Under the pieces are notes generated by a model. It saw only the letters and a program-made list of their open reading frames with translations. It made no database searches and was not told the DNA's origin. Shown here piece after piece: positions 1-64,000 of a stretch of 64,000 nt of DNA. The stretch comes from an uncultured virus (IMG/VR IMGVR_UViG_3300030376_003962). Its lineage: Duplodnaviria > Heunggongvirae > Uroviricota > Caudoviricetes. Numbering within the stretch: position 1 is the stretch's first letter; every line of letters starts with the position of its first letter. The stretch lies in the IMG/VR virus record IMGVR_UViG_3300030376_003962. One strand, 5' to 3'. The position numbers were made by a program, and so were the translations under genes.

Positions 1-1650
1 GTACAGGGAAGGTCATCGGGTCAGATATGGACAGCATCAACATCCGGTAGTGCATCTGCTCCTGTCTTTACTCGTAGGACCGATTTGAACACAGGTATGT
101 ATTTCATCGGTGCTGATAATATTGGCCTTACAACAGGCGGTAGTCTAAGAGTTGATATAAGCGATAGTGGATTGAAACTAGGCAGTTCAGGTTCTAGAGT
201 CACAACAATACTAAATGAAGATGATATGGCTTCTGATTCAGATACTTCACTAGCAACTCAACAATCTATCAAGGCTTATGTTGATAACAATGCAGGTGGT
301 GGTGGTGCATCACTCGCCAACGGTGTAGATAACAGAGTAGTCACTGCAACAGGTGCAACTGGTTTGAACGGAGAAGCCAATCTAACATTCAATGGTAGTA
401 GCCTACAACTCAACGATGCGGGTATAGACATAAGGGAACAATATGGAAGAATAAATTTCAAGAAGGATGCATCTACTGGTTTTGTGAATAACTACGCTAT
501 CTTCTTCTATAACAATGCAGACCAAATCAAGGGTGCGATAAACTTTAACAATTCAGGTAGTAGGATGGGCTTCAATGCAAATGGAGATTATCAACTCTAC
601 CTACAAGACGGTGTTTTCTATCCTGTGACTGATGATGACGTAGACCTAGGAAAATCAACTAACAAGTTCAAGGACTCCTTCTTTGGCCTAGTTGATGCTG
701 AGAACTTCAAGATAAATGGTGGACAAGGTTCTGATGGTCAAGTGCTAACATCAACAGGTAGTGGTGTTGCTTGGGAGGATGTAAGTGGTGGTGGTAGCGG
801 TATCTCCAATATATCCGAGGACACTACTCCACAGTTAGGAGGCGATTTAGATGTCAATGGAAACAAAATCACATCAGCCTCAAATGCTGATGTCACAATA
901 GAACCGAATGGAACAGGTGACATTAATCTCTACACAGACAAGGTGGTTGTTGGTGATTCCTCCACTAACTTTGAGATACAACACAGGACCACGACAAACT
1001 CCCTTTTGAGATTCCAAGCAGGAGGAAACACACAACTCATATCTGATGCTGCTATATTTCTAAATGCAGATGAAGGAGGGGCAGGTGGTAGTGCCAGTCT
1101 GATTAGGGCAAATGCACTAACAATAACTATGGGTAAGAACAACAACGATGCCACTCTAACGACAGCAGGGACAGGCGACTTGACCCTAAGCACAAACTCA
1201 GGAACGAACTCAGGAACTATTACCATCGCTGACGGTGCAAATGGAAACATATCCCTTACACCAAACGGGACAGGAAACGTAAACATATCGAACGCATTAA
1301 ACATAAATAATGTAAGCAAGGAAGGAAATACAGTATCAGGTTCTAGTTTGGCTGATGGAAGTTCTGTGACATTATTCACTGTTCCAGCGACAACAAGAGG
1401 ATTCAAAGCGACCATATTCTTCAAGGACACAAGCAACACTGAATATCAGATTGAAGAGGTAATGGGCTACAATACAGGGTCAAGTGTTGACTTCACATCA
1501 TTCGGTCAGGTATTCAGTGGTGCTGCTGCAATTGGTTCCTTGAACGCAACTAATAGCAGTGGGACAACATTAATACAATTTACCAATGGACAGGGTAGTG
1601 CAATTAACTACCAAGCCACCATTAGTGTGACGCATATGGATTTGAGTTGA
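1..1650 (+). CDS. Tail fibre / virion fibre protein (5'-truncated by window edge)
   Basis: Frame 1 is open from base 1 to TGA at 1648-1650. Gly/Ser/Thr/Asn-rich with fibre-type motifs (SDTSLATQQSIKAYVD, GSDGQVLTSTGSG, DTTPQLGGDLDVNG) and repeated xTPNGTGxxxI units. Confidence 0.8.
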   Translation, partial: VQGRSSGQIWTASTSGSASAPVFTRRTDLNTGMYFIGADNIGLTTGGSLRVDISDSGLKLGSSGSRVTTILNEDDMASDSDTSLATQQSIKAYVDNNAGGGGASLANGVDNRVVTATGATGLNGEANLTFNGSSLQLNDAGIDIREQYGRINFKKDASTGFVNNYAIFFYNNADQIKGAINFNNSGSRMGFNANGDYQLYLQDGVFYPVTDDDVDLGKSTNKFKDSFFGLVDAENFKINGGQGSDGQVLTSTGSGVAWEDVSGGGSGISNISEDTTPQLGGDLDVNGNKITSASNADVTIEPNGTGDINLYTDKVVVGDSSTNFEIQHRTTTNSLLRFQAGGNTQLISDAAIFLNADEGGAGGSASLIRANALTITMGKNNNDATLTTAGTGDLTLSTNSGTNSGTITIADGANGNISLTPNGTGNVNISNALNINNVSKEGNTVSGSSLADGSSVTLFTVPATTRGFKATIFFKDTSNTEYQIEEVMGYNTGSSVDFTSFGQVFSGAAAIGSLNATNSSGTTLIQFTNGQGSAINYQATISVTHMDLS

Positions 1651-1659
1651 GGTGATTAA

Positions 1660-2403
1660 GTGGGCAGACATCCTTTTAGATTAGTACAAGCAGATGGAAC
1701 GGTTAAGTCGGCAGCAGATGTAGGTGCTGGCGGTGGTAGTAGAAGCACTTTGCTAAAAGGATTCATAGATGGCTTTGGTAAGAATAACAGTAACGCTCAG
1801 AATACAGATTATCAGAATACACTGACAACAGCAAACCACTCTTCACAATCTCTCTATTCCACGATAACACTCAATAGTGCTAATTATGAAGGGGCGCATG
1901 GCTATCCATTCATGGCTACTATGGATGGTAGTGTGACGAAGGTGAGGGCTAGATTTTACAGAGCAGAGACAGGTTCAGTGACAGACCCTAAAGTGAGAAT
2001 AGGTATCTATGATGTTGATGAAGTAAGTGATGGTAGGTTGCAGGTCACTGATTTACAGGGATATTGGGATATGCCAACAGACCAAAGTGGAATGGTAACG
2101 ATGACCGGAGTTGACAGCGGTAGTGTTAGTCTGACTAGGGGAAAGATGTATTTCATAGCCTATGTTTTACTATATGATTATCTAGGCAGTGCATCCACCT
2201 GCGCTCAATTCGCTGGAAACAGTAGTGATTTTGAAAGACAACTGACTCATGGTATTAACTCAAATCCAACGAAACAGGTATACCTTTACGACGCTTCATT
2301 AGACCATACCCTACCTTCTACATGGGGTCACAGTTCTGGGGCTTCTAATTCCCCCGGCACTACTTATACAAGTAGACCGTGGTTCAATCTATATGCTTCG
2401 TAG
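1660..2403 (+). CDS. Putative tail/virion-associated protein
   Basis: GAGGTGA RBS and GTG start directly after the fibre gene; 247 aa; no recognisable family. Confidence 0.55.
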   Translation: MGRHPFRLVQADGTVKSAADVGAGGGSRSTLLKGFIDGFGKNNSNAQNTDYQNTLTTANHSSQSLYSTITLNSANYEGAHGYPFMATMDGSVTKVRARFYRAETGSVTDPKVRIGIYDVDEVSDGRLQVTDLQGYWDMPTDQSGMVTMTGVDSGSVSLTRGKMYFIAYVLLYDYLGSASTCAQFAGNSSDFERQLTHGINSNPTKQVYLYDASLDHTLPSTWGHSSGASNSPGTTYTSRPWFNLYAS

Positions 2404-2411
2404 GTGATTAA

Positions 2412-2702
2412 ATGGAAAGAAATAGACCGGGAATACCCCTTAGAAACTCAATAGAGTATAACAATGGAATACGCACTGAGACAATGGAAGATATTGATTG
2501 GTATGCGATAAGAGAACATAGGGATGCTTGGCTGAAATTTACTGATATATATGCCCTAAGTGACATTAATTCAGGATTAACTGAAGAACAAAAAGCAGAA
2601 ATAACTGTTTTTAGACAACAATTGAGAGATGCTACAGACTACGGTACTGCTAATGAAGCATGTGATAATTTTCCCCAACCGCCGGAATGGATAGAGGATT
2701 GA
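2412..2702 (+). CDS. Tail fibre assembly chaperone-like protein
   Basis: W-x-x-IRxxRDxxLxxTD...FRQxLRD...FPxPP pattern typical of tail fibre assembly chaperones; adjacent to the fibre gene. Confidence 0.7.
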   Translation: MERNRPGIPLRNSIEYNNGIRTETMEDIDWYAIREHRDAWLKFTDIYALSDINSGLTEEQKAEITVFRQQLRDATDYGTANEACDNFPQPPEWIED

Positions 2703-2708
2703 TAGAAA

Positions 2709-2996
2709 ATGGCACTTAGAATAACATATGAAACAGACTACGGAATAAACTGCCCCGAAGCACATTGCGTGATAAGCAGGACAGAATGCTTCAAGAAGGA
2801 AACATTTAGAATGACATACAATGGAGAGATATATTACAATGAGCAATCATATTTGGATGGAAAGACACCTATTGCGGGATTCAATATGGAGTACGAGTTA
2901 GACATAAACGACGATACTAATCGTTACAACATAGTGAAGGAATGCTATGAACATCTCAAGACTGTTGCTGGATTTGACAATAGCGTAGATTGTTAG
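2709..2996 (+). CDS. Hypothetical protein (end of tail module)
   Basis: 95-aa ORF, last of the + strand block. Confidence 0.6.
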   Translation: MALRITYETDYGINCPEAHCVISRTECFKKETFRMTYNGEIYYNEQSYLDGKTPIAGFNMEYELDINDDTNRYNIVKECYEHLKTVAGFDNSVDC

Positions 2997-3184
2997 AGTC
3001 TGTTTGATACATGCATCTGTATTGTTATGCATATGAATACTATATTCGTATATATGATAAGCAGACTCTTCAATTCAACGCCCTCTTGCACGATGAACAT
3101 GGTCATTAGGGCGGTGTATGCGATTAGAACCGCCGCTATGAGGAAACTGCTAACTGCATATTGCGCTGAGTGGAATCTCATCAT
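2993..3184 (-). CDS. Small membrane protein (2 predicted TM segments)
   Basis: MMRFHSAQYAVSSFLIAAVLIAY...; hydrophobic; ATGA-coupled to the upstream micro-ORF. Confidence 0.5.
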   Translation of the reverse strand: MMRFHSAQYAVSSFLIAAVLIAYTALMTMFIVQEGVELKSLLIIYTNIVFICITIQMHVSNRL

Positions 3185-3282
3185 ACATATGCACCACAAT
3201 AAGAGCAGAAGCAACCAAGCCTAGAATACTCTATCGACCTAAACCATTCACAGGTTATACAAACTCCGATGAACGGTTTCAT
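3181..3282 (-). CDS. 33-aa CxxC...CxxC zinc-finger microprotein
   Basis: Hand translation MKPFIGVCITCEWFRSIEYSRLGCFCSYCGAYV; ATGA overlaps at both ends. Confidence 0.45.
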   Translation of the reverse strand: MKPFIGVCITCEWFRSIEYSRLGCFCSYCGAYV

Positions 3283-3489
3283 GGTCTAAACCTACTCCAA
3301 CACCATATACCGTAACACAGTTCCCATATAATCATTCATCATCCCATTCTTTGAACATCTCTTCTAAACATCGGATAAACATAGCACTATTCGTTTTACT
3401 CATAGTGTAGTTTCTACACCAACAAGTAAAAATAAATTCCGACTTTATGTGAACAGGAAACTCAAAAAAAACGCAAAAAAAATTTTGCC

Positions 3490-3545
3490 AAAAAAAAGGG
3501 CGTTGGGTCAGACAATGATTTTACTCATTATCCGACCACAACGCT
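3490..3545 (-). terminator. Long hairpin followed by T-tract, putative terminator of the minus-strand replication block
   Basis: Minus strand GCGTTGTGGTCGGATAATGAG-TAAA-AATCATTGTCTGACCCAACGC, then CCTTTTTTTT and further T-runs. Confidence 0.6.
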
Positions 3546-3661
3546 TTACATTCTCTACATTGCCAAATATGAAGGGTTTCTGAAGACCCAACAACCTTAC
3601 CGTGTATTCTTCTAGGGATTGTTTCCCTTGAACAAAGAAAGCATATTTTAGCGAGTGCCAC
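3521..3661 (-). CDS. 46-aa zinc-ribbon protein
   Basis: Hand translation (GTG) MALAKICFLCSRETIPRRIHGKVVGSSETLHIWQCRECKALWSDNE; two CxxC pairs. Confidence 0.55.
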   Translation of the reverse strand: MALAKICFLCSRETIPRRIHGKVVGSSETLHIWQCRECKALWSDNE

Positions 3662-3806
3662 TGCGACCACTTTCTTCTTCAATCAATTTCTCCATGTATT
3701 CTTCGATACTGGATTCGGTATATTTGCTGTTACCGAACGCAGCAAAGAATAATAGAGAAATTATCATGACAAAGACAATCCAGCCCAACCATTCCCAAGG
3801 ACTCAT
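3648..3806 (-). CDS. 52-aa single-TM membrane protein
   Basis: Hand translation MSPWEWLGWIVFVMIISLLFFAAFGNSKYTESSIEEYMEKLIEEESGRSGTR; starts right after the exonuclease stop. Confidence 0.55.
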   Translation of the reverse strand: MSPWEWLGWIVFVMIISLLFFAAFGNSKYTESSIEEYMEKLIEEESGRSGTR

Positions 3807-4400
3807 TTACCACATCACCTCCAATTCCTTCATTTGTTCTTCTTCTATTGAAAATCCTTTTATGATATTATTTTCCTTCCCATGAATCCATAGGTCGTAA
3901 ACTAACTCACAATCCTTCAAACAGTAGTCTGCAACTTCTGTGAACTTACCTGCTTTCCATACCATAGGTGCATCAGAACTGTCCATCAACTTATCTGCTC
4001 CAAGAGTGTTCTGAACTAGATTGGAAAGACTGTATCTTTCACCGTGTTCCTTGTTCAGTATCCTACTGGTATCTATGTATGCTTTCTTATCCAAGTATTC
4101 CTTAATACAGTAGATGTCCATTGAATTCTTGAGTACCGCTAAGTCGAATGAGACTATATTGTGTCCTAACAATACACCATCATTTTGCCTATGTTCATCT
4201 AGGTCAAACTTGAGTTGAGAAAGTGGTTTTACTGCTACATTGGATTTTCTGATAGAGCCTATTGGCTCATCGATGTAGACAGTTCCTTGTCTTCCATCCC
4301 ATGTACAGACAGTCGAAACTTGAAACATATGCGTGTTTCCCCAACCCCCGATTTCATGGGAGTAGTTTTTCGTTTCTATGTCTAAGGCTAGAACATTCAT
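3807..4400 (-). CDS. DEDD-type 3'-5' exonuclease (RNase H fold, YprB/RNase_H_2-like)
   Basis: ExoI LDIET, ExoII GHNIVSFDL, ExoIII YCLKD. Confidence 0.85.
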   Translation of the reverse strand: MNVLALDIETKNYSHEIGGWGNTHMFQVSTVCTWDGRQGTVYIDEPIGSIRKSNVAVKPLSQLKFDLDEHRQNDGVLLGHNIVSFDLAVLKNSMDIYCIKEYLDKKAYIDTSRILNKEHGERYSLSNLVQNTLGADKLMDSSDAPMVWKAGKFTEVADYCLKDCELVYDLWIHGKENNIIKGFSIEEEQMKELEVMW

Positions 4401-4648
4401 TCTTTGTCACTATCCCCTGTCCAAAGATTTGCAAGTTTCTTAGCCTGAGCCTCTGCTGGATTAGGTGCAACGATTAGGTTTGGCTTGACCATCCATGCTA
4501 CTAGGTGTTCTCCACCGCCAACTGTTATCATTGTCGATAGATACCATCCATCTTTCCCATATGTATTCAGGGACTCATTTATTATTTTCGGGCCATCACT
4601 AACGTTGAACACCAAAAACTGATGCTCATATGTATCTTTTTTACTCAT
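4397..4648 (-). CDS. Small protein, DUF4177-like
   Basis: YE...LNTYGKDGWYL resembles the LN..G.EGWEL motif. Confidence 0.5.
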   Translation of the reverse strand: MSKKDTYEHQFLVFNVSDGPKIINESLNTYGKDGWYLSTMITVGGGEHLVAWMVKPNLIVAPNPAEAQAKKLANLWTGDSDKE

Positions 4649-6116
4649 TTTTCTTTTCCTCCTTTTTCATTCTCACATATGCCCGAACACCGATTTTCTT
4701 GTCCTCAAACATATCTGAAATCTCCTTGTACTGTCTGTATACTGTTGCCTGTCCTTTTTTCGTTTCTTCTCTGACTTTTTCTAGTAGTAGTGCTTTATTC
4801 ACCCAACCATCATCGTCTTTCTTCAACAACTTTCTGTATGCAGTTTTAAACGCATTTACATTCACTCGCTCATGCAATGCATGAGTTTTCACCTTTAAGG
4901 CTACATCCAGCCACGATACCAGCGATTTATAGCATTGTCGAATAAGTGAAGAGGCTTGTCGTGCATGTCTTTCTGTGACTATATACCTATTTTCCTTATC
5001 AGGAATATTGGGTGCTTCAGCGATACAGCACAGTATTGAGAGCCTAGTCATTGTCTGATTTAGCCTAGTAATAAAATTACCAGCAATCTCAAACACTTCG
5101 GGTCTACTGTTGGAAACATAGTTCCTCATCTTGATTGATTCATTCTTCAGTGCGTCATTGTATCCTCTGCCGAACCTTATCGTCCTAAGCGAATCCCCAC
5201 CTGCATCTTCGTATCTTTCCTTGAGACAGTCGTAGATTACAGAGAAATTGCTGGCGAACTTCTTGATTGGTGCATCTCTAGGTTTGATTGTGCCGACTTC
5301 ATCTAGAACCTTCTCCCTCAACTCATCTTGAACTTCTTGTGGAACTTCCTTGATGTAGATGAGTGTTCTTTGCACTACACCCTTTTCTGCTATGACATTT
5401 GTTAGCATCTTAGGAATGTAGGTGGTAGCATAGATACTGCGTTGACATCTACATTCAATCATATCACCATCACGAAGTTTCTTCCTGATAATCCAGTTCT
5501 CACCATGTAGCGTGTTCATGAACTTGTTCAGGTACATGATTACATTCTCCTTGTGTTGAGATTGCTTGAAGACGCCTGAGTATTCAAACTCGTCATATGC
5601 GACTAATCCACTTCCCTCAAACCCACCATCGATTTGAGTTGGTACATCTTCATAGGTCACATTCCCTTCCCCATCATCAACTGCTTCTCTTTCTATTTTC
5701 ATAGAACCAATCAACGCTGCATCTGTAGTATCGTCAACAGAAAACACATCGAAATTGGTATTGTACTTTGCATTCAGAATCCTGAAGGTCTCATTTGCTA
5801 CAGGGCCGAAGAAGTTGTACATCTCTGTCTTTCCAGTACCTGAAGTCTGCATCCAAATGAATTGTATTCTAGTGTCATCGACCCTCCTACCGCTAGGTAT
5901 TGCAACCATATCTTTGCATATCTGTCCTAATATTACGAAGAACCCGATTGCAGCAGGTATCTCATTGTATTTCGATACATCAACTGCACTCTTCACAAAC
6001 TGCTCCACTATCTTAGGCAGTGTGCTGTTCACTGGTTGTAAGGGAGCAGATACTTCTGCAAGTCCTTCATAATACAATCTATCTTCATCATCATAACTAT
6101 ATTCATCTTCACTCAT
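4641..6116 (-). CDS. MCM-related AAA+ ATPase, putative replicative helicase
   Basis: Walker A TSGTGKT, TTDAALIG, Walker B LVAYDEFE, sensor-1 SIYATT, Arg-finger VVQR, helical lid, C-terminal wHTH-like tail; lies in the replication cluster. Confidence 0.65.
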   Translation of the reverse strand: MSEDEYSYDDEDRLYYEGLAEVSAPLQPVNSTLPKIVEQFVKSAVDVSKYNEIPAAIGFFVILGQICKDMVAIPSGRRVDDTRIQFIWMQTSGTGKTEMYNFFGPVANETFRILNAKYNTNFDVFSVDDTTDAALIGSMKIEREAVDDGEGNVTYEDVPTQIDGGFEGSGLVAYDEFEYSGVFKQSQHKENVIMYLNKFMNTLHGENWIIRKKLRDGDMIECRCQRSIYATTYIPKMLTNVIAEKGVVQRTLIYIKEVPQEVQDELREKVLDEVGTIKPRDAPIKKFASNFSVIYDCLKERYEDAGGDSLRTIRFGRGYNDALKNESIKMRNYVSNSRPEVFEIAGNFITRLNQTMTRLSILCCIAEAPNIPDKENRYIVTERHARQASSLIRQCYKSLVSWLDVALKVKTHALHERVNVNAFKTAYRKLLKKDDDGWVNKALLLEKVREETKKGQATVYRQYKEISDMFEDKKIGVRAYVRMKKEEKKNE

Positions 6117-6815
6117 TTATATCACCATTTTATCTTCGGTATTTAGCACATCAATAAGACGCTTGGCAGTTACTTTACCAAACCCATCTAACTCACTAAT
6201 TTCCTCTACAGAGGCTTCTCCTAACTCCATGATAGACCCGAATTTATCTATCAGGAGTTTTGCTTTCTTTGGGCTTATGCCCTTAATTGTACATAGTACA
6301 TCAATTCTTAAATCACTTGTTGCTATTCTCTTTCTAACAAGAGAAGGCATGTGTATCTCTCTATCTATTGGTTGCATCTTGCATATGACAGAAATCAACC
6401 TTGCTGCTTTCCTAGCATCGTTTACCCAAATGATACTACAATCTGTATCCAGTATTATCTTACCAAATGCTCCATCGAACTTGTTCTTCAACATCCTTGC
6501 TTGATTAGTTTGATTCTTTGTCATCTTGACATACGAAACATAATTTTCAAATGCATCAGTGAATGAACCGTACACGATAACTACATTGTTCAGATAGGTG
6601 GCATCCATGTTATCTATCTGATTCCACAGTCTCTTGTTGATTATGGACTGTAAGAAATCGAAAGATGATTTGGCTTCTATGCATACATTTGCGAATACAT
6701 AGTCACCAACATCCAACCATTGCTTCTCATATGGTATGTTCATCTGTGAGCAGTTTTCTATGACATGCTTAGTCAACTCTGAGTTTTCTCTACTGTCTAT
6801 TCTAAGCACTTCCAT
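6117..6815 (-). CDS. ERCC4/XPF-family structure-specific endonuclease with HhH motifs
   Basis: IDSRE, LDVGDY, IEAKSSFDF...RLWNQ; C-terminal KGISPKKA and GFGKVTA HhH pair. Start set to MEVLRIDSRE. Confidence 0.9.
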   Translation of the reverse strand: MEVLRIDSRENSELTKHVIENCSQMNIPYEKQWLDVGDYVFANVCIEAKSSFDFLQSIINKRLWNQIDNMDATYLNNVVIVYGSFTDAFENYVSYVKMTKNQTNQARMLKNKFDGAFGKIILDTDCSIIWVNDARKAARLISVICKMQPIDREIHMPSLVRKRIATSDLRIDVLCTIKGISPKKAKLLIDKFGSIMELGEASVEEISELDGFGKVTAKRLIDVLNTEDKMVI

Positions 6816-7818
6816 CGTAATACCTCCAACATTTTCCAATACAGTATCCTTGCGGGATAAGGACATTGCTACAACTCGGTGCATTGTATCCTTTATCTAC
6901 AATACCCTTGACATATTTAGTAGTGGTTCTGCCATCCCAATCCAACCAAATGTCATCCTTAGATGCAATGGTCTCTAGTTCTTCCATGATAGCAGCAGTT
7001 ATCTGTTCGTTCTGCTCTACTGTGGTATTCCTGTTTCCTAAACTAAGGAGGTCTCTATACCACTGCACTAGATATACTCTAGCATAGTGACTAGGATTCT
7101 CGACTGTGATTGCATTATGCAAGCAAGGAAGTATTGGTAATCTTCCAATCGGCGTTGGTATATCGACTTCTTCATCTGACATCTCAATAGGTTTCATCTC
7201 AGGAAAGACAGCGAGTTTAGTCCCGTTGGAACTCTGTATTTTTCTTGGTGATTTAGCCAAGTTTAGAATGTACTCCAACGGGTGCATCAAGTCTTCTATA
7301 AGAAGGGGAATACAGTAGTAAGGATTACCATTCTCATCTGAACTACTTAGATTCATAGAGTTAGGTATTCTTCTCAACCTATTAGTTTGGATACCCGTTC
7401 TATCAAGCGTATCAATACCATTACTGATTTCGGAATAATACTGCTGAATGCTTCGGATATCATCTACTGGTTCTCCATAAACAAAGACATGGAAGCCTTT
7501 CCCGCTAAAATACATTTTGAACACAATGTCTTTTTTAATCAACTCAGAGACTACCTCTGTCAAATCATAATATGCATTATCCAGTGGCTCATCGTGTGCA
7601 TCGAAATCTAAGAATGCCCTGTCTAGGATGACAGAGTAATCTAGTTTGATTCCATTCACAAACTCATCGAAGTCATAGACTGTCGTATAGCAGTTCATCT
7701 TCCCATTGAAGGAATTGAACCAACTTAGAAATTCACTCTTCGTCTTCACTACTCTTCTTTTCATTTGCGGTGCGTTTCTTAGATGACTTCCCGCCCACAC
7801 TTCTCTTGGCATTTTCAT
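6802..7818 (-). CDS. Archaeo-eukaryotic primase, PriS catalytic domain fused to PriL C-terminal Fe-S domain
   Basis: FLDFD, SGKGFH, RLRRIPNS; then LPCL, HYARVYL, YNAPSC...YCIGKC. Confidence 0.85.
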   Translation of the reverse strand: MKMPREVWAGSHLRNAPQMKRRVVKTKSEFLSWFNSFNGKMNCYTTVYDFDEFVNGIKLDYSVILDRAFLDFDAHDEPLDNAYYDLTEVVSELIKKDIVFKMYFSGKGFHVFVYGEPVDDIRSIQQYYSEISNGIDTLDRTGIQTNRLRRIPNSMNLSSSDENGNPYYCIPLLIEDLMHPLEYILNLAKSPRKIQSSNGTKLAVFPEMKPIEMSDEEVDIPTPIGRLPILPCLHNAITVENPSHYARVYLVQWYRDLLSLGNRNTTVEQNEQITAAIMEELETIASKDDIWLDWDGRTTTKYVKGIVDKGYNAPSCSNVLIPQGYCIGKCWRYYDGSA

Positions 7819-8107
7819 TTTTATTAACCTCCTTAAACGAGACTTTCGCTTCAAGTAATTCTACTCTAACGATTTCTGCTATTTTTATTCTTAATTCTGT
7901 CATTACTGTATTCATGTATATCTGACCGAATGGTGTTCTCTCTTCAGCAAACACATCTGTCTCCCATACCATCTTCAGTTTATCAGTAGTAGGCATCTTC
8001 TCATACAATGTCTCTGCTAGATTGTTTACTGTCTCAGATACATTCGCAATCTCTGAGAAAGACCATACCTTTTGATTCAATTCTTCTTTTACCATTTTAT
8101 CTATCAT
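7733..8107 (-). CDS. Hypothetical protein
   Basis: 124-aa ORF in the operon; 3' end overlaps the primase start. Confidence 0.55.
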   Translation of the reverse strand: MIDKMVKEELNQKVWSFSEIANVSETVNNLAETLYEKMPTTDKLKMVWETDVFAEERTPFGQIYMNTVMTELRIKIAEIVRVELLEAKVSFKEVNKNENAKRSVGGKSSKKRTANEKKSSEDEE

Positions 8108-8161
8108 TCTTATACCTCTCTCTATATTCTTTTCTTCTTCTAAAGTATTCTTCCCATTTCA

Positions 8162-9034
8162 TCAGAACCAACTCTCTGTGTTAGCGGCATCGCATATTCC
8201 GAAGAAACTACAATTAGAGCAGGTCTTTGCAAAATACTTTGTTGGGAATATTCCCGTCTCATAGGAATGAATCATCTCTGCTATTCCTTTCTTGACCGCA
8301 GTGATACTACTCTTCTTCGCCTCTTCGATGTAAATGTAGTTTGCAGCAGGATAATACCAAGCCCAATGAGAGATTGGTATATCAGGGTCTAGTCCCATAT
8401 CAATGAGTTTGTCATTAGGAGTATGCTCAAACAGTATCTTGTAAAATGCCATCTCCTTTCTCATCATGGTTTTCTTCCAATCTTTCCAACCGCCAGTCTT
8501 CAATTCCATCGGTATGTACTTATCACCCTCTTGAAACATCCTATCGATTATGCCTTGTAGATGAACAACATAATCTCTCTGCAACGAATACTTAGGGTTC
8601 TCATCCTTGTGGATTGTAAACTTAGCATCTAACATCACTTCATTGATGACGGGTAAAAACTGGTCAGTGGTGTTATCGTTGACTGCTTCCATGAATCTGT
8701 TTGCTTCAAAAATAGACATTGCTTCATACATCTCGGTGTAGTCATCTATAGGATGCAGACTCATACAGTAGTTGACCAGTTCGTTGTGTGATAGGTTCTC
8801 TGCCTTCTTAATGTCGAAAGCGTTGAAGAAAGCCTCTCTAGAATTATGGATTATACTTCCCTTAATCATAACATCTGTTGTTTCTATTGGAAGCCGTTCC
8901 TTGTATTGAAACTCATATCTCTTGGGACACCATTGGTATGAGCCAAGAGACGATTTTGATATTTTCAATATTGGTGCTTCTTCATTCCCGTATGTTTCGG
9001 GTTGCCATTGGTATGTGTATTCATTCTGACTCAT
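8162..9034 (-). CDS. Cas4/RecB-like PD-(D/E)xK exonuclease with 4-Cys cluster
   Basis: ISKSSL...CPKRY, GSIIH, GIIDR...ELKTG, C-terminal CSNCSFFGIC. Confidence 0.85.
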   Translation of the reverse strand: MSQNEYTYQWQPETYGNEEAPILKISKSSLGSYQWCPKRYEFQYKERLPIETTDVMIKGSIIHNSREAFFNAFDIKKAENLSHNELVNYCMSLHPIDDYTEMYEAMSIFEANRFMEAVNDNTTDQFLPVINEVMLDAKFTIHKDENPKYSLQRDYVVHLQGIIDRMFQEGDKYIPMELKTGGWKDWKKTMMRKEMAFYKILFEHTPNDKLIDMGLDPDIPISHWAWYYPAANYIYIEEAKKSSITAVKKGIAEMIHSYETGIFPTKYFAKTCSNCSFFGICDAANTESWF

Positions 9035-9154
9035 CTGCTATCACCTGTTTTTTATTTATTAGACCTGTAAACCATTCTTTCGTTTTATAGTAATGTCCTG
9101 CTAATATGCTTATCCTACGCTTGTTACTCCAAGAGAGGCTGTTGTATAGTGTTT

Positions 9155-10036
9155 TCAGAACCATTCATCTAGCCCCCGTTGATTTCTGTCTTTAGTTATC
9201 TGATTCAAGTCCCATTCCATTGCTCTGAATACAGGCTCTGCTTTCTTGACTACAGAATCTGCATAGTGTTGCCAATCAGGAGTGAAGCCGTCGAAGTCTT
9301 CCTTCAGTAAGAACGAAACGTAGTTTGGCGTTACTGCCTTATCGATAATCGGATTGATATAAGTTTGATTACAGTTCTTTATCCTTAGAAAAAGATACGA
9401 GTCATCTATTGACTGATAGCCCATACTGTGACTAAACAGAACACCTTCTACACCTGAACCAACCGTTGGTCTCTTATCACCAAGAGTCTTGAATGATTTA
9501 GGCGCACCACAACAGGGCGTCTCCATCAAATCAAACATCGAACTGGTCTGACGACAGTTGTTGCACACTACTTGGAATCTCTCTTCCCTGTATCGGCTTC
9601 TTTTGAGTATGTCTACTATTGGTAATCTTCCATTCACGACCTCATTGTACTTTTCATTCAGGTAGTCTACAATCTCATTCTCTGATTTGTTCTCAACCCA
9701 CATGTTGAGTACATTCAATTGCACATCTTTAGCCAATTGAGTGTTGGAAACACGCTTTGCAGTGAATCCTGTCATAACGAACTCTTCTTTATCTAGAAAA
9801 TCTCCGTCTTTCCAAGTAATTAGACCGGCATTTCTGTTTTTTGTTGCTCCAACGCCCAATGTTCGGAAGTATTTCTCAAACTCTAGAGTCACAGGATGTT
9901 CTTTTAGCCCCATTACATTAGGAAAGAGTTCTCTAACATGTTCATTCAGTATTTTAAGAGCCTTTTCAGCAGTCTCTATGCTGTTATCCTCGACATCGAC
10001 GTAAATCGAATCAGTATGACCATAAACTACCTTCAT
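9155..10036 (-). CDS. polB: Family B DNA polymerase, C-terminal part (motif C, thumb, PIP box)
   Basis: Begins MKVVYGHTDSIYV (motif C), then LEFEK, KNRNAG, GFTAKR; ends QRGLDEWF (PIP box). Confidence 0.9.
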   Translation of the reverse strand: MKVVYGHTDSIYVDVEDNSIETAEKALKILNEHVRELFPNVMGLKEHPVTLEFEKYFRTLGVGATKNRNAGLITWKDGDFLDKEEFVMTGFTAKRVSNTQLAKDVQLNVLNMWVENKSENEIVDYLNEKYNEVVNGRLPIVDILKRSRYREERFQVVCNNCRQTSSMFDLMETPCCGAPKSFKTLGDKRPTVGSGVEGVLFSHSMGYQSIDDSYLFLRIKNCNQTYINPIIDKAVTPNYVSFLLKEDFDGFTPDWQHYADSVVKKAEPVFRAMEWDLNQITKDRNQRGLDEWF

Positions 10037-10242
10037 ATTACATTCACATCCTGTAAAAGCGAGAACAAACCGTAAACGAATACAGAAACGAACAGAACCT
10101 TACTTGAAATGCTCAATAACTTCCTAGCATCCTTTAATATCTGATTCATAGCCTCCTTTCTCAACTCAGACTCTGATTTCTCAGGTGTTTTCCCTTTCTC
10201 ACTCTTTAAAAATTCAATATTTGCACTTTTTATTGGCATCAC
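10033..10242 (-). CDS. Small protein with C-terminal TM segment, lying between the two polB parts
   Basis: 69 aa, coupled by GTGA/ATGA overlaps at both ends; VLFVSVFVYGLFSLL. Confidence 0.6.
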   Translation of the reverse strand: MMPIKSANIEFLKSEKGKTPEKSESELRKEAMNQILKDARKLLSISSKVLFVSVFVYGLFSLLQDVNVI

Positions 10243-11903
10243 AGTTCCCTCACTTTAAACGCAGCAGCCCTGATTGCTTCTCTAGCACTAGCAGTTATAC
10301 TAGCAGCCAAATCAACATCAGCCCAACCGAATCCTTGGTATGCGATGATACCATAGAATGAAGCCATCAGTCTTTTGACAGCAAGTTGATTGTTGTTCCA
10401 CTTTGCGTATTCACTTTTACTTTCACTTTCTTTCATCTTCACTTTGTATTCGTTCCTCAACTCTTTGAGTTCTAGAACTGCTTTTGGTAGCAACCCTAGT
10501 TCATTCGTCTTGTAATATCTCATGTCACTGTCCTTTACTTCAGAGAAGTCCTTTGGTGTTCTCAGATTTACACCAAATTCTGTTGGTGCTTCTGACTTGG
10601 TTTCCCAAGAGATATTTCTTGCAATCATCATGCTTGGATATAGACCAGCAAAGTCGAATGCTGCAACACCCAAATGCAGGCCGTTCGTACCCTCGCTGAG
10701 AGGGTCATAGACCATTGCCCCATCATAGTCCACCCTGTCACCTTTCCTACCCGTAGGGGCTTTCCATGAAGCATTTCTCATGAAGTATATTCCACCCATG
10801 TTGCTAGCATAGAAGCAAGCGTCGAATGGTGCTTTTAGTAAAAGTTGTAAAGAGATGATGGCTTCAGTTGTGAAGTTCTCATCGTCTATCCTCTTGATTA
10901 GTTCTACATCTTTCAAAGCATAATCTAGATAGGTCTCTGTGTCTTCTTGCCAACCTCTCCTGAAGAATTCATTCTTATCAGGAAATTTCTCACTGACTAA
11001 CTTCTTTTCTCCAAGCACATGCTCTGATACATAATCCAAGGATAGTGATGGTAGTGTTCCCTTCTGAGCATCATTCCACTGTCTCTCAAACGCTAAGTCT
11101 AGAGGTACACAGATTCTACCCTTGATTGGTTGTGCTATTGGAGAGTAGTTTTCTATCTGCTTCTTCTTAAGAATACGACTACCCTGACTGATAGACCATT
11201 CAACACCTGTGAGTTCTTGAACAGGCGATAGTAGTCTTGGGTCGATGCCATTGACATCTAATCTCTCAATTAATTTAGGAACATCGAACTTCCAACCAAA
11301 CCATGAGATAAGCATATCCGGGTCTTTCTCTGTAATCATTAGAATGAACCTCTCAAGTATAGTTCTCTCAGATTCTTCTGAGTCAGGTTGCCAAGTAAGA
11401 GTGTAATACTCGTCATCAAAGTTATCGTAAACAACAATAGCAGTAATAGCACCATCATGCTCTCCACCTTGCATCCACTCCATATCCCAATACCACTTAC
11501 GCATTCGATATTGTGGCATCTCTGTAATCTCATCAACGGCATAGCGGTAGTGATGTCTCACATCTGCCTCATAGGTGTTGATTCCCCTGTTGTGGAAATT
11601 AGTACGAATCTTACTAATCATCTTCCCTGATTTGGTATAGCGAGTCTTGTATGGCGTCCAAGTCACCTTCAATAGTCTCTGCCCGTCAAGATTAACCCAA
11701 TCTCCTTCTTCATAGAAGAGATTTACGAAGAATGGTTTTGACCTACCCTCCTGTAGAACAATCTTGTCTTTCAGAGCATGGTTTCTGTTTTCGATGAAGA
11801 AGTAAGGGGAGAACTCCGAGAAAGAAATATTCCTATCCTTTCTGTTCTCTTCCTCATCTCTCCAACGTAGAAGAATACCCTCTTCAGTATTTGCTATTAT
11901 CAT
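10239..11903 (-). CDS. polB: Family B DNA polymerase, N-terminal part (3'-5' exonuclease, motifs A and B)
   Basis: ExoI WDMEW, ExoII WKFD, ExoIII YALKD; motif A FDFAGLYPS; motif B QLAVKRLMASFYG. Confidence 0.92.
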   Translation of the reverse strand: MIIANTEEGILLRWRDEEENRKDRNISFSEFSPYFFIENRNHALKDKIVLQEGRSKPFFVNLFYEEGDWVNLDGQRLLKVTWTPYKTRYTKSGKMISKIRTNFHNRGINTYEADVRHHYRYAVDEITEMPQYRMRKWYWDMEWMQGGEHDGAITAIVVYDNFDDEYYTLTWQPDSEESERTILERFILMITEKDPDMLISWFGWKFDVPKLIERLDVNGIDPRLLSPVQELTGVEWSISQGSRILKKKQIENYSPIAQPIKGRICVPLDLAFERQWNDAQKGTLPSLSLDYVSEHVLGEKKLVSEKFPDKNEFFRRGWQEDTETYLDYALKDVELIKRIDDENFTTEAIISLQLLLKAPFDACFYASNMGGIYFMRNASWKAPTGRKGDRVDYDGAMVYDPLSEGTNGLHLGVAAFDFAGLYPSMMIARNISWETKSEAPTEFGVNLRTPKDFSEVKDSDMRYYKTNELGLLPKAVLELKELRNEYKVKMKESESKSEYAKWNNNQLAVKRLMASFYGIIAYQGFGWADVDLAASITASAREAIRAAAFKVREL

Positions 11904-11907
11904 AATA

Positions 11908-12669
11908 TCACCTAGTTAAGTATGGGGCTTTGATTAATACTCTATCTGTTCCCTGCCAAATGACAGGGGATTCATCTCTGAGATAGATAGTTACAGGCAC
12001 AGAGCCACGAAAGAACTTGTGGAACTGTCCAGTCACTTCCACTGTTGCTGATTCACCGTTCATAGATGTTGTAGAGACTATGACATCCACCTTGTCGATG
12101 TCAGACCTTCTACTTGAGACGGTGAAGTGTCGATTATCTGTGTCTAACAGATATTTTGCGTTGTTGATTACATCGCATGTTTTGATTGCATCAGCAAGTA
12201 TAGTCGAACCTGTTGTAATCACAGACTCGAATGATACTTTACTCCAAACGGGGTTCTCCGGTGTTATGGTGAATCCCTGAATCCTTGCAATCATAGATAT
12301 GTTTGGATGGCTTACAACCAACGGAAGACCGGCTTTCTTTCCACCACCTTCGTCATGAAGAATGATGTGGTCTCCTACCTTGAGTGTAATCCTGTCTCCT
12401 GTGAATGTCTTGAGATACTTGAGCATCCTCTCAATCTCGACTACAAACATACTTCTCTCATCGGTGACAGACAGTATTGGAACGGTTATTCTGCAAATGG
12501 TTTGATTATCTGCATTGTACAGGTTCATTTGGTTATCGCTTATCACTTCCAATTCTGCGTAGTTTGTCAATTGACTGTTCTTCGCTGTGTCTCCGTTGTG
12601 ATACTTTCCCTTCATCCACACATCTTCTAGTGCATTCATTAGTGTTTTATTGTCTATTTCTATTCTCAT
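11908..12669 (-). CDS. Putative DNA sliding clamp (PCNA-like)
   Basis: 253 aa with the two-domain alternating alpha/beta pattern of clamps, ending VLIKAPY; next to polB; PIP boxes and RFC occur in the same block. Confidence 0.6.
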   Translation of the reverse strand: MRIEIDNKTLMNALEDVWMKGKYHNGDTAKNSQLTNYAELEVISDNQMNLYNADNQTICRITVPILSVTDERSMFVVEIERMLKYLKTFTGDRITLKVGDHIILHDEGGGKKAGLPLVVSHPNISMIARIQGFTITPENPVWSKVSFESVITTGSTILADAIKTCDVINNAKYLLDTDNRHFTVSSRRSDIDKVDVIVSTTSMNGESATVEVTGQFHKFFRGSVPVTIYLRDESPVIWQGTDRVLIKAPYLTR

Positions 12670-12689
12670 ATTTATTCCTCCTTCGTAGT

Positions 12690-12723
12690 GTAGATGGGAT
12701 GGGTGTTACCCCACCCCACCTAC
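12690..12723 (-). other. Intergenic stem-loop
   Basis: Minus strand GTAGGTGGGGTGGG-GTAACA-CCCATCCCATCTAC between the ATPase and clamp genes. Confidence 0.5.
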
Positions 12724-12731
12724 GTTCACGT

Positions 12732-13595
12732 TCAAAGTTCTCCTGCTTTTATTTCAGGAAAACCGTTCCAGTCTACCTTCCCATCTTCGATGGTTAAGAC
12801 CTTCAATCTCTTGCCTATCATCTCAGGCTTCCTAGCACTTGCCTCTACCATAGCGGTGAAGGTTGCACCATTCTTCCTGATGTCTCTAGACATCCTGACT
12901 GTTGCGGTAAAGATGTCCTCTGTTGTTGAATGCCAGTTAGCCTCAACGCCAACAGGGTTTGGATTACCAGCATACTTGTCCTTAGAATGAGCAATCACTA
13001 TTCGATGACATTGCATCTCTAGTATCTGCTTGTGCAAGAAGTTCTTGTAAGGAGTGTTTCTATCACCCCAAACATACGGTGGTTGCTTGATTACAGTGTC
13101 AGCATCCATACCATGCTTCTCACGCATCTTAGTCTCACAAACATCTGTCAGTAGTTTGTCTGCCCCGTCCACGATGACTGCCTTCAGTTTACCTTCCTCT
13201 AACAACTCCAATGCCATTTGATAGAACGCTCTCGCATTATCCATAGTCTCATCGAAATCAACTAGACTTCCATCCTTCCTGACTATCGGGTTATACACAA
13301 TTAGATTTTCCACGTTACCGTAGTGATTCCTCTTAACGTCTATTGCTCTGTTATCAAAGTCGAACACTAGAACTTTCATATCGTTCTTGATATCTTCTTC
13401 CGTCAACAAATCCATAGCCGTTGCCGATTTAGCAGACTTGGGTTCTCCCCAAATACCGAGACACAGGAATGACTTGTTGTTCTCCTGTGCTTGCTTTATC
13501 TGCTCAAGCATAGCCCTCTTGCGAAGAGCATATTTGCCTTCATCAGATTCTTTCGTTGTTACTGCCTTTGTCTTATCTGTTGTTGTCCAACTCAT
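12732..13595 (-). CDS. RecA-fold ATPase (AAA_24/Sak4/RadA-like recombination protein)
   Basis: GIWGEPKSAKS (variant P-loop), VLVFDFD, AVIVDG, IVIAH; near the SSB gene. Confidence 0.7.
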   Translation of the reverse strand: MSWTTTDKTKAVTTKESDEGKYALRKRAMLEQIKQAQENNKSFLCLGIWGEPKSAKSATAMDLLTEEDIKNDMKVLVFDFDNRAIDVKRNHYGNVENLIVYNPIVRKDGSLVDFDETMDNARAFYQMALELLEEGKLKAVIVDGADKLLTDVCETKMREKHGMDADTVIKQPPYVWGDRNTPYKNFLHKQILEMQCHRIVIAHSKDKYAGNPNPVGVEANWHSTTEDIFTATVRMSRDIRKNGATFTAMVEASARKPEMIGKRLKVLTIEDGKVDWNGFPEIKAGEL

Positions 13596-13845
13596 ATCTA
13601 TCACCATTCTTATATTCATCAGGGCTAAATGTAATGCCCATCCATTGTTTTAGTAAATCATTAAGTTCTGTAAGAGATAGTTTGACCCTTACATCCTTGT
13701 TCTTAAAGTGAAACTTCGTCCAATAGTCTCCGGTGTCGGGATTGTACTTCCAAGTTAGGAAGTCTACGCTATCCATGAGGAAGGCAAAACTTCTCCCATG
13801 AATAACGAGACTCCCGTTGGAATCAGCACTCATACTGTATTCCAT
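13573..13845 (-). CDS. Hypothetical protein
   Basis: 90 aa, GAGGTG RBS, in operon. Confidence 0.6.
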   Translation of the reverse strand: MEYSMSADSNGSLVIHGRSFAFLMDSVDFLTWKYNPDTGDYWTKFHFKNKDVRVKLSLTELNDLLKQWMGITFSPDEYKNGDRYELDNNR

Positions 13846-13855
13846 GTTAAGCACC

Positions 13856-15088
13856 TCAATCAAAGAACCAATCTTCTGACTCTTCTACGAAGTCTACATT
13901 CTCAGGACTACCGCCTCTAGCATTAATGACATAGAGACCGTTTACATTGATGCTTGCTGGCCTGATGTTTCCATCAGGGTCTACGCCTTGGGATGTTCTA
14001 CCCACAACTATCACTTGAGAACCTATACCGAAATCGATGTTAATGTTCTCAGGAATCCAGCAGGTTGTGCCGCTCCATCCATCGTTATCGAAATCGAAGT
14101 CAGTGTTCAAGTCATCTAGATTTAGAATCCTGTTGCCGTTAGCAGTGGGCGTAGCGTTGATGCTGTTGACGGTTCCATCTGTGAAGACGAATCTATCATC
14201 CCAATTTGCCTTGTTCTGAGAAACCTGATGATACCTATCAAGGTCAATCAGAGGACTGTAGTTTCCTCCGCAGTATTCCATAACTGCATCTTGTATTATG
14301 ATGCTGTTGACATCCTTCTTCATCTCAGAATCATCAGGTAGGTCTACGTTGTAGACCAATGACTCAAGAGTTTGACCTGCTCCACCATGAATCATATCAT
14401 CACGATTTGAATTAGGTATCACATCGAAGTGAATAAACTCAAAGGTCTTTGGCTCAAAATCCTTGGCAAACTGCTTCTTGTAGGAGAAGAAATACTTCCC
14501 CATATTACCATCTACTTCACCGACGAAGACGCCCTTTCTCTGATACTCGGATGCAGGCTGTGGCTTACCGTAGTTCTTGTTCCAGTCACCCTGTCGAGTG
14601 TCAAGCGGTACAATGAATCTACCACTGTCAACCTCTACATTGTTATCAGGCAAGTTCTTCATATGCTTGACAATCTCATCACCATCTCGCATCATCCTTG
14701 CTTCGTATCCGTCACCGTCTTCAGTAAAGACAGCGACTCTTCCGAGAGAGTAAGTCATATCACTGTCTCTCATGTACTCGTTCGTTAGTCTTTCACGGCT
14801 TCGTGCAGACATATCCATAGCAGGGTTGAGGGAGACAAAGAAGCCGAATGCTTTCTTGTATAGACTGTTACTACCTGATGTAGAGGTCGTCTGTGTGCCT
14901 TGTCTCTTCAGTGCATTGCGAGAATTACTGAAGAACTGTCTCCAAAGACTTCGGGCTAACAAGCCCTCCGTTTCTACGTTGACATTGTTCTTGGAACATA
15001 TTTCCTCAAACTTAGCCATCGCATCGTCTAGGGACATCCCTAGCAGTTCTGCTGCTTTTTCAATTTCATTCTTTATTTCATCATTCAT
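13856..15088 (-). CDS. Putative ssDNA-binding protein (RPA/OB-fold-like)
   Basis: RPA-like N-terminal helix, C-terminal OB-like segment (DGTV...ILNLDD...TTCW...GSQVIVVG), acidic/aromatic tail EESEDWFFD. Confidence 0.65.
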   Translation of the reverse strand: MNDEIKNEIEKAAELLGMSLDDAMAKFEEICSKNNVNVETEGLLARSLWRQFFSNSRNALKRQGTQTTSTSGSNSLYKKAFGFFVSLNPAMDMSARSRERLTNEYMRDSDMTYSLGRVAVFTEDGDGYEARMMRDGDEIVKHMKNLPDNNVEVDSGRFIVPLDTRQGDWNKNYGKPQPASEYQRKGVFVGEVDGNMGKYFFSYKKQFAKDFEPKTFEFIHFDVIPNSNRDDMIHGGAGQTLESLVYNVDLPDDSEMKKDVNSIIIQDAVMEYCGGNYSPLIDLDRYHQVSQNKANWDDRFVFTDGTVNSINATPTANGNRILNLDDLNTDFDFDNDGWSGTTCWIPENINIDFGIGSQVIVVGRTSQGVDPDGNIRPASINVNGLYVINARGGSPENVDFVEESEDWFFD

Positions 15089-15341
15089 TTTCATTTTCCT
15101 CCTTTGTTTTCATTTTCTTTCTTTCGTGTTTTAATTCCACTAATCCTTCTGTCAGCATGACTATGCCACACAATATCCAAAAGAAATTGGAATCTACGCT
15201 GATTAAATTTAGCGTGTTTAATGTAGGCAGTACAATCAGCAATGCACCGCCTAACGCTATTATCTCATACCGAAGTAGTAGATGTTTGATATCTTCAATA
15301 TCCACTACGCCGTCTTTGTTCAAATCCATTTTCATATTCAT
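15081..15341 (-). CDS. Small membrane protein with EF-hand/dockerin-like loop
   Basis: DLNKDGVVDIED followed by two hydrophobic helices. Confidence 0.55.
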   Translation of the reverse strand: MNMKMDLNKDGVVDIEDIKHLLLRYEIIALGGALLIVLPTLNTLNLISVDSNFFWILCGIVMLTEGLVELKHERKKMKTKEENENE

Positions 15342-15426
15342 ACCTCATTTTAAAATCTCCTTCTAGGTGAATCCATCCACTTTATTATTTGTCTCAATAT
15401 TACTATACCTATAACAAACTCAATCA

Positions 15427-16344
15427 TCAAATCATCTGTCCTATCATCCAAGAAGCAAGTAGTTTTGGAGTCATATTGCTGCTTCTCCACTCTGCTTCTC
15501 CGACTACCCTAAGTAATTTGAACTTCTTGGCGGCTGGCATATCTGTCTTAACTATGACATCGTGCATATTAACACATATTGTTCTCATGTCAACCGAATT
15601 ATACAACAAATCATGCACCTTACCTAAACAATTATCATATTTATTTTCATCAATCATTTGCAATATTTCAGTATAGGGTTCTAAGTTCTTGTCAATCTGA
15701 CTCAATAGCGAAGACTTGCTGTAGATTGCAGCCTGCAATTCAGTAAGTCCTCGTCTCATATCCCCATGAAGGGAGCCTATGAAGATTTCCAAGTCATCGC
15801 TAGATACATGGCTAACTCCCTCATTTTCTAATACTCTCGTCAATAGAAGATGCATAGTCTGTGGTCGCAATCTATCGAATCTGTAATTAGCGCACCTCGA
15901 TTGAAGTGGATGTATTATCCTGTGTCTGTCATTGCAAGTGATAATGAATCTACAATTGTCCGAGTATCTTTCCATCATCCTCTTCAATGCATTCTGCGCA
16001 TCCTTGGTCATACCATCCATCTCATCAAGAAGTATAATCTTGAAAGGTACGTCACCAATCTTCTTCGTGGAAGCAATGTCCTTGATTTGGTTCCTGACTG
16101 TCTCTAGTCTTCTGTCGTCTGATGCGTTGATTTCAAAGAAGTTGCTTGGCTTGTCATCCTTCAGAATATCATTTGCCAGTGCGATACCAGCAGCAGTCTT
16201 ACCTACACCTGCCACACCGTACAATAGAACATTGGGCATATTTCCTTGTGATACCCAACTCTCTGCATCAATCGTGAAGTTATATTGTCCGACTATATCA
16301 GCAATCTTCTTTGGTCTATATTTCTCTGTCCATAACATTTTCAT
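15427..16344 (-). CDS. rfcS: Replication factor C small subunit (clamp loader)
   Basis: LWTEKYRP, GVAGVGKT, EINASDDR, IILLDEMD, AQNAL, LQSRC, GDMRR. Confidence 0.95.
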   Translation of the reverse strand: MKMLWTEKYRPKKIADIVGQYNFTIDAESWVSQGNMPNVLLYGVAGVGKTAAGIALANDILKDDKPSNFFEINASDDRRLETVRNQIKDIASTKKIGDVPFKIILLDEMDGMTKDAQNALKRMMERYSDNCRFIITCNDRHRIIHPLQSRCANYRFDRLRPQTMHLLLTRVLENEGVSHVSSDDLEIFIGSLHGDMRRGLTELQAAIYSKSSLLSQIDKNLEPYTEILQMIDENKYDNCLGKVHDLLYNSVDMRTICVNMHDVIVKTDMPAAKKFKLLRVVGEAEWRSSNMTPKLLASWMIGQMI

Positions 16345-16353
16345 TCCTCATTC

Positions 16354-17208
16354 TTAATCTAACCACTTTGACAGTGTGGTAACTGGTTGTACTGGTGTTG
16401 TCTTCTTTCTCCTTGTTTTCTCACCGAGACCTAACGTGCGCGTGTGTAGCGAACTTAGGGTTTCTCTACAATAGTCTTGAAAATCAGGGTTTTTCATTAA
16501 GTCTTTCAAAAGATAAACTTGAGAATCCCGCATTTTTAACCTTCGTAGAATTTTCGGTATTTCAGAATACTTCTTTCTTTGTGGTGGTGTCATCTTCCTT
16601 TGCATTCTCCCGTCGTGAGAGTAAGCAAGCATTTCGTAGAAGTATGATTTATTCCACCTTCTCTTTACCTTGGAATCAAGGAACATCAATTTGTTGGGAT
16701 GTATGTTCGGTGCTAGCCAAGATATGAATTGAACGTCAGCAGGTTCGCTGATTTTCAGGGTGTTCATGATAATCTCCCTATCGGGATTACGCAGATAGTC
16801 TCCAACCAGTGTGAAGATATCTACATCATAGTTGTGCGGCTCATCAGAACGTGGTGCTAACTCCTTGATTTCATCGACATCTAGTTTCTTGCCACGCTTC
16901 AACTTACATAGATTGAACAGTTTCTTCGGCACATCCTTCTGATTGATGGATGTAAGAACCACTTGACCTCTGTATTCTAGGATAGTCCTCCTGATTAAAT
17001 CGACATTCGGTTTGTAATTACACTCACGAATGATGATACCAACATCTGCTGATAGGCTGTAGTTGTCCTCTATGTCAAACTCATTTGCATATCGAACAAT
17101 AGGCTCATCAGATACAAGTGCCATTGCCTTGTTCAGTTTGTCTGTTCCGTCTTTACCTACTATTATTATCGCTCTATTCTTATTTTCATTTATTTTCAAT
17201 AGACTCAT
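16354..17208 (-). CDS. Divergent RFC large subunit-like protein
   Basis: Directly upstream of rfcS; degenerate P-loop GKDGTDKL; VDIFTLV; C-terminal PIP-like VTTLSKW. Confidence 0.5.
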   Translation of the reverse strand: MSLLKINENKNRAIIIVGKDGTDKLNKAMALVSDEPIVRYANEFDIEDNYSLSADVGIIIRECNYKPNVDLIRRTILEYRGQVVLTSINQKDVPKKLFNLCKLKRGKKLDVDEIKELAPRSDEPHNYDVDIFTLVGDYLRNPDREIIMNTLKISEPADVQFISWLAPNIHPNKLMFLDSKVKRRWNKSYFYEMLAYSHDGRMQRKMTPPQRKKYSEIPKILRRLKMRDSQVYLLKDLMKNPDFQDYCRETLSSLHTRTLGLGEKTRRKKTTPVQPVTTLSKWLD

Positions 17209-17500
17209 TTACAGTCCTCACTTCCATTATTTCTTCATAGGATTCTCCACAAACCCCACAGTCAACTAGAATCACAAACCACTTTAGGTCGCCTTCATAG
17301 TTTACACCTGCTTCATATGCAAATGTCTTGCTTCCACATTCTCTACATCCATCATTCACGCGCTGTAGCACATGATGCCGTATGATATCATCATCAGTTA
17401 TGTGCTGCTGTTCAGGTTTCAGGAATGTAACTGATAACTCACAGACGGTACAGAGGGATTTCTCTGTCTCTCTGAGATTGCATCTGGGACATAACATCAT
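17186..17500 (-). CDS. Zinc-finger protein
   Basis: Four CxxC pairs. Confidence 0.6.
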   Translation of the reverse strand: MMLCPRCNLRETEKSLCTVCELSVTFLKPEQQHITDDDIIRHHVLQRVNDGCRECGSKTFAYEAGVNYEGDLKWFVILVDCGVCGESYEEIMEVRTVNESIENK

Positions 17501-17892
17501 ATCAGCCCCTTCATCTTTAGTATCTTATCAAGTCCTTCAGCAGTAAGATGCTCCTTTCTCTTGACGATTTTCAGACACGTTCTGAAAGATTCCCAATCAC
17601 CGTTCTCGATTAGTTTCTCATTCATCATATCCAGCAGCAGAGTAAGGTTCTCCAAACCACTGATAACTAGTATCGGTTTTGGTCTTCCGCTATGCTCCTT
17701 AGATTTGTAGTTCGATTCAATCTCATGTTGTAGCAATGAACGATTGATACCCCATAGAAACACATCTCTTCCCCTGATGCAGACTCTCAATCTAACCCGA
17801 TATCCTAACTTGGACTTCGGACTACTGACGATATTCACTTCAGGGTTGGCAAGGGAAATCAAGATACCATCAAGATTTTCCTTACTGTACAC
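17497..17892 (-). CDS. LAGLIDADG endonuclease-like protein (degenerate motif)
   Basis: GYRVRLRV, EHLTAEGLDKILKMK tail typical of LAGLIDADG_1; N-terminal LDGILIS lacks the canonical acidic residue. Confidence 0.6.
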   Translation of the reverse strand: MYSKENLDGILISLANPEVNIVSSPKSKLGYRVRLRVCIRGRDVFLWGINRSLLQHEIESNYKSKEHSGRPKPILVISGLENLTLLLDMMNEKLIENGDWESFRTCLKIVKRKEHLTAEGLDKILKMKGLI

Positions 17893-17913
17893 ATGTCTCC
17901 GATACTAGGATAG

Positions 17914-19440
17914 TCAATATATGTTGCTACACATATCCTCTACGTCTTGAATTGTGTTAGAATCTACGGGGTACTTATCATCCCTGATTCTGACTATTCT
18001 AGGAAATCGCATACCATATGTGCCATCCTTGTTCTTGGTTATCGCATCACAGGTAACTTCCAGTACCACTCTTGGCAGGAAGAAGTATTTGTTATTGGTA
18101 TAACTGTCTACGATTCTCTTCAATCTAACTGATAGTTCATCCATCTCAGCATCAGATATTCCTGAACCCACTTTTCCAATCTCCGTGTATCCTGACTCGC
18201 TTCTGACTGATACACCGTAAGTAGCAATCATGCCTGCTTTCTTGCCATTCCCAAACTCACCCGAAGTTATAGTAACATCAAGTTCTATTCTAGGTGGTTT
18301 GAATTTCAAGAGCGATGTTGTTCTCTTCGATTGGTAAACAGCATCCAAGTCCTTTATCATAACACCTTCAAAACCTGCATTGATAGCAACATTGTATGCT
18401 GCTTCGACATTACCATGAGTGAATGACTGCGCGATATATTCTGATGGTATTGATTCCTCTAGATAATCTAGCCTATCGCTGTAGGTGTCATCTAGCAATG
18501 ATTGTCCGTTGTACATGAGACAATCGAAAACTGCTAACTTCACAGGACAATTCGCTATTGCCTTTTGCTTGTCCTTTGAGTGTACTCTTGTAGCGAGCGA
18601 TTGGTGTTTAGCAGGACTGCCTTCGGAATCCACAGGATATATCTCAGCATCTAATATTATCCCGTTACCCCATTGAGACATTAACTCAACAACATCCGAA
18701 TATTGGTCAGTCACTATCTTTCCCTTGCGATTGAATATAATCGTGCTACCGTAATCACGATGAATCTGATATCTATTTCCATCGTACTTGATATCCATGA
18801 TATACCTCTCAGGTAATTTACCTAGATACTTCTTGGCAAGCATGGGCTTCACATAATTACCATGCACTAATTGTGGTGGCTCAATGTTGTTCTCTAGATA
18901 GTGAATCAATCCAGTCAGTGAGTGACTGACAGAATGCTTCTTCACATCCTCTTGATAGTAATCAGCCATCGCCTTTTCAACAGTGCTTCTGTTTACTCCG
19001 TTTCTCGGTGTTCTCAACCAATAGCGGATAAACCACTTTACTTCCATAGCAGACATAGCACCGATGGCATCAGATATCTGCGTGAAGGCATCTGAGTTTA
19101 TCGTAGAGCAATCTAACTCCAACAACCTGTGAAACTCTGTTACGCTTATGTTTGAATCAGGTCTGTTTGCGGATAGGAACTCTTTCATCCCCTCTCCTAA
19201 GTCCATCCACCTATATGCAGAGTCCTCTATCTCATCTTCAAATACATCGAATATCTTAGCAAGCCATTTGATGGCCTTCTTTTCCCCAATGTTATTCTGA
19301 GCATACTCTAATGCGAGTATGCTGATTACGTCTTTTCTATCACTGAAATGCGATAGAGAAGAGTGAATTAGAAATCTCTTCCTTGTTGGTGTTTCATTCT
19401 CTAGTGACTCACACATCCTGCTGAATCTTATCATTGTCAT
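17914..19440 (-). CDS. lig: ATP-dependent DNA ligase
   Basis: KYDGNR (motif I), LDAE, FDCL, EGVMIK, KFK, RFPR. Confidence 0.95.
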   Translation of the reverse strand: MTMIRFSRMCESLENETPTRKRFLIHSSLSHFSDRKDVISILALEYAQNNIGEKKAIKWLAKIFDVFEDEIEDSAYRWMDLGEGMKEFLSANRPDSNISVTEFHRLLELDCSTINSDAFTQISDAIGAMSAMEVKWFIRYWLRTPRNGVNRSTVEKAMADYYQEDVKKHSVSHSLTGLIHYLENNIEPPQLVHGNYVKPMLAKKYLGKLPERYIMDIKYDGNRYQIHRDYGSTIIFNRKGKIVTDQYSDVVELMSQWGNGIILDAEIYPVDSEGSPAKHQSLATRVHSKDKQKAIANCPVKLAVFDCLMYNGQSLLDDTYSDRLDYLEESIPSEYIAQSFTHGNVEAAYNVAINAGFEGVMIKDLDAVYQSKRTTSLLKFKPPRIELDVTITSGEFGNGKKAGMIATYGVSVRSESGYTEIGKVGSGISDAEMDELSVRLKRIVDSYTNNKYFFLPRVVLEVTCDAITKNKDGTYGMRFPRIVRIRDDKYPVDSNTIQDVEDMCSNIY

Positions 19441-19642
19441 TTTTATTCCTCATTATCTTATCTAGTGCCTTATAGACATCTTCCATTTCTTTCATATTCA
19501 TTCTAACACCCTTCTTCGTAGGTGTTCCGTTAGAATGCCAGCGAATGTCAACTATGTCAACATTCCAATAATTGCCAGTTCTAACTATCAATTCGTCACT
19601 CCCATTCCTTGGGACTCTCACTATTATCTTATCATCCTTCAA
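19409..19642 (-). CDS. PC4/p15-family ssDNA-binding protein
   Basis: VDIRW...PTKKGVRM signature; probable TTG start at 19642. Confidence 0.75.
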   Translation of the reverse strand: MKDDKIIVRVPRNGSDELIVRTGNYWNVDIVDIRWHSNGTPTKKGVRMNMKEMEDVYKALDKIMRNKNDNDKIQQDV

Positions 19643-20030
19643 GCCAACCACCCTTAAACTGCTGCAAGTTCTTCCACGATTTGAAGTATCGGGGAGACTC
19701 TTGCTCATCTACTCTATGTACCACCCACACGACGCCACCAAGACTACTTATCTTAACCAACTCATATGTTTTTCCTCCTACCTCAAACATATCCTCTGTC
19801 TGAACATCGGGAACTAACCCGAATTTTTGTGATAGTTCGTTGGCAATCTCATCCATGTGTTCAGCGATATACTGAACGATTAGATGGCGTTGTATCGGTA
19901 CTTTAGCATCGACGGTAACTTTGATTTTACCATGCATCTCACAAACTCTGCACTTATTACCCTCACAGATAGGGCATGGTATCTCAGCAGGAAGCGGAGC
20001 AGGAAAACGAATAGTCACTGCTTTCTTCAT
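19632..20030 (-). CDS. Hypothetical protein with CxxC...CxxC
   Basis: CPICEGNKCRVC. Confidence 0.6.
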   Translation of the reverse strand: MKKAVTIRFPAPLPAEIPCPICEGNKCRVCEMHGKIKVTVDAKVPIQRHLIVQYIAEHMDEIANELSQKFGLVPDVQTEDMFEVGGKTYELVKISSLGGVVWVVHRVDEQESPRYFKSWKNLQQFKGGWLEG

Positions 20031-20488
20031 TGTCTGCCATCCCATACTCTGTAAACCACTTCGTAGTCAACTGTGACATTGAATGGGAAGGCTGCAAAGT
20101 GTAGGGTTGCATTACCGAATTCAGGTGCGAAACCGCTTGACCAATAATGCTGTCCTTGAACTAAATAACCCTGCATGTCCACCCAACTGTAATTGTTGAA
20201 TATCACGGAGTTGTTCGTGACCTCAAAGGATAGATGTGTTATGTTATACATGAATGATTGAAGTTCAATCGCTCCGTGACTAGCGTTGACATCCAGCCAA
20301 ATTGTCGGGGCATGTATCAGCGTTTCATTCGTTGAGTTATCCATAATCAATGTGAACTCACCTGTAAGAGTCATCCAGTCAGAGTCATTGGTCTGCCCGT
20401 CAAACTCATCTTCAGGCGGGTCGGGTAGTGCTTCAGTACATCCTGCTAGTAAAGCACCTACTATCATAAGCGTCATTATTCGGTTCAT
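20027..20488 (-). CDS. Predicted lipoprotein / surface glycoprotein
   Basis: Signal peptide with lipobox LAGC; 9 N-x-S/T sequons. Confidence 0.7.
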   Translation of the reverse strand: MNRIMTLMIVGALLAGCTEALPDPPEDEFDGQTNDSDWMTLTGEFTLIMDNSTNETLIHAPTIWLDVNASHGAIELQSFMYNITHLSFEVTNNSVIFNNYSWVDMQGYLVQGQHYWSSGFAPEFGNATLHFAAFPFNVTVDYEVVYRVWDGRQ

Positions 20489-20529
20489 GCTTCTCGCAAG
20501 TACAGGAAGGATAAATATGTTGCTACATT

Positions 20530-20616
20530 CTATTGGAAGATGCAGCCGAACTCTTCTAGAGTCGTTTGTCTCTCACCAAATGTAACACCGAATTCACTCA
20601 ACTTAGTCTGTCTCAT
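20530..20616 (-). CDS. 28-aa peptide with two PIP-box-like motifs
   Basis: MRQTKLSEFGVTFGERQTTLEEFGCIFQ; GGAGGGTGAAGA RBS; ATGA-coupled to the upstream ORF. Confidence 0.6.
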   Translation of the reverse strand: MRQTKLSEFGVTFGERQTTLEEFGCIFQ

Positions 20617-20741
20617 TCTTCACCCTCCATCATTCCTGTAAATGCCAAGCCTGTTAACAACTTGGTCTGTAGTTCTAACAGTAGTATAATCTCATCGAGT
20701 TTTCTTTCCACTGCTACTTCATGCCTATTGAATCTCTTCAT
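20613..20741 (-). CDS. 42-aa hypothetical protein
   Basis: MKRFNRHEVAVERKLDEIILLLELQTKLLTGLAFTGMMEGEE; coupled on both sides. Confidence 0.5.
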   Translation of the reverse strand: MKRFNRHEVAVERKLDEIILLLELQTKLLTGLAFTGMMEGEE

Positions 20742-20968
20742 GCTTTCACCACCGATTTAGGGAAGAATACGTCTTCCCAAACTGTCAGTTCTGCTTCAGT
20801 CATCTTGGTAGTGAAGATAGTTCCGCTACGCAGATGTATCTCCACATCAAACGTATTCCTCTTCAACATGCCTTCAGGTACTTCGACTACTGAATAAGCA
20901 GATACCTCTGCCATATTCAATGTCGTATTCCCTGCCGTTGTCGCCAGTTTGTAGAATTTATCTTTCAT
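20738..20968 (-). CDS. Hypothetical protein
   Basis: Coupled ORF with GGTGA RBS. Confidence 0.6.
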   Translation of the reverse strand: MKDKFYKLATTAGNTTLNMAEVSAYSVVEVPEGMLKRNTFDVEIHLRSGTIFTTKMTEAELTVWEDVFFPKSVVKA

Positions 20969-21159
20969 TCTTCATCACCTATCTCAATTATATCCATCAT
21001 TTCCTTCTGCGCAAAACCGTACTTAACATCCATTCCGAATCCTATCTCATGCATTATCTGCATCATAGTTACTATTCTCTCTTGGATGTGGTGCGGTGGG
21101 TCACAAGGTTCCCCATCAACATCGTATTGAATTGCTAGTGTCCAAAATTTCTTACTCAT
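20965..21159 (-). CDS. Hypothetical protein
   Basis: Coupled ORF with GGTGA RBS. Confidence 0.55.
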   Translation of the reverse strand: MSKKFWTLAIQYDVDGEPCDPPHHIQERIVTMMQIMHEIGFGMDVKYGFAQKEMMDIIEIGDEE

Positions 21160-21707
21160 TCTTCTTCACCATCCAATACATCTTCTGCTACCTTCACCCA
21201 ATCAGGTTTCTCAACAGGCTCTTGTTGGTAAATACCGTAGTATACCTTCTTCGCTATTTCTGAATTACAGTCATAGGCAATGAATTGATTATCACCTAGA
21301 ACTGTTGCACTCTCCATCATACCCTTCCATGAATGGATAGTTCCCCAATCAGTACCACTGAAGAAAGCCTGTCCGAATGGATGTGTGTGTATCCAGCATT
21401 TCAATGGTAACTTCATACCACCTAATTGTCCTTCTTGGTCTTTGAAACTAACAAACCCAAATGTTCCAACGCTGATATACAAGTCATCTTTGGCATCAAC
21501 AATAACCTGAACCTCTCTTGGCGAATCAAATGCCTCAAGAGACTTGTTCCATATCACTGTGTAGAATGCCTCAGTCTGAGGGTCGGGAAATGGATAGGCG
21601 AACTCGATTTGCTCAAACACAGTCTTGATGTCCTCTTTCCAACTTTCATCCTTAATCTCTAATCCCTTTATTCCATTATTATCATATTCTGTTTCATCTG
21701 TTTTCAT
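21156..21707 (-). CDS. JAB/MPN+ (JAMM) metalloprotease
   Basis: REVQV...WIHTHPFGQAFFSGTD matches E...HxHx7SxxD. Confidence 0.85.
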   Translation of the reverse strand: MKTDETEYDNNGIKGLEIKDESWKEDIKTVFEQIEFAYPFPDPQTEAFYTVIWNKSLEAFDSPREVQVIVDAKDDLYISVGTFGFVSFKDQEGQLGGMKLPLKCWIHTHPFGQAFFSGTDWGTIHSWKGMMESATVLGDNQFIAYDCNSEIAKKVYYGIYQQEPVEKPDWVKVAEDVLDGEEE

Positions 21708-21950
21708 TTATATTCCTCCCATTTGTGTTACTCTCTTGTCCTGTTCATTCTCAAACTCATGATATGCCCTATGACCTGCGATGAACCCACCTGCGTGTCT
21801 CTTGGTTCCCAAGAACTCTTCACCGCAAACAGGACATACAACCTTCACAATCTCTGCTCGCTTGTAATATCCATCTGTGGAAATTATGGTTATAATCTCC
21901 CCAATATCTTCTTCTGATAAGTCATCTATGTTTTCATCCTCTTTACTCAT
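21708..21950 (-). CDS. C2H2-like zinc-finger protein
   Basis: CPVC...GHRAYH. Confidence 0.55.
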   Translation of the reverse strand: MSKEDENIDDLSEEDIGEIITIISTDGYYKRAEIVKVVCPVCGEEFLGTKRHAGGFIAGHRAYHEFENEQDKRVTQMGGI

Positions 21951-21954
21951 TCTT

Positions 21955-22233
21955 TCACCTCATATATTGTCGAAGGCTTTTGATTCGCCTTGGTGCGACC
22001 AATCGAGGTTCTTCAACTATAACCTCTGTCTCTTCTATTTCGTTCTGTACTTGTTTGATGTCCATTCCCTTTTGCAAGGGGAGAAGTACACTCCTTCTAT
22101 ACTGTTCCTTCCACATGGCCTGAACGCAGCCGTCACAGAACTCAGCAGTCTCTGCCTTACTCTTGGTGATAGGCTCTGCTATCGCTCCGCATAGCGTCTT
22201 GCCGAGAAGTAAGAAATGAATTACCTCACTCAT
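21955..22233 (-). CDS. Hypothetical protein
   Basis: H...LCG...CDGC; in operon. Confidence 0.55.
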   Translation of the reverse strand: MSEVIHFLLLGKTLCGAIAEPITKSKAETAEFCDGCVQAMWKEQYRRSVLLPLQKGMDIKQVQNEIEETEVIVEEPRLVAPRRIKSLRQYMR

Positions 22234-22460
22234 TCTCCCTTCTCCTTGTAGGCAGGATGCTTCTTCGGCAACCTGTGCAGTCTTCTTACAATCATGTTGT
22301 TCACTAGATTGGATACTGAGTCAGCACCATCTGCGAATCTCTTGCTTGCAACATCATCACCTGAAGGACACATTCTATCTTCTAATTCTGTTAAGTCTAT
22401 TCTATCCATTATATATTTCAATACTTCATATTCAACGTGTATCTTTGAACTCGCTCTCAT
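22230..22460 (-). CDS. Hypothetical protein
   Basis: GAGGTGA RBS; coupled. Confidence 0.55.
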   Translation of the reverse strand: MRASSKIHVEYEVLKYIMDRIDLTELEDRMCPSGDDVASKRFADGADSVSNLVNNMIVRRLHRLPKKHPAYKEKGE

Positions 22461-22624
22461 TCTTCTTCACCTCTACATTTTACGCATGATAGATTCTGTT
22501 TACATCTACCACAAATTACTCTTGCTTTTGCTAGTGGCAGAAATGCACCTGCACTACTCGCTTCACCTAGAAAGGTCTCAAGCGGATAGTGACAGGCACA
22601 TTCCTTGCAGTCGCATTTACTCAT
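22457..22624 (-). CDS. 55-aa Cys-rich protein coupled to the E1-like gene
   Basis: MSKCDCKECACHYPLETFLGEASSAGAFLPLAKARVICGRCKQNLSCVKCRGEEE; ATGA overlaps at both ends. Confidence 0.55.
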   Translation of the reverse strand: MSKCDCKECACHYPLETFLGEASSAGAFLPLAKARVICGRCKQNLSCVKCRGEEE

Positions 22625-23238
22625 ACTTGCAACACCATCTTATCTACAACGTCATCGTTGTTGTTAAACCACTTCTGTATCCACTGTGTCGCAATACCAG
22701 CAATGGCTATGTTCATGCAATCCACTCCTTGGGGAGTGCCATCCCATTCTCCTGATTGGCAGGAGAAGGAACCCTCGTCACCAGCGAGAAATGCATCCAT
22801 CATCTTAGGGTCAATGAGGTACGAGATTAACGCGCCTGTTCGTCCTTGCGCTCTCAAATCAACCCACTTAATCTTAGCATCAGAGCCAAAGCCCTGCCGA
22901 TATAGTATACGCCTGACCGCTAGATTGTCTGCACAGCAGATAACCAAGTCGTAGCCAATCATCTGCTTCTCAATCAGAACGTGATATGGCTCATCTGATA
23001 CAGAGCCGCCTGCAACCGTGTTGTAGTTCCTATCTGATAGACACTCAACTTTCTTCTCACCTATATCAGACTCAAAGAAGTTCTGATAGGTGAGATTCTT
23101 TCTCTCAACACTATCTTCATCGAAGATTGTTATTCTATATCCTAGCCTTTGGAGGAATTGAGTTAGGAAACTACCTATTCCACCTGCTCCTATTATCATT
23201 ACATTTCTATTCATTCTTTTCATTTTCATATTTATCAC
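22621..23238 (-). CDS. ThiF/MoeB/E1-like adenylyltransferase
   Basis: IIGAGGIGS, DEDSVERKNLTYQ, KKVE, DLVICCADN, RR. Start may be at 23214. Confidence 0.88.
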   Translation of the reverse strand: MINMKMKRMNRNVMIIGAGGIGSFLTQFLQRLGYRITIFDEDSVERKNLTYQNFFESDIGEKKVECLSDRNYNTVAGGSVSDEPYHVLIEKQMIGYDLVICCADNLAVRRILYRQGFGSDAKIKWVDLRAQGRTGALISYLIDPKMMDAFLAGDEGSFSCQSGEWDGTPQGVDCMNIAIAGIATQWIQKWFNNNDDVVDKMVLQV

Positions 23239-23488
23239 TCATTTCTATTATTCTCATATCTATTTGTTGCTGTTGATAGTGATGCCACGCATCGACTATC
23301 TCATGTGTTATTCCATCCATCGTCGCACCGACGACTGAGATTGCATCTTCCAGAACAGTTCTCCTGACGACGTTCTTCAACTGCGGCAGGCTTTCATATT
23401 CTTCAATAAATTTACTGAAGTGGATTTGCATTCTTTTCAATGTGTTAATTACTTCTTCCATACTATCACTTCCATGTTCCATGTACAA
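23207..23488 (-). CDS. Hypothetical protein
   Basis: Helical ORF between TFB and E1. Confidence 0.5.
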   Translation of the reverse strand: MYMEHGSDSMEEVINTLKRMQIHFSKFIEEYESLPQLKNVVRRTVLEDAISVVGATMDGITHEIVDAWHHYQQQQIDMRIIEMSDKYENEKNE

Positions 23489-24350
23489 ACTCTGCTACTT
23501 TCATATTCAACAAGTCTTTCTTGTCTATGCCAAACCACTCACAAATTTCAGTTAACGATGCTCTTATCCCCATGATGGAACAGTTGCCTGATGCCTTGCG
23601 AATCAGTTCTTGTGTATGGTGTCTTTCATCTTCCATGACGGAAACCGCCCAAATAATAGCGCAAATCTTGTTTGGTGTAAACCTAACAGCGATTAAATCA
23701 CAGTATCGATTTACAAAATCAATCATGATGAGAGTGTTGTGTCTGTAATTGCTAGACACGTTATCCAATTTATCCAAGACGGTTGACGCTACTTGATTTG
23801 GGTTTATCGTAGATAGGATGTGTGACTTACGGAAATGCTTGGCTACTCTCTTACCGTATCTAGAGATGTATTTTCTCTCAACCATGCAGAAGTCACTATG
23901 CTTAGTGAGATTCATGGGTATCCCTGACTCCTTGATGATGTAGTAAGTCAAGGACGCTGACCTGTGTTCGACGGGTATACCATTGAATACACGCTCGCTG
24001 TTCAGCGAACGTAGATATGACCTAACCAACTCGACGTTCTTGAATGAGTAGTTAGACAATATCATCATACATTGATTGACTGTTCTGATGTCTGTCTCTG
24101 AGTCATTGCTTGCCCATTTATTGTGCTTCTTCATCCTGAACATCTGATTGGAGTCAGTTTCCATGATGATAGAACCCAATCTGCCCTTAGTAGGTTCACG
24201 TAGTCTCTTCCCGTTGTAGTCCACGCCTCTAACTGATTCCTCAAATGGCCTGACTACATGGACTAAACCACAATCATCACACACATTCTCACCTAGATGG
24301 TCATCGAAGGTGAATGAGGTACACCTGCATTCTGCACATACGCTGTTCAT
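23466..24350 (-). CDS. tfb: Transcription initiation factor IIB (TFB)-like protein
   Basis: Zn ribbon CAEC...GENVCDDCGLV, B-reader-like LGSII, two cyclin-like repeats (SASLTYY / CAIIWAVS...TQELI). Confidence 0.75.
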   Translation of the reverse strand: MNSVCAECRCTSFTFDDHLGENVCDDCGLVHVVRPFEESVRGVDYNGKRLREPTKGRLGSIIMETDSNQMFRMKKHNKWASNDSETDIRTVNQCMMILSNYSFKNVELVRSYLRSLNSERVFNGIPVEHRSASLTYYIIKESGIPMNLTKHSDFCMVERKYISRYGKRVAKHFRKSHILSTINPNQVASTVLDKLDNVSSNYRHNTLIMIDFVNRYCDLIAVRFTPNKICAIIWAVSVMEDERHHTQELIRKASGNCSIMGIRASLTEICEWFGIDKKDLLNMKVAEFVHGTWK

Positions 24351-25585
24351 CTTCTTTCACCTCTCATGTTGGGTTTCCCTTGATATTTCGCCTTCTCAAC
24401 TAATCTCTTGTTCAGTCTATATCTAGTAGACTTGATTTCACGCAGAGTCGATACCATTTGCAATGCCATTTTATCATTCTTCAACAGCATTGCTCTTGTT
24501 GCTATTTGGTCTCCAACCACATTCTTGCCATTTATGTCATCGATGCAGAATGGACCGCTTATCTTCCCATCATTACCATAGAACACCGAACTACATCTCT
24601 GAGTACCGGAAGTGTAGCCGTTTGGATAAACCAGCCAATCTCCAAGTTCTCCATGAACACATAATCCAAAATCAAGGGTTTTTGATAGTCCACCTAATTT
24701 ATCAGGTTGGAAAACAGGACTATTTACATTCACAAGAGTAATCGCATCATAAGTAGAATCCATATTCTGAAGAAGTTCAAACGCTCGCTCTTCCACAATG
24801 ACATCGGTTCTGTTCTGAAGAAGCCAAGCAGTCATCAATTGTAACTCTGATTCAGAAGCATGACTTCCGAACATATTGAACCAAAGGTTGGATGGGCTGA
24901 TGTTAGCCCACTTCTTGGAGCGTGAAGCACCGTTCCTGTAACAGTCGATGAATACATTAGCATCGTTTAGATTGGTTGATGCCCATACATTCTCCGAAAT
25001 CTCAAAGGCAATATCTTCCTTACCGATTAACTTGGTATTGATTTTCACCTTGATTTGTCTGCCGTCCTTGTAGAACCAGTAAGGTGTTCTGTTTTCCAGT
25101 GCATGTAGGACGTTACCTGAGTATGTGATGTTTCTTTCAATATACTCGACCATGTTTCTGCGACTTCTGTTCTGCGCTCCATAGGCAATTACCTTTGCAA
25201 GTGCAATCGCAACATCCTTCTGATTCTTCTTAACGCCATTCATATACCACTTGCTACCGTCTTTTCGCAAAACGATAGAAGCATCACCATCCTTGTACCT
25301 GAATGTGAAATAGGACATCTCACTAGAAAGAGCGTTGGATGAAGTATCCAAGTGCATGAAACTCCTGTGCATCTGCTCTGATAGAGTGTTCCAATATCCT
25401 TCCGAGTGATATTTCCTGTTACCCATTCTGTAGCAGGCTATCTCTATTTCACCATAACGATTCATTCTTCTGTTGTTCCTTCGATTGAAGTCAGGATTAT
25501 TGGTCTTGAATAGAAAGGAGGATGTCATATCCCTCTGACTTCTATAGTCCGTTCTCATTCGTGGTAGTTGTACTTTCATTTTCAT
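24347..25585 (-). CDS. Hypothetical protein (C-terminal GPFCIDD motif)
   Basis: ~412 aa, GGTGA RBS; no family recognised with confidence. Confidence 0.65.
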   Translation of the reverse strand: MKMKVQLPRMRTDYRSQRDMTSSFLFKTNNPDFNRRNNRRMNRYGEIEIACYRMGNRKYHSEGYWNTLSEQMHRSFMHLDTSSNALSSEMSYFTFRYKDGDASIVLRKDGSKWYMNGVKKNQKDVAIALAKVIAYGAQNRSRRNMVEYIERNITYSGNVLHALENRTPYWFYKDGRQIKVKINTKLIGKEDIAFEISENVWASTNLNDANVFIDCYRNGASRSKKWANISPSNLWFNMFGSHASESELQLMTAWLLQNRTDVIVEERAFELLQNMDSTYDAITLVNVNSPVFQPDKLGGLSKTLDFGLCVHGELGDWLVYPNGYTSGTQRCSSVFYGNDGKISGPFCIDDINGKNVVGDQIATRAMLLKNDKMALQMVSTLREIKSTRYRLNKRLVEKAKYQGKPNMRGERR

Positions 25586-25829
25586 TAATATCACCATTTC
25601 TTTTATTGTATAATTTCAAGTCGTATATCGAATACAACTCATCTTTCGTTAGTGTACTATATCCCTCGCGGATATAATATCTAATAGCATTGAGTATGAA
25701 AGTGGATGGAAACCTTCTAGGATTGGCCCTAGTATTGCGATACATATTGGATATTCTTGCCTTTGCACCAGCATTGATTAGACTAGATACAATTTCATCC
25801 TCAATTTCTAATATTTGCTTTCTATTCAT
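25542..25829 (-). CDS. Hypothetical protein (AT-rich)
   Basis: Coupled to the RNR stop. Confidence 0.5.
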   Translation of the reverse strand: MNRKQILEIEDEIVSSLINAGAKARISNMYRNTRANPRRFPSTFILNAIRYYIREGYSTLTKDELYSIYDLKLYNKRNGDINENESTTTTNENGL

Positions 25830-27715
25830 ATTTCACAGACTCCGCCTGCACAAGCAAGTTCGCCTTGCAGGTCAGTGTTGTCTTCTAACTCAACGACTTC
25901 TGTTAGATTAACCTCAGTCAGAAGTTTTAGCATGGTCTCGTACTGCTTCTTACCTATCGGTTCGTGTGGTGCTTGTTTGTACACCCCACCGTCGAAAGGT
26001 AGCACAGAAAGACCGTTGTAGAAGTCTCTGTTCTTCCACATCCAGTTCCTTACGTCATCCCATTCATCCTCACGGATGTTGACAGTTGCAGAAACATTGT
26101 GAGTGTTGACACCTCGATTGTGTCCTGTTACAACCCAATCGACTGATACTCTCTTTACTCTCTCCAACATCTCCAATGCTGATTCATCTCTTGTTATCGA
26201 ATTACCAGCAGGTGTCTTCTGAGGTATGGAGATGATAGCCTGATTCGGATTGTGGTAGTCGTCCTCCACTAAATCAGGGAACTTGGTTATCAGGTAATCA
26301 TAGATTGCCTCTGTCTTCAACACCCTGATTCTCCTGATGTAGTATTCAGACCACCAAGCATGGATGCCTGATGATGTTCCCATGACTAGACTGGTGGTTC
26401 CAGCAGGTTTGACGCATGTTATTCTCGCTGCCGTTTTGATGCCCAACGCGGTTGAGAAATACTCATTTGTGCTTCTTGCTTTGTTAGCAGCAGCCTCCAT
26501 GTCTAAGTTTAGAACACTACCACTTGCTATTCCAGTCATTGACACTCCTAGCAGTGCGTCTTTCTCGGATGTCTTCTTCCATACTTCCCTAAGATAGTGG
26601 AAGTCGGTATATGACGCTTGTAGTGTTCCTAAGAAAGTAGCATGTTCCACTCTCTTGTTCAACTCTGCTTGATTTGACACATCTGATACATTCACTTCTG
26701 TCAAGTTACAGAATTGATATGGTCTAAGAGCAATCTCACAACAAGGGTTGGTTCCCCAATCCTTGTCATTCGTGAAATAGAATCCCGGTTCTCCTGAACC
26801 TGAGTCTTGAACTCTCTTCCATAGATTGTTGAAGAAGTCCCTCTTGATTCTGTGTCGTAGTAGTACGACTGAGTTGTTTGCTCTTGCTCTCTGTGGGTTC
26901 TTCTCCCAAAAGTGTCCTGACTTCGATGTTATCATGTCATCGTCATCAGCACTGAACAAACTGATTAGTGCTGCTCTGCGAATACCGCCTGCCAACACTG
27001 CATCTGCAATGTAGCAAACGATATCGTGTGCTTCCAATGTGGTTAGTTTGTCTCCATTATCCTTGTTTGCAAGTATGCCTTCGACCTTAACTAGACATTC
27101 CTTCAGGGGTTGTGGGCCGGGTGCTTTACCACCACTAGTCTTCAACAACGCACCTTTCGGTCTGATGTCTGAGTAATCGAATCTAACTGTAGTTGCCCTC
27201 TTACCGATGTAAGACTCAAACAGAACCTTGACTGCATCTGCCCATCCTTCGATTGAATCTGCAATCAGATGTCTGTAAGTTCTCTTAGGGTTAGGTAGTC
27301 TAATCTCAGGTAACTTGTCAACATGATGACGTTGAACCGAGTAACCTACACCTGTTCCACCGAGCAATAGGAACATTGCCTCTGAGAACGAGAGATAATG
27401 GTCAATAGGCATGTAAGCACAATTGTACACACGATTAGGTGATAGTTCAATCGGCTTTCCTGCGAATTGCATTGACCTCATTGACGGTAGTATCTTCTTG
27501 GGGATAACATAGTTGTCGTATGTTTCGTGAATCTTATTCTTGAGAGTTTCAACTACATCATCCGATAGTTCTCTCTTAGTTATTGAATCTAAATGCATTT
27601 GCCTGTTTCTCTGACAAATCTCTTCCCATGTTTCTTTTCTCTTATCTGCTTCTTTCCACTTTGCATACTTCATATGTACAGTGATATCTGATAGTATTTC
27701 TTGTTGTATTTCCAT
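25826..27715 (-). CDS. nrdJ: Class II (adenosylcobalamin-dependent) ribonucleotide reductase
   Basis: NCAY, GGIRRAALISL, GSGEPG, GTNPCCEI, QFCNLTE, CVKPAGTTS, C-terminal CAGGVCEI; no small-subunit gene in the window. Confidence 0.9.
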   Translation of the reverse strand: MEIQQEILSDITVHMKYAKWKEADKRKETWEEICQRNRQMHLDSITKRELSDDVVETLKNKIHETYDNYVIPKKILPSMRSMQFAGKPIELSPNRVYNCAYMPIDHYLSFSEAMFLLLGGTGVGYSVQRHHVDKLPEIRLPNPKRTYRHLIADSIEGWADAVKVLFESYIGKRATTVRFDYSDIRPKGALLKTSGGKAPGPQPLKECLVKVEGILANKDNGDKLTTLEAHDIVCYIADAVLAGGIRRAALISLFSADDDDMITSKSGHFWEKNPQRARANNSVVLLRHRIKRDFFNNLWKRVQDSGSGEPGFYFTNDKDWGTNPCCEIALRPYQFCNLTEVNVSDVSNQAELNKRVEHATFLGTLQASYTDFHYLREVWKKTSEKDALLGVSMTGIASGSVLNLDMEAAANKARSTNEYFSTALGIKTAARITCVKPAGTTSLVMGTSSGIHAWWSEYYIRRIRVLKTEAIYDYLITKFPDLVEDDYHNPNQAIISIPQKTPAGNSITRDESALEMLERVKRVSVDWVVTGHNRGVNTHNVSATVNIREDEWDDVRNWMWKNRDFYNGLSVLPFDGGVYKQAPHEPIGKKQYETMLKLLTEVNLTEVVELEDNTDLQGELACAGGVCEI

Positions 27716-27801
27716 TTTCTCATCTCCTATGATTGGAAGTAGGCTTTGCACCTACTTGACAGTCAATCTAACTACTGCTAAGACTTGGGTTGCGTGTTAA
27801 T

Positions 27802-28002
27802 CTAACATCCGCCAACTACTGCTTGTTGTAGGCGAACTTCGTTGACGGTCTCCCAATCAACGTCGGGGATATTCTCCCTGAGAACCATGTCTCCGTCAAT
27901 GAACACCCAATGTGTCGGATGGTCATTTATCTGCTCAAGAGCAGAGACTTGGTTTACTTCCATTTCTGTGTGGCCTGTTTCGTTTGCTATTATCAATTTC
28001 AT
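27802..28002 (-). CDS. Putative ubiquitin-like (ThiS/MoaD/SAMP-type beta-grasp) protein
   Basis: 66 aa; MKLII...VFIDG...EVRLQQAVVGG-C end matches the ThiS/MoaD pattern; E1 and JAB genes lie downstream on the same strand. Confidence 0.7.
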   Translation of the reverse strand: MKLIIANETGHTEMEVNQVSALEQINDHPTHWVFIDGDMVLRENIPDVDWETVNEVRLQQAVVGGC

Positions 28003-28018
28003 ATTTTTTCCTCCATTT

Positions 28019-28240
28019 TTATTCTGTTGTTCTTTGTGCTTGTACTTCTTGAAGCCTTCCGGTCAAGATGTTGATGGTCTGCTCGTAGTGTCTGCACAGC
28101 GCAATATAGTTGTTTGCTGTGTTAACTAGAGTCTGAATGTTCGCATTGTTCTGAACGAGCAACTGCTCAAGTTCTGCTATGCGGGTATCCTTCTCATCCA
28201 CCTTCTCTTCGGCTTTCTTTGTTTCCTTTTTTGTTGTCAT
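28019..28240 (-). CDS. Small coiled-coil protein
   Basis: Heptad-rich 73 aa, GGAGG RBS. Confidence 0.55.
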   Translation of the reverse strand: MTTKKETKKAEEKVDEKDTRIAELEQLLVQNNANIQTLVNTANNYIALCRHYEQTINILTGRLQEVQAQRTTE

Positions 28241-29364
28241 TGTTTTTCCTCCTTTAGTTCATCTATTAATGAAGATACATTTCCTTTCGTTAAATCAGAA
28301 ATGTCTCCATCATAGCCCAAAGCCCGCAGGTAATTCACCTGACGTTCAGTTGGCTTATCATTATAACGTTCATAGATTGATTTTACTTTATCAACTTGGC
28401 GTTCTGAGAGGTGTCTCCTTCTCAGAATGCGACCCTCCATGTCAGTCAGGAATCTCTTCTCCCAATTGTTCGATGCCATTTCGACAGAGAATACAGGGAT
28501 GTCGAAATACTCACAGGATTCCCTGAATTCATACCCCTGCTTCTCACGTAGAACGCTGTTTCTTATGGCTGCTTGCTTTCGATATTCCTCGTTCTTCAGT
28601 TTCTGACTCTCGATGTTCTCATCCTCTTCAGCAACAGTTGCTTTATGCCTCTCAAGTAATGCATCGAAGATAGTCATGTCATTCATAAGTTTCTCATTAG
28701 GGAAACCCTTCGTGTGAATCTGAGCCTTCGGGTTATCAGGATGATTCCATCGCCAAACGATAGAAGCCATCTCGTAATCCATAGTGCCAAACACTCCCTT
28801 GCCCTTCTTGCGAATCTTAGTCTCAGGGATAGTAATCCCTAGTGTTTTGTCAAAGACATATCTTCCACTCCTGCGAACGTTGATTCTCAAATCTAGTTCC
28901 TTGACCCTGTTGAACAGGTCAGTGAAATCCTCACCATTCGCTCTCCACCAAGCATCTTTCATCAATGCAGAAACACGGACATCAATCCATTCCTGAATCA
29001 TTTTCTCAGTGATTGACTGAGCATCCATTCCTGTCTCTTCTACGATTGCTCTGAGAATCATGTAGGAGTTGATGTGGTCTGAACCAACACACTCTCTAGC
29101 ACCAGTCTCAGTATTATGAATCTCGAAATGATACACTATTCGATGTGTGCATAAGCACTGGTTAGGATGATTCGATGCCCAATCGGGTCTTGGAGTCCCA
29201 ATACCCTGCCACCAAACTTCTCCTGTTGCAATCCACTCATGCTTCGCATCATCATAGTTATCCGAGATAGAAAGGTCAGTCATATTCTCCTTCAGTTTCT
29301 TATCCCATCTGCCGTTTCCTAATTCTTTCTTTGCTGTAATATACTCATTATCCATTTTATTCAC
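28237..29364 (-). CDS. Hypothetical protein with Zn-binding-like CLC...VGSDH motif
   Basis: 375-aa ORF, AGGTGA RBS. Confidence 0.65.
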   Translation of the reverse strand: MNKMDNEYITAKKELGNGRWDKKLKENMTDLSISDNYDDAKHEWIATGEVWWQGIGTPRPDWASNHPNQCLCTHRIVYHFEIHNTETGARECVGSDHINSYMILRAIVEETGMDAQSITEKMIQEWIDVRVSALMKDAWWRANGEDFTDLFNRVKELDLRINVRRSGRYVFDKTLGITIPETKIRKKGKGVFGTMDYEMASIVWRWNHPDNPKAQIHTKGFPNEKLMNDMTIFDALLERHKATVAEEDENIESQKLKNEEYRKQAAIRNSVLREKQGYEFRESCEYFDIPVFSVEMASNNWEKRFLTDMEGRILRRRHLSERQVDKVKSIYERYNDKPTERQVNYLRALGYDGDISDLTKGNVSSLIDELKEEKQ

Positions 29365-29468
29365 CTACATATGTTTCTTTGGAACATGTCTTGCAGAAGA
29401 CGCCTCTTCCAACGAAGGACTTCCATAAAACTCCCATCCTTCCACAATTCGCGCATCTTCCAATATCT

Positions 29469-29717
29469 CTATTCATGCTCATCAGTTCTATCCATCATCT
29501 CGTAACCTCTCTGCTCTGCTAAGAAAGCAGTGAGAAGTTCGTTTATCTTACCAAACAGTGCTTCTGCACAACCGCCTATCGTCTTACGATGCAATGATAG
29601 CCAAATCCTGTGTTCTGCATTCAGAACCACTTTCGGCATATCGGTATCATCCATCGTTATTATTATCGGCGGCATCGTCGGGTCATTCACTAATCTAAAT
29701 TCAACTACATTTTCCAT
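29469..29717 (-). CDS. Hypothetical protein
   Basis: GGTGA RBS. Confidence 0.55.
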   Translation of the reverse strand: MENVVEFRLVNDPTMPPIIITMDDTDMPKVVLNAEHRIWLSLHRKTIGGCAEALFGKINELLTAFLAEQRGYEMMDRTDEHE

Positions 29718-29897
29718 ATTATCACCATTCATATCCTTGTCTCTTAGTCTCTTCTAGCATTCGCAGAGACTTATCATGTCCAGCCCTCAAAAACACTCTT
29801 TGCCAGTGTGCGGGGTCTTTCATGATGTCCGGCTTCTTGCCGAAGAATGCATCTTTCATGTCTTTCATTTTTATTCTCATTATTTCTATTACTTCTT

Positions 29898-30200
29898 TCA
29901 TTTCTTATACCTCCCATCGAATTCGTCTTTGGGAATCAACGCTTGAAGCAAACCACCAATCAATTTTGGGATTGCCATCAAGATTCGCTCTACTCTCTTC
30001 TTCTTCAGTATCTCAAGATACACACGTTCCTTTCTCCAAAGGACATTGATGTTTGGCGTTCCTGCCAAATCTATTATGCTCTCATATGTTTCACCATACG
30101 ACATCGCAGCAGCATCAAGAGTACAATTAGTCAAATCGTCATACTCATCTTCAAGGGCTTTCCGCCCCCATATTCTCATTATTATATTCATATTGTTCAC
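29898..30200 (-). CDS. Hypothetical protein
   Basis: ORF in the minus-strand operon. Confidence 0.5.
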   Translation of the reverse strand: MNNMNIIMRIWGRKALEDEYDDLTNCTLDAAAMSYGETYESIIDLAGTPNINVLWRKERVYLEILKKKRVERILMAIPKLIGGLLQALIPKDEFDGRYKK

Positions 30201-30441
30201 CTTTGTTCTTGTGCTTGAATCTCTTAATCATATCATTCAAGTTGTTCTTAGTTGTGGCAGTCATGAACTTCTGACCACCACGAAGGAATATCAGGATGCT
30301 GAAGAACTTCTCAATGTGGTCGTGTTCTCTGTTCCTGAATCTGTCCATCAATGGGTCATCCTCATCCAATGGTCTCCAAGTGAATGCTTGCATCTCTTCA
30401 ACAGAGACAATACCATTGGTGAATCGGATATACCCTTTCAT
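30151..30441 (-). CDS. Hypothetical protein
   Basis: ORF in the minus-strand operon. Confidence 0.5.
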   Translation of the reverse strand: MKGYIRFTNGIVSVEEMQAFTWRPLDEDDPLMDRFRNREHDHIEKFFSILIFLRGGQKFMTATTKNNLNDMIKRFKHKNKGEQYEYNNENMGAESP

Positions 30442-30601
30442 TCTTCTTCAATTCCGTGTAATGCCAACCACTCACTGTAAGTCGGTTCACACTGACACAG
30501 ACAAGGGACGGGTTCTTTCTCACCATATGCGGTTTGTAAAACTGCCGTTCCCGTTCCATTGCATATACTGCATATGCTTTCTCTAATTATTCTAATCGCC
30601 T

Positions 30602-31171
30602 TCATATCAATCCCCACTTGACTAGGATTGCGTCGTTGATTCTTTTTTCCTCAAGCGACATCTTGAGGTAATGGTCTTGAGGCCACCATTCAGGCTCTTG
30701 CGTCTTCCAAGTAGCGAATCGCCACTTGTCGTGGATGTAATACTGTCTGTACTTTTCGATAGTTGACATCTTATCGAATCCATCAACCAATCTGCACTTC
30801 ATGTTCTCTGAAATAGCGATTGCAAACGGAGTCAGTGCATCATCAGGCAGAAGTCTCTCTGCCTCATCCATCTGACAGGAATACTCGTTCATCAGAATTT
30901 CGACCTTGTGGGTCTTGCCATACCTGTTGGTATATTCGCTGCACAAGGCATAGGCATGTTCACGCAACCACTGAAAGTTCTGCTTCGTCTCCCTCGCCCA
31001 AATGGTGGAGGGGTGATTCAACATCACAGGCTTCCAACCTGCTTCCAAACCGAGATGGTCTAGAATAGTGAACAGCATCTGCAAACTCTCAGTTGGCATC
31101 TTCACCACATGTTTGTCCAGCATCATCTTCGCTGAAGTTCTAGGTGAATCATCTAGTGTGAATATGTTCAT
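30602..31171 (-). CDS. Pyrimidine-dimer DNA glycosylase (DenV-like) family protein
   Basis: MNIFxLD...DKHVVKM..E..QML, NHPSTIWAR, EYTNRYGKTH. Confidence 0.75.
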   Translation of the reverse strand: MNIFTLDDSPRTSAKMMLDKHVVKMPTESLQMLFTILDHLGLEAGWKPVMLNHPSTIWARETKQNFQWLREHAYALCSEYTNRYGKTHKVEILMNEYSCQMDEAERLLPDDALTPFAIAISENMKCRLVDGFDKMSTIEKYRQYYIHDKWRFATWKTQEPEWWPQDHYLKMSLEEKRINDAILVKWGLI

Positions 31172-31605
31172 TCCTCTTCACCTCTGTCATTCCTCAAACT
31201 CTTTCGCAGTCTCTTGACCACAATGGCATCCACCTTGTCCTTGAAGTAATCAGACTTCATCTCCTTCCTCAAGACAGAGCCGACTACCCTCTTGTTGGAG
31301 GTGATGCTATCTACTATCTTCTCAAGCCTCGCAACCTGAGCCTCCAAGTCTGAAATCCTCTTCCTCTCGATGTTCTCGACGTTCATCTTATGCATAACCC
31401 ATTGGCGCATACTGTCGTTGTTGCCACCTTGAGCATACTTGTTAGTGCTATACACCAGTGGTGTGTGACCTTGCAGATGACTACTCTTCTGATAGTTACC
31501 TATGTGATTGTCACAATACTTCTGCTGGCTATTGCGACTGGTATAAACCGCATTGCACTTGTGTCCGTCTTCCAATATATATTCGCATCTTCTTGTCATT
31601 TTCAT
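31168..31605 (-). CDS. Hypothetical protein (N-terminal C/C/C/H finger, coiled coil)
   Basis: GGAGG RBS before MKMTRRC. Confidence 0.55.
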   Translation of the reverse strand: MKMTRRCEYILEDGHKCNAVYTSRNSQQKYCDNHIGNYQKSSHLQGHTPLVYSTNKYAQGGNNDSMRQWVMHKMNVENIERKRISDLEAQVARLEKIVDSITSNKRVVGSVLRKEMKSDYFKDKVDAIVVKRLRKSLRNDRGEEE

Positions 31606-32242
31606 TATTATTCCTCCTGTTGTTGATTGATTGTAATGCAGAGAAAGGTCGAGGCCGCGTGAACCTCCGATACTAGGAAGTGAAACAACACCGAGCAATA
31701 ACTCTCGGTAAGACCTTTTTTATTCATATCAAAACTCTGCTCGCTATGTCATGCACGTAGCCATACGATATTGACATTTTGAGTGTGTTGTCGGAAAAAA
31801 GCGTTGCGGAGAGAGATTACAACTACTGTGATTATTTGCTTTTTTTACTCAGTAAACCGACTGTGTAGTATCCTACACATGTATAGTTATAGGGCAATGA
31901 ACCCTGTTAGTTTGAAGGGGGAAAGGAATAGGTTCTATGCCCATTCCTACGAGTTAGGAAACTGCTATCCGGTAGAACGATTAGCCTATTTGGTTTTACA
32001 TATCCGTATTATCCTGCTTTATTTTTTATAGCGCAAAGCCATCGACTCGTTTCTAAAGCCGACGAACACGTTTTCCTTGATTACTCAATCATCCTGCTAA
32101 GTCTGATATTCATCAATTCTGATATAACTCTGTTATCTTCAATTCCTTATTATTTGGTAAACCCCCAATTTCTCCATGCTCACCGTTAAACCGCTAAGTG
32201 TAACTTGGCTCTACGAGCATATGGTGGAGTGTGGTCGATAAC

Positions 32243-32575
32243 TCATCTTCTTGAGACGAGTAAAAGAGTCAGATATCCTATCAAATCCTTGATGATATCA
32301 TCGTCTGATTCTAGTGAGTCATTACCGAGGACAAGCCTGTTCAACTTGTCATCGATTCTGACTTTGATTTGTTCATCTTGAGATGCCTGTGAGAAGAACC
32401 TCTTGGGATTCAACACCGAATCACCATACTGATTGTTCTTCTGAAGAAGCATATCCTTCATCTCGTCGCACACTTCAGCAATTCTCTGCTGCGAGTCTGT
32501 CATAGCATCCTGCTTGAAGTTCTGCTGTTGCATTGGCTGTCTTGGCACTTTCGCACCCCATTTGTTTTCTGTCAT
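32243..32575 (-). CDS. DUF1599 / nucleotide-modification-associated domain 1-like protein
   Basis: KNNQYGDS...VRIDDKLNRL...DLIGY. Confidence 0.7.
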   Translation of the reverse strand: MTENKWGAKVPRQPMQQQNFKQDAMTDSQQRIAEVCDEMKDMLLQKNNQYGDSVLNPKRFFSQASQDEQIKVRIDDKLNRLVLGNDSLESDDDIIKDLIGYLTLLLVSRR

Positions 32576-32619
32576 TGTAATCACCTGTGTTTCCGAACCG
32601 CGCAAACGGTTTGAATGTT

Positions 32620-33000
32620 ATTATCATTATTTTATCACGCCTTGAGAAAATACAACTTTCTCGCAGTGCAGTGGTTTTCTTCAATATTATCATTTTATCA
32701 ATTTTATCACCCCTCTCAAGAAGAGAGAGAGTGAGTATATGTAACATAGAGTAGTAGTAGTAATAGTGATAATAATGATAAAATGATAATATTAATTAAA
32801 ATCATTATTTACAGGCTAAATTCCCACATTTCTTTTTTCTCACTCAATGAGAAAATTGAGAATATGCGAGAATAATAGGAAAACCTGTAATCACACTAGG
32901 ATATGGACTATCATAATATGTCATTCAATATCCATATTATATATATGATATAATATACATATGTGAAACCATACTTTGACTCTTTGAATCATCAACAGAT
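32620..33000. other. AT-rich divergence region with inverted repeats, candidate replication origin / divergent promoter
   Basis: Gene strand switch; repeated TTATCA/TGATAA; perfect 18-bp inverted repeat at 32683-32700 / 32776-32793; AT run near 32930-32962. Confidence 0.5.
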
Positions 33001-33273
33001 TATGGTAAGCATAAATAAAGACAATTAGCAGTTGTCGGATAAAAGCGGGTATGGAATCTGCTGTGCAAATGAGATGTCATTCCTGCGGAATACCAACCAT
33101 CTCAAGTACCCTTATCCACAAACCTCAGTATTTAAAGACCTGACCACCCATAGAAACACATCAAAAATAACTGTCCACTCTAACCTCTGACTTTACAACC
33201 ATATGGTCAGTCAACTTTCGTTTAGTGGCAACGCCACGGCTGACCTCATATATTGATGATTTTACAGATGGTC

Positions 33274-33660
33274 ATGCCACTGATAGTAGGAATAGTGAAT
33301 GGAATGGACAAGGGCTTCAATGAAGTCGAGATAGGCTTGGTTAACGGATTCGGATTTGGAATGTTAGCAACGAATGCAGGAGTGGGGTTCGATGTTTGGA
33401 ACAAAATCACTGTTGAAGAGTTTAGGCGCAGAATGCTATTATGCAACTTCGCTAACCCCATATTCAAAATGGAAGACTTCTATGATATGCTCACCATCGA
33501 GTTTTGCGAGAGATTGAAAGATGCTGATTGGTACTGCAATTGCGCCACACTCGACAAGAGGAAGTTCAACAGCGAGTACAAGAAGTGGTTAGTCAATTTG
33601 AACCAGAGTAAGTTCACTTCATTCTTGTACGATATGGATAACAGGGGTGAAGAGGAATGA
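33274..33660 (+). CDS. Hypothetical early protein
   Basis: ATG 27 nt after a CATATATTG box; start uncertain. Confidence 0.55.
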   Translation: MPLIVGIVNGMDKGFNEVEIGLVNGFGFGMLATNAGVGFDVWNKITVEEFRRRMLLCNFANPIFKMEDFYDMLTIEFCERLKDADWYCNCATLDKRKFNSEYKKWLVNLNQSKFTSFLYDMDNRGEEE

Positions 33661-33726
33661 GATACGATATGCAATGTGATGGATGCAATAAAGAAGTGAC
33701 AATCGAAGGCGCATACTTGGGATGTA

Positions 33727-33954
33727 TTGAAGATGTATGGTGCGAAGAATGTGGATGGGAAGGTGAGAATCTTGAAGATTGAGGCTCAGACATGTGATAT
33801 CTGTGGTGAACCCATTGACATCCACTACAAGGAAGATGGTACTCCTTACTGGGCGAATGGTCACAATGCTGAACCGATAGTAGTTGGCAGGTGTTGTGAT
33901 AAGTGTCAGAATGAGGTTGTCCTACCTGAGAGAATCAGGAGGGCTATCTCATGA
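33727..33954 (+). CDS. Small Zn-binding protein
   Basis: CDIC...GHNAEP...RCCDKC. Confidence 0.6.
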   Translation: MKMYGAKNVDGKVRILKIEAQTCDICGEPIDIHYKEDGTPYWANGHNAEPIVVGRCCDKCQNEVVLPERIRRAIS

Positions 33955-34003
33955 AACTGAAGATAAGGGTCGAAACCGAGGAATATATTTGGGAGTTGTG
34001 GGA

Positions 34004-34324
34004 ATGAGTGATGATATAGATTACAAGACAGAGAAAAACAATGAGATGCTGATGGATTACCAGCGCGAGAGGGCAGAGGAAGAGATTCAGGCCAACTGCC
34101 ACCATGAGAATATCTATATCGAAGAAATTCAGGTTGTACTCCCGATGCCAAAGGACATGAAGAAGGGGGAGGTTCTTGTGACACCCTATTACAGAGTGGA
34201 AGCCTACTTCGTTTGCTATGATTGCAACAAGGCAAAGTGGGTTCCTGTCGATATGGATGACTACATCGTGAATTTAAACGACCCAGAAATATCCTTCTTG
34301 AACTCTGAGGTTCTTGATGATTAA
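34004..34324 (+). CDS. Hypothetical protein
   Basis: MSDDIDY...CHH...CYDC. Confidence 0.55.
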   Translation: MSDDIDYKTEKNNEMLMDYQRERAEEEIQANCHHENIYIEEIQVVLPMPKDMKKGEVLVTPYYRVEAYFVCYDCNKAKWVPVDMDDYIVNLNDPEISFLNSEVLDD

Positions 34325-34563
34325 AACGTAGCATAACGGCCACCTTTCGGGGTGTGTCGCTACGCTCTACAAAGTGTTCACACCATATGGTAGGTATAGT
34401 CTGTTAGAAGAATAGACTAATGACATAAACTGTCAGAACGTCGTCGAATACACTCAACACGGCTATTATACCCCATTTTGTCTTGGTCATATGTGCTAAC
34501 GCATGACCATATGGTGGGGCTTTGCTACAACCCCATAATATACTGTTGATATTCAATAAGGTC

Positions 34564-34764
34564 ATGAAAGAAGACAATTGGAGAGAGGGTCTAGTGACCA
34601 CGAAAGAAACTATGGTAAGATATGCAACATGGTTCTGTAGGAACTGTGGAAACGAAAGACTGTGTGTGGGTGATGGAAACAGCATATGCTTGAATTGCGA
34701 CACTGAAAAGCATGGCTTTCAGGCTATCACAGACCTACTACATGAGGTTATTCGGGGCGATTGA
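34564..34764 (+). CDS. Small zinc-finger protein
   Basis: CRNC...CLNC; ATG 26 nt after an AATATACTG box. Confidence 0.55.
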   Translation: MKEDNWREGLVTTKETMVRYATWFCRNCGNERLCVGDGNSICLNCDTEKHGFQAITDLLHEVIRGD

Positions 34765-34829
34765 GGTTGCTCCGTCCCTCACTTCGTTCCGCAACCATAT
34801 GGTAGTGAAACTTTGTAGCGCAGCGCACT

Positions 34830-34846
34830 ACCTCATATACTGATGA
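34830..34846 (+). promoter_or_regulatory. Putative viral early promoter box ACCTCATATACTGATGA (representative copy)
   Basis: Related boxes near 33243, 34538, 35631, 36272 and 36774, each just downstream of the palindrome. Confidence 0.6.
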
Positions 34847-34899
34847 GATATGGTAAGGATGTTCATAGAGGTGTGAACTAGATAACAGGAGAGATAATT

Positions 34900-35379
34900 A
34901 TGGCAATGGATACATGGAATGAATTTACTACAACAGTATTAGAATATACAACGAACGGCTCTGTGGATGACTATTCCGCAACAATGGTTGCGAATTTCGT
35001 CAAGCAGGGAAGCGAAAGCCCAAGAGAGCAAGTGAGACTATCACGAACTATCAAGGACATACTTTCACAATTCGCTGATTCGCCTTTGGCTGGTCGAAAA
35101 TCAAGCACCCGAAAGAGTGGCCTAGCCCTTCTATCGGATGCTCAGCAGGCAGAGTGGAATGACAACGTTAGCATGGAGAATGTTGACGGAACCATCACAC
35201 TAACCATCAGTGCGGATTACATCACGCAATACCACAAGGTATTCAGCGGGAAGAAAATCACGGTCAACGGCAAGAAGACGCCTATGACTGCGTGGCCTAC
35301 AGCGGAGGATTGCATCAACGCGAGACTCCTAACCGAAATGCAGACACAGTACGTGTCGGCTGTTAAGGGGGATGAATAA
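34900..35379 (+). CDS. Hypothetical early protein
   Basis: 159 aa with AGGAG RBS. Confidence 0.65.
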   Translation: MAMDTWNEFTTTVLEYTTNGSVDDYSATMVANFVKQGSESPREQVRLSRTIKDILSQFADSPLAGRKSSTRKSGLALLSDAQQAEWNDNVSMENVDGTITLTISADYITQYHKVFSGKKITVNGKKTPMTAWPTAEDCINARLLTEMQTQYVSAVKGDE

Positions 35380-35675
35380 TTTAGTCACCCTACACCTCTA
35401 TGGACACCTTTCACACTCACAACGCACAACCGAGTAGAATGGGCAGACAAAAGAACCACTTTGATAGCGTCTAGCCCCTCCGCGAGCGTTTGAATGAGGG
35501 GATAGCCCACATCATGACTTGCAAGCATGGTAATCGGGCTATCCTCTCGACCTAAACCTCAGTTTTTGAGGTAATCCCGCGGGTACAAAGTTCTATTACC
35601 ATATGGTGGGACTTTTGTTAACACCCCGTTAAATACTGATGAAAAGCGTCTAAACCATCAAAGGAGTTGAAACTA

Positions 35676-35921
35676 ATGGGTAACAATTGGCAAAGAAGGC
35701 ACAGAAGAGAGAATGAAGATTTTCAGGCAGCGAGAAAGTTAGAGGCTGAATTATGGGCGATGGAGCGTAATCGCCGGTTTCCAACTGATGCGGATTTCCT
35801 GAAGCATATACGCGGGAAACTAGGATGGCCCAAGTACAACAAGTACCAATTGAATCATTACTCTCAAGGCGAGGGAGCGGTAACATACTCAGATATTGAA
35901 GAAGGTGAAAAGAGTGTTTGA
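35676..35921 (+). CDS. Hypothetical early protein
   Basis: AAGGAG RBS. Confidence 0.5.
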   Translation: MGNNWQRRHRRENEDFQAARKLEAELWAMERNRRFPTDADFLKHIRGKLGWPKYNKYQLNHYSQGEGAVTYSDIEEGEKSV

Positions 35922-36207
35922 GAGAGTTAACGAATGGGGGTTCATCGATGCATTCATGAAGATAAGACCGGACAACTTCACCCGTTCCGGCCTTCAGGCA
36001 CTTTACGACCACTTCATTGCATTAGAGGCCGAGATAGGCGAACAGATGGAACTTGATGTTATAGCGATATGTTGCGATTTTGCGCAGTACAAAGACTTCA
36101 ACGAGTTGAATGAGGAATATGACAACGTATACGACGACCTTGAAGACCTTAGAGGCTTTACGCAGGTTATTGAGTTTGATGATGGAATCATCATTCAGGC
36201 TTTTTAA
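35896..36207 (+). CDS. Acidic early protein
   Basis: FIDAF...DNF...GLQALYD...ELDVIAICCDF; acidic C-terminus. Confidence 0.65.
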   Translation: MKKVKRVFERVNEWGFIDAFMKIRPDNFTRSGLQALYDHFIALEAEIGEQMELDVIAICCDFAQYKDFNELNEEYDNVYDDLEDLRGFTQVIEFDDGIIIQAF

Positions 36208-36299
36208 CGCCCTTCGGGGCAACTGTGTACAAAGTTAGTTACCATATGGTGGTAGAACTTTTGTCACTATTACCTCATATACTGAGGTAGTCTAGGAAT

Positions 36300-36720
36300 A
36301 GTGTTGAGAGACGTAACTCTCAATGCGATGACTGAATAATGCCGTTATTAGGGCATAAGGTACTACAAGTGGCTCTGTGGTGGAGTAGCGAGTCGGTGTG
36401 ATAAAGCACTGGCAGTACAATGAGGGTAACTCCTTACTTGTAGGTGCAATCGGGTTAATCCTAGCCATGCAGGAAAACTGATACCCATTGATTGTTGGAT
36501 GACGCTGGAAACAGTGATGAAACCTCGCACCCCTTCACACTCCACCCCCTAGGGGAATAAATGGTGATGATGGACAAACAGTGCGTTCGACATGCGGCTA
36601 TGTGCAGCAGCGTTATCAGTCTTAGATGAAGCCGGACTAGTCTGAGCAATAAATCGGGTATGAATCCTTAACCATGCAACCCTGTCACTGTCCTGAATCA
36701 TCTTCTATGAGGTGGCTATT
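36300..36720 (+). ncRNA. Putative structured non-coding RNA
   Basis: No + strand ORF of 60 aa or more; preceded by the promoter box; several hairpins and a duplicated internal motif. Confidence 0.45.
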
Positions 36721-36804
36721 TACAAAGTCTGCCACCATATGGTAGGGAAACTTTCGTGAGTCGCAGACGCCCTACCTCATATACCGATGAATAAATGGAT
36801 GTTC

Positions 36805-37002
36805 ATGGAATCGGAAGCGATACTAAACAAGCAATACCAGTATGAAGTAGAAGTCGGACACGCAAAGCAAGGCTCAGACCATGTTTTGATAATCAAGTCC
36901 CTCAAAGTCCGTGATGACAATCTAGCGGATGTCATTGCTCAACTAAACGTGGCACTTGATTCAGTCAAGGAGATATTCGTTGAAGGGGGATACGCAGAAT
37001 GA
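36805..37002 (+). CDS. Hypothetical early protein
   Basis: ATG 27 nt after a CATATACCG box. Confidence 0.55.
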   Translation: MESEAILNKQYQYEVEVGHAKQGSDHVLIIKSLKVRDDNLADVIAQLNVALDSVKEIFVEGGYAE

Positions 37003-37184
37003 GTGAAAGTAAGTACCTAACAGGAAAGGACTACACTTGGCTATGTGATAAGTGTCAAAATGCAATAGACATGGCATATACGTTGATTATTGACGGTCTA
37101 GCCAGTGACATATATGCTGATGACAGTGAAGGGCCATGCATGTTAGCCTACGATAAGAGGTTATTCGGAAGGTGTTGCCAATGA
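36999..37184 (+). CDS. Hypothetical protein
   Basis: Coupled ORF, CDKC. Confidence 0.45.
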   Translation: MSESKYLTGKDYTWLCDKCQNAIDMAYTLIIDGLASDIYADDSEGPCMLAYDKRLFGRCCQ

Positions 37185-37921
37185 TTCAGAGACACATCAG
37201 AACAGTAGAGATATCATATCCGTTCGGATTCGATAGCAGTGAGAAGCAGTTGCTCAACCTTGAGTTAGAGAAGTACAACATCATCAACGTAGACAAGTGG
37301 GATACTGAATTACCATCCTATGAGACTCAGACCATTACAGAGACCATCGAGGAATATACGGTTATCATGTACAACGGTGAGTTAGTATTCAACTATCTTT
37401 CCGACGCTAAATCAGTCATAAGGCAACTATTGGCACAAGGGTTGGAAGTCAACGAGGAACCCGCTCGCAAAATGGTCTCTACTGAGAAAGAGATTGACCC
37501 ACGATGGCGTGGAAGTACCATCCTCTTCTTGGATGCGCCGTATCATTTCGGTGCTTATTCCAGCAAGTTCCACATCCTTGCAGAGAATGATGCCGGGGAG
37601 CCGAGTGTGACTCTTAGCGTTGACTTCACCGCGTTCTCCTACACCTCCACCCTGACTTTTGTTGCGGAGTGGACAACCGATAGGGTTCAGAAGTCCGATG
37701 TTATTGAGCGACACCTCGTTGATATGCCTACACCGCTTATGGGTAAGATACAGTCAATCTTCGAGAACGTTTTCAACTCAGAGGTATTCGCTAAGAATAC
37801 AGAACACTCAATCATTTCTTGTAAGTTTGATGTAGTGTCAAAGCATTCATCTGAGTGCAAACCCTCAGTCATCGAAATGCTGAAAGAAGCAAAGGAAAAA
37901 GCCTCTTTGGAAGAAGAGTGA
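37181..37921 (+). CDS. Hypothetical protein
   Basis: 246-aa ORF. Confidence 0.65.
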   Translation: MIQRHIRTVEISYPFGFDSSEKQLLNLELEKYNIINVDKWDTELPSYETQTITETIEEYTVIMYNGELVFNYLSDAKSVIRQLLAQGLEVNEEPARKMVSTEKEIDPRWRGSTILFLDAPYHFGAYSSKFHILAENDAGEPSVTLSVDFTAFSYTSTLTFVAEWTTDRVQKSDVIERHLVDMPTPLMGKIQSIFENVFNSEVFAKNTEHSIISCKFDVVSKHSSECKPSVIEMLKEAKEKASLEEE

Positions 37922-38502
37922 ACATAACAGTTCCTGAGCAGGAATTAAAACTGCTCTTTCACTAATATCCTAGTTTCGAGCGAGGTACTGTCGCTATGCT
38001 CAACAAAGTATCAGTACCATATGGGTGTAAGAATGCTAGATTGGCATATTTTTCTAGGTTTATATATTGTCGAGGGAGTCAATCCTCCAACCATATGCCA
38101 AATTTTTTTCTGTTGTTAATTTTATTTCTCTGAAGTTATATTCATCTGCTGACAGATTATCGGTTATTTTTGCTGGCAACTGCTGTTTCATGTTAAATTA
38201 AACACTGTGAAAAAGGATTTACACGATAAAAAGAACATTATAAAATCGGCCCATACACAATCAATTAAACGATACAGCATACAGATAGACAACGCTTTCT
38301 GAATGCACAACTGATGGATTTCAAACTCTTATCTTGGGAATGGAAGGAAAAGGCGGGAAAAACTTTTGCTAGTGGCGAAAAAATTCCAGCCCATTTTTTG
38401 AAAAAGTAAGGTAGACCAATATATTGCTACCCGATTTAACGCATGGAATTGGTTCGGCCAACTTAGCAATTTTAATTAACGTGGGTGTTGGGTAAGGGAA
38501 CC

Positions 38503-39057
38503 GTGTCTAACTGGACCGAGGTTCTCAAGAAGGTTCCCGCATTTGGTATGCGGGCTAATGAGGCGTCGATAAATCAGAAGATAGAGCAGTTTCAAGAGAA
38601 GCAGATAACCCCGTTCATTGCGAACCTAATGAGCAATCTAAAAATGAACCAACTTCCGGTGTTCAAGTTGAGGGTTGACAACAATGCTGCTAACAGTGGG
38701 CCTCAAGGAGACAAGTTTGTTATTGGTCGAGACCAAATCAGACAATTGGGCGGAGATGTGAATAGAATCAATGCGAAGTTGAAGCAACTGTTCATTGATG
38801 CAAAATATCAGGTGGAAGGCTCTATGATGGGCAAGGACATGACTGTTGGAATTCCTAGGATTGCTATGAGTCCTACTGGAAAGATTATGACTGACCCAAG
38901 ACGATATGCAGCCATGCAAGGACGAAGAGGCTTCATGGGCAAACTTAGGAGAGGCGGAAGAAGAATCAATCCAATGACTAGATTCAAGGATGACAGAGCA
39001 AGGGATTTCTCTCTAGATAATCCCAATGACCCAAGAGTACGAGGGGAGATTAATTAA
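38503..39057 (+). CDS. Hypothetical late protein with SNWTEVLKK leader
   Basis: First gene of the head module; GTG start. Confidence 0.6.
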   Translation: MSNWTEVLKKVPAFGMRANEASINQKIEQFQEKQITPFIANLMSNLKMNQLPVFKLRVDNNAANSGPQGDKFVIGRDQIRQLGGDVNRINAKLKQLFIDAKYQVEGSMMGKDMTVGIPRIAMSPTGKIMTDPRRYAAMQGRRGFMGKLRRGGRRINPMTRFKDDRARDFSLDNPNDPRVRGEIN

Positions 39058-39135
39058 ACTCCCATGCGTTAATCGTGAACCAAACGATTTTAGAACAACG
39101 TTTATTGTCCTCTGTTTATTCAGGGGAATCAGGTT

Positions 39136-39333
39136 GTGTCATCAGTATCCGAATCATCTTGGTTTAATTTACTGCGAAGTGCTGGCGCAGTTACCACAAC
39201 CTCCGGCGGAACAGCGAATTTATTCAATATGAGTTACGGGGGGAAGAAGCGTGGTAAAAAGAAGAAAAAAGCCCGTAAAGAAGAAGACTCAGACAGTCGA
39301 GTTAGCACCGGGATTGGAAGGAGAATTAGTTGA
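39136..39333 (+). CDS. Small basic protein with SWFNLLRS motif
   Basis: 65 aa, Lys-rich tail. Confidence 0.45.
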   Translation: MSSVSESSWFNLLRSAGAVTTTSGGTANLFNMSYGGKKRGKKKKKARKEEDSDSRVSTGIGRRIS

Positions 39334-40345
39334 GGGCCAAAGTGCGGTTCCTGATTTTTCAGAACTCTATGCTTCATGGGAAGCAGAGGCGAAAGGCTTC
39401 ACTTTGAGCATGGGAAGAACTTCGACTAACATCTTGGAATTCATCAAGAACATGGGTGTGAAGGGAAGAGCGAAAGCGGATGGTGGTTCAGCATCGAAGG
39501 TCGCACCTACGCAGCAGTATCTAGATAAGGCCAAGAGTGCTGGTGCTGAAGACCACTATTCCGATGAGCAGATAGAGGCAGTAAAGTCATTGAAGTCCTA
39601 TCTTGGTGCGAACAACTCTCCTACTTCTAAAATCAATCCTGCTAACATCAAGTTCAACGGCATCGCTGATTTCGACAGCAAGGGAAGGATAACTGAGAAA
39701 GTTCCAGTGTTTGGTGATTTTAGAACTCCGATGTATGCGAAGTATCGAAGGAGACACAAGGGAGAATCCGTCAAAGTAGCAAATTCAGATTGGTATGCAA
39801 TAGGTGAGGATGGAGCAGGGAAGGCAAAACCCCCTGTTTGGCAAGCGTTGTTTGGTAATGGAGATTTACAATTCAAGCATCCTAGTCTCTTGATGATGTG
39901 TGACATGGTTCTTGATGCGTTTGAAAAGGGCATTAAGATACGCAACACTAGAGAAAAGCCGTTCGACTTGACTATCAGGAATCCGAAGATGAGGGGAGAG
40001 GCGGCAAAGTGGGTTTATGAGAACATCCCTACATTCAAGAATTGGTTCGATAGTAAAATCAACAACTCTGCCTACCATTATAGCACAGGAAATGTGAATA
40101 CCAAGAAATTGCAGAGAGAAATCCTGAATACTAAACTTCCATTGAAAGATGATGAATCTAAGAAAATACAATCATGGCTACAAACTGACCTCAAGGTGGA
40201 CTTAGAGGAAGTCTACCTGAAGATTTCAGTAAGGCAACTTAACAACATGGTAGAAATCGCTGGTTTCAAGAATAAGAAAACAGAAAAGAAGATAGAAAAG
40301 CAAGATTTTTCAGATTGGAGAATGATTATTAAAACGGTGAGATAA
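39251..40345 (+). CDS. Hypothetical virion-associated protein
   Basis: 364 aa, ends SDWRMIIK. Confidence 0.65.
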   Translation: MVKRRKKPVKKKTQTVELAPGLEGELVEGQSAVPDFSELYASWEAEAKGFTLSMGRTSTNILEFIKNMGVKGRAKADGGSASKVAPTQQYLDKAKSAGAEDHYSDEQIEAVKSLKSYLGANNSPTSKINPANIKFNGIADFDSKGRITEKVPVFGDFRTPMYAKYRRRHKGESVKVANSDWYAIGEDGAGKAKPPVWQALFGNGDLQFKHPSLLMMCDMVLDAFEKGIKIRNTREKPFDLTIRNPKMRGEAAKWVYENIPTFKNWFDSKINNSAYHYSTGNVNTKKLQREILNTKLPLKDDESKKIQSWLQTDLKVDLEEVYLKISVRQLNNMVEIAGFKNKKTEKKIEKQDFSDWRMIIKTVR

Positions 40346-40438
40346 AATGGGATGCAGAGGAATGATAGAAGTGGGTTCGGATAACATGGCAGTTGGCAGT
40401 TGTTGTCCGTATTGCTACACGAATTGTAGGTGAAGAAG

Positions 40439-40981
40439 ATGAGTTGGAGAAAAATATTGAAGAAAGAAATAGATTTTAAAGAATTATCAGAGGAAGTTGA
40501 GCAGTTTCAGTTGGAGGACTTTAATGCGGTTAAGCATGAAGATTTTATAGAATTCTACGATAAAATCGGTAAAGATGGCAGAGACTCAAAAGAACTAAGA
40601 GAAACTTTAGATGAAAGTGAAAAGAAATACCTCGACAAGCACATTGAGGCAGTATTTCAAGGAATACAACAGTATAACAATTCTCTATATTACCTCGGAG
40701 AAGCACTGGGGGATATTGGGGATGGAAAGGAAAAGAGCGAAAAGGACCCAGTTCCTCAACTTCAGTACGGTAACAAGAACGCAAAGGCAGTTGAAGCAAT
40801 GTCATCCTTTCAAGACCAATATTATGAAAACCCATATTCTGACCCGGAGGAAAATAGAGAGTTAAGTGCTTTCATAGCAGGAGTAAGCAGAGGTGAGTCT
40901 GTGACAGAATTAGAGAAAGAGTACCCCGGAGCATACATAGTCTTCGATAGTGCTGGATTATTGAACGAGGTGGAGGAATGA
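40439..40981 (+). CDS. MSW-leader acidic protein
   Basis: MSWRKILKK. Confidence 0.65.
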   Translation: MSWRKILKKEIDFKELSEEVEQFQLEDFNAVKHEDFIEFYDKIGKDGRDSKELRETLDESEKKYLDKHIEAVFQGIQQYNNSLYYLGEALGDIGDGKEKSEKDPVPQLQYGNKNAKAVEAMSSFQDQYYENPYSDPEENRELSAFIAGVSRGESVTELEKEYPGAYIVFDSAGLLNEVEE

Positions 40982-41163
40982 GTTGGGTAGATATTCTGAA
41001 AGAAGAGATGACTGAGGAAGAGAGAAAGAAGTACATGAAGAGGTTGGCAGAGATGCAGCGGGCAGAGGAAAACATCAAGCGAGATGTAGAAGGAACCGCT
41101 GAAGCATTCAAAGATGGAGAATCTTTTTCACAGTACATGAAGAGAATGGGATATAACTTCTAG
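40978..41163 (+). CDS. MSW-leader small protein
   Basis: MSWVDILKE. Confidence 0.6.
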   Translation: MSWVDILKEEMTEEERKKYMKRLAEMQRAEENIKRDVEGTAEAFKDGESFSQYMKRMGYNF

Positions 41164-41171
41164 GTGAGGAT

Positions 41172-41828
41172 ATGATTACTAGAAAGCGTTGTCCTCTGTG
41201 TATGCATGAGGATAGGAGTCAACTTGAGGCTGATTTGGAAGCCATGAGTTACACAGCAGACGCTCTCGACCAGCAAATGGGATGGCAAAGTGGAACAACA
41301 GCCCGTCATCAGAGGAATCACATGGGAGCATATGTCGAATCTGCAAATCCTAGTTGCAAATTATGCACAAGTCCGATGAGAGCGGAGATAGAAGCGCAAC
41401 TTCACGCTGCTGAAGTCACTCCAACTGCTGTAGCGGAGATGCTTGGGTGTTCTGAGGTGCAAGTTGTGCGTCATATCGACAAGCATCTCAAGCCAGTCGT
41501 GCAACAATCGGCTGCGAACCTGATTGCAACGAGGGAAGTTGATGAAATCGAGACTTTGAGCGTGAATGTTCAGAGATTGGAGCAAAAAATTGATACACTT
41601 TTCGCTGAAGACTCAACAGACCCGAAATATATCGACTCATTGACCAAATTAGCGAAGGAAGTTCGTGAGTCGTTGAAGTATTTGCTAGAATTCAAGGGCA
41701 AATTGGTGCATAAGAGGCAAGACACTATCATCGTTCATCAGATGCAGGTAATCAAGGAAGTTCTAGCGCAGAACCATCCCGATGTCTGGGTTGATGTGAG
41801 AAGCAAACTACAGGAGAAGATGCAATGA
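41172..41828 (+). CDS. Putative terminase small subunit / DNA-binding protein (tandem CxxC-HTH-HxxxH)
   Basis: Two repeats CPLC...RHQRNH and CKLC...RHIDKH plus a coiled coil; upstream of terL in the head module. Confidence 0.5.
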   Translation: MITRKRCPLCMHEDRSQLEADLEAMSYTADALDQQMGWQSGTTARHQRNHMGAYVESANPSCKLCTSPMRAEIEAQLHAAEVTPTAVAEMLGCSEVQVVRHIDKHLKPVVQQSAANLIATREVDEIETLSVNVQRLEQKIDTLFAEDSTDPKYIDSLTKLAKEVRESLKYLLEFKGKLVHKRQDTIIVHQMQVIKEVLAQNHPDVWVDVRSKLQEKMQ

Positions 41829-42121
41829 GTTGGATGGCGGTTCTTAAGCAAGAAGACCTTGAAGTTTTTTGGAATTCAAAAGATGGAAAGGCAGGTGCAG
41901 AAGTTTTCTATGCAGGTTATTGGGGAATTTTGTCTTTTCATCATGATGGAGAAGAAAGAAAGGGATTGGGAGAAAAATACCTAAGAGAACTGGTTGAACA
42001 CTTGCTTTCAATAAAGGATGCAGACATAGAGGCCGATGGAACTTTACCCGATGTAGATGGATTTTGGAATAAAATGCTAGAGAAAGATATTATTGATTCA
42101 ATTAGAAGAAGAGGACAATAG
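41825..42121 (+). CDS. MSW-leader GNAT-like acetyltransferase
   Basis: MSWMAVLKQ; ERKGLGEKYL (motif A) and GFWNKM. Confidence 0.55.
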   Translation: MSWMAVLKQEDLEVFWNSKDGKAGAEVFYAGYWGILSFHHDGEERKGLGEKYLRELVEHLLSIKDADIEADGTLPDVDGFWNKMLEKDIIDSIRRRGQ

Positions 42122-42132
42122 GAGAAGATGCA

Positions 42133-42423
42133 ATGAGTTGGAAAGAAGAGATAAAGAAAAGGTTGAAGGAGTTACCTAGTCAAACAGTTGGTAAGGACTT
42201 GGATAATTTGGTTGGGCTAGAAGGTAGTTTAGTTCAATTAATGCAAGAGATACGTGAATTTTTCCCTGAAGCAGATGATGTAAAAATCGTATACGATTCT
42301 TCTTCCCGACCAGTCATAGGGTTTAATCTCCCTATCTTTGTCACATCCTCGTTTGGGTCGAAGGAGTTCCCTAGCAATACTGAAGTGTTTACAATTAAAC
42401 ATGTGCAGATTGGTGAGAAGTGA
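42133..42423 (+). CDS. MSW-leader protein
   Basis: MSWKEEIKK. Confidence 0.6.
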   Translation: MSWKEEIKKRLKELPSQTVGKDLDNLVGLEGSLVQLMQEIREFFPEADDVKIVYDSSSRPVIGFNLPIFVTSSFGSKEFPSNTEVFTIKHVQIGEK

Positions 42424-42428
42424 TTGAG

Positions 42429-42599
42429 ATGAGTTGGGAAAATCAAATCAAAAAATATGATGCTACGGCAGAAATCGAAAGAGCATTAGGCATTGTTCGC
42501 AAATTAAGAAAACACTACAATATCAAAACTGAGCATACAGAGGGCTTAGAGTCTTTACTCGTAGAGATATTAAACGAACTTCAGGAAAAACCACAGTGA
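42429..42599 (+). CDS. MSW-leader 56-aa protein
   Basis: Hand translation MSWENQIKKYDATAEIERALGIVRKL... Confidence 0.55.
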   Translation: MSWENQIKKYDATAEIERALGIVRKLRKHYNIKTEHTEGLESLLVEILNELQEKPQ

Positions 42600-42610
42600 G
42601 TTTGATTCAG

Positions 42611-44422
42611 ATGAGTTGGTTTCAAGTTCTGAAGGAGAATGACGCTCCTGAACCAGTTGGTAAAGAGCAGGAGAAAAAACCTGTTGACTACACGACTAGC
42701 AGGAACTTCGCTACTGGGAGGCTGACGAAAATATGGCAAGCGTCTTTCGATGATGAGAGTTGGAACAAGTTTCTAGAGGAAAACTTAGAAGATGGGAAAT
42801 TAAAACCTGATGTCAAACGCAGTGTATTGGCTGCTAGAAAATTGCTCGCAGGAGAAGTGGTGAATCTTAGTGGAACAAAATATAATTTGAACAATCCATT
42901 TGGTGCGAAGAAAGACGCAATGTTGGAGAGACTGAATACTGTGACTCTACGAGGAACAAAGACCAGTAACATTCGTGAGTCCATGTTATCTGATGTGGAT
43001 AAGATAATTCAAGATGGGGAATATCAGAAACTACTTGAGATGCTACAAGTAGAAAAAACTCGCAGCCGGATTCGTAAATACATTGATGGGAAGAAAGAAC
43101 TCTCCGGTAAGATTCTAATGGACTCTGAAACAGAGCATCCTGAATTGGTAGAGATACGAAAACTCCTGAGATTAGCAACTGTCAGCAGGAGAAAGATAGG
43201 CAGTAGTATCGATGAGGCAACTGTAATCAAATACATTAAACTCGTAACTGCTGCAAGGGCTGGTGCAACTCTGAAGGTTGAGGCTATCAGTAGCAGACAT
43301 AGAAATTCACAAAATGCCAAAGCACTTTTCGGCAGGAAACTGCTACCTGCTTTAGATTACATATTGGAGAACGAGAGTTTGGACACAAGCAGAATACCGA
43401 CCAGTTATCAGAAGAGGTCTGCTTTGGAGAACAACGCATTAACTAGACTACTATCAGGAAAGGGACTTCAACGGAGTCCTCGTTTGAAAACCATCTACAA
43501 CAAGGAAGGCGGCAAAGCATACAAGAATGACATAGAGAATTATTATGGCCCTGATAAAAAGGAACAGAGAATCGCTGGATATGGTAGTGCTGGAAATCCA
43601 AATGTACCTGAAGGTGAGAGAGATGAGAAATCGACAGTGGGACAGAATTGGGACAACTCACGAAGAAGAGCAGGAGTAGCCTTGCGTGGATTCTTCAATG
43701 AAGTTAAAAACACGCAGGGAGCAAATGAAGAACTGATGAATCTGCTTGGTGGAGATACCAAGAGTTCCATGACTCCTGAGATTCGAGACAAGATAATCGC
43801 TGCTTTGTCCGAAGAAGACGAAGATGAGATTCCGGCTATGTTCAATGACGCTATTGACGATATGGGAATCAATGACAGATTCAGTTCCATACGAGAGATA
43901 GAGAGCAAGGTCGGAGAACTTCCTGACGACGATGACCCCGGAGATTTAGTTACAGCATTAAGGAGAATGAGAGAAGAAGGTGGAAAGTTAACTCCGAGGG
44001 ACACGGACATGCGAACTCTCAAATTCTTCCTTGAGGAAGAGGTAGATACATGGTCTATCTTGGATTCTGTCTTGGATGACGATGTAAGCACATTCGACAC
44101 ACAGGGGAAGAAGGGTGGTACTCTGAACAACATCATAATCGCATTGCGAACATTAGGTAGGATGTTCAGCAATAAAGACCTAGACCCAGAAGATATTCAA
44201 GATGGGGAGATGACCGCAGAGGATTTCAAGCAGAAGTTGACAGATGACTATTCGACTATCAGAGAGGATTTCATTAGAGCAGTAGAGGCAAACATGAAAG
44301 AACTCAGTGACAAGGGAAGGGCGTTGAACTTCTCCATGCCAATACAAGCAGGGTCAAAATATGGTGATAAGAAGGTCGAGCCTGTTCTTTGGATACAGTA
44401 TGCTACGGGGGTATTAGAGTGA
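42611..44422 (+). CDS. Large MSW-leader protein (putative internal virion protein)
   Basis: MSWFQVLKE; ~603 aa. Confidence 0.7.
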   Translation: MSWFQVLKENDAPEPVGKEQEKKPVDYTTSRNFATGRLTKIWQASFDDESWNKFLEENLEDGKLKPDVKRSVLAARKLLAGEVVNLSGTKYNLNNPFGAKKDAMLERLNTVTLRGTKTSNIRESMLSDVDKIIQDGEYQKLLEMLQVEKTRSRIRKYIDGKKELSGKILMDSETEHPELVEIRKLLRLATVSRRKIGSSIDEATVIKYIKLVTAARAGATLKVEAISSRHRNSQNAKALFGRKLLPALDYILENESLDTSRIPTSYQKRSALENNALTRLLSGKGLQRSPRLKTIYNKEGGKAYKNDIENYYGPDKKEQRIAGYGSAGNPNVPEGERDEKSTVGQNWDNSRRRAGVALRGFFNEVKNTQGANEELMNLLGGDTKSSMTPEIRDKIIAALSEEDEDEIPAMFNDAIDDMGINDRFSSIREIESKVGELPDDDDPGDLVTALRRMREEGGKLTPRDTDMRTLKFFLEEEVDTWSILDSVLDDDVSTFDTQGKKGGTLNNIIIALRTLGRMFSNKDLDPEDIQDGEMTAEDFKQKLTDDYSTIREDFIRAVEANMKELSDKGRALNFSMPIQAGSKYGDKKVEPVLWIQYATGVLE

Positions 44423-47196
44423 AGCCCAACGTAAATTATGTGGAGGCTTTCTCTCTCTTCATAGAGAATGAGTCCAACGCTCCGTTGAAGGAGTATATGA
44501 ACAGACTCAATAGAGAAGTGCAGTCTCCTAAGCAGGATGTTGAGGATGAGCAGCCTTCGTATGATGAGATGAGTTACAATGAACTGAGACAACTTGCAGA
44601 TAAAAGAGGACTCATTGCTGGAATAACAGGTAAACCAAAAGGAACGACTCTAATAGAGTTGCTTGAGAGGGAAGACGCAAGACCAGTCTATGGAAAAACA
44701 GAGACAAATGAAGCGACTGATAAACTAACGCTGAAGGATATGAAAGCCTTTCCTGATTCAATACTACATTCTTATCTAAAACAAAAGTCCAGTTCTGCTG
44801 AAGACAGCAGAGATGCTATATTGCAGGGCGAGCAGTTCCAAGGCAGATTCATCTACAACCAAGACGGCTCTATACGAAGTGGTGAGCAAATAAAAGAATT
44901 GGTTGAAGATGAACTAGAAAGAAAGTTTCCCGCGCTAGAACGTGTAAAGACGAAGAAGAAGAGCAGATACATCAATACTTTAATGAAACTCGCTGCACCG
45001 AAGAAAACAGGTAAAGGCAGTGCTTCTCTAGGAAGTTCATCTCAGGTTATTGATGCAGTTTCCAATGACAAGACGGTAACTAACGTACTTGGACTTTTCA
45101 TGGATAGGGACAAGAGAACGCTAACACCTAAGAGGGTGTTTGAAGACTACTATCGTACTATTGCTGCTGATAAGGTTCCTAATTATGCTAAGTGGGCGAA
45201 TTATGCAAAGAAGAATTACCGACTCAAAATCACCGATGCCGATTTGAAGGAAGCGATAAGAACCTTGGAGAGTGACATACTTCCTGAGTTTAGGAGACCA
45301 ACTAGACCGTTCCTCGATATGTTGGTTGTAGCGGAGGATGATAAGGTTCAGGAATTAGGAAACTACAGGGTCTCGACTCTCAATGCATCGGATGTCATAG
45401 GCAGGCTGGATATGAAGAAGGCGGAGAAGAGAAATGACATCTACAGGTATTGGAAAAAAATAAGTGAGAATGAATGGGAAGATTTCAAAAAGGCACATCA
45501 ATCGTTCGTCGAAGCAATCAACAAACTTGATGTGAAGAATCTAAATGCTGAGTTAAAGGACAGATTAGAGAAATTTACAGAATTCGATGTTGAACAATTA
45601 AACTACATCAAACAATACAGCGGCGTAGAGATTGAAGACATTAGGGATACAGCGAAAAAAGCGATTTTCATTCTACGTGATTTCCTCAAGGAAAAGGGTG
45701 AGTTGCCACCTGAGAAGATTATGTACATGCAGAATACTGGTGAAAAGAACGATGATGTAGTTGATTTGACTACGATGGATACTGGTACTGAACCTGTGAA
45801 GGATGACTTGGAGGAAGACTTACTAGAGGCAGTTGTTGAATTAACACAGAGAAAGGTTGACCCTCTTTACGCCTATGTTCTAGAAGAGACTGATGCTCTT
45901 CCTACTGGTGCTGTGATAGAAGACCAATTAGATGACATAGAAGACGAATTGAAAACTGGATTAGTTATGGTGGAAATGGGTGATTTGATTCCACTCTTAG
46001 AACAATATCTGAAGAACATGAGAAAGGCAAAAATCGGAAATTTAGGTGCATACTATCTGCCTGTGGTTCCTCAAATCAGAGGTTATGCTGCTGTCCGTAC
46101 TGAGGGTGACTTTGATGAAAAGAAAGACCCGAATGTAACCGTTGCTAACTATATCAAACTGTTTTCTGAGTTTATCCAATATGGAGAGAAGAACGAGGTT
46201 CGCTCCAAGGGTGGAACTACTGGGTTGACGCCTAAAAGCGGATTCGCTAGAACTACCATTGGTAGGGCTGGTACTAATGCCAAGACCCATATGTTAGATT
46301 TCAAGGAACAAGGAATCAGTGATAAGTTCGATGTTCTCTTGGAAAAAATAGTTGCCTTCTTCATCGAGCCTAGTAGGAATCAGAACAAGCCATTTGATTC
46401 TCCTTTGCCATTCATCGATAAGGTTGGAAGCAGAGCGATTGAGACTATAGCACTAGAACCAGCAGCAGGGGAGAGTCCATTCATACATCTATTGAGAATG
46501 GAAAGCACTGACTGGAAGTTCAATAAAACGCAGTTGAATGACATATTGGATTTCTTGAAAGCGATTACTAGAGTGAATGTAGGAAGCGCACAGAATCAAT
46601 TAGTCACAGCAACAGAGCAATTAGGCGAAATGCTCAATGATATCTACGCTGGTGAGATGGAAGATATGTTAGAGATAGAACTAGGGAACTTCCTTCATGG
46701 AGTTTTCACGAAAGCAAATCTCCCTGACCTAAGATTCGGATTAGGCACTAAGAAAAATGTTTCAGAACTCAGCGAGAAATATGAGAAGAGCAGGATATAT
46801 CCTTTCGAGGCTGTTTTCAACCATCTTTTCCTCAAGAAAGAATCCTACAGCGACCCCGATACAGGAGTGGACGGTGCAAAGGAGACCATAGCGGGGATTA
46901 TGGCAGCAGAAGCAGAATTAGATATTGTAAAATCCAAAGAGCATACTCTCATCATGGAAGCACACGATGAGATAAGAAAGATGCTAGGAAAGAAAATCTA
47001 CTACGGAATCGCCAGTACGAATGATTTCGATGCAGTTTCAAGTGCGATAGATTACATGAGTGATTTGTACAAGACAGATATCACTGCGATGGATATCGAG
47101 AACGTTGTCAATGAACTGGATTCGATGAGTAACATCAGTACCAAGTATGGTGTTCCTAAAGAGGGGGTCTATTTCCTCAAAGCAAATTTCAGGTGA
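44419..47196 (+). CDS. Large putative internal virion protein with SAP/HeH-like motif
   Basis: GTG start coupled to the upstream stop; YDEMSYNELRQLADKRGL...LIELL; ~925 aa. Confidence 0.7.
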   Translation: MKPNVNYVEAFSLFIENESNAPLKEYMNRLNREVQSPKQDVEDEQPSYDEMSYNELRQLADKRGLIAGITGKPKGTTLIELLEREDARPVYGKTETNEATDKLTLKDMKAFPDSILHSYLKQKSSSAEDSRDAILQGEQFQGRFIYNQDGSIRSGEQIKELVEDELERKFPALERVKTKKKSRYINTLMKLAAPKKTGKGSASLGSSSQVIDAVSNDKTVTNVLGLFMDRDKRTLTPKRVFEDYYRTIAADKVPNYAKWANYAKKNYRLKITDADLKEAIRTLESDILPEFRRPTRPFLDMLVVAEDDKVQELGNYRVSTLNASDVIGRLDMKKAEKRNDIYRYWKKISENEWEDFKKAHQSFVEAINKLDVKNLNAELKDRLEKFTEFDVEQLNYIKQYSGVEIEDIRDTAKKAIFILRDFLKEKGELPPEKIMYMQNTGEKNDDVVDLTTMDTGTEPVKDDLEEDLLEAVVELTQRKVDPLYAYVLEETDALPTGAVIEDQLDDIEDELKTGLVMVEMGDLIPLLEQYLKNMRKAKIGNLGAYYLPVVPQIRGYAAVRTEGDFDEKKDPNVTVANYIKLFSEFIQYGEKNEVRSKGGTTGLTPKSGFARTTIGRAGTNAKTHMLDFKEQGISDKFDVLLEKIVAFFIEPSRNQNKPFDSPLPFIDKVGSRAIETIALEPAAGESPFIHLLRMESTDWKFNKTQLNDILDFLKAITRVNVGSAQNQLVTATEQLGEMLNDIYAGEMEDMLEIELGNFLHGVFTKANLPDLRFGLGTKKNVSELSEKYEKSRIYPFEAVFNHLFLKKESYSDPDTGVDGAKETIAGIMAAEAELDIVKSKEHTLIMEAHDEIRKMLGKKIYYGIASTNDFDAVSSAIDYMSDLYKTDITAMDIENVVNELDSMSNISTKYGVPKEGVYFLKANFR

Positions 47197-47200
47197 GGAA

Positions 47201-47686
47201 ATGGCAGATATTAAAATCAAGGAAGTATCAAAGGATGATGCCTTCTTCATGTGGAACAGGGACAATCCTGATGACCCGTTTGTAAGAAACCTTCCTTCTT
47301 GGTATGACTTAGATAATTGGGTTGTCAGGGTGAATGATGGTGAAGTCGTCGGAGTTGCAGGCTACAGTGACAAGGGGGATTACGGTATTCTAGGAGGTAT
47401 GAAGGCTAGAAGCAAGGACAAGCCTAAAGGTGGTGGAAACTGGAAAGCCCTACTTGAGTATCGTAGGGACAAATTAGCAGGTAAGCCGAAGATTCTAGGT
47501 CTTGCGTCCAGTAAGATACCACAGAGTACATGGGTGAAGATGAATAGAAATGCTGGCTTTCAAACCGATGACTTGATGGGAATACCTGAAGATGTCGTGG
47601 ATAACTTTCGACAGCAATATGGCGATGATTGGGGAATCAGCAAGAGCCTAAGTTGGAGGTTCTACATAATGGAGGGATACTTTTGA
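47201..47686 (+). CDS. GNAT-fold-like protein
   Basis: WVVRVNDGEVVGVAGY...KGGGNWKALL...NAGF. Confidence 0.5.
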   Translation: MADIKIKEVSKDDAFFMWNRDNPDDPFVRNLPSWYDLDNWVVRVNDGEVVGVAGYSDKGDYGILGGMKARSKDKPKGGGNWKALLEYRRDKLAGKPKILGLASSKIPQSTWVKMNRNAGFQTDDLMGIPEDVVDNFRQQYGDDWGISKSLSWRFYIMEGYF

Positions 47687-48651
47687 CATTGTGGTTTGAA
47701 GAGTTGAAGAAGGAGAAGGATGCTTGCTATCGCAAGGTCAGAAGCAGATACAAGAAGTGGCCTTCTGCCTATGCGTCAGGTGCATTGGTACAATGCAGAA
47801 AGGTAGGTGCTGCTAATTGGGGTAACTCGGTTAAGAAAGCAGAATCAAAATACACGCCTAAGAATCTATCAGAGGAAAAAAGAAAACTGTTTGAATCTGA
47901 GCCTTCATTCGATGTAGACTTCCCTGACTATGAGCATCCTGAGAATGAGAAAGAACTTCCAAAGGTTCTCGCTATGATGAATGCTCAGAAGATTAATGAT
48001 GATGAGATAGAAGACCTAGACCAAAACAATAACGAGATGATGTTGAAGATTGTTGGTGAGAGTAGAGAGGATAGAGAAGATTTGATTGAGGATATTGGTA
48101 TTCATACAATCAAACTCAAAGTGAAATATGGAAGACCAAGACCCTACGAGATATCCGATAAGATAGAATCTACAACAAATACGGATGACAGTCCATCTTT
48201 CCCAAGCGGTCATGCGATGGAAGCCTATGCATTAGCCAAGGTTCTAGGTAAGGAATATCCCGATAAGCAAGAAGAGTTGGATAAGATGGCTGCTAAGATA
48301 TCATTGTCTAGAGTTCAAATGGGCAACCATTACCCAAGTGACATCGAAGTAGGGAAGAAGGCTGGTACACTAATAGGTGAAACGTATCTAGATAGAGATA
48401 TGAAGAAGTCATGGCAGGAAATGCTGGTTAAGGATTGGGTCAGTTGTTCGTCTTGCACAGATGACAAACCCGGAACGGAGCCTTGTGGTAGGAAAGATGC
48501 ATCGAAGGGAACGAAGAGAAGATGTCGCCCGACCTGCTCTGCCTGTAAGGACTACAAGAGACGAGGCGGAAAACCCAAGAGAAGGAAAGCAGGAACATTC
48601 AGTAGGGAGAAAGATGAGGGTCTTCATGGTTGGTTCAAAAGGAGGGGTTGA
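47683..48651 (+). CDS. Modular protein containing a PAP2/haloperoxidase-family phosphatase domain
   Basis: KVKYGRPRP, SFPSGH, SRVQMGNHYPSD; flanked by Cys/Lys-rich modules; N-terminus LWFEELKK. Confidence 0.8.
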   Translation: MTLWFEELKKEKDACYRKVRSRYKKWPSAYASGALVQCRKVGAANWGNSVKKAESKYTPKNLSEEKRKLFESEPSFDVDFPDYEHPENEKELPKVLAMMNAQKINDDEIEDLDQNNNEMMLKIVGESREDREDLIEDIGIHTIKLKVKYGRPRPYEISDKIESTTNTDDSPSFPSGHAMEAYALAKVLGKEYPDKQEELDKMAAKISLSRVQMGNHYPSDIEVGKKAGTLIGETYLDRDMKKSWQEMLVKDWVSCSSCTDDKPGTEPCGRKDASKGTKRRCRPTCSACKDYKRRGGKPKRRKAGTFSREKDEGLHGWFKRRG

Positions 48652-49224
48652 ATGTCCAGTATAGAAAAAGCAAAATTATCTAAAGATGCAATTAGAGAAT
48701 ATATTAAGAAGATATCAGACATAACCAAAGATATTCAAAAAATATCGGAGGCTACATATGCTACAGGAGAAACAGAAGATAACCGCATTGATAGAAGTGC
48801 CTTCATAGATTTGCTAAGAGAATTAGAAAGTGGTCTTGACAGTGTTCAAATGAATTTAGAAGAAATGGAAAGTCTTTATGATGATTTTGAAATTGCTGAT
48901 TCAGAACTAATCAAATCTTGGTTCGATGTAGTTAAAAATAAAAAATCTAAGAAGCATCCTGCACTGAAGAGAGCAGGTGTCAGTGGCTTCAGTAAACCAA
49001 AGAGAACCCCAAAGCACCCGAAGAAGTCTCATGTTGTTGTAGTGAGAGATGGCAAGAAAGTCAAGACAATTAGATTTGGGCAACAGGGTGCTGATACCGT
49101 CACTGAGAAAAACCCCAAGGGAAGGAGAAGAAAAAAGCAAGCATCGTTCAAGGCTCGTCATGCTAAGAACATAAAGAGAGGAAAGACCTCTGCTGCGTAT
49201 TGGGCAAATAAAGTGAAGTGGTGA
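48652..49224 (+). CDS. Protein with basic C-terminal phage head-region domain (DUF6321-like)
   Basis: KPKRTP...KTIRFGQQG...SFKARH...SAAYWA..KW. Confidence 0.6.
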   Translation: MSSIEKAKLSKDAIREYIKKISDITKDIQKISEATYATGETEDNRIDRSAFIDLLRELESGLDSVQMNLEEMESLYDDFEIADSELIKSWFDVVKNKKSKKHPALKRAGVSGFSKPKRTPKHPKKSHVVVVRDGKKVKTIRFGQQGADTVTEKNPKGRRRKKQASFKARHAKNIKRGKTSAAYWANKVKW

Positions 49225-50663
49225 ATCGGTTGGATATGGACAATCTAGATTTCGTCTCCGCAATGGATATGGAATTATCTAGAGACTCCTTTCCATATTT
49301 CTTTCAGAATGTTCTAGGCATGATGTTTCCACCATATATGGAAGAATGGTTGAAGTCTATGGAATCAACGGATAGGACAGTTATCATTTGCAGCAGAGAC
49401 CACGGAAAATCAGTCTTCATGCATTGTTGGGTTGTATGGAATCTAATATTCCAAGAACCACCATTTCAGATGCTGTACATCTCATCTAACCAAAAGCAGA
49501 CTCTCGTTCACATGAGGGAGATTGACAGGTACTTCAATCATCCAGCACTGAAACAATTCAAGCCTAGTCGTGGATGGGCAATTGGAAATATTCAACTCAC
49601 CAACGGTAATGCGATTCTAGAGCGTTCCGTTGGTTCTCAGATTCGTGGTCTTCACCCGCAGGAGATTATCATTGACGACCCCTTGAAGGAGTTCAGTCTC
49701 GCTGGTATTCAGAGAGTCACTGACTGGTTCTTCGGTGACATGATTCCGACTTTGCATCACACTTCCAAACTCAGGATGATTGGTACTCCTTTCACCTACA
49801 CCGATATCTTTGCACAGTTGGAAGAAAACGAAGCATACACAGTAACAAAGTATCCATGCCTGAATGGATTAAACGAACCACTTTGGCCTGAGCGTTGGGA
49901 CTATGATGCACTCATGCAGAGGAAAGCAGAGATAGGTTCTCTGAAGTTTACAAGAGAATACCTGTGTGTTCCAATCTCCACAGGAACTGCTCTCTTCAAT
50001 CCTGAGTTTGTGACAAAATGCAAGAACAAAGAGTATGTCCTAAAACTAGGTCATAGGAAAGATAAGGGATACAGATACTATGTCGGTGTTGACCCTGCTA
50101 TCTCAACTGATGGCGACTACAATGTAATAACGGTTCTAGAAGTTGATGATGAGCAGAACAAGACCATCGTTCATGTCGATAGAGCAAAGAACATAGAGTT
50201 CAGGGAGAACATAGAGAAGATTCGTTTGATTGGGAAGGTGTTTGAGCCTGAAGAGATTCTTTTTGAGACCAACACCTTCGCCAAGGCATTCACACAGGAA
50301 CTGAAGAACATGACAGATTTGAATGTCAGGGACTTCAATACCACAAGAAGAAAGAAGCAAGAGATTATTCTGAATCTACAAATGAATATAGAGAACGGTA
50401 AACTGAATTTTCCCTATGGCGACAATGCTAGTAGAAGAGTTACTAATCTTCTCATCGAAGAATTATCGATGTTCTCCATCACTGCATCAGGGAAGTTCGA
50501 GGGAGTTGGAGCGCATGATGATTTAGTCATGAGCCTAGCATTAGCCAACGCTGCTTCACAGGGTACGGGAGAACAGTTTGTTTTATTGGACGACTTGGAC
50601 ATCTTTGATGAACCTAGTAGTCCTCGCAATCGTGTATCGGGTATCATGGGCATCAATTTTTGA
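49218..50663 (+). CDS. terL: Terminase large subunit
   Basis: SRDHGKS (Walker A), IIIDD (Walker B), IGTP, VGVDPA, HDDLVMSLAL. Confidence 0.93.
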   Translation: MVNRLDMDNLDFVSAMDMELSRDSFPYFFQNVLGMMFPPYMEEWLKSMESTDRTVIICSRDHGKSVFMHCWVVWNLIFQEPPFQMLYISSNQKQTLVHMREIDRYFNHPALKQFKPSRGWAIGNIQLTNGNAILERSVGSQIRGLHPQEIIIDDPLKEFSLAGIQRVTDWFFGDMIPTLHHTSKLRMIGTPFTYTDIFAQLEENEAYTVTKYPCLNGLNEPLWPERWDYDALMQRKAEIGSLKFTREYLCVPISTGTALFNPEFVTKCKNKEYVLKLGHRKDKGYRYYVGVDPAISTDGDYNVITVLEVDDEQNKTIVHVDRAKNIEFRENIEKIRLIGKVFEPEEILFETNTFAKAFTQELKNMTDLNVRDFNTTRRKKQEIILNLQMNIENGKLNFPYGDNASRRVTNLLIEELSMFSITASGKFEGVGAHDDLVMSLALANAASQGTGEQFVLLDDLDIFDEPSSPRNRVSGIMGINF

Positions 50664-50672
50664 GGTGAGAAA

Positions 50673-52010
50673 GTGGGAGAAAAGGGAGATAAACTCAGAG
50701 AGGCTGCTGAACTTGCAGACAAAGAAGAGCAACTTCGTGAAAGACAAAAGGAACTCACTGCTGAACTCAAGGGTGAATGGTTAGAATCCCAACCACTTAG
50801 CAGCCATTTGGATGTTGAGAAAAGGTTTGCAGAAGAATACAACGTTGCCCTAACTGATGCTAGAAAGGCTATTGACACCAACATCAAAAAATACGAGATA
50901 GAGGGAAAAGACATCCCTATGATGATTAAAGAACTAAGGGTGTATAGAAGAACCCTGAAAGGAGAACCCAAAATAGCCGTCACTAAGTCAATTGATAACC
51001 TAATAGACGCATACTCATCTCACCTCGATAAGAGTTTGGATAAGGTTTACTGGATTAAAAAATACAAATCTGCCTTGAAGGACATGACACTCTCTGAAGA
51101 GAACATAATCAAGTTATCATTGATTAAAGACGAAGAGACTAGAAGAGAAGTTGTTGACACACTTTGCAAGTATTGGGAGGCTAGGGTTGAAAGAAACGGT
51201 ATGCCGTACAACTCAGAGTATGCAAAGTTAAGCAAAGAGATGTCTGCCACCAAGAGGGAAGTAAAGAACACAATCAAGAAATACGTCGTGAATATCGGCC
51301 CTAAAGAACTAATCAAGAGACACATCGTTAGACTCGTCACAGAGGAACAAGGCATATCGGCAAGGCAGGTTCACGAAAGACTACCAAACAATCTATTCAG
51401 AAAATCCTCTCCAAGCATGATATCGAAATTAGCAAAAGCATCGAACGTGACTAATGTAGATGGTGCATTATACAAGATGAGCGATGAGATAAAGAAAGAC
51501 ATCTACGCATACACCGCCGCATTCATCGACTCTGATGGCTACATCACGATGGACAAGAACCACAATCCTAGAGTTGGGTTGGTAGCGACAGGAGACAGGG
51601 GGAAGGCATTCATGTTGGAGATGCACAAGTCTCTAGGCTGTGGAAGGCTTCACCTTGACCAAAAATCCCCACAGGATACGAAGCCAATAAATCGACTAAA
51701 CTTCTACTCTAGAAAGGACGTAGGAGAGATACTTGGCAAGTGTATGCCATACTTCAAACTGAAGAAGAAGAATGCTGAGATACTGGTTGAACTGCTTCGT
51801 ATGAAGAAGGGACATAAGAAGGCTGGTTGGTATAACGCTAGGAAAGTAGAATTGTTCAAACTCATGAAATATGAAAATCACAAGGATGATAAGAACTACG
51901 ACTTCGCAAGATATGATATCGACATAGACAGCGTTGTGAAATACTACGACAACAACAAGATGTCTGAGATGGATAAACTAGAGTCGATAGTAAAGAACGG
52001 GGAGGAATAA
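50673..52010 (+). CDS. Protein with HTH and C-terminal LAGLIDADG domain
   Basis: GISARQVH (HTH-like); YTAAFIDSDGYI; PYFKLKK. Confidence 0.75.
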   Translation: MGEKGDKLREAAELADKEEQLRERQKELTAELKGEWLESQPLSSHLDVEKRFAEEYNVALTDARKAIDTNIKKYEIEGKDIPMMIKELRVYRRTLKGEPKIAVTKSIDNLIDAYSSHLDKSLDKVYWIKKYKSALKDMTLSEENIIKLSLIKDEETRREVVDTLCKYWEARVERNGMPYNSEYAKLSKEMSATKREVKNTIKKYVVNIGPKELIKRHIVRLVTEEQGISARQVHERLPNNLFRKSSPSMISKLAKASNVTNVDGALYKMSDEIKKDIYAYTAAFIDSDGYITMDKNHNPRVGLVATGDRGKAFMLEMHKSLGCGRLHLDQKSPQDTKPINRLNFYSRKDVGEILGKCMPYFKLKKKNAEILVELLRMKKGHKKAGWYNARKVELFKLMKYENHKDDKNYDFARYDIDIDSVVKYYDNNKMSEMDKLESIVKNGEE

Positions 52011-52011
52011 A

Positions 52012-53631
52012 ATGGTAGAAAAAAGACCGACCTTGTTTCAGCGTCTAACACGCAGAACAACGCCTAAACCACAAGATAGAACGATATACAATCCGGGCAT
52101 CCAAGAGAAGGACACATCCTATCTCATAACTGCGCCGATTATTTATCATGTAACATATCAATCAGTGATTGCTAGAACCTGTATTACGCAGTTGAAGAAT
52201 GAGATATTCAGAAGAGGATATACATGGGAAGAGAAGTTCACAGTTAGGTGTGGAGATTGTAACAGGGAACACAAGCAACCAACGCTAGAGTGCGTAGAGT
52301 GCGGAAGCATGAATCTAATCAAACCCGATAGAAAGCAATTGAAGTATATTCACAAATTGCTAGATGGTCATGTGAATAGAGGTGAACAGATGTTCATCGA
52401 TGTTCTCAAGGAACTTGAGGATGACTTGAACATCATGGATGATGCTTATCTTGTTATGGTGAAGGAGTATTTCGTTGATGGTAATGGTGACATTCGTATG
52501 CATCGAATCAAAGAGGTGTACCGTGGAGACCCCGTTACAATGCATATCTATGCAGATGAGAATGGTGAGAGAGGACATCAGGGCTTCACTTGTTTGACGC
52601 ATAGAGATTTCATCAGCACCTCCCCTAGTGATAGTTGTGAACACTGTGGTTCTGAGTTGCATCCTGTTCATTATGTGAATAGGGTGAATGGAACCGAACA
52701 GTATTTCATTGAAGGAGAAGTTCTTCATTTCAGTAAGTATGCTCCATCAAGATTGTATGGGCAGTCTCCAATCATGACTCTTTGGAATCATATCACAACT
52801 CTCATCGCTATGGAAAACTATGTCAACTCATCATACACAAAGGCAAGGATGCCAAGAGGACTACTCGCTGTTCAGACGAGGAATATGGAATCCATGAAGT
52901 CGTTTTGGCGAGGTGTCAAGGACAAGATGGAGCAAGACCCACACTTCATACCAGTTATGGGAATAGAATCTGACGGCGGTAAGGGAGGCATCGAGTGGAT
53001 TAAATTCATGGATAGCCTCAAGGAGATGGACTACATACAAGTCAAGGAAGACTTGAGAGATAGAATCGCTGCATTCTATGGTGTCAGTAAGATATTCATG
53101 GCAGACAACTCTGCCAGCGGTGGGTTGAACAACGAGGGTATGCAGATACTCGTAACTAACAGAGCAGTCGAAATGGCACAGACGATTTGGAACGATTATG
53201 TGTTCCCATTCATGACCAAGGAGTTTGGAATCACTGATTGGGAATTGAAACTGCCACCTTCAGAAGAAGAGGATGAGATTGCCAAACTACGAAAGAGAGA
53301 GATAGAAGTCAACGTGGCAGCGTCAATCAAGAACCTCGGATTTGAGGTTGACATGGATGACGAAGGAAGATTCACTTTCAAGAAGCCTGACCCTAAACCC
53401 GAAGCACCACCGCAAGAAGAAGGGCAAGTAGAAACTGACCCATACGCAGGAACAGATATCGATGCAAGTCAACTTGGGCAACTACAGGAACAGCAGTTGA
53501 TGGGTCAAGGCGGTGGCGAGACTAGAAACAAACCATCTATGGAAACTGGCCCTGATAAGAGATTCACAGGATTACCACAAGAAGCAGGTAATCAAAATGT
53601 TGATTCACGAACAGAGAGGCGGGTAGGCTAA
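52012..53631 (+). CDS. Portal protein
   Basis: Position after terL; LYGQSPI, PRGLL, RIAAFYGV; Zn-ribbon-like insertions. Confidence 0.88.
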   Translation: MVEKRPTLFQRLTRRTTPKPQDRTIYNPGIQEKDTSYLITAPIIYHVTYQSVIARTCITQLKNEIFRRGYTWEEKFTVRCGDCNREHKQPTLECVECGSMNLIKPDRKQLKYIHKLLDGHVNRGEQMFIDVLKELEDDLNIMDDAYLVMVKEYFVDGNGDIRMHRIKEVYRGDPVTMHIYADENGERGHQGFTCLTHRDFISTSPSDSCEHCGSELHPVHYVNRVNGTEQYFIEGEVLHFSKYAPSRLYGQSPIMTLWNHITTLIAMENYVNSSYTKARMPRGLLAVQTRNMESMKSFWRGVKDKMEQDPHFIPVMGIESDGGKGGIEWIKFMDSLKEMDYIQVKEDLRDRIAAFYGVSKIFMADNSASGGLNNEGMQILVTNRAVEMAQTIWNDYVFPFMTKEFGITDWELKLPPSEEEDEIAKLRKREIEVNVAASIKNLGFEVDMDDEGRFTFKKPDPKPEAPPQEEGQVETDPYAGTDIDASQLGQLQEQQLMGQGGGETRNKPSMETGPDKRFTGLPQEAGNQNVDSRTERRVG

Positions 53632-53740
53632 TGGGAATCATCACGGCTATGGTGAAGGACTTAGAGCATCTAGAAATAGTAAGGCAATGGAAGGAAGAAT
53701 TAGAAGCACTACACGCAGAACAAGATGTGGGGGATAAGAA

Positions 53741-54004
53741 ATGAGTTGGTGGAATATAATAAAACAGCCTGACATGCCAATGCCTGATATGCCAATGCCT
53801 GATGACGGTATGGAAATGGATACAGAAGAAGGTGCGATAAGACCTGCTGTAGACATGCATGAAGCAAGAGAACATCCAGTTGACCCTGCTGTTGCAGAAG
53901 AAATGGAAAAGACACTCTATGGTGGACAGAAGAAACTAGACAAAGACGGAGATGGAGACATCGATGGTGAAGACTTCAAACAACTAAGGAGGAAAAGTAA
54001 ATGA
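53741..54004 (+). CDS. MSW-leader protein with EF-hand-like loop
   Basis: MSWWNIIKQ, PDMPM repeats, LDKDGDGDIDGED. Confidence 0.6.
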   Translation: MSWWNIIKQPDMPMPDMPMPDDGMEMDTEEGAIRPAVDMHEAREHPVDPAVAEEMEKTLYGGQKKLDKDGDGDIDGEDFKQLRRKSK

Positions 54005-54231
54005 CAGAAGAAAAGAAAAGCGTAAGAGAATTGGAAAGAGAACTAGCAAATGCAAGGGCAGAGCAATATGCTCACCACAACAGAAACGCCACTAAGAACA
54101 GAGATTACTCTGTGGGTGGTATTGACCCTAATGCTGTAGAGAAGAAATCTCCCGATACAAGGGATGTTCCCGATGCAATCCTACTACCTAAGAAAAAGAG
54201 AGCAAGAACACCAAACAATCCTTGGGGATGA
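54001..54231 (+). CDS. Hypothetical protein
   Basis: Coupled ORF. Confidence 0.55.
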   Translation: MTEEKKSVRELERELANARAEQYAHHNRNATKNRDYSVGGIDPNAVEKKSPDTRDVPDAILLPKKKRARTPNNPWG

Positions 54232-55538
54232 TTCAGGTGAGAACGCAGAATTTCATGGATATTTTGCGTAAGAAGGAAGACGAAGACTATACCACTGGCA
54301 CAGAGGACATCGATGACTTCCGTGAAGCAGAAGAAGCAGCCGATGAAGGTGTGATTCAAGATGATAAAGGTGGCGAGGGAGTAAGCGGTAAAGAACTGGC
54401 TGAAGACAAAAAGCGCAAGAAGCAGAAACTGGAAGCAGCGAAGGAAGCAAGAGCAAAAAATATTCGTCTATGGAAAAAACTACTAGAGGAATTCAGCAAG
54501 CATGGGGATATAAAAAACGAGAATATGGGTGAGATAGTAGTAGAATTCTCAAGGTCATTTCTCATACCGAAAAAAACTAGTGCTAGTAAAGTGATGAATT
54601 TCTATCGCACTCTAGTTCCTACAGGTCTAGACGAAAGACCTACTGCTGAACCTGAACTTCTAGATTTATTCTATGAGAAGGAGACTGCTGAATCAGCAAG
54701 AGACCTCAATACTAGAATAGATACTCTAAACGTGACAGAAGGAGCAGAACTGCTAGGCGACCTCAAACTCAATGAGTTGGAAGAGAAAGAATACAACGGC
54801 AAGAAATCACTAGATATTCTTCGTGATTTCCTAGATGCAGTAAGTGCTATCAGAGGCTCTGCTCTAAGAGGAAGCGTAATGACAAGACAAAAACTAGACA
54901 CGCTGAACAGGCTATTAGTGACTGGAACGAGAAAAGCAAAAATTACTGATGTTGAAGATATTCGACTTGATATTGAGGGTAAACCACTAGAATTAGATGA
55001 TGAAGGAGACCCTATTGAACCTGAAAAGGAAAGAGGGTATACACTAAGAGGAAGTGATAAGGAACTAGCAGTAACAAAAGCAAATCTAGACACTCTGCTA
55101 GAAAGTTTCCGTATCATAATAATCGTTCTTTCTAAAGTTAAGAGGAATCTTGAGAAAGATGTCAAGAAGTCCATAAATTCAGAGGACACTAATTATGAGT
55201 TTGACTCAACCAAAGAAGCATTGTTTTATGAAAATGTAGATTTCCAAAGAGCGAGAGAAAAAACAAGTCGAATATCTATCTTACCTGAAGAAACAACTGA
55301 TAGTATAGATTATCTCATTGACAAATTAGAAGAGATATACAGAGCGATGGTAGAGTTCATCGAGAATGCTAAAGACGCAGATGAAGAAATTACTAGGTTA
55401 ACAGATGAAGAAATTACTAGGTTAAAGCAGAAAGCAGAGAAGAACAAGAGAGTTATGGAAAACCTAGTGGATACCATGATAGGAAGTTATGAATTTCCTG
55501 TCGAAAACAATAAAAAGAGGGCAATTAAGATTAACTGA
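54222..55538 (+). CDS. Acidic helical protein
   Basis: 438 aa; NFMDILRK near the start. Confidence 0.65.
   Translation: MGMIQVRTQNFMDILRKKEDEDYTTGTEDIDDFREAEEAADEGVIQDDKGGEGVSGKELAEDKKRKKQKLEAAKEARAKNIRLWKKLLEEFSKHGDIKNENMGEIVVEFSRSFLIPKKTSASKVMNFYRTLVPTGLDERPTAEPELLDLFYEKETAESARDLNTRIDTLNVTEGAELLGDLKLNELEEKEYNGKKSLDILRDFLDAVSAIRGSALRGSVMTRQKLDTLNRLLVTGTRKAKITDVEDIRLDIEGKPLELDDEGDPIEPEKERGYTLRGSDKELAVTKANLDTLLESFRIIIIVLSKVKRNLEKDVKKSINSEDTNYEFDSTKEALFYENVDFQRAREKTSRISILPEETTDSIDYLIDKLEEIYRAMVEFIENAKDADEEITRLTDEEITRLKQKAEKNKRVMENLVDTMIGSYEFPVENNKKRAIKIN
55378..55425 (+). repeat. Perfect 24-bp in-frame tandem duplication
   Basis: CAGATGAAGAAATTACTAGGTTAA x2 (DEEITRL repeat). Confidence 0.9.
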
Positions 55539-55559
55539 GTAGTCTCAGGGGTGAACAAT

Positions 55560-55880
55560 ATGACATGGCAGGAGATTCTGAAAGCCCCTACTTTCCTTGA
55601 GAAACTAGAGCCTAAGCAGAAGAAGAAACTCAAGAAACTTCTGCAAGCAACACAACCCACAGAATACATGGGACAGGAGATGACTAAGTTAGAAGATGTC
55701 ATCAAAGAGATGTCAGCACTTGATATGGTTAAATCAGACAAAGCACTTACAAAGAAGATGAAGTCTTTCTCTGAAAAGAATCTAGATATACTTGCTAGTG
55801 CTGCGGAACTCCGTAAGGACTATGAAACCCTGTATGAACAAATCAGGGGAGTGGTGTATCCAAAGGGGGATAAGAAATGA
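55560..55880 (+). CDS. MTW-leader protein
   Basis: MTWQEILKA. Confidence 0.65.
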   Translation: MTWQEILKAPTFLEKLEPKQKKKLKKLLQATQPTEYMGQEMTKLEDVIKEMSALDMVKSDKALTKKMKSFSEKNLDILASAAELRKDYETLYEQIRGVVYPKGDKK

Positions 55881-55947
55881 AACTCAGGGTCGTTGAAGAT
55901 ATAGAATGGCACAAGGGAATGAGTCTTCCAATGCTAGGTGATGAAGA

Positions 55948-56307
55948 ATGAGTTGGAAAGATAGTATTAGAAAACAAAAATTTCAAGGGCCACCACAAAA
56001 GCATTCTCATATTTATGGTTCAGATGTTGATTTAAAAAATACAATTAGGAGTGTAGATTTCTTTCTAGGAAAAGTAGCAGAGAACCTAGAGAAGATAGAG
56101 ATTACTGAGGCTAATCAATTGGATGTTAGGTTGGCTAAGAGGATGTTAAAAAACGCTCAAAAAGAGATAGATGTAATTGATTCTCAAGTTTTAGAACAAG
56201 AAAAATATTCAGGAAAAACGAAATACAGGACTCCACCGGCATTGGGCGAAAGAATAGATAGTGAAGCAGAATATTCAGGTACTAAATATCAAGGGCCAGT
56301 AAGATAG
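55948..56307 (+). CDS. MSW-leader protein
   Basis: MSWKDSIRK. Confidence 0.6.
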   Translation: MSWKDSIRKQKFQGPPQKHSHIYGSDVDLKNTIRSVDFFLGKVAENLEKIEITEANQLDVRLAKRMLKNAQKEIDVIDSQVLEQEKYSGKTKYRTPPALGERIDSEAEYSGTKYQGPVR

Positions 56308-56317
56308 GTGATGAAGA

Positions 56318-56653
56318 ATGAGTTGGGAAAATATAATCAAAAATGCCAAAGACCCTAGAAAGCATCAGTTTGAAGTTCTTGTTACTGTTCGGGTGGATAG
56401 CATAGATGAAGACCTTGTTGACTATCATATGGAGCAGGGTACTGAATTGATGAGAAACATACACGAAGAGATTATTGATGATATCCAGAGGAAGATAGGA
56501 AATGAGACTTCCGCTTTGACCATAGACATCGATGACATAGAAGACGATATGGATGACCTTACCCGTAACTCTCTTTCTTTAGACAACAGGGTTGACGTTC
56601 GCGTTTCTGAAGTAAGCATGACTAGTAGAGACTCACGATATCCAAGTTATTAG
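56318..56653 (+). CDS. MSW-leader acidic protein
   Basis: MSWENIIKN. Confidence 0.6.
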   Translation: MSWENIIKNAKDPRKHQFEVLVTVRVDSIDEDLVDYHMEQGTELMRNIHEEIIDDIQRKIGNETSALTIDIDDIEDDMDDLTRNSLSLDNRVDVRVSEVSMTSRDSRYPSY

Positions 56654-56663
56654 GTGATGAAGA

Positions 56664-57230
56664 ATGAATTGGAAAGATATAATCAAGAATGATATGGAAC
56701 AATATGAGAGAGACATGTTGAGTGCAGAACAAAGCGGTCCAACCCAGAAAATCCCGAAGAAAGAAATGGATGATATTGAAGATGCATATGAAATGCTTGA
56801 TAAGATTTTGAGCAATTCAACCATAATGGAATACGATACTGATGGTGGCCTAAAAGATTCACTTAAAAGAACAAGGTCATCTCTAGTAAGTCTAATGAGG
56901 GCTTACGAAAAAAGCCCTTATCTAGAAGTTGAGAAAAAAGATAGAATAGCCAAAGCAACACTTGTGGTTGACCCTGAAACGAAAATAAGATACAAGAAGT
57001 GGGATGGTCAAGGAAGACCACCGATTAATTCACTACTAGAGGAAGGAAAGGGACGAGGAAAGGACTTAACTGGTTGGGACTATGTTGTTGAACAAGCAGG
57101 AAGGAGACCCGGACAGGGAGTATTGGGTTATGATAGCAGTGGATTCAAACATAACACGACGGGTCATCAACCGTATATTCACAGGGGAAGACATTTCTGC
57201 TTAGCATGTCAAATCGAGTTTAGGGGTTGA
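56664..57230 (+). CDS. MNW-leader protein
   Basis: MNWKDIIKN. Confidence 0.6.
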   Translation: MNWKDIIKNDMEQYERDMLSAEQSGPTQKIPKKEMDDIEDAYEMLDKILSNSTIMEYDTDGGLKDSLKRTRSSLVSLMRAYEKSPYLEVEKKDRIAKATLVVDPETKIRYKKWDGQGRPPINSLLEEGKGRGKDLTGWDYVVEQAGRRPGQGVLGYDSSGFKHNTTGHQPYIHRGRHFCLACQIEFRG

Positions 57231-57234
57231 TAAA

Positions 57235-57540
57235 ATGAGTTGGGAAGATATACTAAAAGCACCGCCGATAAGAAATCCTAGAGAAACGGAGTTTAGCCAA
57301 AGAGAAAATGAGAATCTATCTATGAGAGAGTATGTAGATTTATTTGAAAGGGTTGTAGACCCAATGATTGAAGAAAACAAGAATGAATATGCCGTTGCTA
57401 TTCCAGTAACTGAGTTAAAGATGTCAGAAAAGAAGGCAGAGAAGATAGCACAAAAATTGTATAAGAACATGGGATATAATATGATATTTGCAAAGGATGG
57501 AACACTTTATTTCAAACTACAAGGAGAAGGAAGAGTATGA
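57235..57540 (+). CDS. MSW-leader protein
   Basis: MSWEDILKA. Confidence 0.6.
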   Translation: MSWEDILKAPPIRNPRETEFSQRENENLSMREYVDLFERVVDPMIEENKNEYAVAIPVTELKMSEKKAEKIAQKLYKNMGYNMIFAKDGTLYFKLQGEGRV

Positions 57541-57758
57541 GCAAAGAAGAGAAAAATGAGATGCTGCTATTAATGAAGGAACTTGTGAACAAGGTTAACG
57601 CCTTGGAGCAAGCGGTATATGACAAGGACAACCTACTGATGAAATCAGGGTATGTTGTTCGTGAGACTCCAACACCAGCAATAGGCAACACACAAGTTCC
57701 TGATGGTGGAAACATGTCTTGGGATGAGATTCGCAAGATGACTGAGAGAATGGGGTGA
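57537..57758 (+). CDS. Small coiled-coil protein with C-terminal MSWDEIRK
   Basis: Coupled ORF. Confidence 0.6.
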   Translation: MSKEEKNEMLLLMKELVNKVNALEQAVYDKDNLLMKSGYVVRETPTPAIGNTQVPDGGNMSWDEIRKMTERMG

Positions 57759-57985
57759 GACTGATGCCGGAAAGAGTTACTAAAGAAGAGAAGATTGTCG
57801 AACTGGCAATTAATAAAGCGAAGGAAATAATACAAGAAGCAAAGCATCTAGGAACTATCGAGTTAGATGAAGACGTTATGGGTGAGGAAATTAAGGTCAA
57901 AAAACCAAAGAAGAACCCAACTGAAGAATCATTACCAAAGACAAGCAATATAGATGGTAATGAAGATAAGGTAAACGAAGGATGA
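57755..57985 (+). CDS. Hypothetical protein
   Basis: Coupled ORF. Confidence 0.55.
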   Translation: MRLMPERVTKEEKIVELAINKAKEIIQEAKHLGTIELDEDVMGEEIKVKKPKKNPTEESLPKTSNIDGNEDKVNEG

Positions 57986-57998
57986 GGGTCGATGATAG

Positions 57999-60560
57999 AT
58001 GACCACTTCAGGCGTAGCCTTTGAGAAAGAGACTAAGGCACTAACAAAAAGAGTCTTAGATTTCTTTGAGAGAGTTCGTTACGCATACCTTTCGGCAAAG
58101 GAGAACCCGAAAGAATATGGAAAGAAGTGGAAGTCAACCGTCAAGTCAATCCGAGAAGAACATGACGGCATTGGTAAATTTGCATCTGAGTTGAAAGAGT
58201 TCGTCAGAGAGAAGGAACTCTTCGATGATAAGGCATTTGATGTCGAATCAGGAATCGCTAGAAAGGTGTATGAAGATATCAAGAGAATGAGATTTGAATC
58301 TGCTGGTGCAGCAGACCCATTCTCAAAACAACTAGGAGACAAAGTGCTGGAAGTCCTTCTGAGCGATAAGGCAACATTTGCATCATTTATTCACTATGCT
58401 ATGAGAAGCCATGCTAATCCGATACCGAAGAAAGCATGGGAAGCAAACAACCTGAAACCTGATGAGATAACTCAGGGTTCTATGGGTTTGGACATAGAGG
58501 AAAAGGATATTCCACTATACATAATAGAGCATTATGGTGATGATAAAGACAGCAAGAGAGTGAAGGGCAAGTTCAAAGAAGCACTTGCGACTTTGAAGGA
58601 GGTGTTTGGTGAATCGTACTCAGAAGATAAGTACGATGCACTCAGAGAAATAGACATCGCTAAATCAGCAGATGAGAAGCAGGATGTTGATTTCCTCACT
58701 CCCAACAAGCCAATGTACAGAATCTTTGAACTTGAAGATATGAAAGACATCAAGGGTATGAGTGGTGAGTTTGTCGTACAAGAGAAATATGACGGGATGA
58801 GAATACAGATTCATAAATTCGATAATAAGATTAAGATTTACTCTTACAATGAAAAGGATATCACCGAAAAATGTCCTGAGATAGTGGAGAAGATGGAGAA
58901 GAAGGCATTCGGAGATTGCATACTAGATGGAGAGTTACTTCTCTTTCAGGGAGATGAAGCCCTACATCGAGCAAATGTGATTACTCATATATTCAAGAAG
59001 AAAATCGATGGGACGAAATTAAGAGCGCATGTGTTTGATGTGATGAAACATGAAGGAAAGGACTTGACTGACGAGCCTCTTAGAGAGAGAATCAACATAA
59101 TGTTCTACCAGTACGCACAGCATTCATCAGAAGAACTAGCCTTCCCATCCAAGAAAGATACGAGAATAGCAGACTCAATCAAAGAGGTGGGTGAGTATGC
59201 TGACAAAATTATGGAGATGCCCACTTCCGAAGGGGTAGTGATAAAGGACATAGAATCCACATACTACATCGGAAGAAAAAAGAATCCAAAGTGGATTAAA
59301 TGGAAGAAGTTTGTTGATTTGGATGTCATAGTTTTAGAAGACAAGAAAACACAGAGCGGTTTACATTCCTATACAATGGGCATCGGTCCTCTATCTGCTG
59401 AACAAACTAGGGAATACAAGACTGTTGAGATAGATGATAAGAACTACTTGCCAGTGGGTAAGGCACTGAACACTAAGGTATCTGTTGATATAGGCAGTAT
59501 AATTAGAGTGAAGGTAGATGAGGTAACTAAGAAGGAAAAGGGATTCAGTCTCTATTCGGCTAAAGTCATAGAATTACCTGAAGTTGATGAATCAGATAAA
59601 CTAGAGACTTTAGAACAACTAGCGACTAAGACCAAGAAAGCATTAGTCCCTAAGCATCCTTTCCTAAAGCCAGCAGATATAGCGAGTCCTCTAAGTGTCA
59701 TTGCCGAGTTGCAGAGCAGAGACAAGAAGAAAATCAAGAAGTATGTAGTGACTGATTATATTCACGGCCAAGCCGATATAATATGCAAGCATGACTTGGA
59801 CGGATTCACCATCTATGGGTTTGATGGCGATGAATTGATGCAGAAGAATGCTATTGCTTCTATGGATGAAATGAAGAGCCAGTTGGATAAATTCATGAAG
59901 TCCCGTAAAACCAAGTTGAGAGCCAACATCAAAAGAATGGTAGAAGAGAATGACGCACCGATGGAGTTTGATGACATAGAGGCGAAACTCAGAGTTATGG
60001 ATGGAGATGCTTATGATGAGATATTCGAGAACAAGCCGAAAGCACTCATGGCTTGGATGAAGAATCAGGATGCGTTTATTTTCATCTCACCTAACAAGTT
60101 CGATGCATCCCCATATAACATAGAGAAAGATAGTGAAGAGGATGGAGTCGTTGGTGAGTTTGAAGTCAGACAGAGAGATGATGGTAATTTGGATTTCATC
60201 ATTGAGACAGAGAAGAAAAGAATGGCTTGGTTGATTGACATAGAAAAACCGGAAGACATCTATGACTTATTCGGCAAGTCCGGTAAGTTTCCCGCTAAAG
60301 TATCTGAAAAGATAGATAGTACAAAGATTCTAGATTCAGGAGAGTTAATCTTCGGTGTTCAGCGAGATGGCTATCACGAATACAGAATGGAAGGAGATAA
60401 GTTTCAGTCCCGAATACATTTCAGAGTTGTTCCGCTAGATGAAAAGAAGTCTTGGATTGTTTTTACGGGTAAGAAACAAGATATGTTGGATGATAAATCC
60501 GATGATGGAATTATCGATATTACAAAAGACAAGTATAGCAATTTAGAACTACCTAAATAA
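57999..60560 (+). CDS. Second ATP-dependent DNA ligase-domain protein, in the head module
   Basis: QEKYDGMR, LDGE, FDVM, EGVVIK, KWIKWK; long N- and C-terminal extensions. Confidence 0.85.
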   Translation: MTTSGVAFEKETKALTKRVLDFFERVRYAYLSAKENPKEYGKKWKSTVKSIREEHDGIGKFASELKEFVREKELFDDKAFDVESGIARKVYEDIKRMRFESAGAADPFSKQLGDKVLEVLLSDKATFASFIHYAMRSHANPIPKKAWEANNLKPDEITQGSMGLDIEEKDIPLYIIEHYGDDKDSKRVKGKFKEALATLKEVFGESYSEDKYDALREIDIAKSADEKQDVDFLTPNKPMYRIFELEDMKDIKGMSGEFVVQEKYDGMRIQIHKFDNKIKIYSYNEKDITEKCPEIVEKMEKKAFGDCILDGELLLFQGDEALHRANVITHIFKKKIDGTKLRAHVFDVMKHEGKDLTDEPLRERINIMFYQYAQHSSEELAFPSKKDTRIADSIKEVGEYADKIMEMPTSEGVVIKDIESTYYIGRKKNPKWIKWKKFVDLDVIVLEDKKTQSGLHSYTMGIGPLSAEQTREYKTVEIDDKNYLPVGKALNTKVSVDIGSIIRVKVDEVTKKEKGFSLYSAKVIELPEVDESDKLETLEQLATKTKKALVPKHPFLKPADIASPLSVIAELQSRDKKKIKKYVVTDYIHGQADIICKHDLDGFTIYGFDGDELMQKNAIASMDEMKSQLDKFMKSRKTKLRANIKRMVEENDAPMEFDDIEAKLRVMDGDAYDEIFENKPKALMAWMKNQDAFIFISPNKFDASPYNIEKDSEEDGVVGEFEVRQRDDGNLDFIIETEKKRMAWLIDIEKPEDIYDLFGKSGKFPAKVSEKIDSTKILDSGELIFGVQRDGYHEYRMEGDKFQSRIHFRVVPLDEKKSWIVFTGKKQDMLDDKSDDGIIDITKDKYSNLELPK

Positions 60561-60598
60561 CCACGTAGTTCTTATAGTAAGAAAAGTAGGTGTAGGGA

Positions 60599-61825
60599 GT
60601 GTTAGTTGAACAGGAGGTATTGATTAGACAGGAGAGTGCTAGTGATTTCACTATTCTCAAGTCAGATAATCTAGTAATCGGAGGATATGCATCCATCGAA
60701 ATAGTAGACAAGCAAAATGACTTGATAACACTAGATGCACTCGAAAAGGCAGTTAAAGATTTCATGAGTGAGAAATCTTATCGAAACGTCATGTCAAATC
60801 ATTCCAATGTTCAGGTAGGAGAGGTGATAGAGCAATACCGTGATTCCAATGGTACATTACACAAGACAGGTGTAGATGGTGTCGGATTCTATGTAGTTAT
60901 CAAAATGAGAGATGACATAGAGAAGGCAAAGGAAATCAACAGAGGAATCAGAAAAGGCACACTACGTTCCTTCAGCATCGGTGGTCAAGCGATATCAAAG
61001 AGAGAGAGAAAATCGGAGGAATACGGGGAATACAACGAGATTGACAACTTGGAGTTGCATGAAGTTACTATATGTGAAAAAGGAATAAACCCTGAAGCGA
61101 AATTCGACATTTTGAAAGCGAAAGGAGGTAAAGAAATGACGGAAAAACTAGAAAAAGCACTGGAAGAACTCAATGGTCTGCTAACGCAGGTTCGTGATGT
61201 TACTAGTGTTACAAAGGAAGATGAAATGAAAGAAGAAATGGAAACAATGGATGAAACGATGAAAGAAGAAGAAGACGATGTTGAGAGCATGGAAAAGTTG
61301 AGCGTGATGGGTAAACTATCCGAATCAGGCGAAGACGATGAAATGAAGGCTCTTGATGAGGATTCAACAAGGGACTACGAGGCTGGTGAAGAAGTAGTAA
61401 GTGGCGGAAAGCCAAAGGCTGCTCCTGCTGCTCTATCAGTCTCTAAAGGTCTAGAAGGCTCTGACTTTACCACTCTCGACTTGAGTGTTGAGAACGTAGA
61501 GAAGGCTTACGAGGCTTTCAGGGCAGAGCAACTAGAGGCAATGGCCTACGATAATCTATCGAAGACATTCGCTGACAGATTCGCTGCTGAACTCGAAGTT
61601 AAGAAATCAGCCGCAGAGCGAGCAGAGTACGATGCTTCAACAGAAGTAGCGGCTCTCAAAGAAGAGTTTGCAGAACTACGCAAGTCTCTAACTGCAAAGG
61701 ATGATGAGATTAGGAAAGCAAGAGAAGTTGCTTTCTCCCTACCCGAAGGATTCCCAACCACTGCTGGTGCAATGGCTGAGATGTCATGGGGAGACATACA
61801 CAACCTCGCAAGGAAGGTGGAATAA
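60599..61825 (+). CDS. Prohead protease (HK97-type) fused to scaffold domain
   Basis: GYAS...DKQND, SNH...VG, SFSIGG, LHEVTIC...NPEA; acidic coiled-coil C-terminal half. Confidence 0.88.
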   Translation: MLVEQEVLIRQESASDFTILKSDNLVIGGYASIEIVDKQNDLITLDALEKAVKDFMSEKSYRNVMSNHSNVQVGEVIEQYRDSNGTLHKTGVDGVGFYVVIKMRDDIEKAKEINRGIRKGTLRSFSIGGQAISKRERKSEEYGEYNEIDNLELHEVTICEKGINPEAKFDILKAKGGKEMTEKLEKALEELNGLLTQVRDVTSVTKEDEMKEEMETMDETMKEEEDDVESMEKLSVMGKLSESGEDDEMKALDEDSTRDYEAGEEVVSGGKPKAAPAALSVSKGLEGSDFTTLDLSVENVEKAYEAFRAEQLEAMAYDNLSKTFADRFAAELEVKKSAAERAEYDASTEVAALKEEFAELRKSLTAKDDEIRKAREVAFSLPEGFPTTAGAMAEMSWGDIHNLARKVE

Positions 61826-61826
61826 A

Positions 61827-63200
61827 ATGACTGGATATATTAACACTGTAAAAGACTTAGAAGCAGCCACTTACGGCTACGCTGGCGCACAGGGCAACGC
61901 TCTGCTAAAGGCTGCTGGTGTCGTTGGTGGTTTCGGAACGCCACACGATGCAGCAAGCAACCCGTTTTCGGGTGCTGCTAGTGGATTGGGAGACCTATAC
62001 AACGTTCTCTACGGACAGAAAGTTTGGTCGATGCTTAACCAAGAGGTTAACCCTCTTGCTATGCTAGCAAAGAGGCCATACACATCCAGTGGATGGCGAG
62101 TCCTGAAGAACAGAGCGCAAGGTGGCTCAGGTTCTGCATTTTCCGTTGACCCGAATGGTTCAGGTGTTGAAGGTGCAGACTCAGTAAGAGCAGACAAGAT
62201 TGGTGGTGTTGGTGAGAACGCAACTCTAGGAACTGGAAACGATATCCCACCAATTGCACCTCAGTATGAGAAACTATACGTCAGTCCAAAGACTGTGGCT
62301 CATCTATTCGAGTTCTCTGAACTTGGTATGGAACTTGCTGCAATCGATGACGGTGTTGGTGACATTCGTGCAATCGTTCGTGAGGACATGGGTAAACTAC
62401 ACGCTGAAGTACAGAGCAAGATGCTAGTCATGCCTCTTGAGTTGTATGATGGTGCAAACCTAACGGACATCGAGAGAAACTACACATCTCTCATGAAGAT
62501 TGTTTCGTCTGCTGCCGAGATTGCTGCTATGTACAACGCAAACCTATTGACCACTGGTGCTAACAACGGAGACAACTCCGCTGTAATCGGTGAGGTTGTA
62601 AGGCTATTCGGAACTTCCCGAACTGTTGGCGTATCAAGCAACGCTGCAACTGGAACTGCTTCCTTCTTGGATGCAGAGGTTGACTTCGGTGCAGGATATG
62701 CTGCTGGCGATGCTAGGGTTCTAACCCTGACCATGCTTAACGACATGATTAGGAGAATCAGGCAGAACGGCGGAAACCCGAAGGTCATGTTGACTGGCTA
62801 CGACACAGTTCAGCACCTCGCTGACCTTCTACAGAGCCAAGAGAGATTCATGGACAGGAAGGAAATCGTGCCTAGCCACAACGGAGTTCGTGGTGTCAAG
62901 GGTGCAGAGGTTGGATTCAGAGTTGCAACATACTACGACATCCCAATCATCCCAACCAAGGACATGCCATCTACTGGTGGTAACACAACCAATGAACTGA
63001 GTGACATACTTCTGCTAGACACAGACCATCTGTGGCTATCGGTGATGAAGCCTACTCAATACTTCGAGGATGGTATCACTAGCGGAAACCCATTCGGTGT
63101 TGGCAAACTTGGAAACCAAGGAATGTACCGAACTATGGCTGAGACCGGATGTTCGTTCTTCAAGGGACAAGGAAAGATAACCAACATCAAGAGTGCTTGA
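61827..63200 (+). CDS. Major capsid protein (HK97 fold)
   Basis: 457 aa directly after the protease/scaffold; KRPY..SGWR, PKVMLTG, YYDIPIIP, ILLLDT; start MTGYINT. Confidence 0.88.
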   Translation: MTGYINTVKDLEAATYGYAGAQGNALLKAAGVVGGFGTPHDAASNPFSGAASGLGDLYNVLYGQKVWSMLNQEVNPLAMLAKRPYTSSGWRVLKNRAQGGSGSAFSVDPNGSGVEGADSVRADKIGGVGENATLGTGNDIPPIAPQYEKLYVSPKTVAHLFEFSELGMELAAIDDGVGDIRAIVREDMGKLHAEVQSKMLVMPLELYDGANLTDIERNYTSLMKIVSSAAEIAAMYNANLLTTGANNGDNSAVIGEVVRLFGTSRTVGVSSNAATGTASFLDAEVDFGAGYAAGDARVLTLTMLNDMIRRIRQNGGNPKVMLTGYDTVQHLADLLQSQERFMDRKEIVPSHNGVRGVKGAEVGFRVATYYDIPIIPTKDMPSTGGNTTNELSDILLLDTDHLWLSVMKPTQYFEDGITSGNPFGVGKLGNQGMYRTMAETGCSFFKGQGKITNIKSA

Positions 63201-63211
63201 GGTGATTAGAG

Positions 63212-63547
63212 TTGACACACGCGGTTACTCTAGTTGCTGACCATAAGGGCATAACTGCCCCAAAGGTCGTCGGTGACGAGTATGTGGTTGATGCAATAAT
63301 CAACATCACTGCATACGTTCAGGGTGGAATAACCCTGACTGCTGCTTCATTGGGTCTATCTTCACTACACTGTGTTCTAGTAACAGGTGTAGAAGAGATT
63401 GGACACAGTGCTAGAGCCGTCATCAGTACAGCAGGTGCATACGAGTCAGGAACAAGTGCCAAACTTATCCTGTCAAATGGCAGCGGGCAACAATCAGGTA
63501 CAGCAGATGAAGGCATGGTAAGAGTCCGTGTCTATGGTAATCTCTGA
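63212..63547 (+). CDS. Putative head decoration / structural protein
   Basis: Follows the MCP; GAGGTGA RBS, TTG start. Confidence 0.55.
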   Translation: MTHAVTLVADHKGITAPKVVGDEYVVDAIINITAYVQGGITLTAASLGLSSLHCVLVTGVEEIGHSARAVISTAGAYESGTSAKLILSNGSGQQSGTADEGMVRVRVYGNL

Positions 63548-63575
63548 AACAACAATGATTAAGTGATAACGTAAA

Positions 63576-63615
63576 GTAGTGGCCTCTGCCCCTAATACGG
63601 GGCAGGGGTTACTAC
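63576..63615 (+). terminator. Strong hairpin after the capsid genes
   Basis: GTAGTGGCCTCTGCCCC-TAATAC-GGGGCAGGGGTTACTAC; no clear + strand T-tract. Confidence 0.5.
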
Positions 63616-63637
63616 CACAATAAAAAAGGTGAATAAA

Positions 63638-64000
63638 ATGGCAAAAGTAAAGTTAGTTAGACACAGACCAACTGGCCCTCTTCTATTGAGAAGGGGCGGT
63701 GGCACATACGCATTAACAGCGCAAGAGGAAACTGTTGTTCCACTAGGAATCGCAGTTACTATGTTAGGGGATAAAGGTCTCCTAATTGAATTAGACATAT
63801 CAGATGCAGCAGACGTTCTAAAATTGAACGACTACCTACTCAACATACTCAAGAGAGAGTTCAACGTTGAGGGAGATGCAAAGGCAGTCAAGGCTGCTTT
63901 GTTTCCTTCAGCAAAGAAGTCATTCATTCCTAACATAATCAAAGATACTCCTGTAGAGGAAGAACCAGTGATAGAGGAAGCACCTGAAGAGGTAGCAGTG
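63638..64000 (+). CDS. Hypothetical protein (3'-truncated)
   Basis: AGGTGA RBS, MAKVKLVRH..., open to the window end. Confidence 0.6.
   Translation, partial: MAKVKLVRHRPTGPLLLRRGGGTYALTAQEETVVPLGIAVTMLGDKGLLIELDISDAADVLKLNDYLLNILKREFNVEGDAKAVKAALFPSAKKSFIPNIIKDTPVEEEPVIEEAPEEVAV

Follow-up and report, generated by a model that had tools for sequence, protein, structure and literature searches.

A conserved magrovirus micro-protein built almost entirely of two PIP-like boxes, a candidate ligand of the sliding-clamp pocket

The locus and its replication module

The DNA analysed here, hereafter the window, is a 64,000-nucleotide stretch from an uncultured virus of the Caudoviricetes (IMG/VR record IMGVR_UViG_3300030376_003962). 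A first-pass annotation had described a short ORF, its strand unnamed, with a ribosome-binding site, ATGA coupling and the two motifs RQTKLSEFG and RQTTLEEFG. The ORF was found on the minus strand at 20530..20616, preceded by the ribosome site GGAGGGTGA and overlapping its upstream neighbor through ATGA, and both motifs are present in its product, MRQTKLSEFGVTFGERQTTLEEFGCIFQ. The features of the immediate locus are as follows.

20530..20616 (stop codon included), minus strand: gene for a 28-aa micro-protein, MRQTKLSEFGVTFGERQTTLEEFGCIFQ, by ORF reading
20590..20613, minus strand: PIP-like box 1, RQTKLSEF, residues 2-9, by pattern scan
20548..20571, minus strand: PIP-like box 2, RQTTLEEF, residues 16-23, by pattern scan
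20620..20628, minus strand: Shine-Dalgarno-like sequence GGAGGGTGA, 3 bases 5' of the ATG, with a presumed role in ribosome binding
20613..20741, minus strand: 42-aa gene upstream of the micro-ORF, its TGA overlapping the micro-ORF ATG (ATGA); syntenic in relatives
20509..20521, minus strand: A/T-rich element AACATATTTATCC in the 41-base spacer 3' of the micro-ORF stop, from sequence
20027..20488, minus strand: predicted lipoprotein of 153 aa, MNRIMTLMIVGALLAGC..., downstream of the micro-ORF, its lipobox read by eye

Both the ribosome site and the ATGA coupling of the micro-ORF follow the grammar of the neighboring genes. The sequence directly 5' of the micro-ORF reads ...GGAGGGTGAAGA up to the ATG, with GGAGGGTGA lying inside the final codons (MEGEE) of the 42-aa gene. 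A GGAGG/GGTGA element stands at equal spacing before most genes of the module, and many of these genes end in G-[DE]-E-E because the ribosome site of the next gene falls in their last codons. The two boxes span nearly the whole protein, are joined by a linker of about six residues (V11-E15; seven residues from G10 to R16), and were the sole matches to the pattern [RK]Q[TS].L.[DE][FW] in six frames of the whole window. Sequences of the form ...ACATATTTATCC or ...ATATATATCC also trail the homologous peptides in relatives, so the A/T-rich element is conserved; it is possibly the archaeal TATA box of the next gene.

The micro-ORF lies within a replication module on the same strand, which includes the following genes.

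9155..10036, minus strand: C-terminal half of PolB (DNA_pol_B), ending QRGLDEWF*, a canonical PIP box, by Pfam and translation
10239..11903, minus strand: N-terminal part of PolB in an adjacent ORF (DNA_pol_B), by Pfam
11908..12669, minus strand: predicted PCNA-like sliding clamp of the virus, a candidate target of the peptide, from an AF2 model and Foldseek
15427..16344, minus strand: RFC-like AAA protein (RFC-S), by Pfam
16354..17208, minus strand: 284-aa protein beside RFC-S with a conserved clamp-hook-like tail, ...TTLSKWLD*, by translation
17914..19440, minus strand: ATP-dependent ligase, by Pfam
21156..21707, minus strand: JAB-like protein with the stretch HTHPFGQAFFSGTD, from a weak Prok-JAB match (E 0.017) below the cut-off
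22621..23238, minus strand: ThiF-like protein, by Pfam ThiF (E 3.1e-18)

Pfam matches on the minus strand included, along with the ThiF-like protein, a ribonucleotide reductase, an ERCC4 nuclease and a PD-(D/E)XK nuclease. Magroviruses have the gene order RFC-S, PCNA, PolB-NTD/CTD (PMC10768690), and their replication gene set has been described (PMC10768690 and PMC5434244). By its gene content the window represents a magrovirus-type genome, that of a virus of marine archaea, with the Magrovirales module of a split PolB, its own clamp, RFC and an ATP-dependent ligase on one strand. The PolB tail proposed earlier, QRGLDEWF, was indeed read at the end of the C-terminal half. The 284-aa protein, which had no Pfam match, ends in QQGLAEWF*, QPSLGRWF* or QASLDRWY* in relatives and in ATLGDF* in two further contigs (L011 and L012), and is probably the partner subunit of the clamp loader, a role assigned from context.

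ORF 11908..12669 had been taken as the viral clamp, and structure prediction agreed with this assignment. The ORF had no sequence match in Pfam, PHROGs or PDB, and its AF2 model, built with 19 homologs, reached a pLDDT of 73.8 and a pTM of 0.54. When this model was compared with the PDB using Foldseek, the top matches were all sliding clamps, namely Haloferax PCNA (3ifv, E 4.8e-10), A. fulgidus PCNA (1rxm), Pyrococcus and Sulfolobus PCNAs, and bacterial beta clamps. As judged from the model, the virus therefore has its own divergent sliding clamp. TM scores were only 0.31-0.38, and hence the domain arrangement is poorly modeled. In the protein atlas the clamp ORF matched unnamed viral clusters only, one of which had gp45-slide_C on 10% of its members, and its alignment found no relative among the genome contigs. 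An hhalign comparison with the host PCNA was weak (probability 9.9, E 0.0032), colinear in the C-terminal domain only, and carries no weight in this assignment.

Conservation of the micro-ORF and the peptide family

Using the ligase as an anchor, we collected 43 viral contigs related to the window. Syntenic homologs of 28-37 codons with two boxes occurred in eight of them (L001, L003, L004, L005, L007, L009, L010, and L013), whose ligases are 69-100% identical, in the conserved order 76-aa gene, 42-aa gene, peptide, lipoprotein, Zn-finger gene, 99-aa gene, and ligase. Elsewhere the peptide has moved or changed form. In L011 and L012 a 31-aa two-box peptide is encoded 3' of RFC-S, flanked by an ORF for a 112-aa membrane protein and by a 411-aa gene; L017 encodes a one-box peptide of 26 aa at another genomic place; and in L014 one box is fused to the lipoprotein. 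Altogether, the peptide or box was present in 12 of the 17 ligase-anchored loci with enough upstream DNA to judge, and no such peptide was found in the fetched DNA of the other five (L015, L016, L018, L019, and L020).

Across the eight syntenic homologs, pN/pS was 0.26 in the micro-ORF frame. Four of the other frames gave 1.2-1.8, and one antisense frame gave 0.41. The 43 variable columns among 29 codons were distributed as 10, 10, and 23 over codon positions 1, 2, and 3. Within the window's own peptide, the two repeats, each 9 residues long, agree at 7 of 9 residues but at only 16 of 27 bases, and five of the seven differing codons are synonymous, which indicates that the repeat pair is maintained as protein and not as DNA. 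Start codon, stop codon, and ribosome site were retained in all eight relatives. Thus, the conservation anticipated for this ORF was found at the same place in eight related magrovirus contigs, and on these substitution patterns the micro-ORF is a genuine coding gene under purifying selection, from which its translation would follow.

A degenerate pattern for QTT[L/F]EEFG was also scanned over viral contigs. It matched in 62 contigs, and in 61 of these the stop-to-stop ORF around the match was no longer than 85 aa. Among the 41 distinct short peptides that these contigs gave, 21 had one box and 20 had two; a typical one-box peptide is 23 aa long, M..ENSRQTTLEEFGF.FE. In 596 Gb of cellular genomes the pattern occurred at 43 places, 34 of them inside ORFs of at least 104 aa, and only two matches were family-like, one on a magrovirus-like contig binned with a Maricaulis MAG and the other on a 2.2-kb contig of a Poseidoniales MAG. 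At least 118 loci in JGI metagenomes carried the pattern, and 78 of the matches listed fell in closed ORFs no longer than 90 aa. When 1.84 billion representative sequences were searched with a profile built from 10 peptides, 30 proteins were returned at E<=0.001; when read by eye, 25 of these were proteins of 26-99 aa with one or two boxes, three were DUF7487 repeat proteins, and two were unrelated repeats.

In the family alignments (10 and 20 members), Q and L of both boxes were invariant, while the R just before Q and the T just after it, together with E at position 6 and the aromatic residue at position 7, were nearly so; in one alignment (A4), the box 1 columns Q, L, E, and F were all invariant. 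Conservation of the Q, L, and F positions in relatives, which the first-pass annotation had proposed as a check, was therefore seen for Q and L without exception and for the aromatic position nearly so across the 20 members. Boxes are spaced 14-15 residues apart in family peptides. Pfam, searched at E<=10, gave nothing meaningful on 10 family peptides, the family profile had no match among all PDB chain sequences at E<0.3, and the annotated phage collection contained no match for the peptide (tblastn) or for positions 19400-21800 (blastn). Judged from these comparisons, magrovirus micro-proteins bearing one or two boxes form a large undescribed family, of which the present one is a member.

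Likeness of the boxes to host clamp hooks

The PIP consensus is given as Qxxhxxaa in PMC6204406 and PMC4929162. Positions 1, 4, and 7 (Q, L/I/M, and an aromatic residue) are satisfied by both QTKLSEF and QTTLEEF; position 8, a second aromatic or hydrophobic residue, is G in both, so the consensus is incomplete. At the same place, relatives swap the aromatic-G-hydrophobic form with QTKLWEWI, QTTLWEFL, QATLWEWL, QTKLTDFY, QTTLDEFF, and QTTLEEFL*, so that position 8 is either G, with a hydrophobic residue after it, or one of I, L, F, M, and Y.

For comparison, the tails of two presumed host clients were read from 26 Poseidoniales genomes, reached through a MAG contig (L127). We take FEN1 and RNase HII to be structurally proven archaeal PCNA clients (PDB entries 1rxm and 3p83). 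Both of these entries were also among the Foldseek matches of the viral clamp model. All 18 readable FEN1 tails end in [QKR]xx[LI]xxF, mostly as GQTSLFSF*, with 15 stopping exactly at the position-7 F and three continuing with DG. RNase HII tails end in QxxLxx[FW] in 7 of 20 cases (QSTLEDW, QSSLDEW, and QRSLDDF), the other 13 being off-pattern and most of them having a shorter Q..LF form. The host FEN1 hooks and the fitting RNase HII hooks, like the peptide boxes, have no aromatic residue at position 8. The missing position-8 aromatic thus weighs less, since relatives alternate with canonical forms and the hooks of the presumed host lack that position too.

A host PIP matrix was built from 15 distinct host FEN1 and RNase HII tails only and scored on the 75,606 heptamers in six-frame ORFs of at least 20 aa in the window. 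Box 2, QTTLEEF, ranked first of the 75,606 at 18.1 bits, and the viral PolB tail, QRGLDEW, ranked second at 12.8 bits, about 5 bits lower. Box 1, QTKLSEF, was outside the top 15, i.e., below 8.6 bits. Two cellular proteins finish on the same family word, a Top6B of the Nitrososphaerota (...RQTTFEEFG*) and a Rad51-family protein of the Methanomassiliicoccaceae (...NQTTLEEFGGR*), and hence the motif serves as a C-terminal tag on archaeal DNA enzymes. An AF2 model of the closest 30-aa homolog had no globular fold (pTM 0.28) and a one-turn helix on L-S-E-F of box 1. The helix resembles a PIP box, and disordered or terminal placement of the motif fits PIP ligands, which in a predicted model is weakly suggestive. 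Taken as sequence motifs, both boxes are probably PIP boxes of the host type (Q-T-x-L-x-E-F).

Several known clamp ligands resemble the micro-protein in part. The consensus PIP peptide KTTQSTLDSFFK has been seen on A. fulgidus PCNA (PDB 1RXM; PMC4929162). Archaeal PCNA client tails (FEN1, RNase HII, PolB, and the RFC large subunit) share with the micro-protein Q-x-[ST]-L-x-[DE]-aromatic and the basic residue before; unlike these, the micro-protein consists of the box once or twice alone, has no enzyme attached, and has G followed by a hydrophobic residue from position 8. The p21 box resembles RQTT-L-EEF. In eukaryotes, the C-terminal PIP peptide of p21(CIP1/WAF1) keeps other proteins off PCNA (PMC6204406), although p21 is cellular, acts in the cell cycle and has a CDK-inhibitor domain, whereas the product here is a stand-alone viral one of 28 residues. 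TIP, the Thermococcales inhibitor of PCNA, is a cellular protein of 64 aa that is limited to Thermococcales, contains a helix or PH-like part, and disrupts the PCNA trimer (PMC4929162 and PMC6204406); the peptide, in contrast, is viral, has two boxes, and at 28 aa leaves no room for a helix or PH-like part. Homology to p21 or TIP was not found when the profile was compared with PDB sequences at E<0.3, a set that may lack such chains. In Spd1 of S. pombe, tandem disordered PCNA-binding motifs exchange on one site (PMC10939359); this small disordered protein is alike in having two tandem motifs that use the same PCNA site in turn, and differs as a eukaryotic checkpoint and RNR regulator that is much longer and has divergent low-affinity motifs. 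Among phage proteins, Twort Gp168 disables the bacterial beta clamp (PMC11139829) and is likewise a small virus-encoded protein directed against a host sliding clamp, a target that is a proposal in the present case; it differs in being folded, in its bacterial host, and in binding the DNA channel and not the client pocket.

Proposed function and alternatives

We consider it slightly more probable than its opposite that the micro-protein is a free clamp-pocket plug, largely unfolded, presenting two host-type PIP boxes and directed more likely against the clamp of the Poseidoniales host. Occupancy is the proposed mode of action because the micro-protein lacks any other domain; where the motif is the whole protein, it could only occupy a pocket and could not tether anything. 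One box at a time would bind beneath the interdomain connector of a PCNA subunit, filling the hydrophobic pocket there and excluding clients (FEN1, RNase HII, and polymerases) from the clamp, as the p21 C-terminal peptide does; TIP offers a looser parallel. A second box would raise local concentration and the rebinding rate, as with the tandem motifs of Spd1. With the Poseidoniales clamp as the target, the virus's divergent clamp and the W-type client tails would stay free. Clamp binding, competition, and target choice are what we infer.

The first-pass annotation had called the product a bivalent clamp-binding peptide. Two motifs are present, but bivalency appears dispensable: one box seems to be enough, since 21 of the 41 distinct short peptides carry one only. 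We also considered two boxes reaching two pockets of one ring and rejected this arrangement, as the linker of about six residues looks too short by our own geometric estimate. The pockets of one clamp ring are, we estimate, about 50 A apart.

Motif likeness cannot tell the host clamp from the viral clamp as the target. The host clamp is favored because the box reproduces the tails of the host (Q, S/T at position 3, and no position-8 aromatic), because it stays constant while viral tails drift, because the gene lies amid many small genes of the viral-takeover kind, and because a virus equipped with a clamp of its own could tolerate poisoning of the host's. None of these four reasons is decisive, and the viral clamp is a live alternative. 

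Some observations run counter to a plug. The second rank of the viral PolB tail means that it, too, fits the host matrix, and the ATLGDF* tail on the viral 284-aa homologs of L011 and L012 is of the F type. Further points against it are G at position 8 of both boxes, the low matrix score of box 1, the five assessable relatives in whose fetched DNA the peptide was not seen, and the word shared with three DUF7487 repeat proteins. Moreover, a pure plug does not predict the fusion of the box or boxes to the signal peptide of the downstream lipoprotein in L014 and in P0033. The fused box would face the cytoplasm and is compatible with a membrane-held hook, yet the fusion is left unexplained.

The micro-protein might instead dock on the virus's own clamp (11908..12669) as a regulator, for example by timing the change from replication to packaging or by excluding host clients, which we judge to be unlikely. 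The location of the micro-ORF within the replication module speaks for such docking, as do the viral PolB tail, QRGLDEWF, a good match for this class of motif, and the position of the L011/L012 peptide beside RFC-S, where its RQMTLTEF is close to the ATLGDF* of the 284-aa homolog. Weighing weakly against it, viral tails of this lineage are W-type with a hydrophobic position 8 (DEWF, SKWL, AEWF, GRWF, and DRWY), while the peptide has F-G like the host; QxTLxEFG is nearly constant while viral tails differ between lineages; and plugging its own clamp would bring the virus no obvious gain. With a probability that we set a little lower again, the box could be a docking or structural word for a nonclamp partner, for example, a short form of the [KR]QTxLE[KR]YG repeat of DUF7487 that binds nucleic acid or a hub. 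The family profile matches three DUF7487 proteins (E 2.6e-5 to 1.2e-4) with 3-6 repeats each, and G at position 8 is common to the peptides and these repeats. However, Pfam DUF7487 (PF24308) matches none of 10 peptides at E<=10, and the DUF7487 repeats lie about 33 residues apart with an extra NP.Q part (by eye) that is lacking from the peptides, whose boxes are 14-15 residues apart. In addition, some homologous peptides carry a canonical PIP variant where others have the G form, and a clamp better explains the likeness to host FEN1 and RNase HII hooks. The DUF7487 likeness is confined to the single word [KR]QTxLE[KR]YG.

We give little credence to a reading in which the peptide serves the downstream lipoprotein. 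It would then be a leader or an upstream ORF, or else a cytoplasmic piece detached from the signal peptide of that lipoprotein. The micro-ORF lies directly 5' of the lipoprotein gene in eight relatives, and the box has been fused in-frame to a hydrophobic segment and lipobox on two separate occasions, in L014 (MNEENSRQTTLKEFGLVFLIAVMLSGC) and in P0033, where two boxes are followed by FLVCVLLAGC. The L011/L012 and L017 peptides, in contrast, are not adjacent to a lipoprotein gene, and in the window the micro-ORF and the lipoprotein gene differ in frame and have the 41-base spacer, with its conserved A/T-rich element, between them. Leader peptides are normally not kept whole in amino acids through synonymous change, as this peptide is, and the fusions still fit a cytoplasm-facing clamp hook. 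Modification of the peptide by the ThiF-like and JAB-like enzymes of the gene string, in the manner of a microcin-C- or ubiquitin-like substrate, is very improbable: both genes lie within 2.7 kb on the same strand, the second with a weak Pfam match, but seven genes intervene, the peptide gene relocates in other lineages, the final residue is not constant (Q, E, D, N, Y, H, K, L, and others) and there is no GG end, and the conserved positions are internal, not C-terminal. Scarcely credible, finally, is an untranslated repeat acting as a DNA or RNA element, which the very short ORF might suggest, given that the repeats are more alike as protein than as DNA, third-position variation dominates with the low pN/pS found in this frame only, and start, stop, and ribosome site are retained throughout the syntenic relatives.

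Returning to a plug of the host clamp, we also raise, as a doubtful extension, an orthogonal clamp code in which the viral clamp is served by x-[DE]-W-[FLY] tails and host-hook copies of 15-85 residues saturate host PCNA early. If so, host replication and clamp-dependent repair or restriction would be shut down with viral replication untouched, and tandem boxes and lipoprotein-fused versions would raise potency or tether the host clamp to the membrane.

Published accounts of free PIP-box micro-proteins were not found in the literature on magroviruses, PCNA and the PIP box, and archaeal viruses, a scope outside of which subscription papers and supplements lay, nor did a term search find them in two magrovirus papers (PMC5434244 and PMC10160649). 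A clamp-pocket ligand or inhibitor is already known as a kind; on our comparison, a stand-alone viral micro-protein family appears to be a new form of it. Gene callers with a 30-codon floor overlook an entire conserved family of this sort.

Poseidoniales are uncultured and rank with the most abundant archaea in surface ocean waters. To our knowledge, almost nothing is known of how viruses take over their cells, because these hosts cannot be cultured. As the peptides have only 15-40 residues, the clamp idea is open to direct testing with synthetic peptides and needs no cultured host. If the proposed function is correct, the gene product would be the host's clamp hook alone, a very compact takeover device, as well as a natural counterpart of p21-derived PCNA-inhibiting peptides and the first virus-encoded blocker of the PIP pocket in archaea.

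Fusions, a second type, and a possible further version of the peptide

The lipoprotein usually encoded directly after the micro-ORF is, in two cases, fused to the boxes themselves, and a longer ORF of possibly related type was found on a Poseidoniales contig.

L014 (viral relative), 2000-2461, plus strand: one box fused in frame to the lipoprotein's signal peptide and lipobox
P0033 (protein matched by the peptide-family profile): in-frame fusion of two boxes with the same signal peptide and lipobox
L127 (Poseidoniales MAG contig), 84-293, plus strand: 65-69-aa ORF, M..SNRSEQEQVQETRQTTLEEFGFEFDLPEV...

The 2.2-kb contig L127 is G+C-richer and binned with a Poseidoniales genome, and its ORF type recurs in metagenome contig L215; these ORFs could be the version of the peptide belonging to the host or to another element. 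A second peptide type, MEEE..RQTKLWEWIP..RQTTLEEFGVRRT.NT., in which a W-type box is paired with an F-G box, was encoded at L045, L048, L055, and similar loci. Conserved G+C-rich stretches flank it upstream (ggtgctccgagtcccaag...) and downstream (...ctttggcgggtggctcacct), and look like structured elements.

Tails and PIP-like words of other window proteins

Two minus-strand genes encode docking-type tails, and PIP-like words also occur near the N-termini of two plus-strand proteins.

16354-17208, minus strand: 284-aa protein beside RFC-S (clamp-loader small-subunit-like gene), clamp-hook tail conserved
13856-15094, minus strand: 412-aa protein, acidic C-terminal tail with D-W-F-F (ESEDWFFD at the terminus)
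41825-42121 and 40430-40981, plus strand: two proteins, KQEDLEVFW in one and QFQLEDF in the other

The 284-aa protein, for which a Pfam search gave no match, terminates in TTLSKWLD in the window and in QQGLAEWF, QPSLGRWF, QASLDRWY, or ATLGDF in relatives; it is probably a second clamp-loader subunit. Relatives of the 412-aa protein keep ..DWFF[DE] or ..DWF as their final residues. This acidic tail, a putative docking tail of another kind than the clamp hook, may resemble SSB C-termini. Scored with the matrix built from Poseidoniales FEN1/RNase HII tails, QFQLEDF reached 10.3 bits, ranking seventh among window heptamers.

Neighboring small genes

Ends of the form G-[DE]-E-E (MEGEE, IGDEE, DGEEE, RGEEE) are common among the small minus-strand genes of 20613-22624, because the last codons hold the GGTGA/GGAGG ribosome site and ATGA overlap of the next gene; relatives of the two-box peptide also have GEEE ends. 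A common gene string includes the following two proteins.

21156-21707, minus strand: 183-aa protein, JAMM-like stretch HTHPFGQAFFSGTD, weak Prok-JAB match (E 0.017, short of the cut-off)
22621-23238, minus strand: ThiF/E1-like protein (E 3.1e-18)

Adjoining the former is an 80-aa gene (21708-21950) whose product ends in ...QMGGI, and together the three may form a small viral module of ubiquitin-like or sulfur-carrier type.

Box-like words in DUF7487 and cellular proteins

DUF7487 proteins P0035, P0037, and P0040 carry tandem repeats, with a period of ~33 residues by eye, containing [KR]QTxLE[KR]YG[VF], a word similar to the box of the peptide. Also by eye, P0035 and P0040 look to have an endonuclease-like domain after these repeats, the Pfam match being to DUF7487 alone. 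Box-like words also terminate two cellular proteins identified by Pfam.

L139, 1843-3477, minus strand: Nitrososphaerota Top6B, C-terminus ...KKKEKVSEAERQTTFEEFG
L113, 1021-1773, minus strand: Methanomassiliicoccaceae Rad51-family protein, C-terminus ...NQTTLEEFGGR

Both are candidates for unreported clamp clients.

Follow-up and report, generated by a model that had tools for sequence, protein, structure and literature searches.

Genes for a ubiquitin-like protein, a minimal E1 and a JAMM protease lie together in the genome of a probable magrovirus-like tailed virus

The locus and its viral setting

A preliminary description had placed genes for a ubiquitin-like protein (Ubl), a ThiF-type E1 and a JAMM protease (JAB) on one strand, interleaved with genes for a ribonucleotide reductase (RNR) and a TFB. 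In the ORF list of the window (the whole 64-kb stretch of viral DNA analysed) all three are indeed on the minus strand, with the RNR and TFB-like genes between them, and they sit in the replication/transcription block (Table 1).

Magroviruses, tailed viruses that infect Marine Group II archaea, are among the most abundant archaeal viruses in the ocean. A Pfam-type scan of the window revealed their replication hallmarks, i.e. a PolB split over two ORFs and an AAA/RFC-like gene, together with two ATP-dependent ligases (17914-19440 and 57999-60560), one of which lies within the structural block, and with terminase, portal, S78 protease and SU10-type capsid genes for morphogenesis. Compared by gene content alone and not by phylogeny, the window agrees with the consulted parts of PMC5434244, where the magrovirus gene set is given as RFC, a PolB in split form, a morphogenetic module of caudoviral type and two ATP-dependent ligases, of which one belongs to the structural block. 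The source is thus probably a tailed virus that infects marine archaea, resembles the magroviruses and is equipped with its own ubiquitin-like modifier system.

Table 1. Features of the Ubl-E1-JAB region in window coordinates.
Feature	Position	Strand	Description
JAMM/MPN+ zinc metalloprotease (JAB)	21156..21707	-	183 aa; JAMM motif, MPN fold
C2H2-like zinc-finger protein	21708..21950	-	80 aa; directly upstream of JAB; ends GG-x
Minimal ThiF-type E1	22621..23238	-	at most 205 aa; PF00899; invariant Cys160 in GSFSCQ loop
TFB/TFIIB-like protein	23466..24350	-	294 aa; always directly upstream of E1 (51/51 loci)
Protein X, family not assigned	24347..25597	-	416 aa; in 51/51 loci; invariant Cys351
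Class II (B12-dependent) RNR	25826..27751	-	RNR families; RTPR 1.6e-83
Ubl precursor	27802..28002	-	66 aa, ends VVGG-C; beta-grasp model, conserved GG
Coiled-coil ORF	28019-28240	-	73 aa; between Ubl and 375-aa genes; 38/51 loci
Conserved protein, no family	28237..29364	-	375 aa; upstream of Ubl; 51/51 loci

Ubl precursor, protease and activating enzyme

The Ubl ORF is preceded by its own SD sequence (GGAGG) and terminates in QQAVVGGC-stop, in agreement with the AVVGG-C-stop end first noticed for it. In the alignment of the close family (A1), G64 is invariant and V62, V63 and G65 are each conserved in at least 90% of the sequences. The GG end, whose conservation had been named as a check on the assignment, is kept in 36/36 close homologues, one frameshifted fragment aside; behind it comes a hypervariable extension, 0-3 residues long (C, V, Y, F, L, RF, NY, IL or none). 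In the loci of related viruses, GG plus 1-3 variable residues closes the Ubl ORF in 54/54 cases, and the GG end is conserved across 112 Ubl representatives, a few of which end in QAG.

The AF2 model of the Ubl (pLDDT 82.1) has the order strand-strand-helix-strand-strand-helix-strand, i.e. the beta-grasp topology that had been anticipated. Foldseek against the PDB returned ubiquitin, NEDD8, ISG15 or MoaD-type proteins in 50/50 among the matches listed, and the fold matches in BFVD were ubiquitins of viruses and Ubl domains from phage tails, including 'Tip attachment protein J'. By sequence, the close-family profile found no Ubl in the PDB, and Pfam gave nothing for the 66-aa protein, including no ThiS/MoaD family match. 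With a profile of diverged Ubls (A4), ubiquitin was the sole PDB match among the best 60 sequences, with the register kept to the GG; matches to single ubiquitins were borderline (E 0.02-0.09), the strong E-values for polyubiquitin being sums over its repeats.

JAB consists of a helical N-terminal extension followed by an MPN core (residues 38-155) with the MPN fold. The HxHx7SxxD motif that had been called intact reads H107-T-H109-x7-S117-x-x-D120, and the complete E...HxH...S..D set (E65, H107, H109, S117, D120) is invariant in 41 sequences. The Pfam family Prok-JAB scored 15.5 bits (E 0.017), below its cut-off of 25. The top Foldseek match is the Rpn11 homologue of Caldiarchaeum, which was also found by profile (1e-4), and another fold comparison gave the archaeal desampylase PfJAMM1, including its complex with SAMP2, as best match. 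Since Pfam alone calls neither protein, the identities of Ubl and JAB rest on profiles, models and motifs.

The E1, recognised from the start as a ThiF-family enzyme, matches PF00899 with 66.2 bits (3.1e-18; Pfam cut-off 28.1). The ORF encodes 205 aa if the GTG start is used; the true start may be a downstream ATG, because the homologues in alignment A3 begin a few residues further in. Invariant in A3 are GxGGxGS, D40, D42, K47, N48, Q52, K63, D104, N105, R109, R129, R133 and C160, and we take GxGGxGS, D40, D42, K47, N48, D104, N105 and R109 to serve nucleotide binding and adenylation. Cys160 (GSFSCQ; TSCQ in the fusions described below) is the only invariant cysteine besides CC101/102. To judge from these nucleotide-binding motifs and from Cys160, the E1 looks active. 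It ends shortly past the adenylation core, and the conserved columns of A3 contain no CxxC pairs, which form the structural zinc site of MoeB/ThiF/UbaA-type E1 enzymes. Alignment with the solved E1s Cap2, MoeB, Uba4, UBA5 and Uba1 (about 1e-10 to 1e-9) is confined to the N-terminal half of the viral E1, and only its adenylation part was matched by the PADLOC models, which returned no match for Ubl, JAB, X or the 375-aa protein. The nearest curated families are the ThiS/MoaD adenylyltransferases and PRTRC ThiF, all far under their cut-offs. An assignment as orthologue of UbaA, the SAMP-activating E1, was rejected (NF047750, 41.3 bits for an equivalog cut-off of 450).

Linkage, fusions and alternative readings

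Ubl, E1 and JAB were found together in 51/51 viral loci with enough flank. A search seeded with E1 recovered Ubl in 22/22 loci and JAB in 21/22, the exception being cut by the contig end, and a search seeded with JAB recovered E1 in 67/67 loci whose upstream flank exceeds 2.7 kb, and both E1 and Ubl in 51/51 loci where it exceeds 7.7 kb. Given that the whole block is syntenic within magroviruses, where the ligase is likewise present in 50/51 loci, this co-inheritance is not discriminating by itself.

Newly found are relatives of poly-Ubl or Ubl-E1 fusion type, and a further lineage, unrelated to the first, in which a Ubl-Ubl-E1 fusion is followed by JAB. This lineage comprises two related contigs (L026 and L027), only one of which reaches JAB: in L026 (GC 51%) the fusion ORF is directly followed by a JAB homologue (3.9e-19). 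Among 33 window genes tested, only Ubl, E1 and JAB have homologues in the lineage, and in both contigs a TFB-like gene adjoins the fusion. The co-inheritance expected from the preliminary description is thus observed within magroviruses and, as adjacency and fusion, outside them. The Ubl-E1 fusions P0291 and P0308 match the window Ubl with 1e-8 and 2.7e-11 and, over nearly the full length, the window E1 with 1.1e-14 and 4.4e-16, respectively. The existence of such fusions indicates that the substrate of the E1 is its own Ubl. Of the 112 representatives, 12 or more are tandem poly-Ubl proteins; these contain 2-3 repeats, each with VGG and a linker at its end, and therefore need a processing protease. 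The family is thus ubiquitin-like at the sequence level and polyubiquitin-style in gene organisation.

Could the three genes be unrelated neighbours in a conserved replication block, with an incidental GG end? The synteny of the magrovirus block would allow for this, as would the observation that overlapping ribosome-binding sites in the window genome may give rise to C-terminal GG or EEE. However, the Ubl stop lies 50 nt from the next start, so that its GG is not an SD by-product, and VGG is preserved at internal repeat ends as well. Together with Ubl-E1 fusion and JAB adjacency in a lineage where none of the other window genes tested has a homologue, this makes chance association hardly credible.

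In another reading, the viral JAB strips SAMP conjugates of the host, with Ubl and E1 acting as competitors or poisons of the SAMP/proteasome pathway of the host instead of marking defined targets. The fusions, which show the E1 acting on its own Ubl, argue against it, as do the GG-plus-tail precursor and the poly-Ubl proteins, which supply JAB with a cognate substrate; moreover, a stand-alone deconjugase would not need the company of the other two genes in 51/51 loci. Host interference of this kind thus appears improbable, even though the PfJAMM1 match of JAB favours it, as do the many putative desampylases on Borg elements of archaea reported in the consulted parts of PMC12660748.

A third reading has the Ubl as a sulfur carrier, which is adenylated, thiocarboxylated by sulfurtransferases of the host and donates its sulfur for tRNA thiolation or a cofactor, JAB serving only to expose the GG. 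Known ThiS/MoaD-E1-JAB operons work in this way, and those of the quinolobactin/PDTC and CysO type (PMC1779556, rows 4a-4e, as far as consulted) resemble the viral module in combining Ubl, E1 and JAB without an E2, with JAB exposing the GG. By the same source, these operons carry a rhodanese domain on the E1 and encode a sulfur-acceptor enzyme alongside, whereas both are absent from the viral window: the 205-aa E1 has no rhodanese domain, and no sulfur enzyme was found among 98 scanned ORFs, a lack that host enzymes could make up for. Furthermore, the diverged profile matches ubiquitin by sequence and not ThiS or MoaD, the E1 matches to sulfur-pathway families are all far under cut-offs, and tandem precursors fit a consumed modifier better than a recycled carrier. 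We therefore rate a sulfur carrier as unlikely, although less so than host interference. The earlier observation that the window holds no sulfur-pathway partner stands, and the preference for protein conjugation that was built on it is strengthened by the poly-Ubl proteins and the missing rhodanese domain; it is still a preference that we infer.

A putative conjugation pathway and its neighbours

Pfam scans of 18 proteins (E up to 5) and of the 98 window ORFs (E up to 0.01) recognised neither an E2 nor a RING nor any other ligase family. Protein X, whose gene comes immediately after that for Ubl in all loci lacking the RNR, is a candidate E2-like carrier by virtue of its invariant Cys351; G362, D363, Q364, R368, N374 and D375 are also invariant (alignment A10). 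It shares weak similarity over the same motif with a protein of L026/L027 (X') and with a domain fused after Ubl, the latter with hhalign probabilities of 54%, 8% and 2% and a jackhmmer E of 0.19. Searches of Pfam, PDB profiles and the Atlas gave no match for X and no support for an E2-like reading. The TFB-like protein matches Zn_Ribbon_TF (0.0017) and, over residues 118-275, TFIIB NF001658 (7.5e-5), both under cut-off; that its gene is a module member we only infer.

Since the virus carries a Ubl, an activating enzyme and a trimming protease, it probably tags proteins itself. The reading that we favour as the most likely is that JAB matures the Ubl, E1 adenylates it, and the Ubl is conjugated to proteins; fold and motifs of each of the three proteins, as well as the linkage of their genes, are established computationally and support it. 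The beta-grasp protein would be made as a precursor with GG plus one residue, or in relatives as a tandem poly-Ubl or a fusion. JAB would then cut past the second glycine and probably also remove conjugates. The exposed glycine would be adenylated with ATP by the minimal E1, and the Ubl may pass onto the invariant loop cysteine Cys160. Joining to lysines of target proteins would be either direct, as in archaeal SAMPylation, or through X, with Cys351 as the E2-like carrier site. Speculatively, the TFB-like neighbour and the position in the replication/transcription block point to transcription or replication factors as targets. The boldest version, in which magroviruses possess a complete and self-sufficient cascade (pro- or poly-Ubl, JAMM maturase/deconjugase, minimal E1 and E2-like X) that tags transcription and replication factors of host or virus, is possible but doubtful; its choice of targets builds on the TFB-like gene, which always adjoins the module in two lineages that are not related.

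Systems that tag proteins with ubiquitin-like modifiers have been described in eukaryotes, in bacterial operons directed against phages, and in a small number of archaea (SAMPs and the operons of Caldiarchaeum and Asgard archaea). In contrast to the archaeal SAMP system (SAMP1-3, E1 UbaA, desampylase HvJAMM1/PfJAMM1), the present module is virus-encoded; its E1 is no UbaA orthologue (NF047750, about 41 bits vs 450) and lacks CxxC zinc motifs, its Ubl has a tailed precursor, poly-Ubl and E1-fused relatives and no ThiS/MoaD Pfam match, and the conserved cysteine protein X may serve as carrier. The ubiquitin operon of Caldiarchaeum subterraneum is similar in that residues follow the GG of the precursor and that the protease is of JAMM/Rpn11 type; its Rpn11 homologue, the top Foldseek match of viral JAB, cuts pro-ubiquitin past the GG before E1 activation (PMC5654768, in the parts consulted), and the diverged Ubl profile matches ubiquitin. 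It differs, according to the same parts, by having an E2 that can be recognised and a small E3 of the RING type, no counterpart of which was recognised in the viral window, by a tail of nine residues (0-3 in the viral Ubl) and by a far larger E1.

Bacterial Bub (6E) and Bil operons, as described in the consulted parts of PMC11601596 and PMC1779556 (Table 1, row 6e), have a JAB-E1 fusion and a DUF6527 protease, which the virus lacks; neither DUF6527 nor a recognisable E2 (BubB, BilB or the E2 domain of Cap2) was found by Pfam in the 98 window ORFs. In Bub, the JAB domain cuts the BubAB Ubl-E2 fusion past its glycine (PMC11601596), and the system is reported to act via oxyesters without a catalytic cysteine, whereas viral E1 and X each have an invariant cysteine. 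These bacterial operons are thought or shown to act in anti-phage defence, while the viral module belongs to a core virus gene set. A virus-encoded Ubl-JAB pair also exists in lambdoid and T1 phages as TAPI (Ubl) and TAPK (JAB-NlpC/P60), which in the account consulted (PMC1779556, row 5) form a tail module without E1; the magrovirus-like module has an E1 and lies in the replication/transcription block. Viral ThiF/E1 genes are flagged in the consulted parts of PMC8276007 and of an Asgard-virus preprint (10.1101/2021.07.29.454249). Our literature searches found no paper on a viral Ubl-E1-JAB module, in line with the earlier remark that no characterised example from an archaeal virus was known.

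If correct, conjugation by a prokaryotic virus with modifier, E1 and protease among its core genes would put this chemistry to a new use, on the virus side of the conflict. Should the complete cascade exist, archaeal viruses would be carriers, and perhaps inventors, of traits of the ubiquitin system that are commonly ascribed to the eukaryotic line. Poly-Ubl precursors and Ubl-E1 fusions inform the evolution of polyubiquitin-style genes and of E1-Ubl pairing. Because the hosts are uncultured and the viruses abundant in the surface ocean, three to four small soluble genes that can be rebuilt in vitro offer a rare direct route into infection biology.

Among the remaining neighbours, the zinc-finger gene lies beside JAB in 20/22 and 46/51 loci (E1- and JAB-seeded searches, respectively). 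Its product ends in GG-x in 21/21 sequences, the first glycine codon varies (GGA/GGT/GGC/GGG), and the distance from its stop to the next start is -3 to +3 nt in 15 of 16 distinct junctions; possibly the protein is a second substrate, or else its GG-x is an SD by-product. The 375-aa protein has as Atlas neighbours virus-only unnamed clusters. The gene for the RNR, inserted optionally between those for Ubl and X, lies outside the module: it is present in 42/51 loci and missing in L028 and wherever Ubl and JAB are a short distance apart (9/9 loci). The optional RNR, the 416-aa candidate carrier and the poly-Ubl and Ubl-E1 fusion relatives go beyond what the preliminary description contained.

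Ubiquitin-like protein, protease and E1-type enzyme

The preliminary description had placed on one strand three ORFs for a ubiquitin-like protein (Ubl), a ThiF-type enzyme (E1) and a JAMM protease (JAB), and all three were present at exactly those coordinates, on the minus strand (see table). The Ubl had no family match in Pfam, PHROG, PADLOC or NCBIfam. A word-based search yielded 36 homologues, in whose alignment an almost invariant VVGG either closes the protein or precedes a tail of C, V, Y, F, L, RF, NY or IL, so that the conservation of the GG was borne out. An exhaustive profile search among 1.84 billion representatives gave 112 Ubl matches, which share a signature of a GH turn, one Trp and (L/V/I)VGG; tails were mostly 0 to about 4 residues long in free-standing forms, with longer extensions in some, and a few members end in QAG. 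In the loci from the best 80 of 334 stretches found by a JAB scan, the GG of every Ubl ORF (54/54) is followed at the C-terminus by one to three variable residues (Y 13, C 10, NQ 6, GNQ 5, others).

An AlphaFold model of the Ubl, built with the close-family alignment A1 (pLDDT 82.1), has its elements arranged as strand-strand-helix-strand-strand-short helix-strand, and its tail is disordered. Foldseek against the PDB returned ubiquitin, NEDD8, ISG15 or MoaD-type proteins in 50 of the 50 rows listed (best E 8e-3); model and matches agree with the beta-grasp fold that had been expected. A profile of diverged family members (A4) retrieved ubiquitin only among its best 60 PDB sequences, in a register kept to the GG end. 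Single ubiquitins scored E 0.02-0.09, and the far stronger scores of polyubiquitin chains reflect summed repeats only. The A1 profile found no Ubl in the PDB. Scans of viral contigs with the single proteins P0308 (a fusion) and P0278 (a triple Ubl) gave no match and a scan with alignment A6 found nothing, while alignment A5 revealed one further locus with all three genes (L024) and a doubtful match (L025).

The JAB scored under the cut-off with Pfam alone. We found 202 homologues, and E65, H107, H109, S117 and D120 were invariant in 41 aligned sequences. The JAB profile matched AMSH-LP (4e-5) and the Caldiarchaeum Rpn11 homologue (1e-4), and Foldseek with the structural model (pLDDT 90.3) listed Rpn11 homologues, AMSH/Sst2, PfJAMM1 and CSN5.

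The E1 comprises 205 aa from a GTG start; its homologues start a few positions downstream of this, leaving the true start uncertain. It matched PF00899 at 3.1e-18 (66 bits; cut-off 28). Invariant in 26 E1 sequences were the glycine-rich loop, D40, D42, K47, N48, Q52, K63, D104, N105, R109, R129 and R133, together with the cysteine C160 of a GSFSCQ loop; the same alignment contained neither CxxC pairs nor a rhodanese domain. The E1 profile matched Cap2, MoeB, Uba4, UBA5, Uba1, MccB, ThiF and BubCD, with the N-terminal half alone aligned, and the top NCBIfam ranks (PRTRC ThiF, ThiF, MoeB, UbaA) were each far under their cut-offs. These partial alignments and low scores characterize the E1 as a stripped-down member of the superfamily, orthologous to no named enzyme.

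Linkage of the three genes

Several lines of evidence indicate that Ubl, E1 and JAB are partners predicted to act together. Among IMG/VR loci found through E1, Ubl was present in 22/22 and JAB in 21/22, the exception being cut 423 nt past E1. A scan of IMG/VR with the JAB alignment, from which the best 80 of 334 matching stretches were retained, revealed E1 in 72/80 and Ubl in 54/80, and each miss has too little upstream DNA. Within these best 80, E1 was found wherever more than 2.7 kb lay upstream of JAB (67/67), and E1 together with Ubl wherever more than 7.7 kb did (51/51); the proposed co-occurrence of the three genes across related genomes was thus confirmed. Since the whole magrovirus block is syntenic (even the ligase is kept in 50 of these 51 loci), the discriminating evidence comes from tandem Ubls, Ubl-E1 fusions and a second lineage.

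Tandem Ubl relatives carry three repeats in 3 and two in at least 9 of the 112 representatives, with VGG and a short linker at each repeat end and a short tail on the last. Such a polyubiquitin-style organisation calls for a protease cutting after GG. Two other representatives, P0291 and P0308, are Ubl-E1 fusions that match the window Ubl at 1e-8 and 2.7e-11, and the window E1 over residues 10-190 at 1.1e-14 and 4.4e-16, respectively. In the second lineage (contigs L026 and L027, GC about 50%), genes for a T7-like single-subunit RNA polymerase, a TFB-like protein and an undescribed protein (X') precede a Ubl-Ubl-E1 fusion ORF. A JAB homologue (3.9e-19) follows directly in L026; the L027 contig stops short of this position. 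When 33 window genes were tested, homologues in this lineage turned up for Ubl, E1 and JAB alone. The cluster (L026 1-8612, L027 1-4623) may be an integrated element. In L026 it abuts cellular-looking opposite-strand genes for a radical-SAM wyosine-formation enzyme and PhoU/PHO4 phosphate transport.

Scanning 185,579 species genomes with A1 gave a single locus (L028 1-7530), a result limited by the search pattern that says little on host genomes. This 7.5-kb magrovirus-like fragment (GC 37%) lies in a MAG that bears the label of the bacterial genus Altibacter, probably through a binning error.

Gene set, predicted mechanism and known systems

Always present in the 51 complete loci were the 375-aa protein, Ubl, the 416-aa protein X, the TFB-like gene, E1 and JAB. 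An Atlas search with the 375-aa protein returned unnamed virus clusters only. The preliminary description had seen a ribonucleotide reductase (RNR) and TFB interleaved with the three genes, and both indeed lie between them. RNR occurs in 42/51 loci and is absent from 9/9 with a short Ubl-JAB distance, and thus represents an optional insert splitting the module; L028 likewise has no RNR. Without it, X directly follows the Ubl gene.

X is a candidate E2-like carrier with an invariant Cys351 inside a conserved motif. The surrounding sequence presumably resembles the active-site region of UBC enzymes. X had no PDB-profile match, neither a match nor a model in the Atlas, and nothing in Pfam with E values as high as 5 allowed, and profiles of alignments A8 and A9 gave nothing in the PDB relevant to X as an E2. 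The Cys351 motif was the only region with hhalign matches among X, X' of L026/L027 and a domain of ~300 aa fused after Ubl in P0289, P0326, P0305 and P0314; these were weak (probabilities 54%, 8% and 2%), as was the jackhmmer match from X to X' of L027 (E 0.19). The fused domain with its X-like motif recalls the architecture of BubAB, a Ubl-E2 fusion whose JAB-domain cleavage site follows the glycine of the Ubl (PMC11601596).

The most likely order of events predicted from these sequences is that JAB would trim the precursor Ubl, E1 would adenylate its Gly65, and the Ubl would be passed to lysines, directly or by way of X. Alternatively, Ubl, E1 and JAB could form a sulfur-transfer system, a less favoured reading that draws on the ThiF/MoeB-type affinities of the E1 in NCBIfam, a MoaD tie among the Ubl fold matches and known ThiS/MoaD-E1-JAB operons (PMC1779556), but accords poorly with the poly-Ubl forms, the ubiquitin-like sequence signal of the Ubl and an E1 without a rhodanese domain. 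Moreover, no sulfur-acceptor, E2-unrelated cofactor or tRNA-thiolation enzyme was found among the 98 window ORFs scanned, in keeping with the initial impression that the window holds no thiamine, molybdopterin or tRNA-thiolation partner. For these reasons we favour conjugation over sulfur transfer.

Tested for membership of three closely analogous systems, the viral module fell outside each. The archaeal SAMP system has a JAMM protease and no E2, and the viral E1 is not an orthologue of its UbaA. The Caldiarchaeum operon, as described in PMC5654768, encodes a pro-ubiquitin cut by an Rpn11 homologue, whereas the viral module contains no recognisable E2 or RING. Bacterial Bub/6E operons combine poly-Ubl, Ubl-E2 fusion and JAB (PMC1779556, PMC11601596); compared with these accounts, the viral module has no JAB-E1 fusion, DUF6527 or recognisable E2. 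We thus regard it as a virus-borne, apparently new form of a known type of system, well supported in silico.

In print, ThiF/MoeB is a prevalent 'AMG' of archaeal viruses, with ubiquitination remarked on (PMC8276007), an Asgard virus has E1-like genes (preprint 10.1101/2021.07.29.454249), and Borgs carry JAMM desampylases (PMC12660748). Among the papers searched, none connects magroviruses, or viruses of Poseidoniales, with ubiquitin, ThiF or JAB; these terms do not occur in the main texts of PMC5434244, PMC10160649 and PMC11706807, nor in the text-readable supplement of PMC5434244. Nor did our literature search find a description of a magrovirus Ubl, triad, poly-Ubl or fusion, and the earlier statement that no archaeal-virus example has been characterised holds to that extent. 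The Ubl, the triad, the poly-Ubl forms and the fusions thus appear new for magroviruses, while viral ThiF/MoeB and E1-like genes were already reported in these sources. Because the core gene set lies among transcription and replication genes, with a TFB-like gene alongside in two lineages, we speculate that the module might take over or time one of these processes.

Genomic setting and gene junctions

The window has a GC content of ~0.41 and its coding strand flips near 32 kb. Pfam identified a B-family DNA polymerase in two ORFs, an RFC-like AAA protein, ERCC4 and PD-(D/E)XK nucleases, two ligases (one ATP-dependent in the replication block, the second inside the structural block), and terminase, portal, S78 prohead protease and SU10-type capsid protein genes. 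This gene set matches magroviruses of Marine Group II archaea, especially their split-polymerase, two-ligase group; PMC5434244 reports a split polymerase for one magrovirus group. Homologues came from marine metagenomes, on contigs often of 80-110 kb. Near-identical DNA occurred in marine metagenomes of 13 studies, and the 20 sequencing runs listed were all of DNA, none of RNA.

Selected features of the window
Feature	Coordinates	Strand	Remarks
B-family DNA polymerase, part	9155-10036	-	
69-aa ORF	10033-10242	-	between the polymerase ORFs
B-family DNA polymerase, part	10239-11903	-	
99-aa ORF	19409-19708	-	
153-aa protein	20027-20488	-	N-terminal hydrophobic stretch, then Cys; several N-x-S/T sites; kept in 46/51 loci
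ORF	20965-21159	-	acidic end
JAB	21156-21707	-	183 aa; H107-x-H109-x7-S117-x-x-D120; acidic end
C2H2-like zinc-finger protein	21708-21950	-	80 aa; directly upstream of JAB; in 46/51 complete loci
55-aa cysteine-rich ORF	22457-22624	-	after E1; acidic end
E1	22621-23238	-	
93-aa ORF	23207-23488	-	just upstream of E1
TFB-like gene	23466-24350	-	zinc-ribbon E 0.0017, TFIIB core 7.5e-5, both under curated cut-offs
X	24347-25597	-	
Class II RNR	25826-27751	-	between Ubl and X genes
Ubl	27802-28002	-	66 aa; C-terminus AVVGGC
375-aa protein	28237-29364	-	
ORF	30438-30617	-	acidic end
ORF	31168-31698	-	acidic end
PAP2-family phosphatase-like gene	47629-48651		structural block
853-aa protein with ATP-dependent ligase domain	57999-60560	+	between portal and prohead protease genes

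The Ubl, E1 and JAB ORFs are links in a tightly packed minus-strand chain in which starts and stops of neighbours overlap. At its junctions (window 20613-31698), many proteins terminate in G-E-E-E or similar (JAB and four others, acidic ends in the table). Here the codons GGTGAAGAAGAATGA carry the ribosome-binding site, GGTGA or GGAGG, as well as the ATGA in which the stop overlaps the start of the following gene. Translational coupling therefore yields these acidic tails as a by-product, and it also accounts for the near-invariant E181 and E183 of the JAB family.

The zinc-finger protein upstream of JAB ends in GG and one variable residue in 21/21 sequences. Its GG codons overlap the ribosome-binding site of the next gene, yet the first Gly codon varies (GGA, GGT, GGC, GGG), a hint that the protein itself is under selection. 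JAB or E1 might act on it as a second substrate.

The 55-aa ORF was at first a candidate for a RING-like module, or for the zinc module that the E1 lacks, but was dropped, as it occurs in only 8/22 and 9/51 loci. Two matches under the Pfam cut-off are probably due to chance: RPN1_RPN2_N for the 93-aa ORF (E 0.0026) and the PC4 ssDNA-binding coactivator for the 99-aa ORF (E 0.0099). The 153-aa protein, with its lipoprotein-signal-like start, may be a secreted or membrane protein encoded inside the replication block.

Follow-up and report, generated by a model that had tools for sequence, protein, structure and literature searches.

A two-part leader peptide on unrelated head-block genes of a group B magrovirus, a candidate tag for loading and clipping proteins in the prohead

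Described routes into an HK97-fold shell

In bacteriophage T4, the internal proteins IPI-III and Alt carry capsid-targeting sequences (CTS) that are processed by the protease gp21, with cleavage at L/I-X-E (PMC9026906, PMC3012670). Here we describe a leader in a 64,000-nucleotide stretch of an uncultured virus (IMG/VR IMGVR_UViG_3300030376_003962; the whole stretch is hereafter the window) that resembles the T4 CTS in three respects: it is a peptide of about ten residues at the N-termini of unrelated, polymorphic soluble proteins, its putative targeting residues come early and its predicted processing residues late (in T4, 4 and 7 versus 8 and 10), and a hydrophobic residue stands two places ahead of the predicted cut residue. 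It differs in having Lys for Glu and a Trp anchor, and the magrovirus protease is of the S78 type and fused to the scaffold, whereas T4 has gp21 and a separate gp22 core. Unlike the T4 system, it belongs to viruses of an archaeal host, occurs on about 16 genes here and on more than 300 body families across the sampled loci, includes internal and C-terminal copies, and is known here from sequence alone. No Glu-ended leaders of the cyanophage type were found in five magrovirus sequences.

The HK97 protease removes the delta domain at K103/S104 (PMC10275583). HK97 and the proposed magrovirus system would thus have in common a viral protease and Lys-directed maturation of an HK97-fold capsid, but the HK97 scaffold belongs to the capsid protein. 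We know of no portable cargo tag in HK97. Encapsulin cargo-loading peptides are cellular and unclipped, and phage scaffolds have C-terminal coat-binding tails; both are short terminal peptides that direct their carrier into an HK97-fold shell, as proposed for the magrovirus tag, which differs from encapsulin peptides in that N-termini appear to reuse a motif resembling a scaffold tail and to pair it with a cut site. Portal, terminase and prohead protease genes flank the tagged genes, whereas encapsulins are cellular shells lacking portal and terminase. The scaffolds of P22 and T7 are located beneath the capsomer (PMC10275583). In a literature search the tag was nowhere described, nor was a cleavage site reported from experiment for any halovirus or magrovirus protease; the main text of PMC5434244 never uses the word "motif". 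The leader is likely a two-part propeptide, judging from its sequence pattern, with a Trp helix resembling the scaffold tail followed by a Lys cut site, working like the T4 CTS without being one.

A recurrent leader in the head block

By its marker genes, the window belongs to the group B magroviruses. Its family B polymerase is split (10239-11903 and 9155-10036, both matching DNA_pol_B), one of its two ATP-dependent ligases lies in the structural module, and its capsid protein is related to those of haloviruses, all features given for this group in PMC5434244. A preliminary description had listed 12 strict leaders of the MSWRKILK kind, and all 12 were recovered at their reported positions on the + strand, at the starts of intact ORFs of 56-603 aa with purine-rich Shine-Dalgarno-like words upstream (Table 1). 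Its three variants likewise proved real and are kept in homologs; those at 38503 and 39136 begin with GTG and that at 47683 with TTG. Its internal and C-terminal copies are present at the positions in Table 1. An additional Phe variant, which the displayed homologs share, lies near the start of 54228-55538 and brings the window to 16 N-terminal tags (12 strict and four variants) of a peptide eight to nine residues long. Against the 12 strict leaders between 38400 and 61900, 150 fourth-order Markov simulations gave 0.12 on average and never more than 1. The carrier proteins were rightly called unrelated, since the 16 bodies are without mutual similarity except for one weak match (E = 0.009). 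Residues 1-6 have the consensus M-S-W-x-D-I, which likely forms one side of a short helix. The Lys ending stood, with one refinement: it is no fixed I-L-K but a hydrophobic-x-Lys that can occupy register 6-8 or 7-9.

Table 1. Tagged genes, tag copies and neighboring head genes in the window
Coordinates	Strand	Feature	Remarks
38503..39057	+	Tagged gene, S-N-W-T-E-V-L-K variant, GTG start, 184 aa	Tag in 5/5 full-length homologs displayed
39136..39333	+	Tagged gene, GTG start, tag S-W-F-N-L-L-R set back 7 residues, basic tail, 65 aa	
39251..40345	+	Conserved 364-aa gene, C-terminal tag copy 40310-40333	35 homolog ORFs; copy in 9/9 displayed
40439..40981	+	Tagged gene (strict), MSWRKILK, acidic, 180 aa	
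40978..41163	+	Tagged gene (strict), MSWVDILK, 61 aa	
41172..41828	+	Conserved untagged HTH gene, candidate terminase small subunit	Probable assignment, from position and conservation
41825..42121	+	Tagged gene (strict), MSWMAVLK, 98 aa	May be a GNAT acetyltransferase (weak lead)
42133..42423	+	Tagged gene (strict), shifted register E-I-K-K, 96 aa	
42429..42599	+	Tagged gene (strict), shifted register Q-I-K-K, 56 aa	No homolog among loci compared
42611..44422	+	Tagged gene (strict), MSWFQVLK, 603 aa	
47683..48651	+	Tagged polyprotein-like gene: D-A-C-Y module, PAP2 domain, internal tag 48406-48432	Internal tag flanked on both sides by hydrophobic-x-Lys sites
48652..49224	+	Fusion gene, internal tag 48913-48936, then phrog_7595 module	
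49236..50663	+	Terminase large subunit, untagged	
52012..53631	+	Portal protein, untagged	
53741..54004	+	Tagged gene (strict), MSWWNIIK, EF-hand-like module, 87 aa	
54228..55538	+	Gene with Phe tag variant F-M-D-I-L-R-K, 436 aa	
55560..55880	+	Tagged gene (strict), 106 aa	Wide conservation
55948..56307	+	Tagged gene (strict), shifted register S-I-R-K, 119 aa	
56318..56653	+	Tagged gene (strict), MSWENIIK, 111 aa	
56664..57230	+	Tagged gene (strict), MNWKDIIK, 188 aa	
57235..57540	+	Tagged gene (strict), consensus tag MSWEDILK, 101 aa	
57537..57758	+	Conserved 73-aa scaffold-like protein	Terminal Trp motif 57714-57737 resembling scaffold tail
57999..60560	+	Head-module ATP-dependent DNA ligase, untagged	Conserved hydrophobic-x-Lys at residue 222
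60599..61825	+	S78 prohead protease and coiled-coil scaffold fusion	Tail M-S-W-x-D-I-H 61781-61801
61827..63200	+	Major capsid protein	Predicted 28-residue propeptide ending L-L-K (61899-61913)

Tagged genes make up 13 of 28 late but 0 of 48 early genes in the window (Fisher P = 2.5e-7). The strict N-terminal motif is not on its early strand, in line with the absence claimed earlier, and two loose internal matches in early proteins (21644, 25155) agree with the background rate, 0.24 per 1000 aa. Across five genomes, the expected enrichment in head modules was borne out, with tags on 62/155 head-block, 0/93 tail, 0/43 other late and 1/282 early genes (the window is without a tail block, and the tail counts come from relatives). 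Two more distant genomes repeated the head-block pattern. Tagged genes also lie within and after the tail block in one relative (G007), and one lies on the early strand in another (G002). Regions of three other archaeal viruses (HVTV-1, vir335 and vir519) contained no tags. A pattern scan of IMG/VR matched at least 129 stretches, and among 15 marker-less loci inspected the non-magrovirus matches were singles rather than arrays, several of them in unrelated phages and from a single small membrane-protein family.

The lysine register and matching sites in head proteins

With one sequence taken per body family, Arg at position 8 was accompanied by Lys at 9 in 13/13 families (versus 32/148), and a polar residue at 6 by Lys at 9 in 18/21 (versus 23/130). 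The pattern was replicated in 142 further families (5/5 for Arg8; 8/8 versus 16/129 for polar 6), so that Lys follows Arg8 in all 18 families combined. A basic residue precedes the Lys in both kinds of tag, and hence the conserved spacing is that of hydrophobic-x-Lys, a site present in 300/303 families when Thr and Tyr in the 6-8 register are included among the hydrophobic residues. The two halves of the tag also come apart: a spacer separates the Trp part from the Lys site in distant homologs of 55560, and relatives of 57235 that are fused internally have lost the Trp and mostly kept the site. Pro never directly follows the Lys (0/300 tags, 11.3 expected), a position with little other restriction (among 300 tags, E in 43, N in 37, K in 36 and R in 26). 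The second residue past the Lys is acidic in 100/300 tags, as it often is in the capsid propeptide (Asp in 48/80). Clipping after the Lys, as proposed in the preliminary description, is supported at the sequence level by the register compensation, the exclusion of Pro and the sites in scaffold and capsid protein, but the Ser or Ala that it implied after the Lys is not a requirement, small residues being found in 60/300 tags (P = 0.065) and thus not enriched.

The I-L-K-S and I-L-K-A sites noted earlier in the protease and the L-L-K-A site in the capsid protein (60647, 61103 and 61899) are present and conserved. The protease, which matches Pfam Peptidase_S78 and is fused with a coiled-coil scaffold, has 11 hydrophobic-x-Lys-[SAG] sites versus 1.9 expected, an enrichment that is inflated because hydrophobic-x-Lys-Ala fits coiled-coil periodicity. 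Among distant capsid proteins, hydrophobic-x-Lys ends the propeptide in 80/94 (background 12%), with Lys in 80 and Arg in 1, and these sites, unlike the tags, prefer Ala after the Lys (39/80). In the ligase, the site precedes the catalytic domain and is kept in 39/44 distinct contexts. HVTV-1 also has such sites, with 5 hydrophobic-x-Lys-[SAG] in its protease (1.4 expected) and 4 in its capsid protein (1.0 expected). The Trp half is missing from the sites in the protease, capsid protein and ligase and recurs in the scaffold tail (W 44/44, D 43/44), whose first six positions agree with the tag consensus in all but one, as the reported likeness to the scaffold C-terminus had suggested. Position 7 of the tail is His (43/44), where tags have a hydrophobic residue, so the likeness spans six residues and depends largely on one Trp.

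Structure prediction was of limited use here. Single-chain models were poor (mean pLDDT 34.7 for the capsid protein and 49.4 for the protease/scaffold), and modeling the capsid protein (122-row alignment) in complex with residues 1-30 of the 57235 protein gave a score of 0.00 with unfolded controls and an uncertain partner fold, a result that weighs neither for nor against the proposal. A sequence search of solved structures gave no match for the capsid protein or the protease/scaffold. No RNA data set was listed as containing 53000-62900, which likewise weighs in neither direction.

We propose that residues 1-6 mimic the virus's own scaffold tail and would recruit the protein to the assembling prohead, and that the hydrophobic-x-Lys of residues 6-9 would be cut during maturation by the S78 prohead protease, which may likewise process the scaffold and the head ligase and remove the capsid propeptide. 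The motif and its distribution, the Lys register, the matching sites in core head proteins and the shared modules are observed; binding, packaging, cutting, a receptor and any delivery to the host are what we infer from these patterns. The receptor would be the capsid protein or the scaffold core. Alternatively, the leader may be a docking helix for a viral or host partner outside the prohead, with the Lys binding or being modified and nothing cut or packaged. The nearly free residue after the Lys and the often acidic one that follows resemble SUMO-type sites, and the modifier could be the virus's ThiF/E1-like enzyme with a putative ubiquitin-like protein, or an acetyltransferase. C-terminal tag copies retain their Lys, and a helix through residue 8 would exclude Pro at 9 equally well. 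This explanation is nonetheless unlikely, as the conserved spacing also marks the capsid propeptide and the scaffold, the ThiF gene is located in the early block, and T4-like phages carry common modules behind Glu-ended sites.

Those modules occur in T4-like cyanomyoviruses. D-A-C-Y and C-W-x-G-Y each follow hydrophobic-x-Glu in 5/5 cyanophage contexts, whereas the Trp/Lys tag precedes D-A-C-Y in 13/20 and C-W-x-G-Y in 1/1 magrovirus contexts; for three other shared modules the Glu/Lys swap is less clean. The cyanophage family T4-GC119, which sits between terminase genes in S-SM1 and S-SM2 (PMC3037559), resembles the tagged proteins in its small modules and string-of-modules build and differs in carrying them behind Glu-ended sites. 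Its S-SM1 member, gp115, contains both modules. Supplementary Table 8 of PMC3037559 records gp115 as detected in virions with 13 peptides and scores T4-GC119 as undetected in a third phage; text passages and table alike list the family as hypothetical or structural, with no tag or cleavage model. This detection concerns the cyanophage protein, neither the module itself nor a magrovirus protein. The phrog_7595 and D-A-C-Y modules are also found untagged (phrog_7595 in three small marine phages inspected), so the tag is not always needed. The earlier claim of head loading has indirect support from the confinement to late, head-block genes, the scaffold-tail likeness and the modules of a virion-found cyanophage family, and is weakened by tagged genes outside the head block in some relatives.

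Cargo bodies and the spread of the leader

The sampled loci contained 303 body families (median 100 aa; 115 acidic, 39 basic). Only 3/303 have a membrane-like stretch, and a secretion or membrane signal was rejected accordingly. Pfam matches were found for 1/119 and PHROG matches for 6/134 of the families tested, and an atlas search with 55560 gave no usable match. Of the 12 tagged genes compared, G002 has 5 in common with the window and five other relatives have 1-2. Small, charged bodies with few Pfam matches could also enter the prohead only to be destroyed there by the protease, as a variable inner core, or to serve as inert DNA-associated filler, with no job after infection, and the 57537 protein does resemble a second scaffold. 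We regard this as quite improbable: unlike the scaffold, the bodies have no surplus of hydrophobic-x-Lys-[SAG] sites (22 versus 25.2 expected), their extreme turnover is more in keeping with conflict than with structure, and some cargo has an enzyme-like domain (PAP2).

The Lys register is the strongest sequence signal, and the tagged genes of G007 are not strictly head-linked, as might be expected if the leader were a cytoplasmic cut site or degradation signal that times or removes late proteins without packaging. However, the Trp half is dispensable for the site, being missing at the sites in other head proteins and dropped in internal fusions, and yet is kept at N-termini, which calls for a second function that the scaffold-tail match would supply; in addition, prohead proteases work within proheads. 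Such a signal is therefore very doubtful.

Upstream DNA was at least 11/13 identical in 18/222 adjacent versus 16/1117 non-adjacent tagged pairs, indicating that leaders are copied between neighbors at the DNA level and that the families are not fully independent samples. DNA copying accounts for the spread of the leader rather than its constraint, and the reading of the peptide as a functionless by-product of a good translation start or recombination joint, or as a purely DNA-level element, is largely refuted: AGT predominates at codon 2 of tagged genes but also in 11/13 untagged Met-Ser genes, codons 6-8 vary synonymously, and neither amino-acid compensation nor internal and C-terminal copies can aid translation initiation.

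In the two-part propeptide model, new genes would enter the set by taking a ribosome-binding site and leader from a neighbor, and each virus would thereby load its own soluble cargo. A broader version, in which a portable scaffold docking tail and Lys site let unrelated proteins by the hundreds be shipped into archaeal hosts, while marine viruses of bacteria and of archaea trade cargo modules and switch their tags from Glu-ended to Lys-ended according to each virus's maturation protease, is put forward tentatively, with somewhat less than even confidence. Magroviruses are abundant, uncultured archaeal viruses of the ocean, with most genes of unassigned function. The paper describing them called the structural-module ligase unexpected (PMC5434244). 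If the model holds, it would suggest a role for this enzyme, a nine-residue rule would place about 40% of magrovirus head-block genes in the virion interior, and exact mature N-termini would be predicted that are searchable in seawater virus-fraction proteomes. It would also nominate proteins that an archaeal virus may pre-load for takeover or counter-defence, and offer a possible route for loading proteins into HK97-type shells.

Virus assignment and distribution of the tag

The window comes from a tailed virus of archaea, whose main features are collected in the table. The top named matches of its capsid protein are the haloviruses HVTV-1 and HCTV-1 (26–28% identity), and a second ligase is also encoded on the minus strand. 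Split PolB is a marker of group B magroviruses, for which a ligase in the structural module is also remarked on (available text of PMC5434244), and the window was putatively assigned to this group on these two markers. The ThiF/E1-like gene and the ubiquitin-like ORF of the early block, the latter with no Pfam match, form a possible viral conjugation system.

Positions of the features discussed (window coordinates unless another genome or locus is named)
Feature	Position	Strand	Remarks
Late block	from ~38.5 kb	+	terminase, portal, DNA ligase, S78 prohead protease fused to scaffold, capsid protein
Head ligase	57999-60560	+	
Protease/scaffold	60599-61825	+	
Capsid protein	61827-63200	+	
Split PolB (family B DNA polymerase)	10239-11903 and 9155-10036	-	two genes, small ORF in between
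ThiF/E1-like gene	22621-23229	-	
66-aa ORF	27802-28002	-	ends V-V-G-G-C; ubiquitin-like look
Strand switch region	31600-38500		few small ORFs; 21-nt inverted repeat at 38041-38101
Possible GNAT acetyltransferase	41825-42121	+	weak atlas lead; one of two in head block
Possible GNAT acetyltransferase	47201-47686	+	by eye, hydrophobic-x-Lys site, then Trp-containing C-terminal segment
Endonuclease-like gene (phrog_5046)	50673-52010	+	between terminase and portal; kept in 89 homolog ORFs
Single early-strand tagged gene	G002:C1:3003-3710	-	235 aa; where tail block joins
HVTV-1 (cultured halovirus)	L161:17727-21029		hydrophobic-x-Lys-[SAG] enriched in protease/scaffold and capsid protein
T4-like cyanophage genes with Glu-ended leaders	L183:1741-2169, L184:3986-4312, L182:4456-4773, L185:1880-3031		Glu-leader genes include an apparent cytidylyltransferase family, listed as virion-detected

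Each motif listed in the preliminary description was recovered at its position, and strict motifs numbered 12 in 38400–61900 versus 0.12 expected (simulation maximum 1, n = 150). Adding the three variants named there and a single Phe variant gives 16 genes with an N-terminal tag; as had been claimed, they are otherwise unrelated, their bodies lacking mutual homology bar one weak match. Across the window and 160 related loci, 664 motif matches were found (661 on the late strand), with at least one in all 80 terminase-centred loci. The proposed enrichment in head modules was borne out by heuristic gene calls made in this analysis for the window and four near-complete relatives, with 62 of 155 head-block genes tagged versus 0/93 tail, 0/43 other late-strand and 1/282 early-strand genes. 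Two more distant genomes (capsid identity 59–64%) have the same layout. The association with the head block is not absolute: in one related fragment (G007), tagged genes lie among the neck/tail genes and past them, the tail genes proper being untagged. Turnover of tagged genes is fast, 5 of 12 being common to the window and its relative G002, and 1–2 of 12 to the window and each of five others. Upstream DNA is often common to adjoining tagged genes, a sign that copying may take in the ribosome-binding site along with the leader. Magrovirus head modules also occur on three contigs (L358, L359 and L360) of a bacterial MAG (Maricaulis sp. IN14); these contigs are probably viral and mis-binned.

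Peptide-level constraint and the lysine site

The tag (consensus M-S-W-x-D-I-L-K) is real, widespread and a feature of the protein rather than of the DNA. Tag codons 6–8 vary synonymously, motif copies are also internal and C-terminal in proteins, and AGT as codon 2 is a general habit of the virus, found in 11 of 13 untagged Met-Ser genes too; what is constrained is the peptide. A register test used one sequence per body family (the family of what follows the tag) and covered the 161 of 180 families in which position 8 is Lys or Arg. Lys9 accompanied Arg8 in 13/13 families versus 32/148 otherwise, and a polar residue 6 in 18/21 versus 23/130 otherwise, with leader copying among genes making the families not fully independent samples. 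Lys9 is likewise present in most true tags that have some other residue at position 8. For 142 further families without homology to the first set, drawn from a DNA-pattern scan and containing a few chance matches from other phages, Lys9 counts were 5/5 (Arg8) and 8/8 versus 16/129 (polar residue 6). Because Lys9 compensates for both Arg8 and a polar residue 6, the tag keeps hydrophobic-x-Lys, and Arg is no substitute. This site is present in one of two registers in 300 of 303 families (Thr and Tyr taken as hydrophobic in the 6–8 register). Pro never directly follows the tag Lys (0/300 versus 11.3 expected), an exclusion also expected from a helix, and an acidic residue lies two places past it in 100/300.

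The protease/scaffold holds 11 hydrophobic-x-Lys sites versus 1.9 expected, a type of spacing that coiled coils themselves favour; no enrichment was found in the portal, terminase, other head-block bodies or early proteins. The protease domain has an invariant site at either end (62/62 and 64/64). The ILK-S and ILK-A sites cited in the preliminary description are present in the protease/scaffold; a small residue after Lys is not required, because Glu stands there in 52/64 of the C-terminal protease-domain sites. Among distant capsid proteins, hydrophobic-x-Lys closes the conserved N-terminal segment in 80/94 (12% background), the boundary residue being Lys in 80 and Arg in 1, with Asp two places on in 48/80. 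The head ligase has a ~220-aa N-terminal extension with hydrophobic-x-Lys directly before the catalytic domain (39/44 contexts), which suggests that this enzyme may be processed and perhaps packaged. The magrovirus sites parallel those of T4 gp21, which cleaves after L/I-X-E (available text of PMC9026906), and HK97, cleaved at K103/S104 (available text of PMC10275583).

The Trp and Lys halves of the tag appear to be separable, a pattern consistent with a targeting signal joined to a cleavage site. A spacer separates Trp from the Lys site in distant homologs of the gene starting at 55560; where the body of the 57235 gene is fused internally, Trp is lost and hydrophobic-x-Lys mostly kept; and internal tags have the Lys site on either side. 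The scaffold C-terminal end reads M-S-W-x-D-I-H (W 44/44, D 43/44, H 43/44), and a conserved 73-aa protein has the same ending. Any receptor identity drawn from this likeness is tentative, because the scaffold-tail match is short and the scaffold His is absent from the tag.

Modules shared with cyanophages

The module behind the 47683 tag matched 365 phage records, nearly all cyanophages, and sits in a multi-module protein in S-SM1, S-SM2, S-RIM8, S-B43 and P-SSM3. Cyanophage D-A-C-Y and C-W-x-G-Y modules have hydrophobic-x-Glu ahead in 5/5 contexts each (Gln taken as hydrophobic), without a Trp tag. Within the residues scanned ahead of each module, magroviruses have the Trp/Lys tag before D-A-C-Y in 13/20 contexts and before C-W-x-G-Y in 1/1, and the Glu-only pattern in none. 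A third module gave 3/5 versus 4/4, and three others were weaker or uninformative. Hence, from these cyanophage and magrovirus contexts, the same modules are Glu-preceded in viruses whose protease belongs to a Glu-cutting family, and Lys-preceded here. The 120 best of 7958 database homologs gave 127 occurrences of the module: a Trp tag sought within 24 residues was found in 61, the Glu pattern without Trp in 44 (two spurious) and neither in 22, some of which are untagged stand-alone forms.

S-SM1 gp115 (T4-GC119) contains both the D-A-C-Y and C-W-x-G-Y modules. In Supplementary Table 8 of PMC3037559, extracted without column headings, T4-GC119 is detected with 13 peptides in the first data column, read as S-SM1 from the available main text and from a size that agrees (1488 nt); the third column scores it as undetected. 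Glu-ended leaders begin neighbouring cyanophage genes (1–3 per genome). These leaders, which we take to resemble the T4 CTS, are probably a capsid-targeting system of cyanomyoviruses.

Relation to known systems and cargo

The magrovirus tag would function like the T4 CTS but is not a member of it, because two defining features, the Glu site and a gp21-type protease, are missing. A term search found no mention of the leader or a shared motif in the available text of PMC5434244, PMC11706807 and PMC10160649, nor did the literature searched, mostly outside subscription journals, yield a description of the tag in its accessible parts.

The 303 body families have a median length of 100 aa (115 acidic, 39 basic, three with a membrane-like stretch); of those tested, 1/119 had a Pfam match and 6/134 a PHROG match. 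Functional clues in the window are confined to a PAP2 domain, an EF-hand-like domain and a weak GNAT lead. We consider it highly likely that the tag is cut by the viral protease, and nearly as likely that tagged proteins are packaged in the head; that both hold is somewhat less certain, though still probable. Delivery to, and activity in, the next host is a more doubtful prospect. T4 internal proteins are reported to be diverse defence proteins (available text of PMC3012670), and by analogy the tagged cargo could plausibly play a conflict role.
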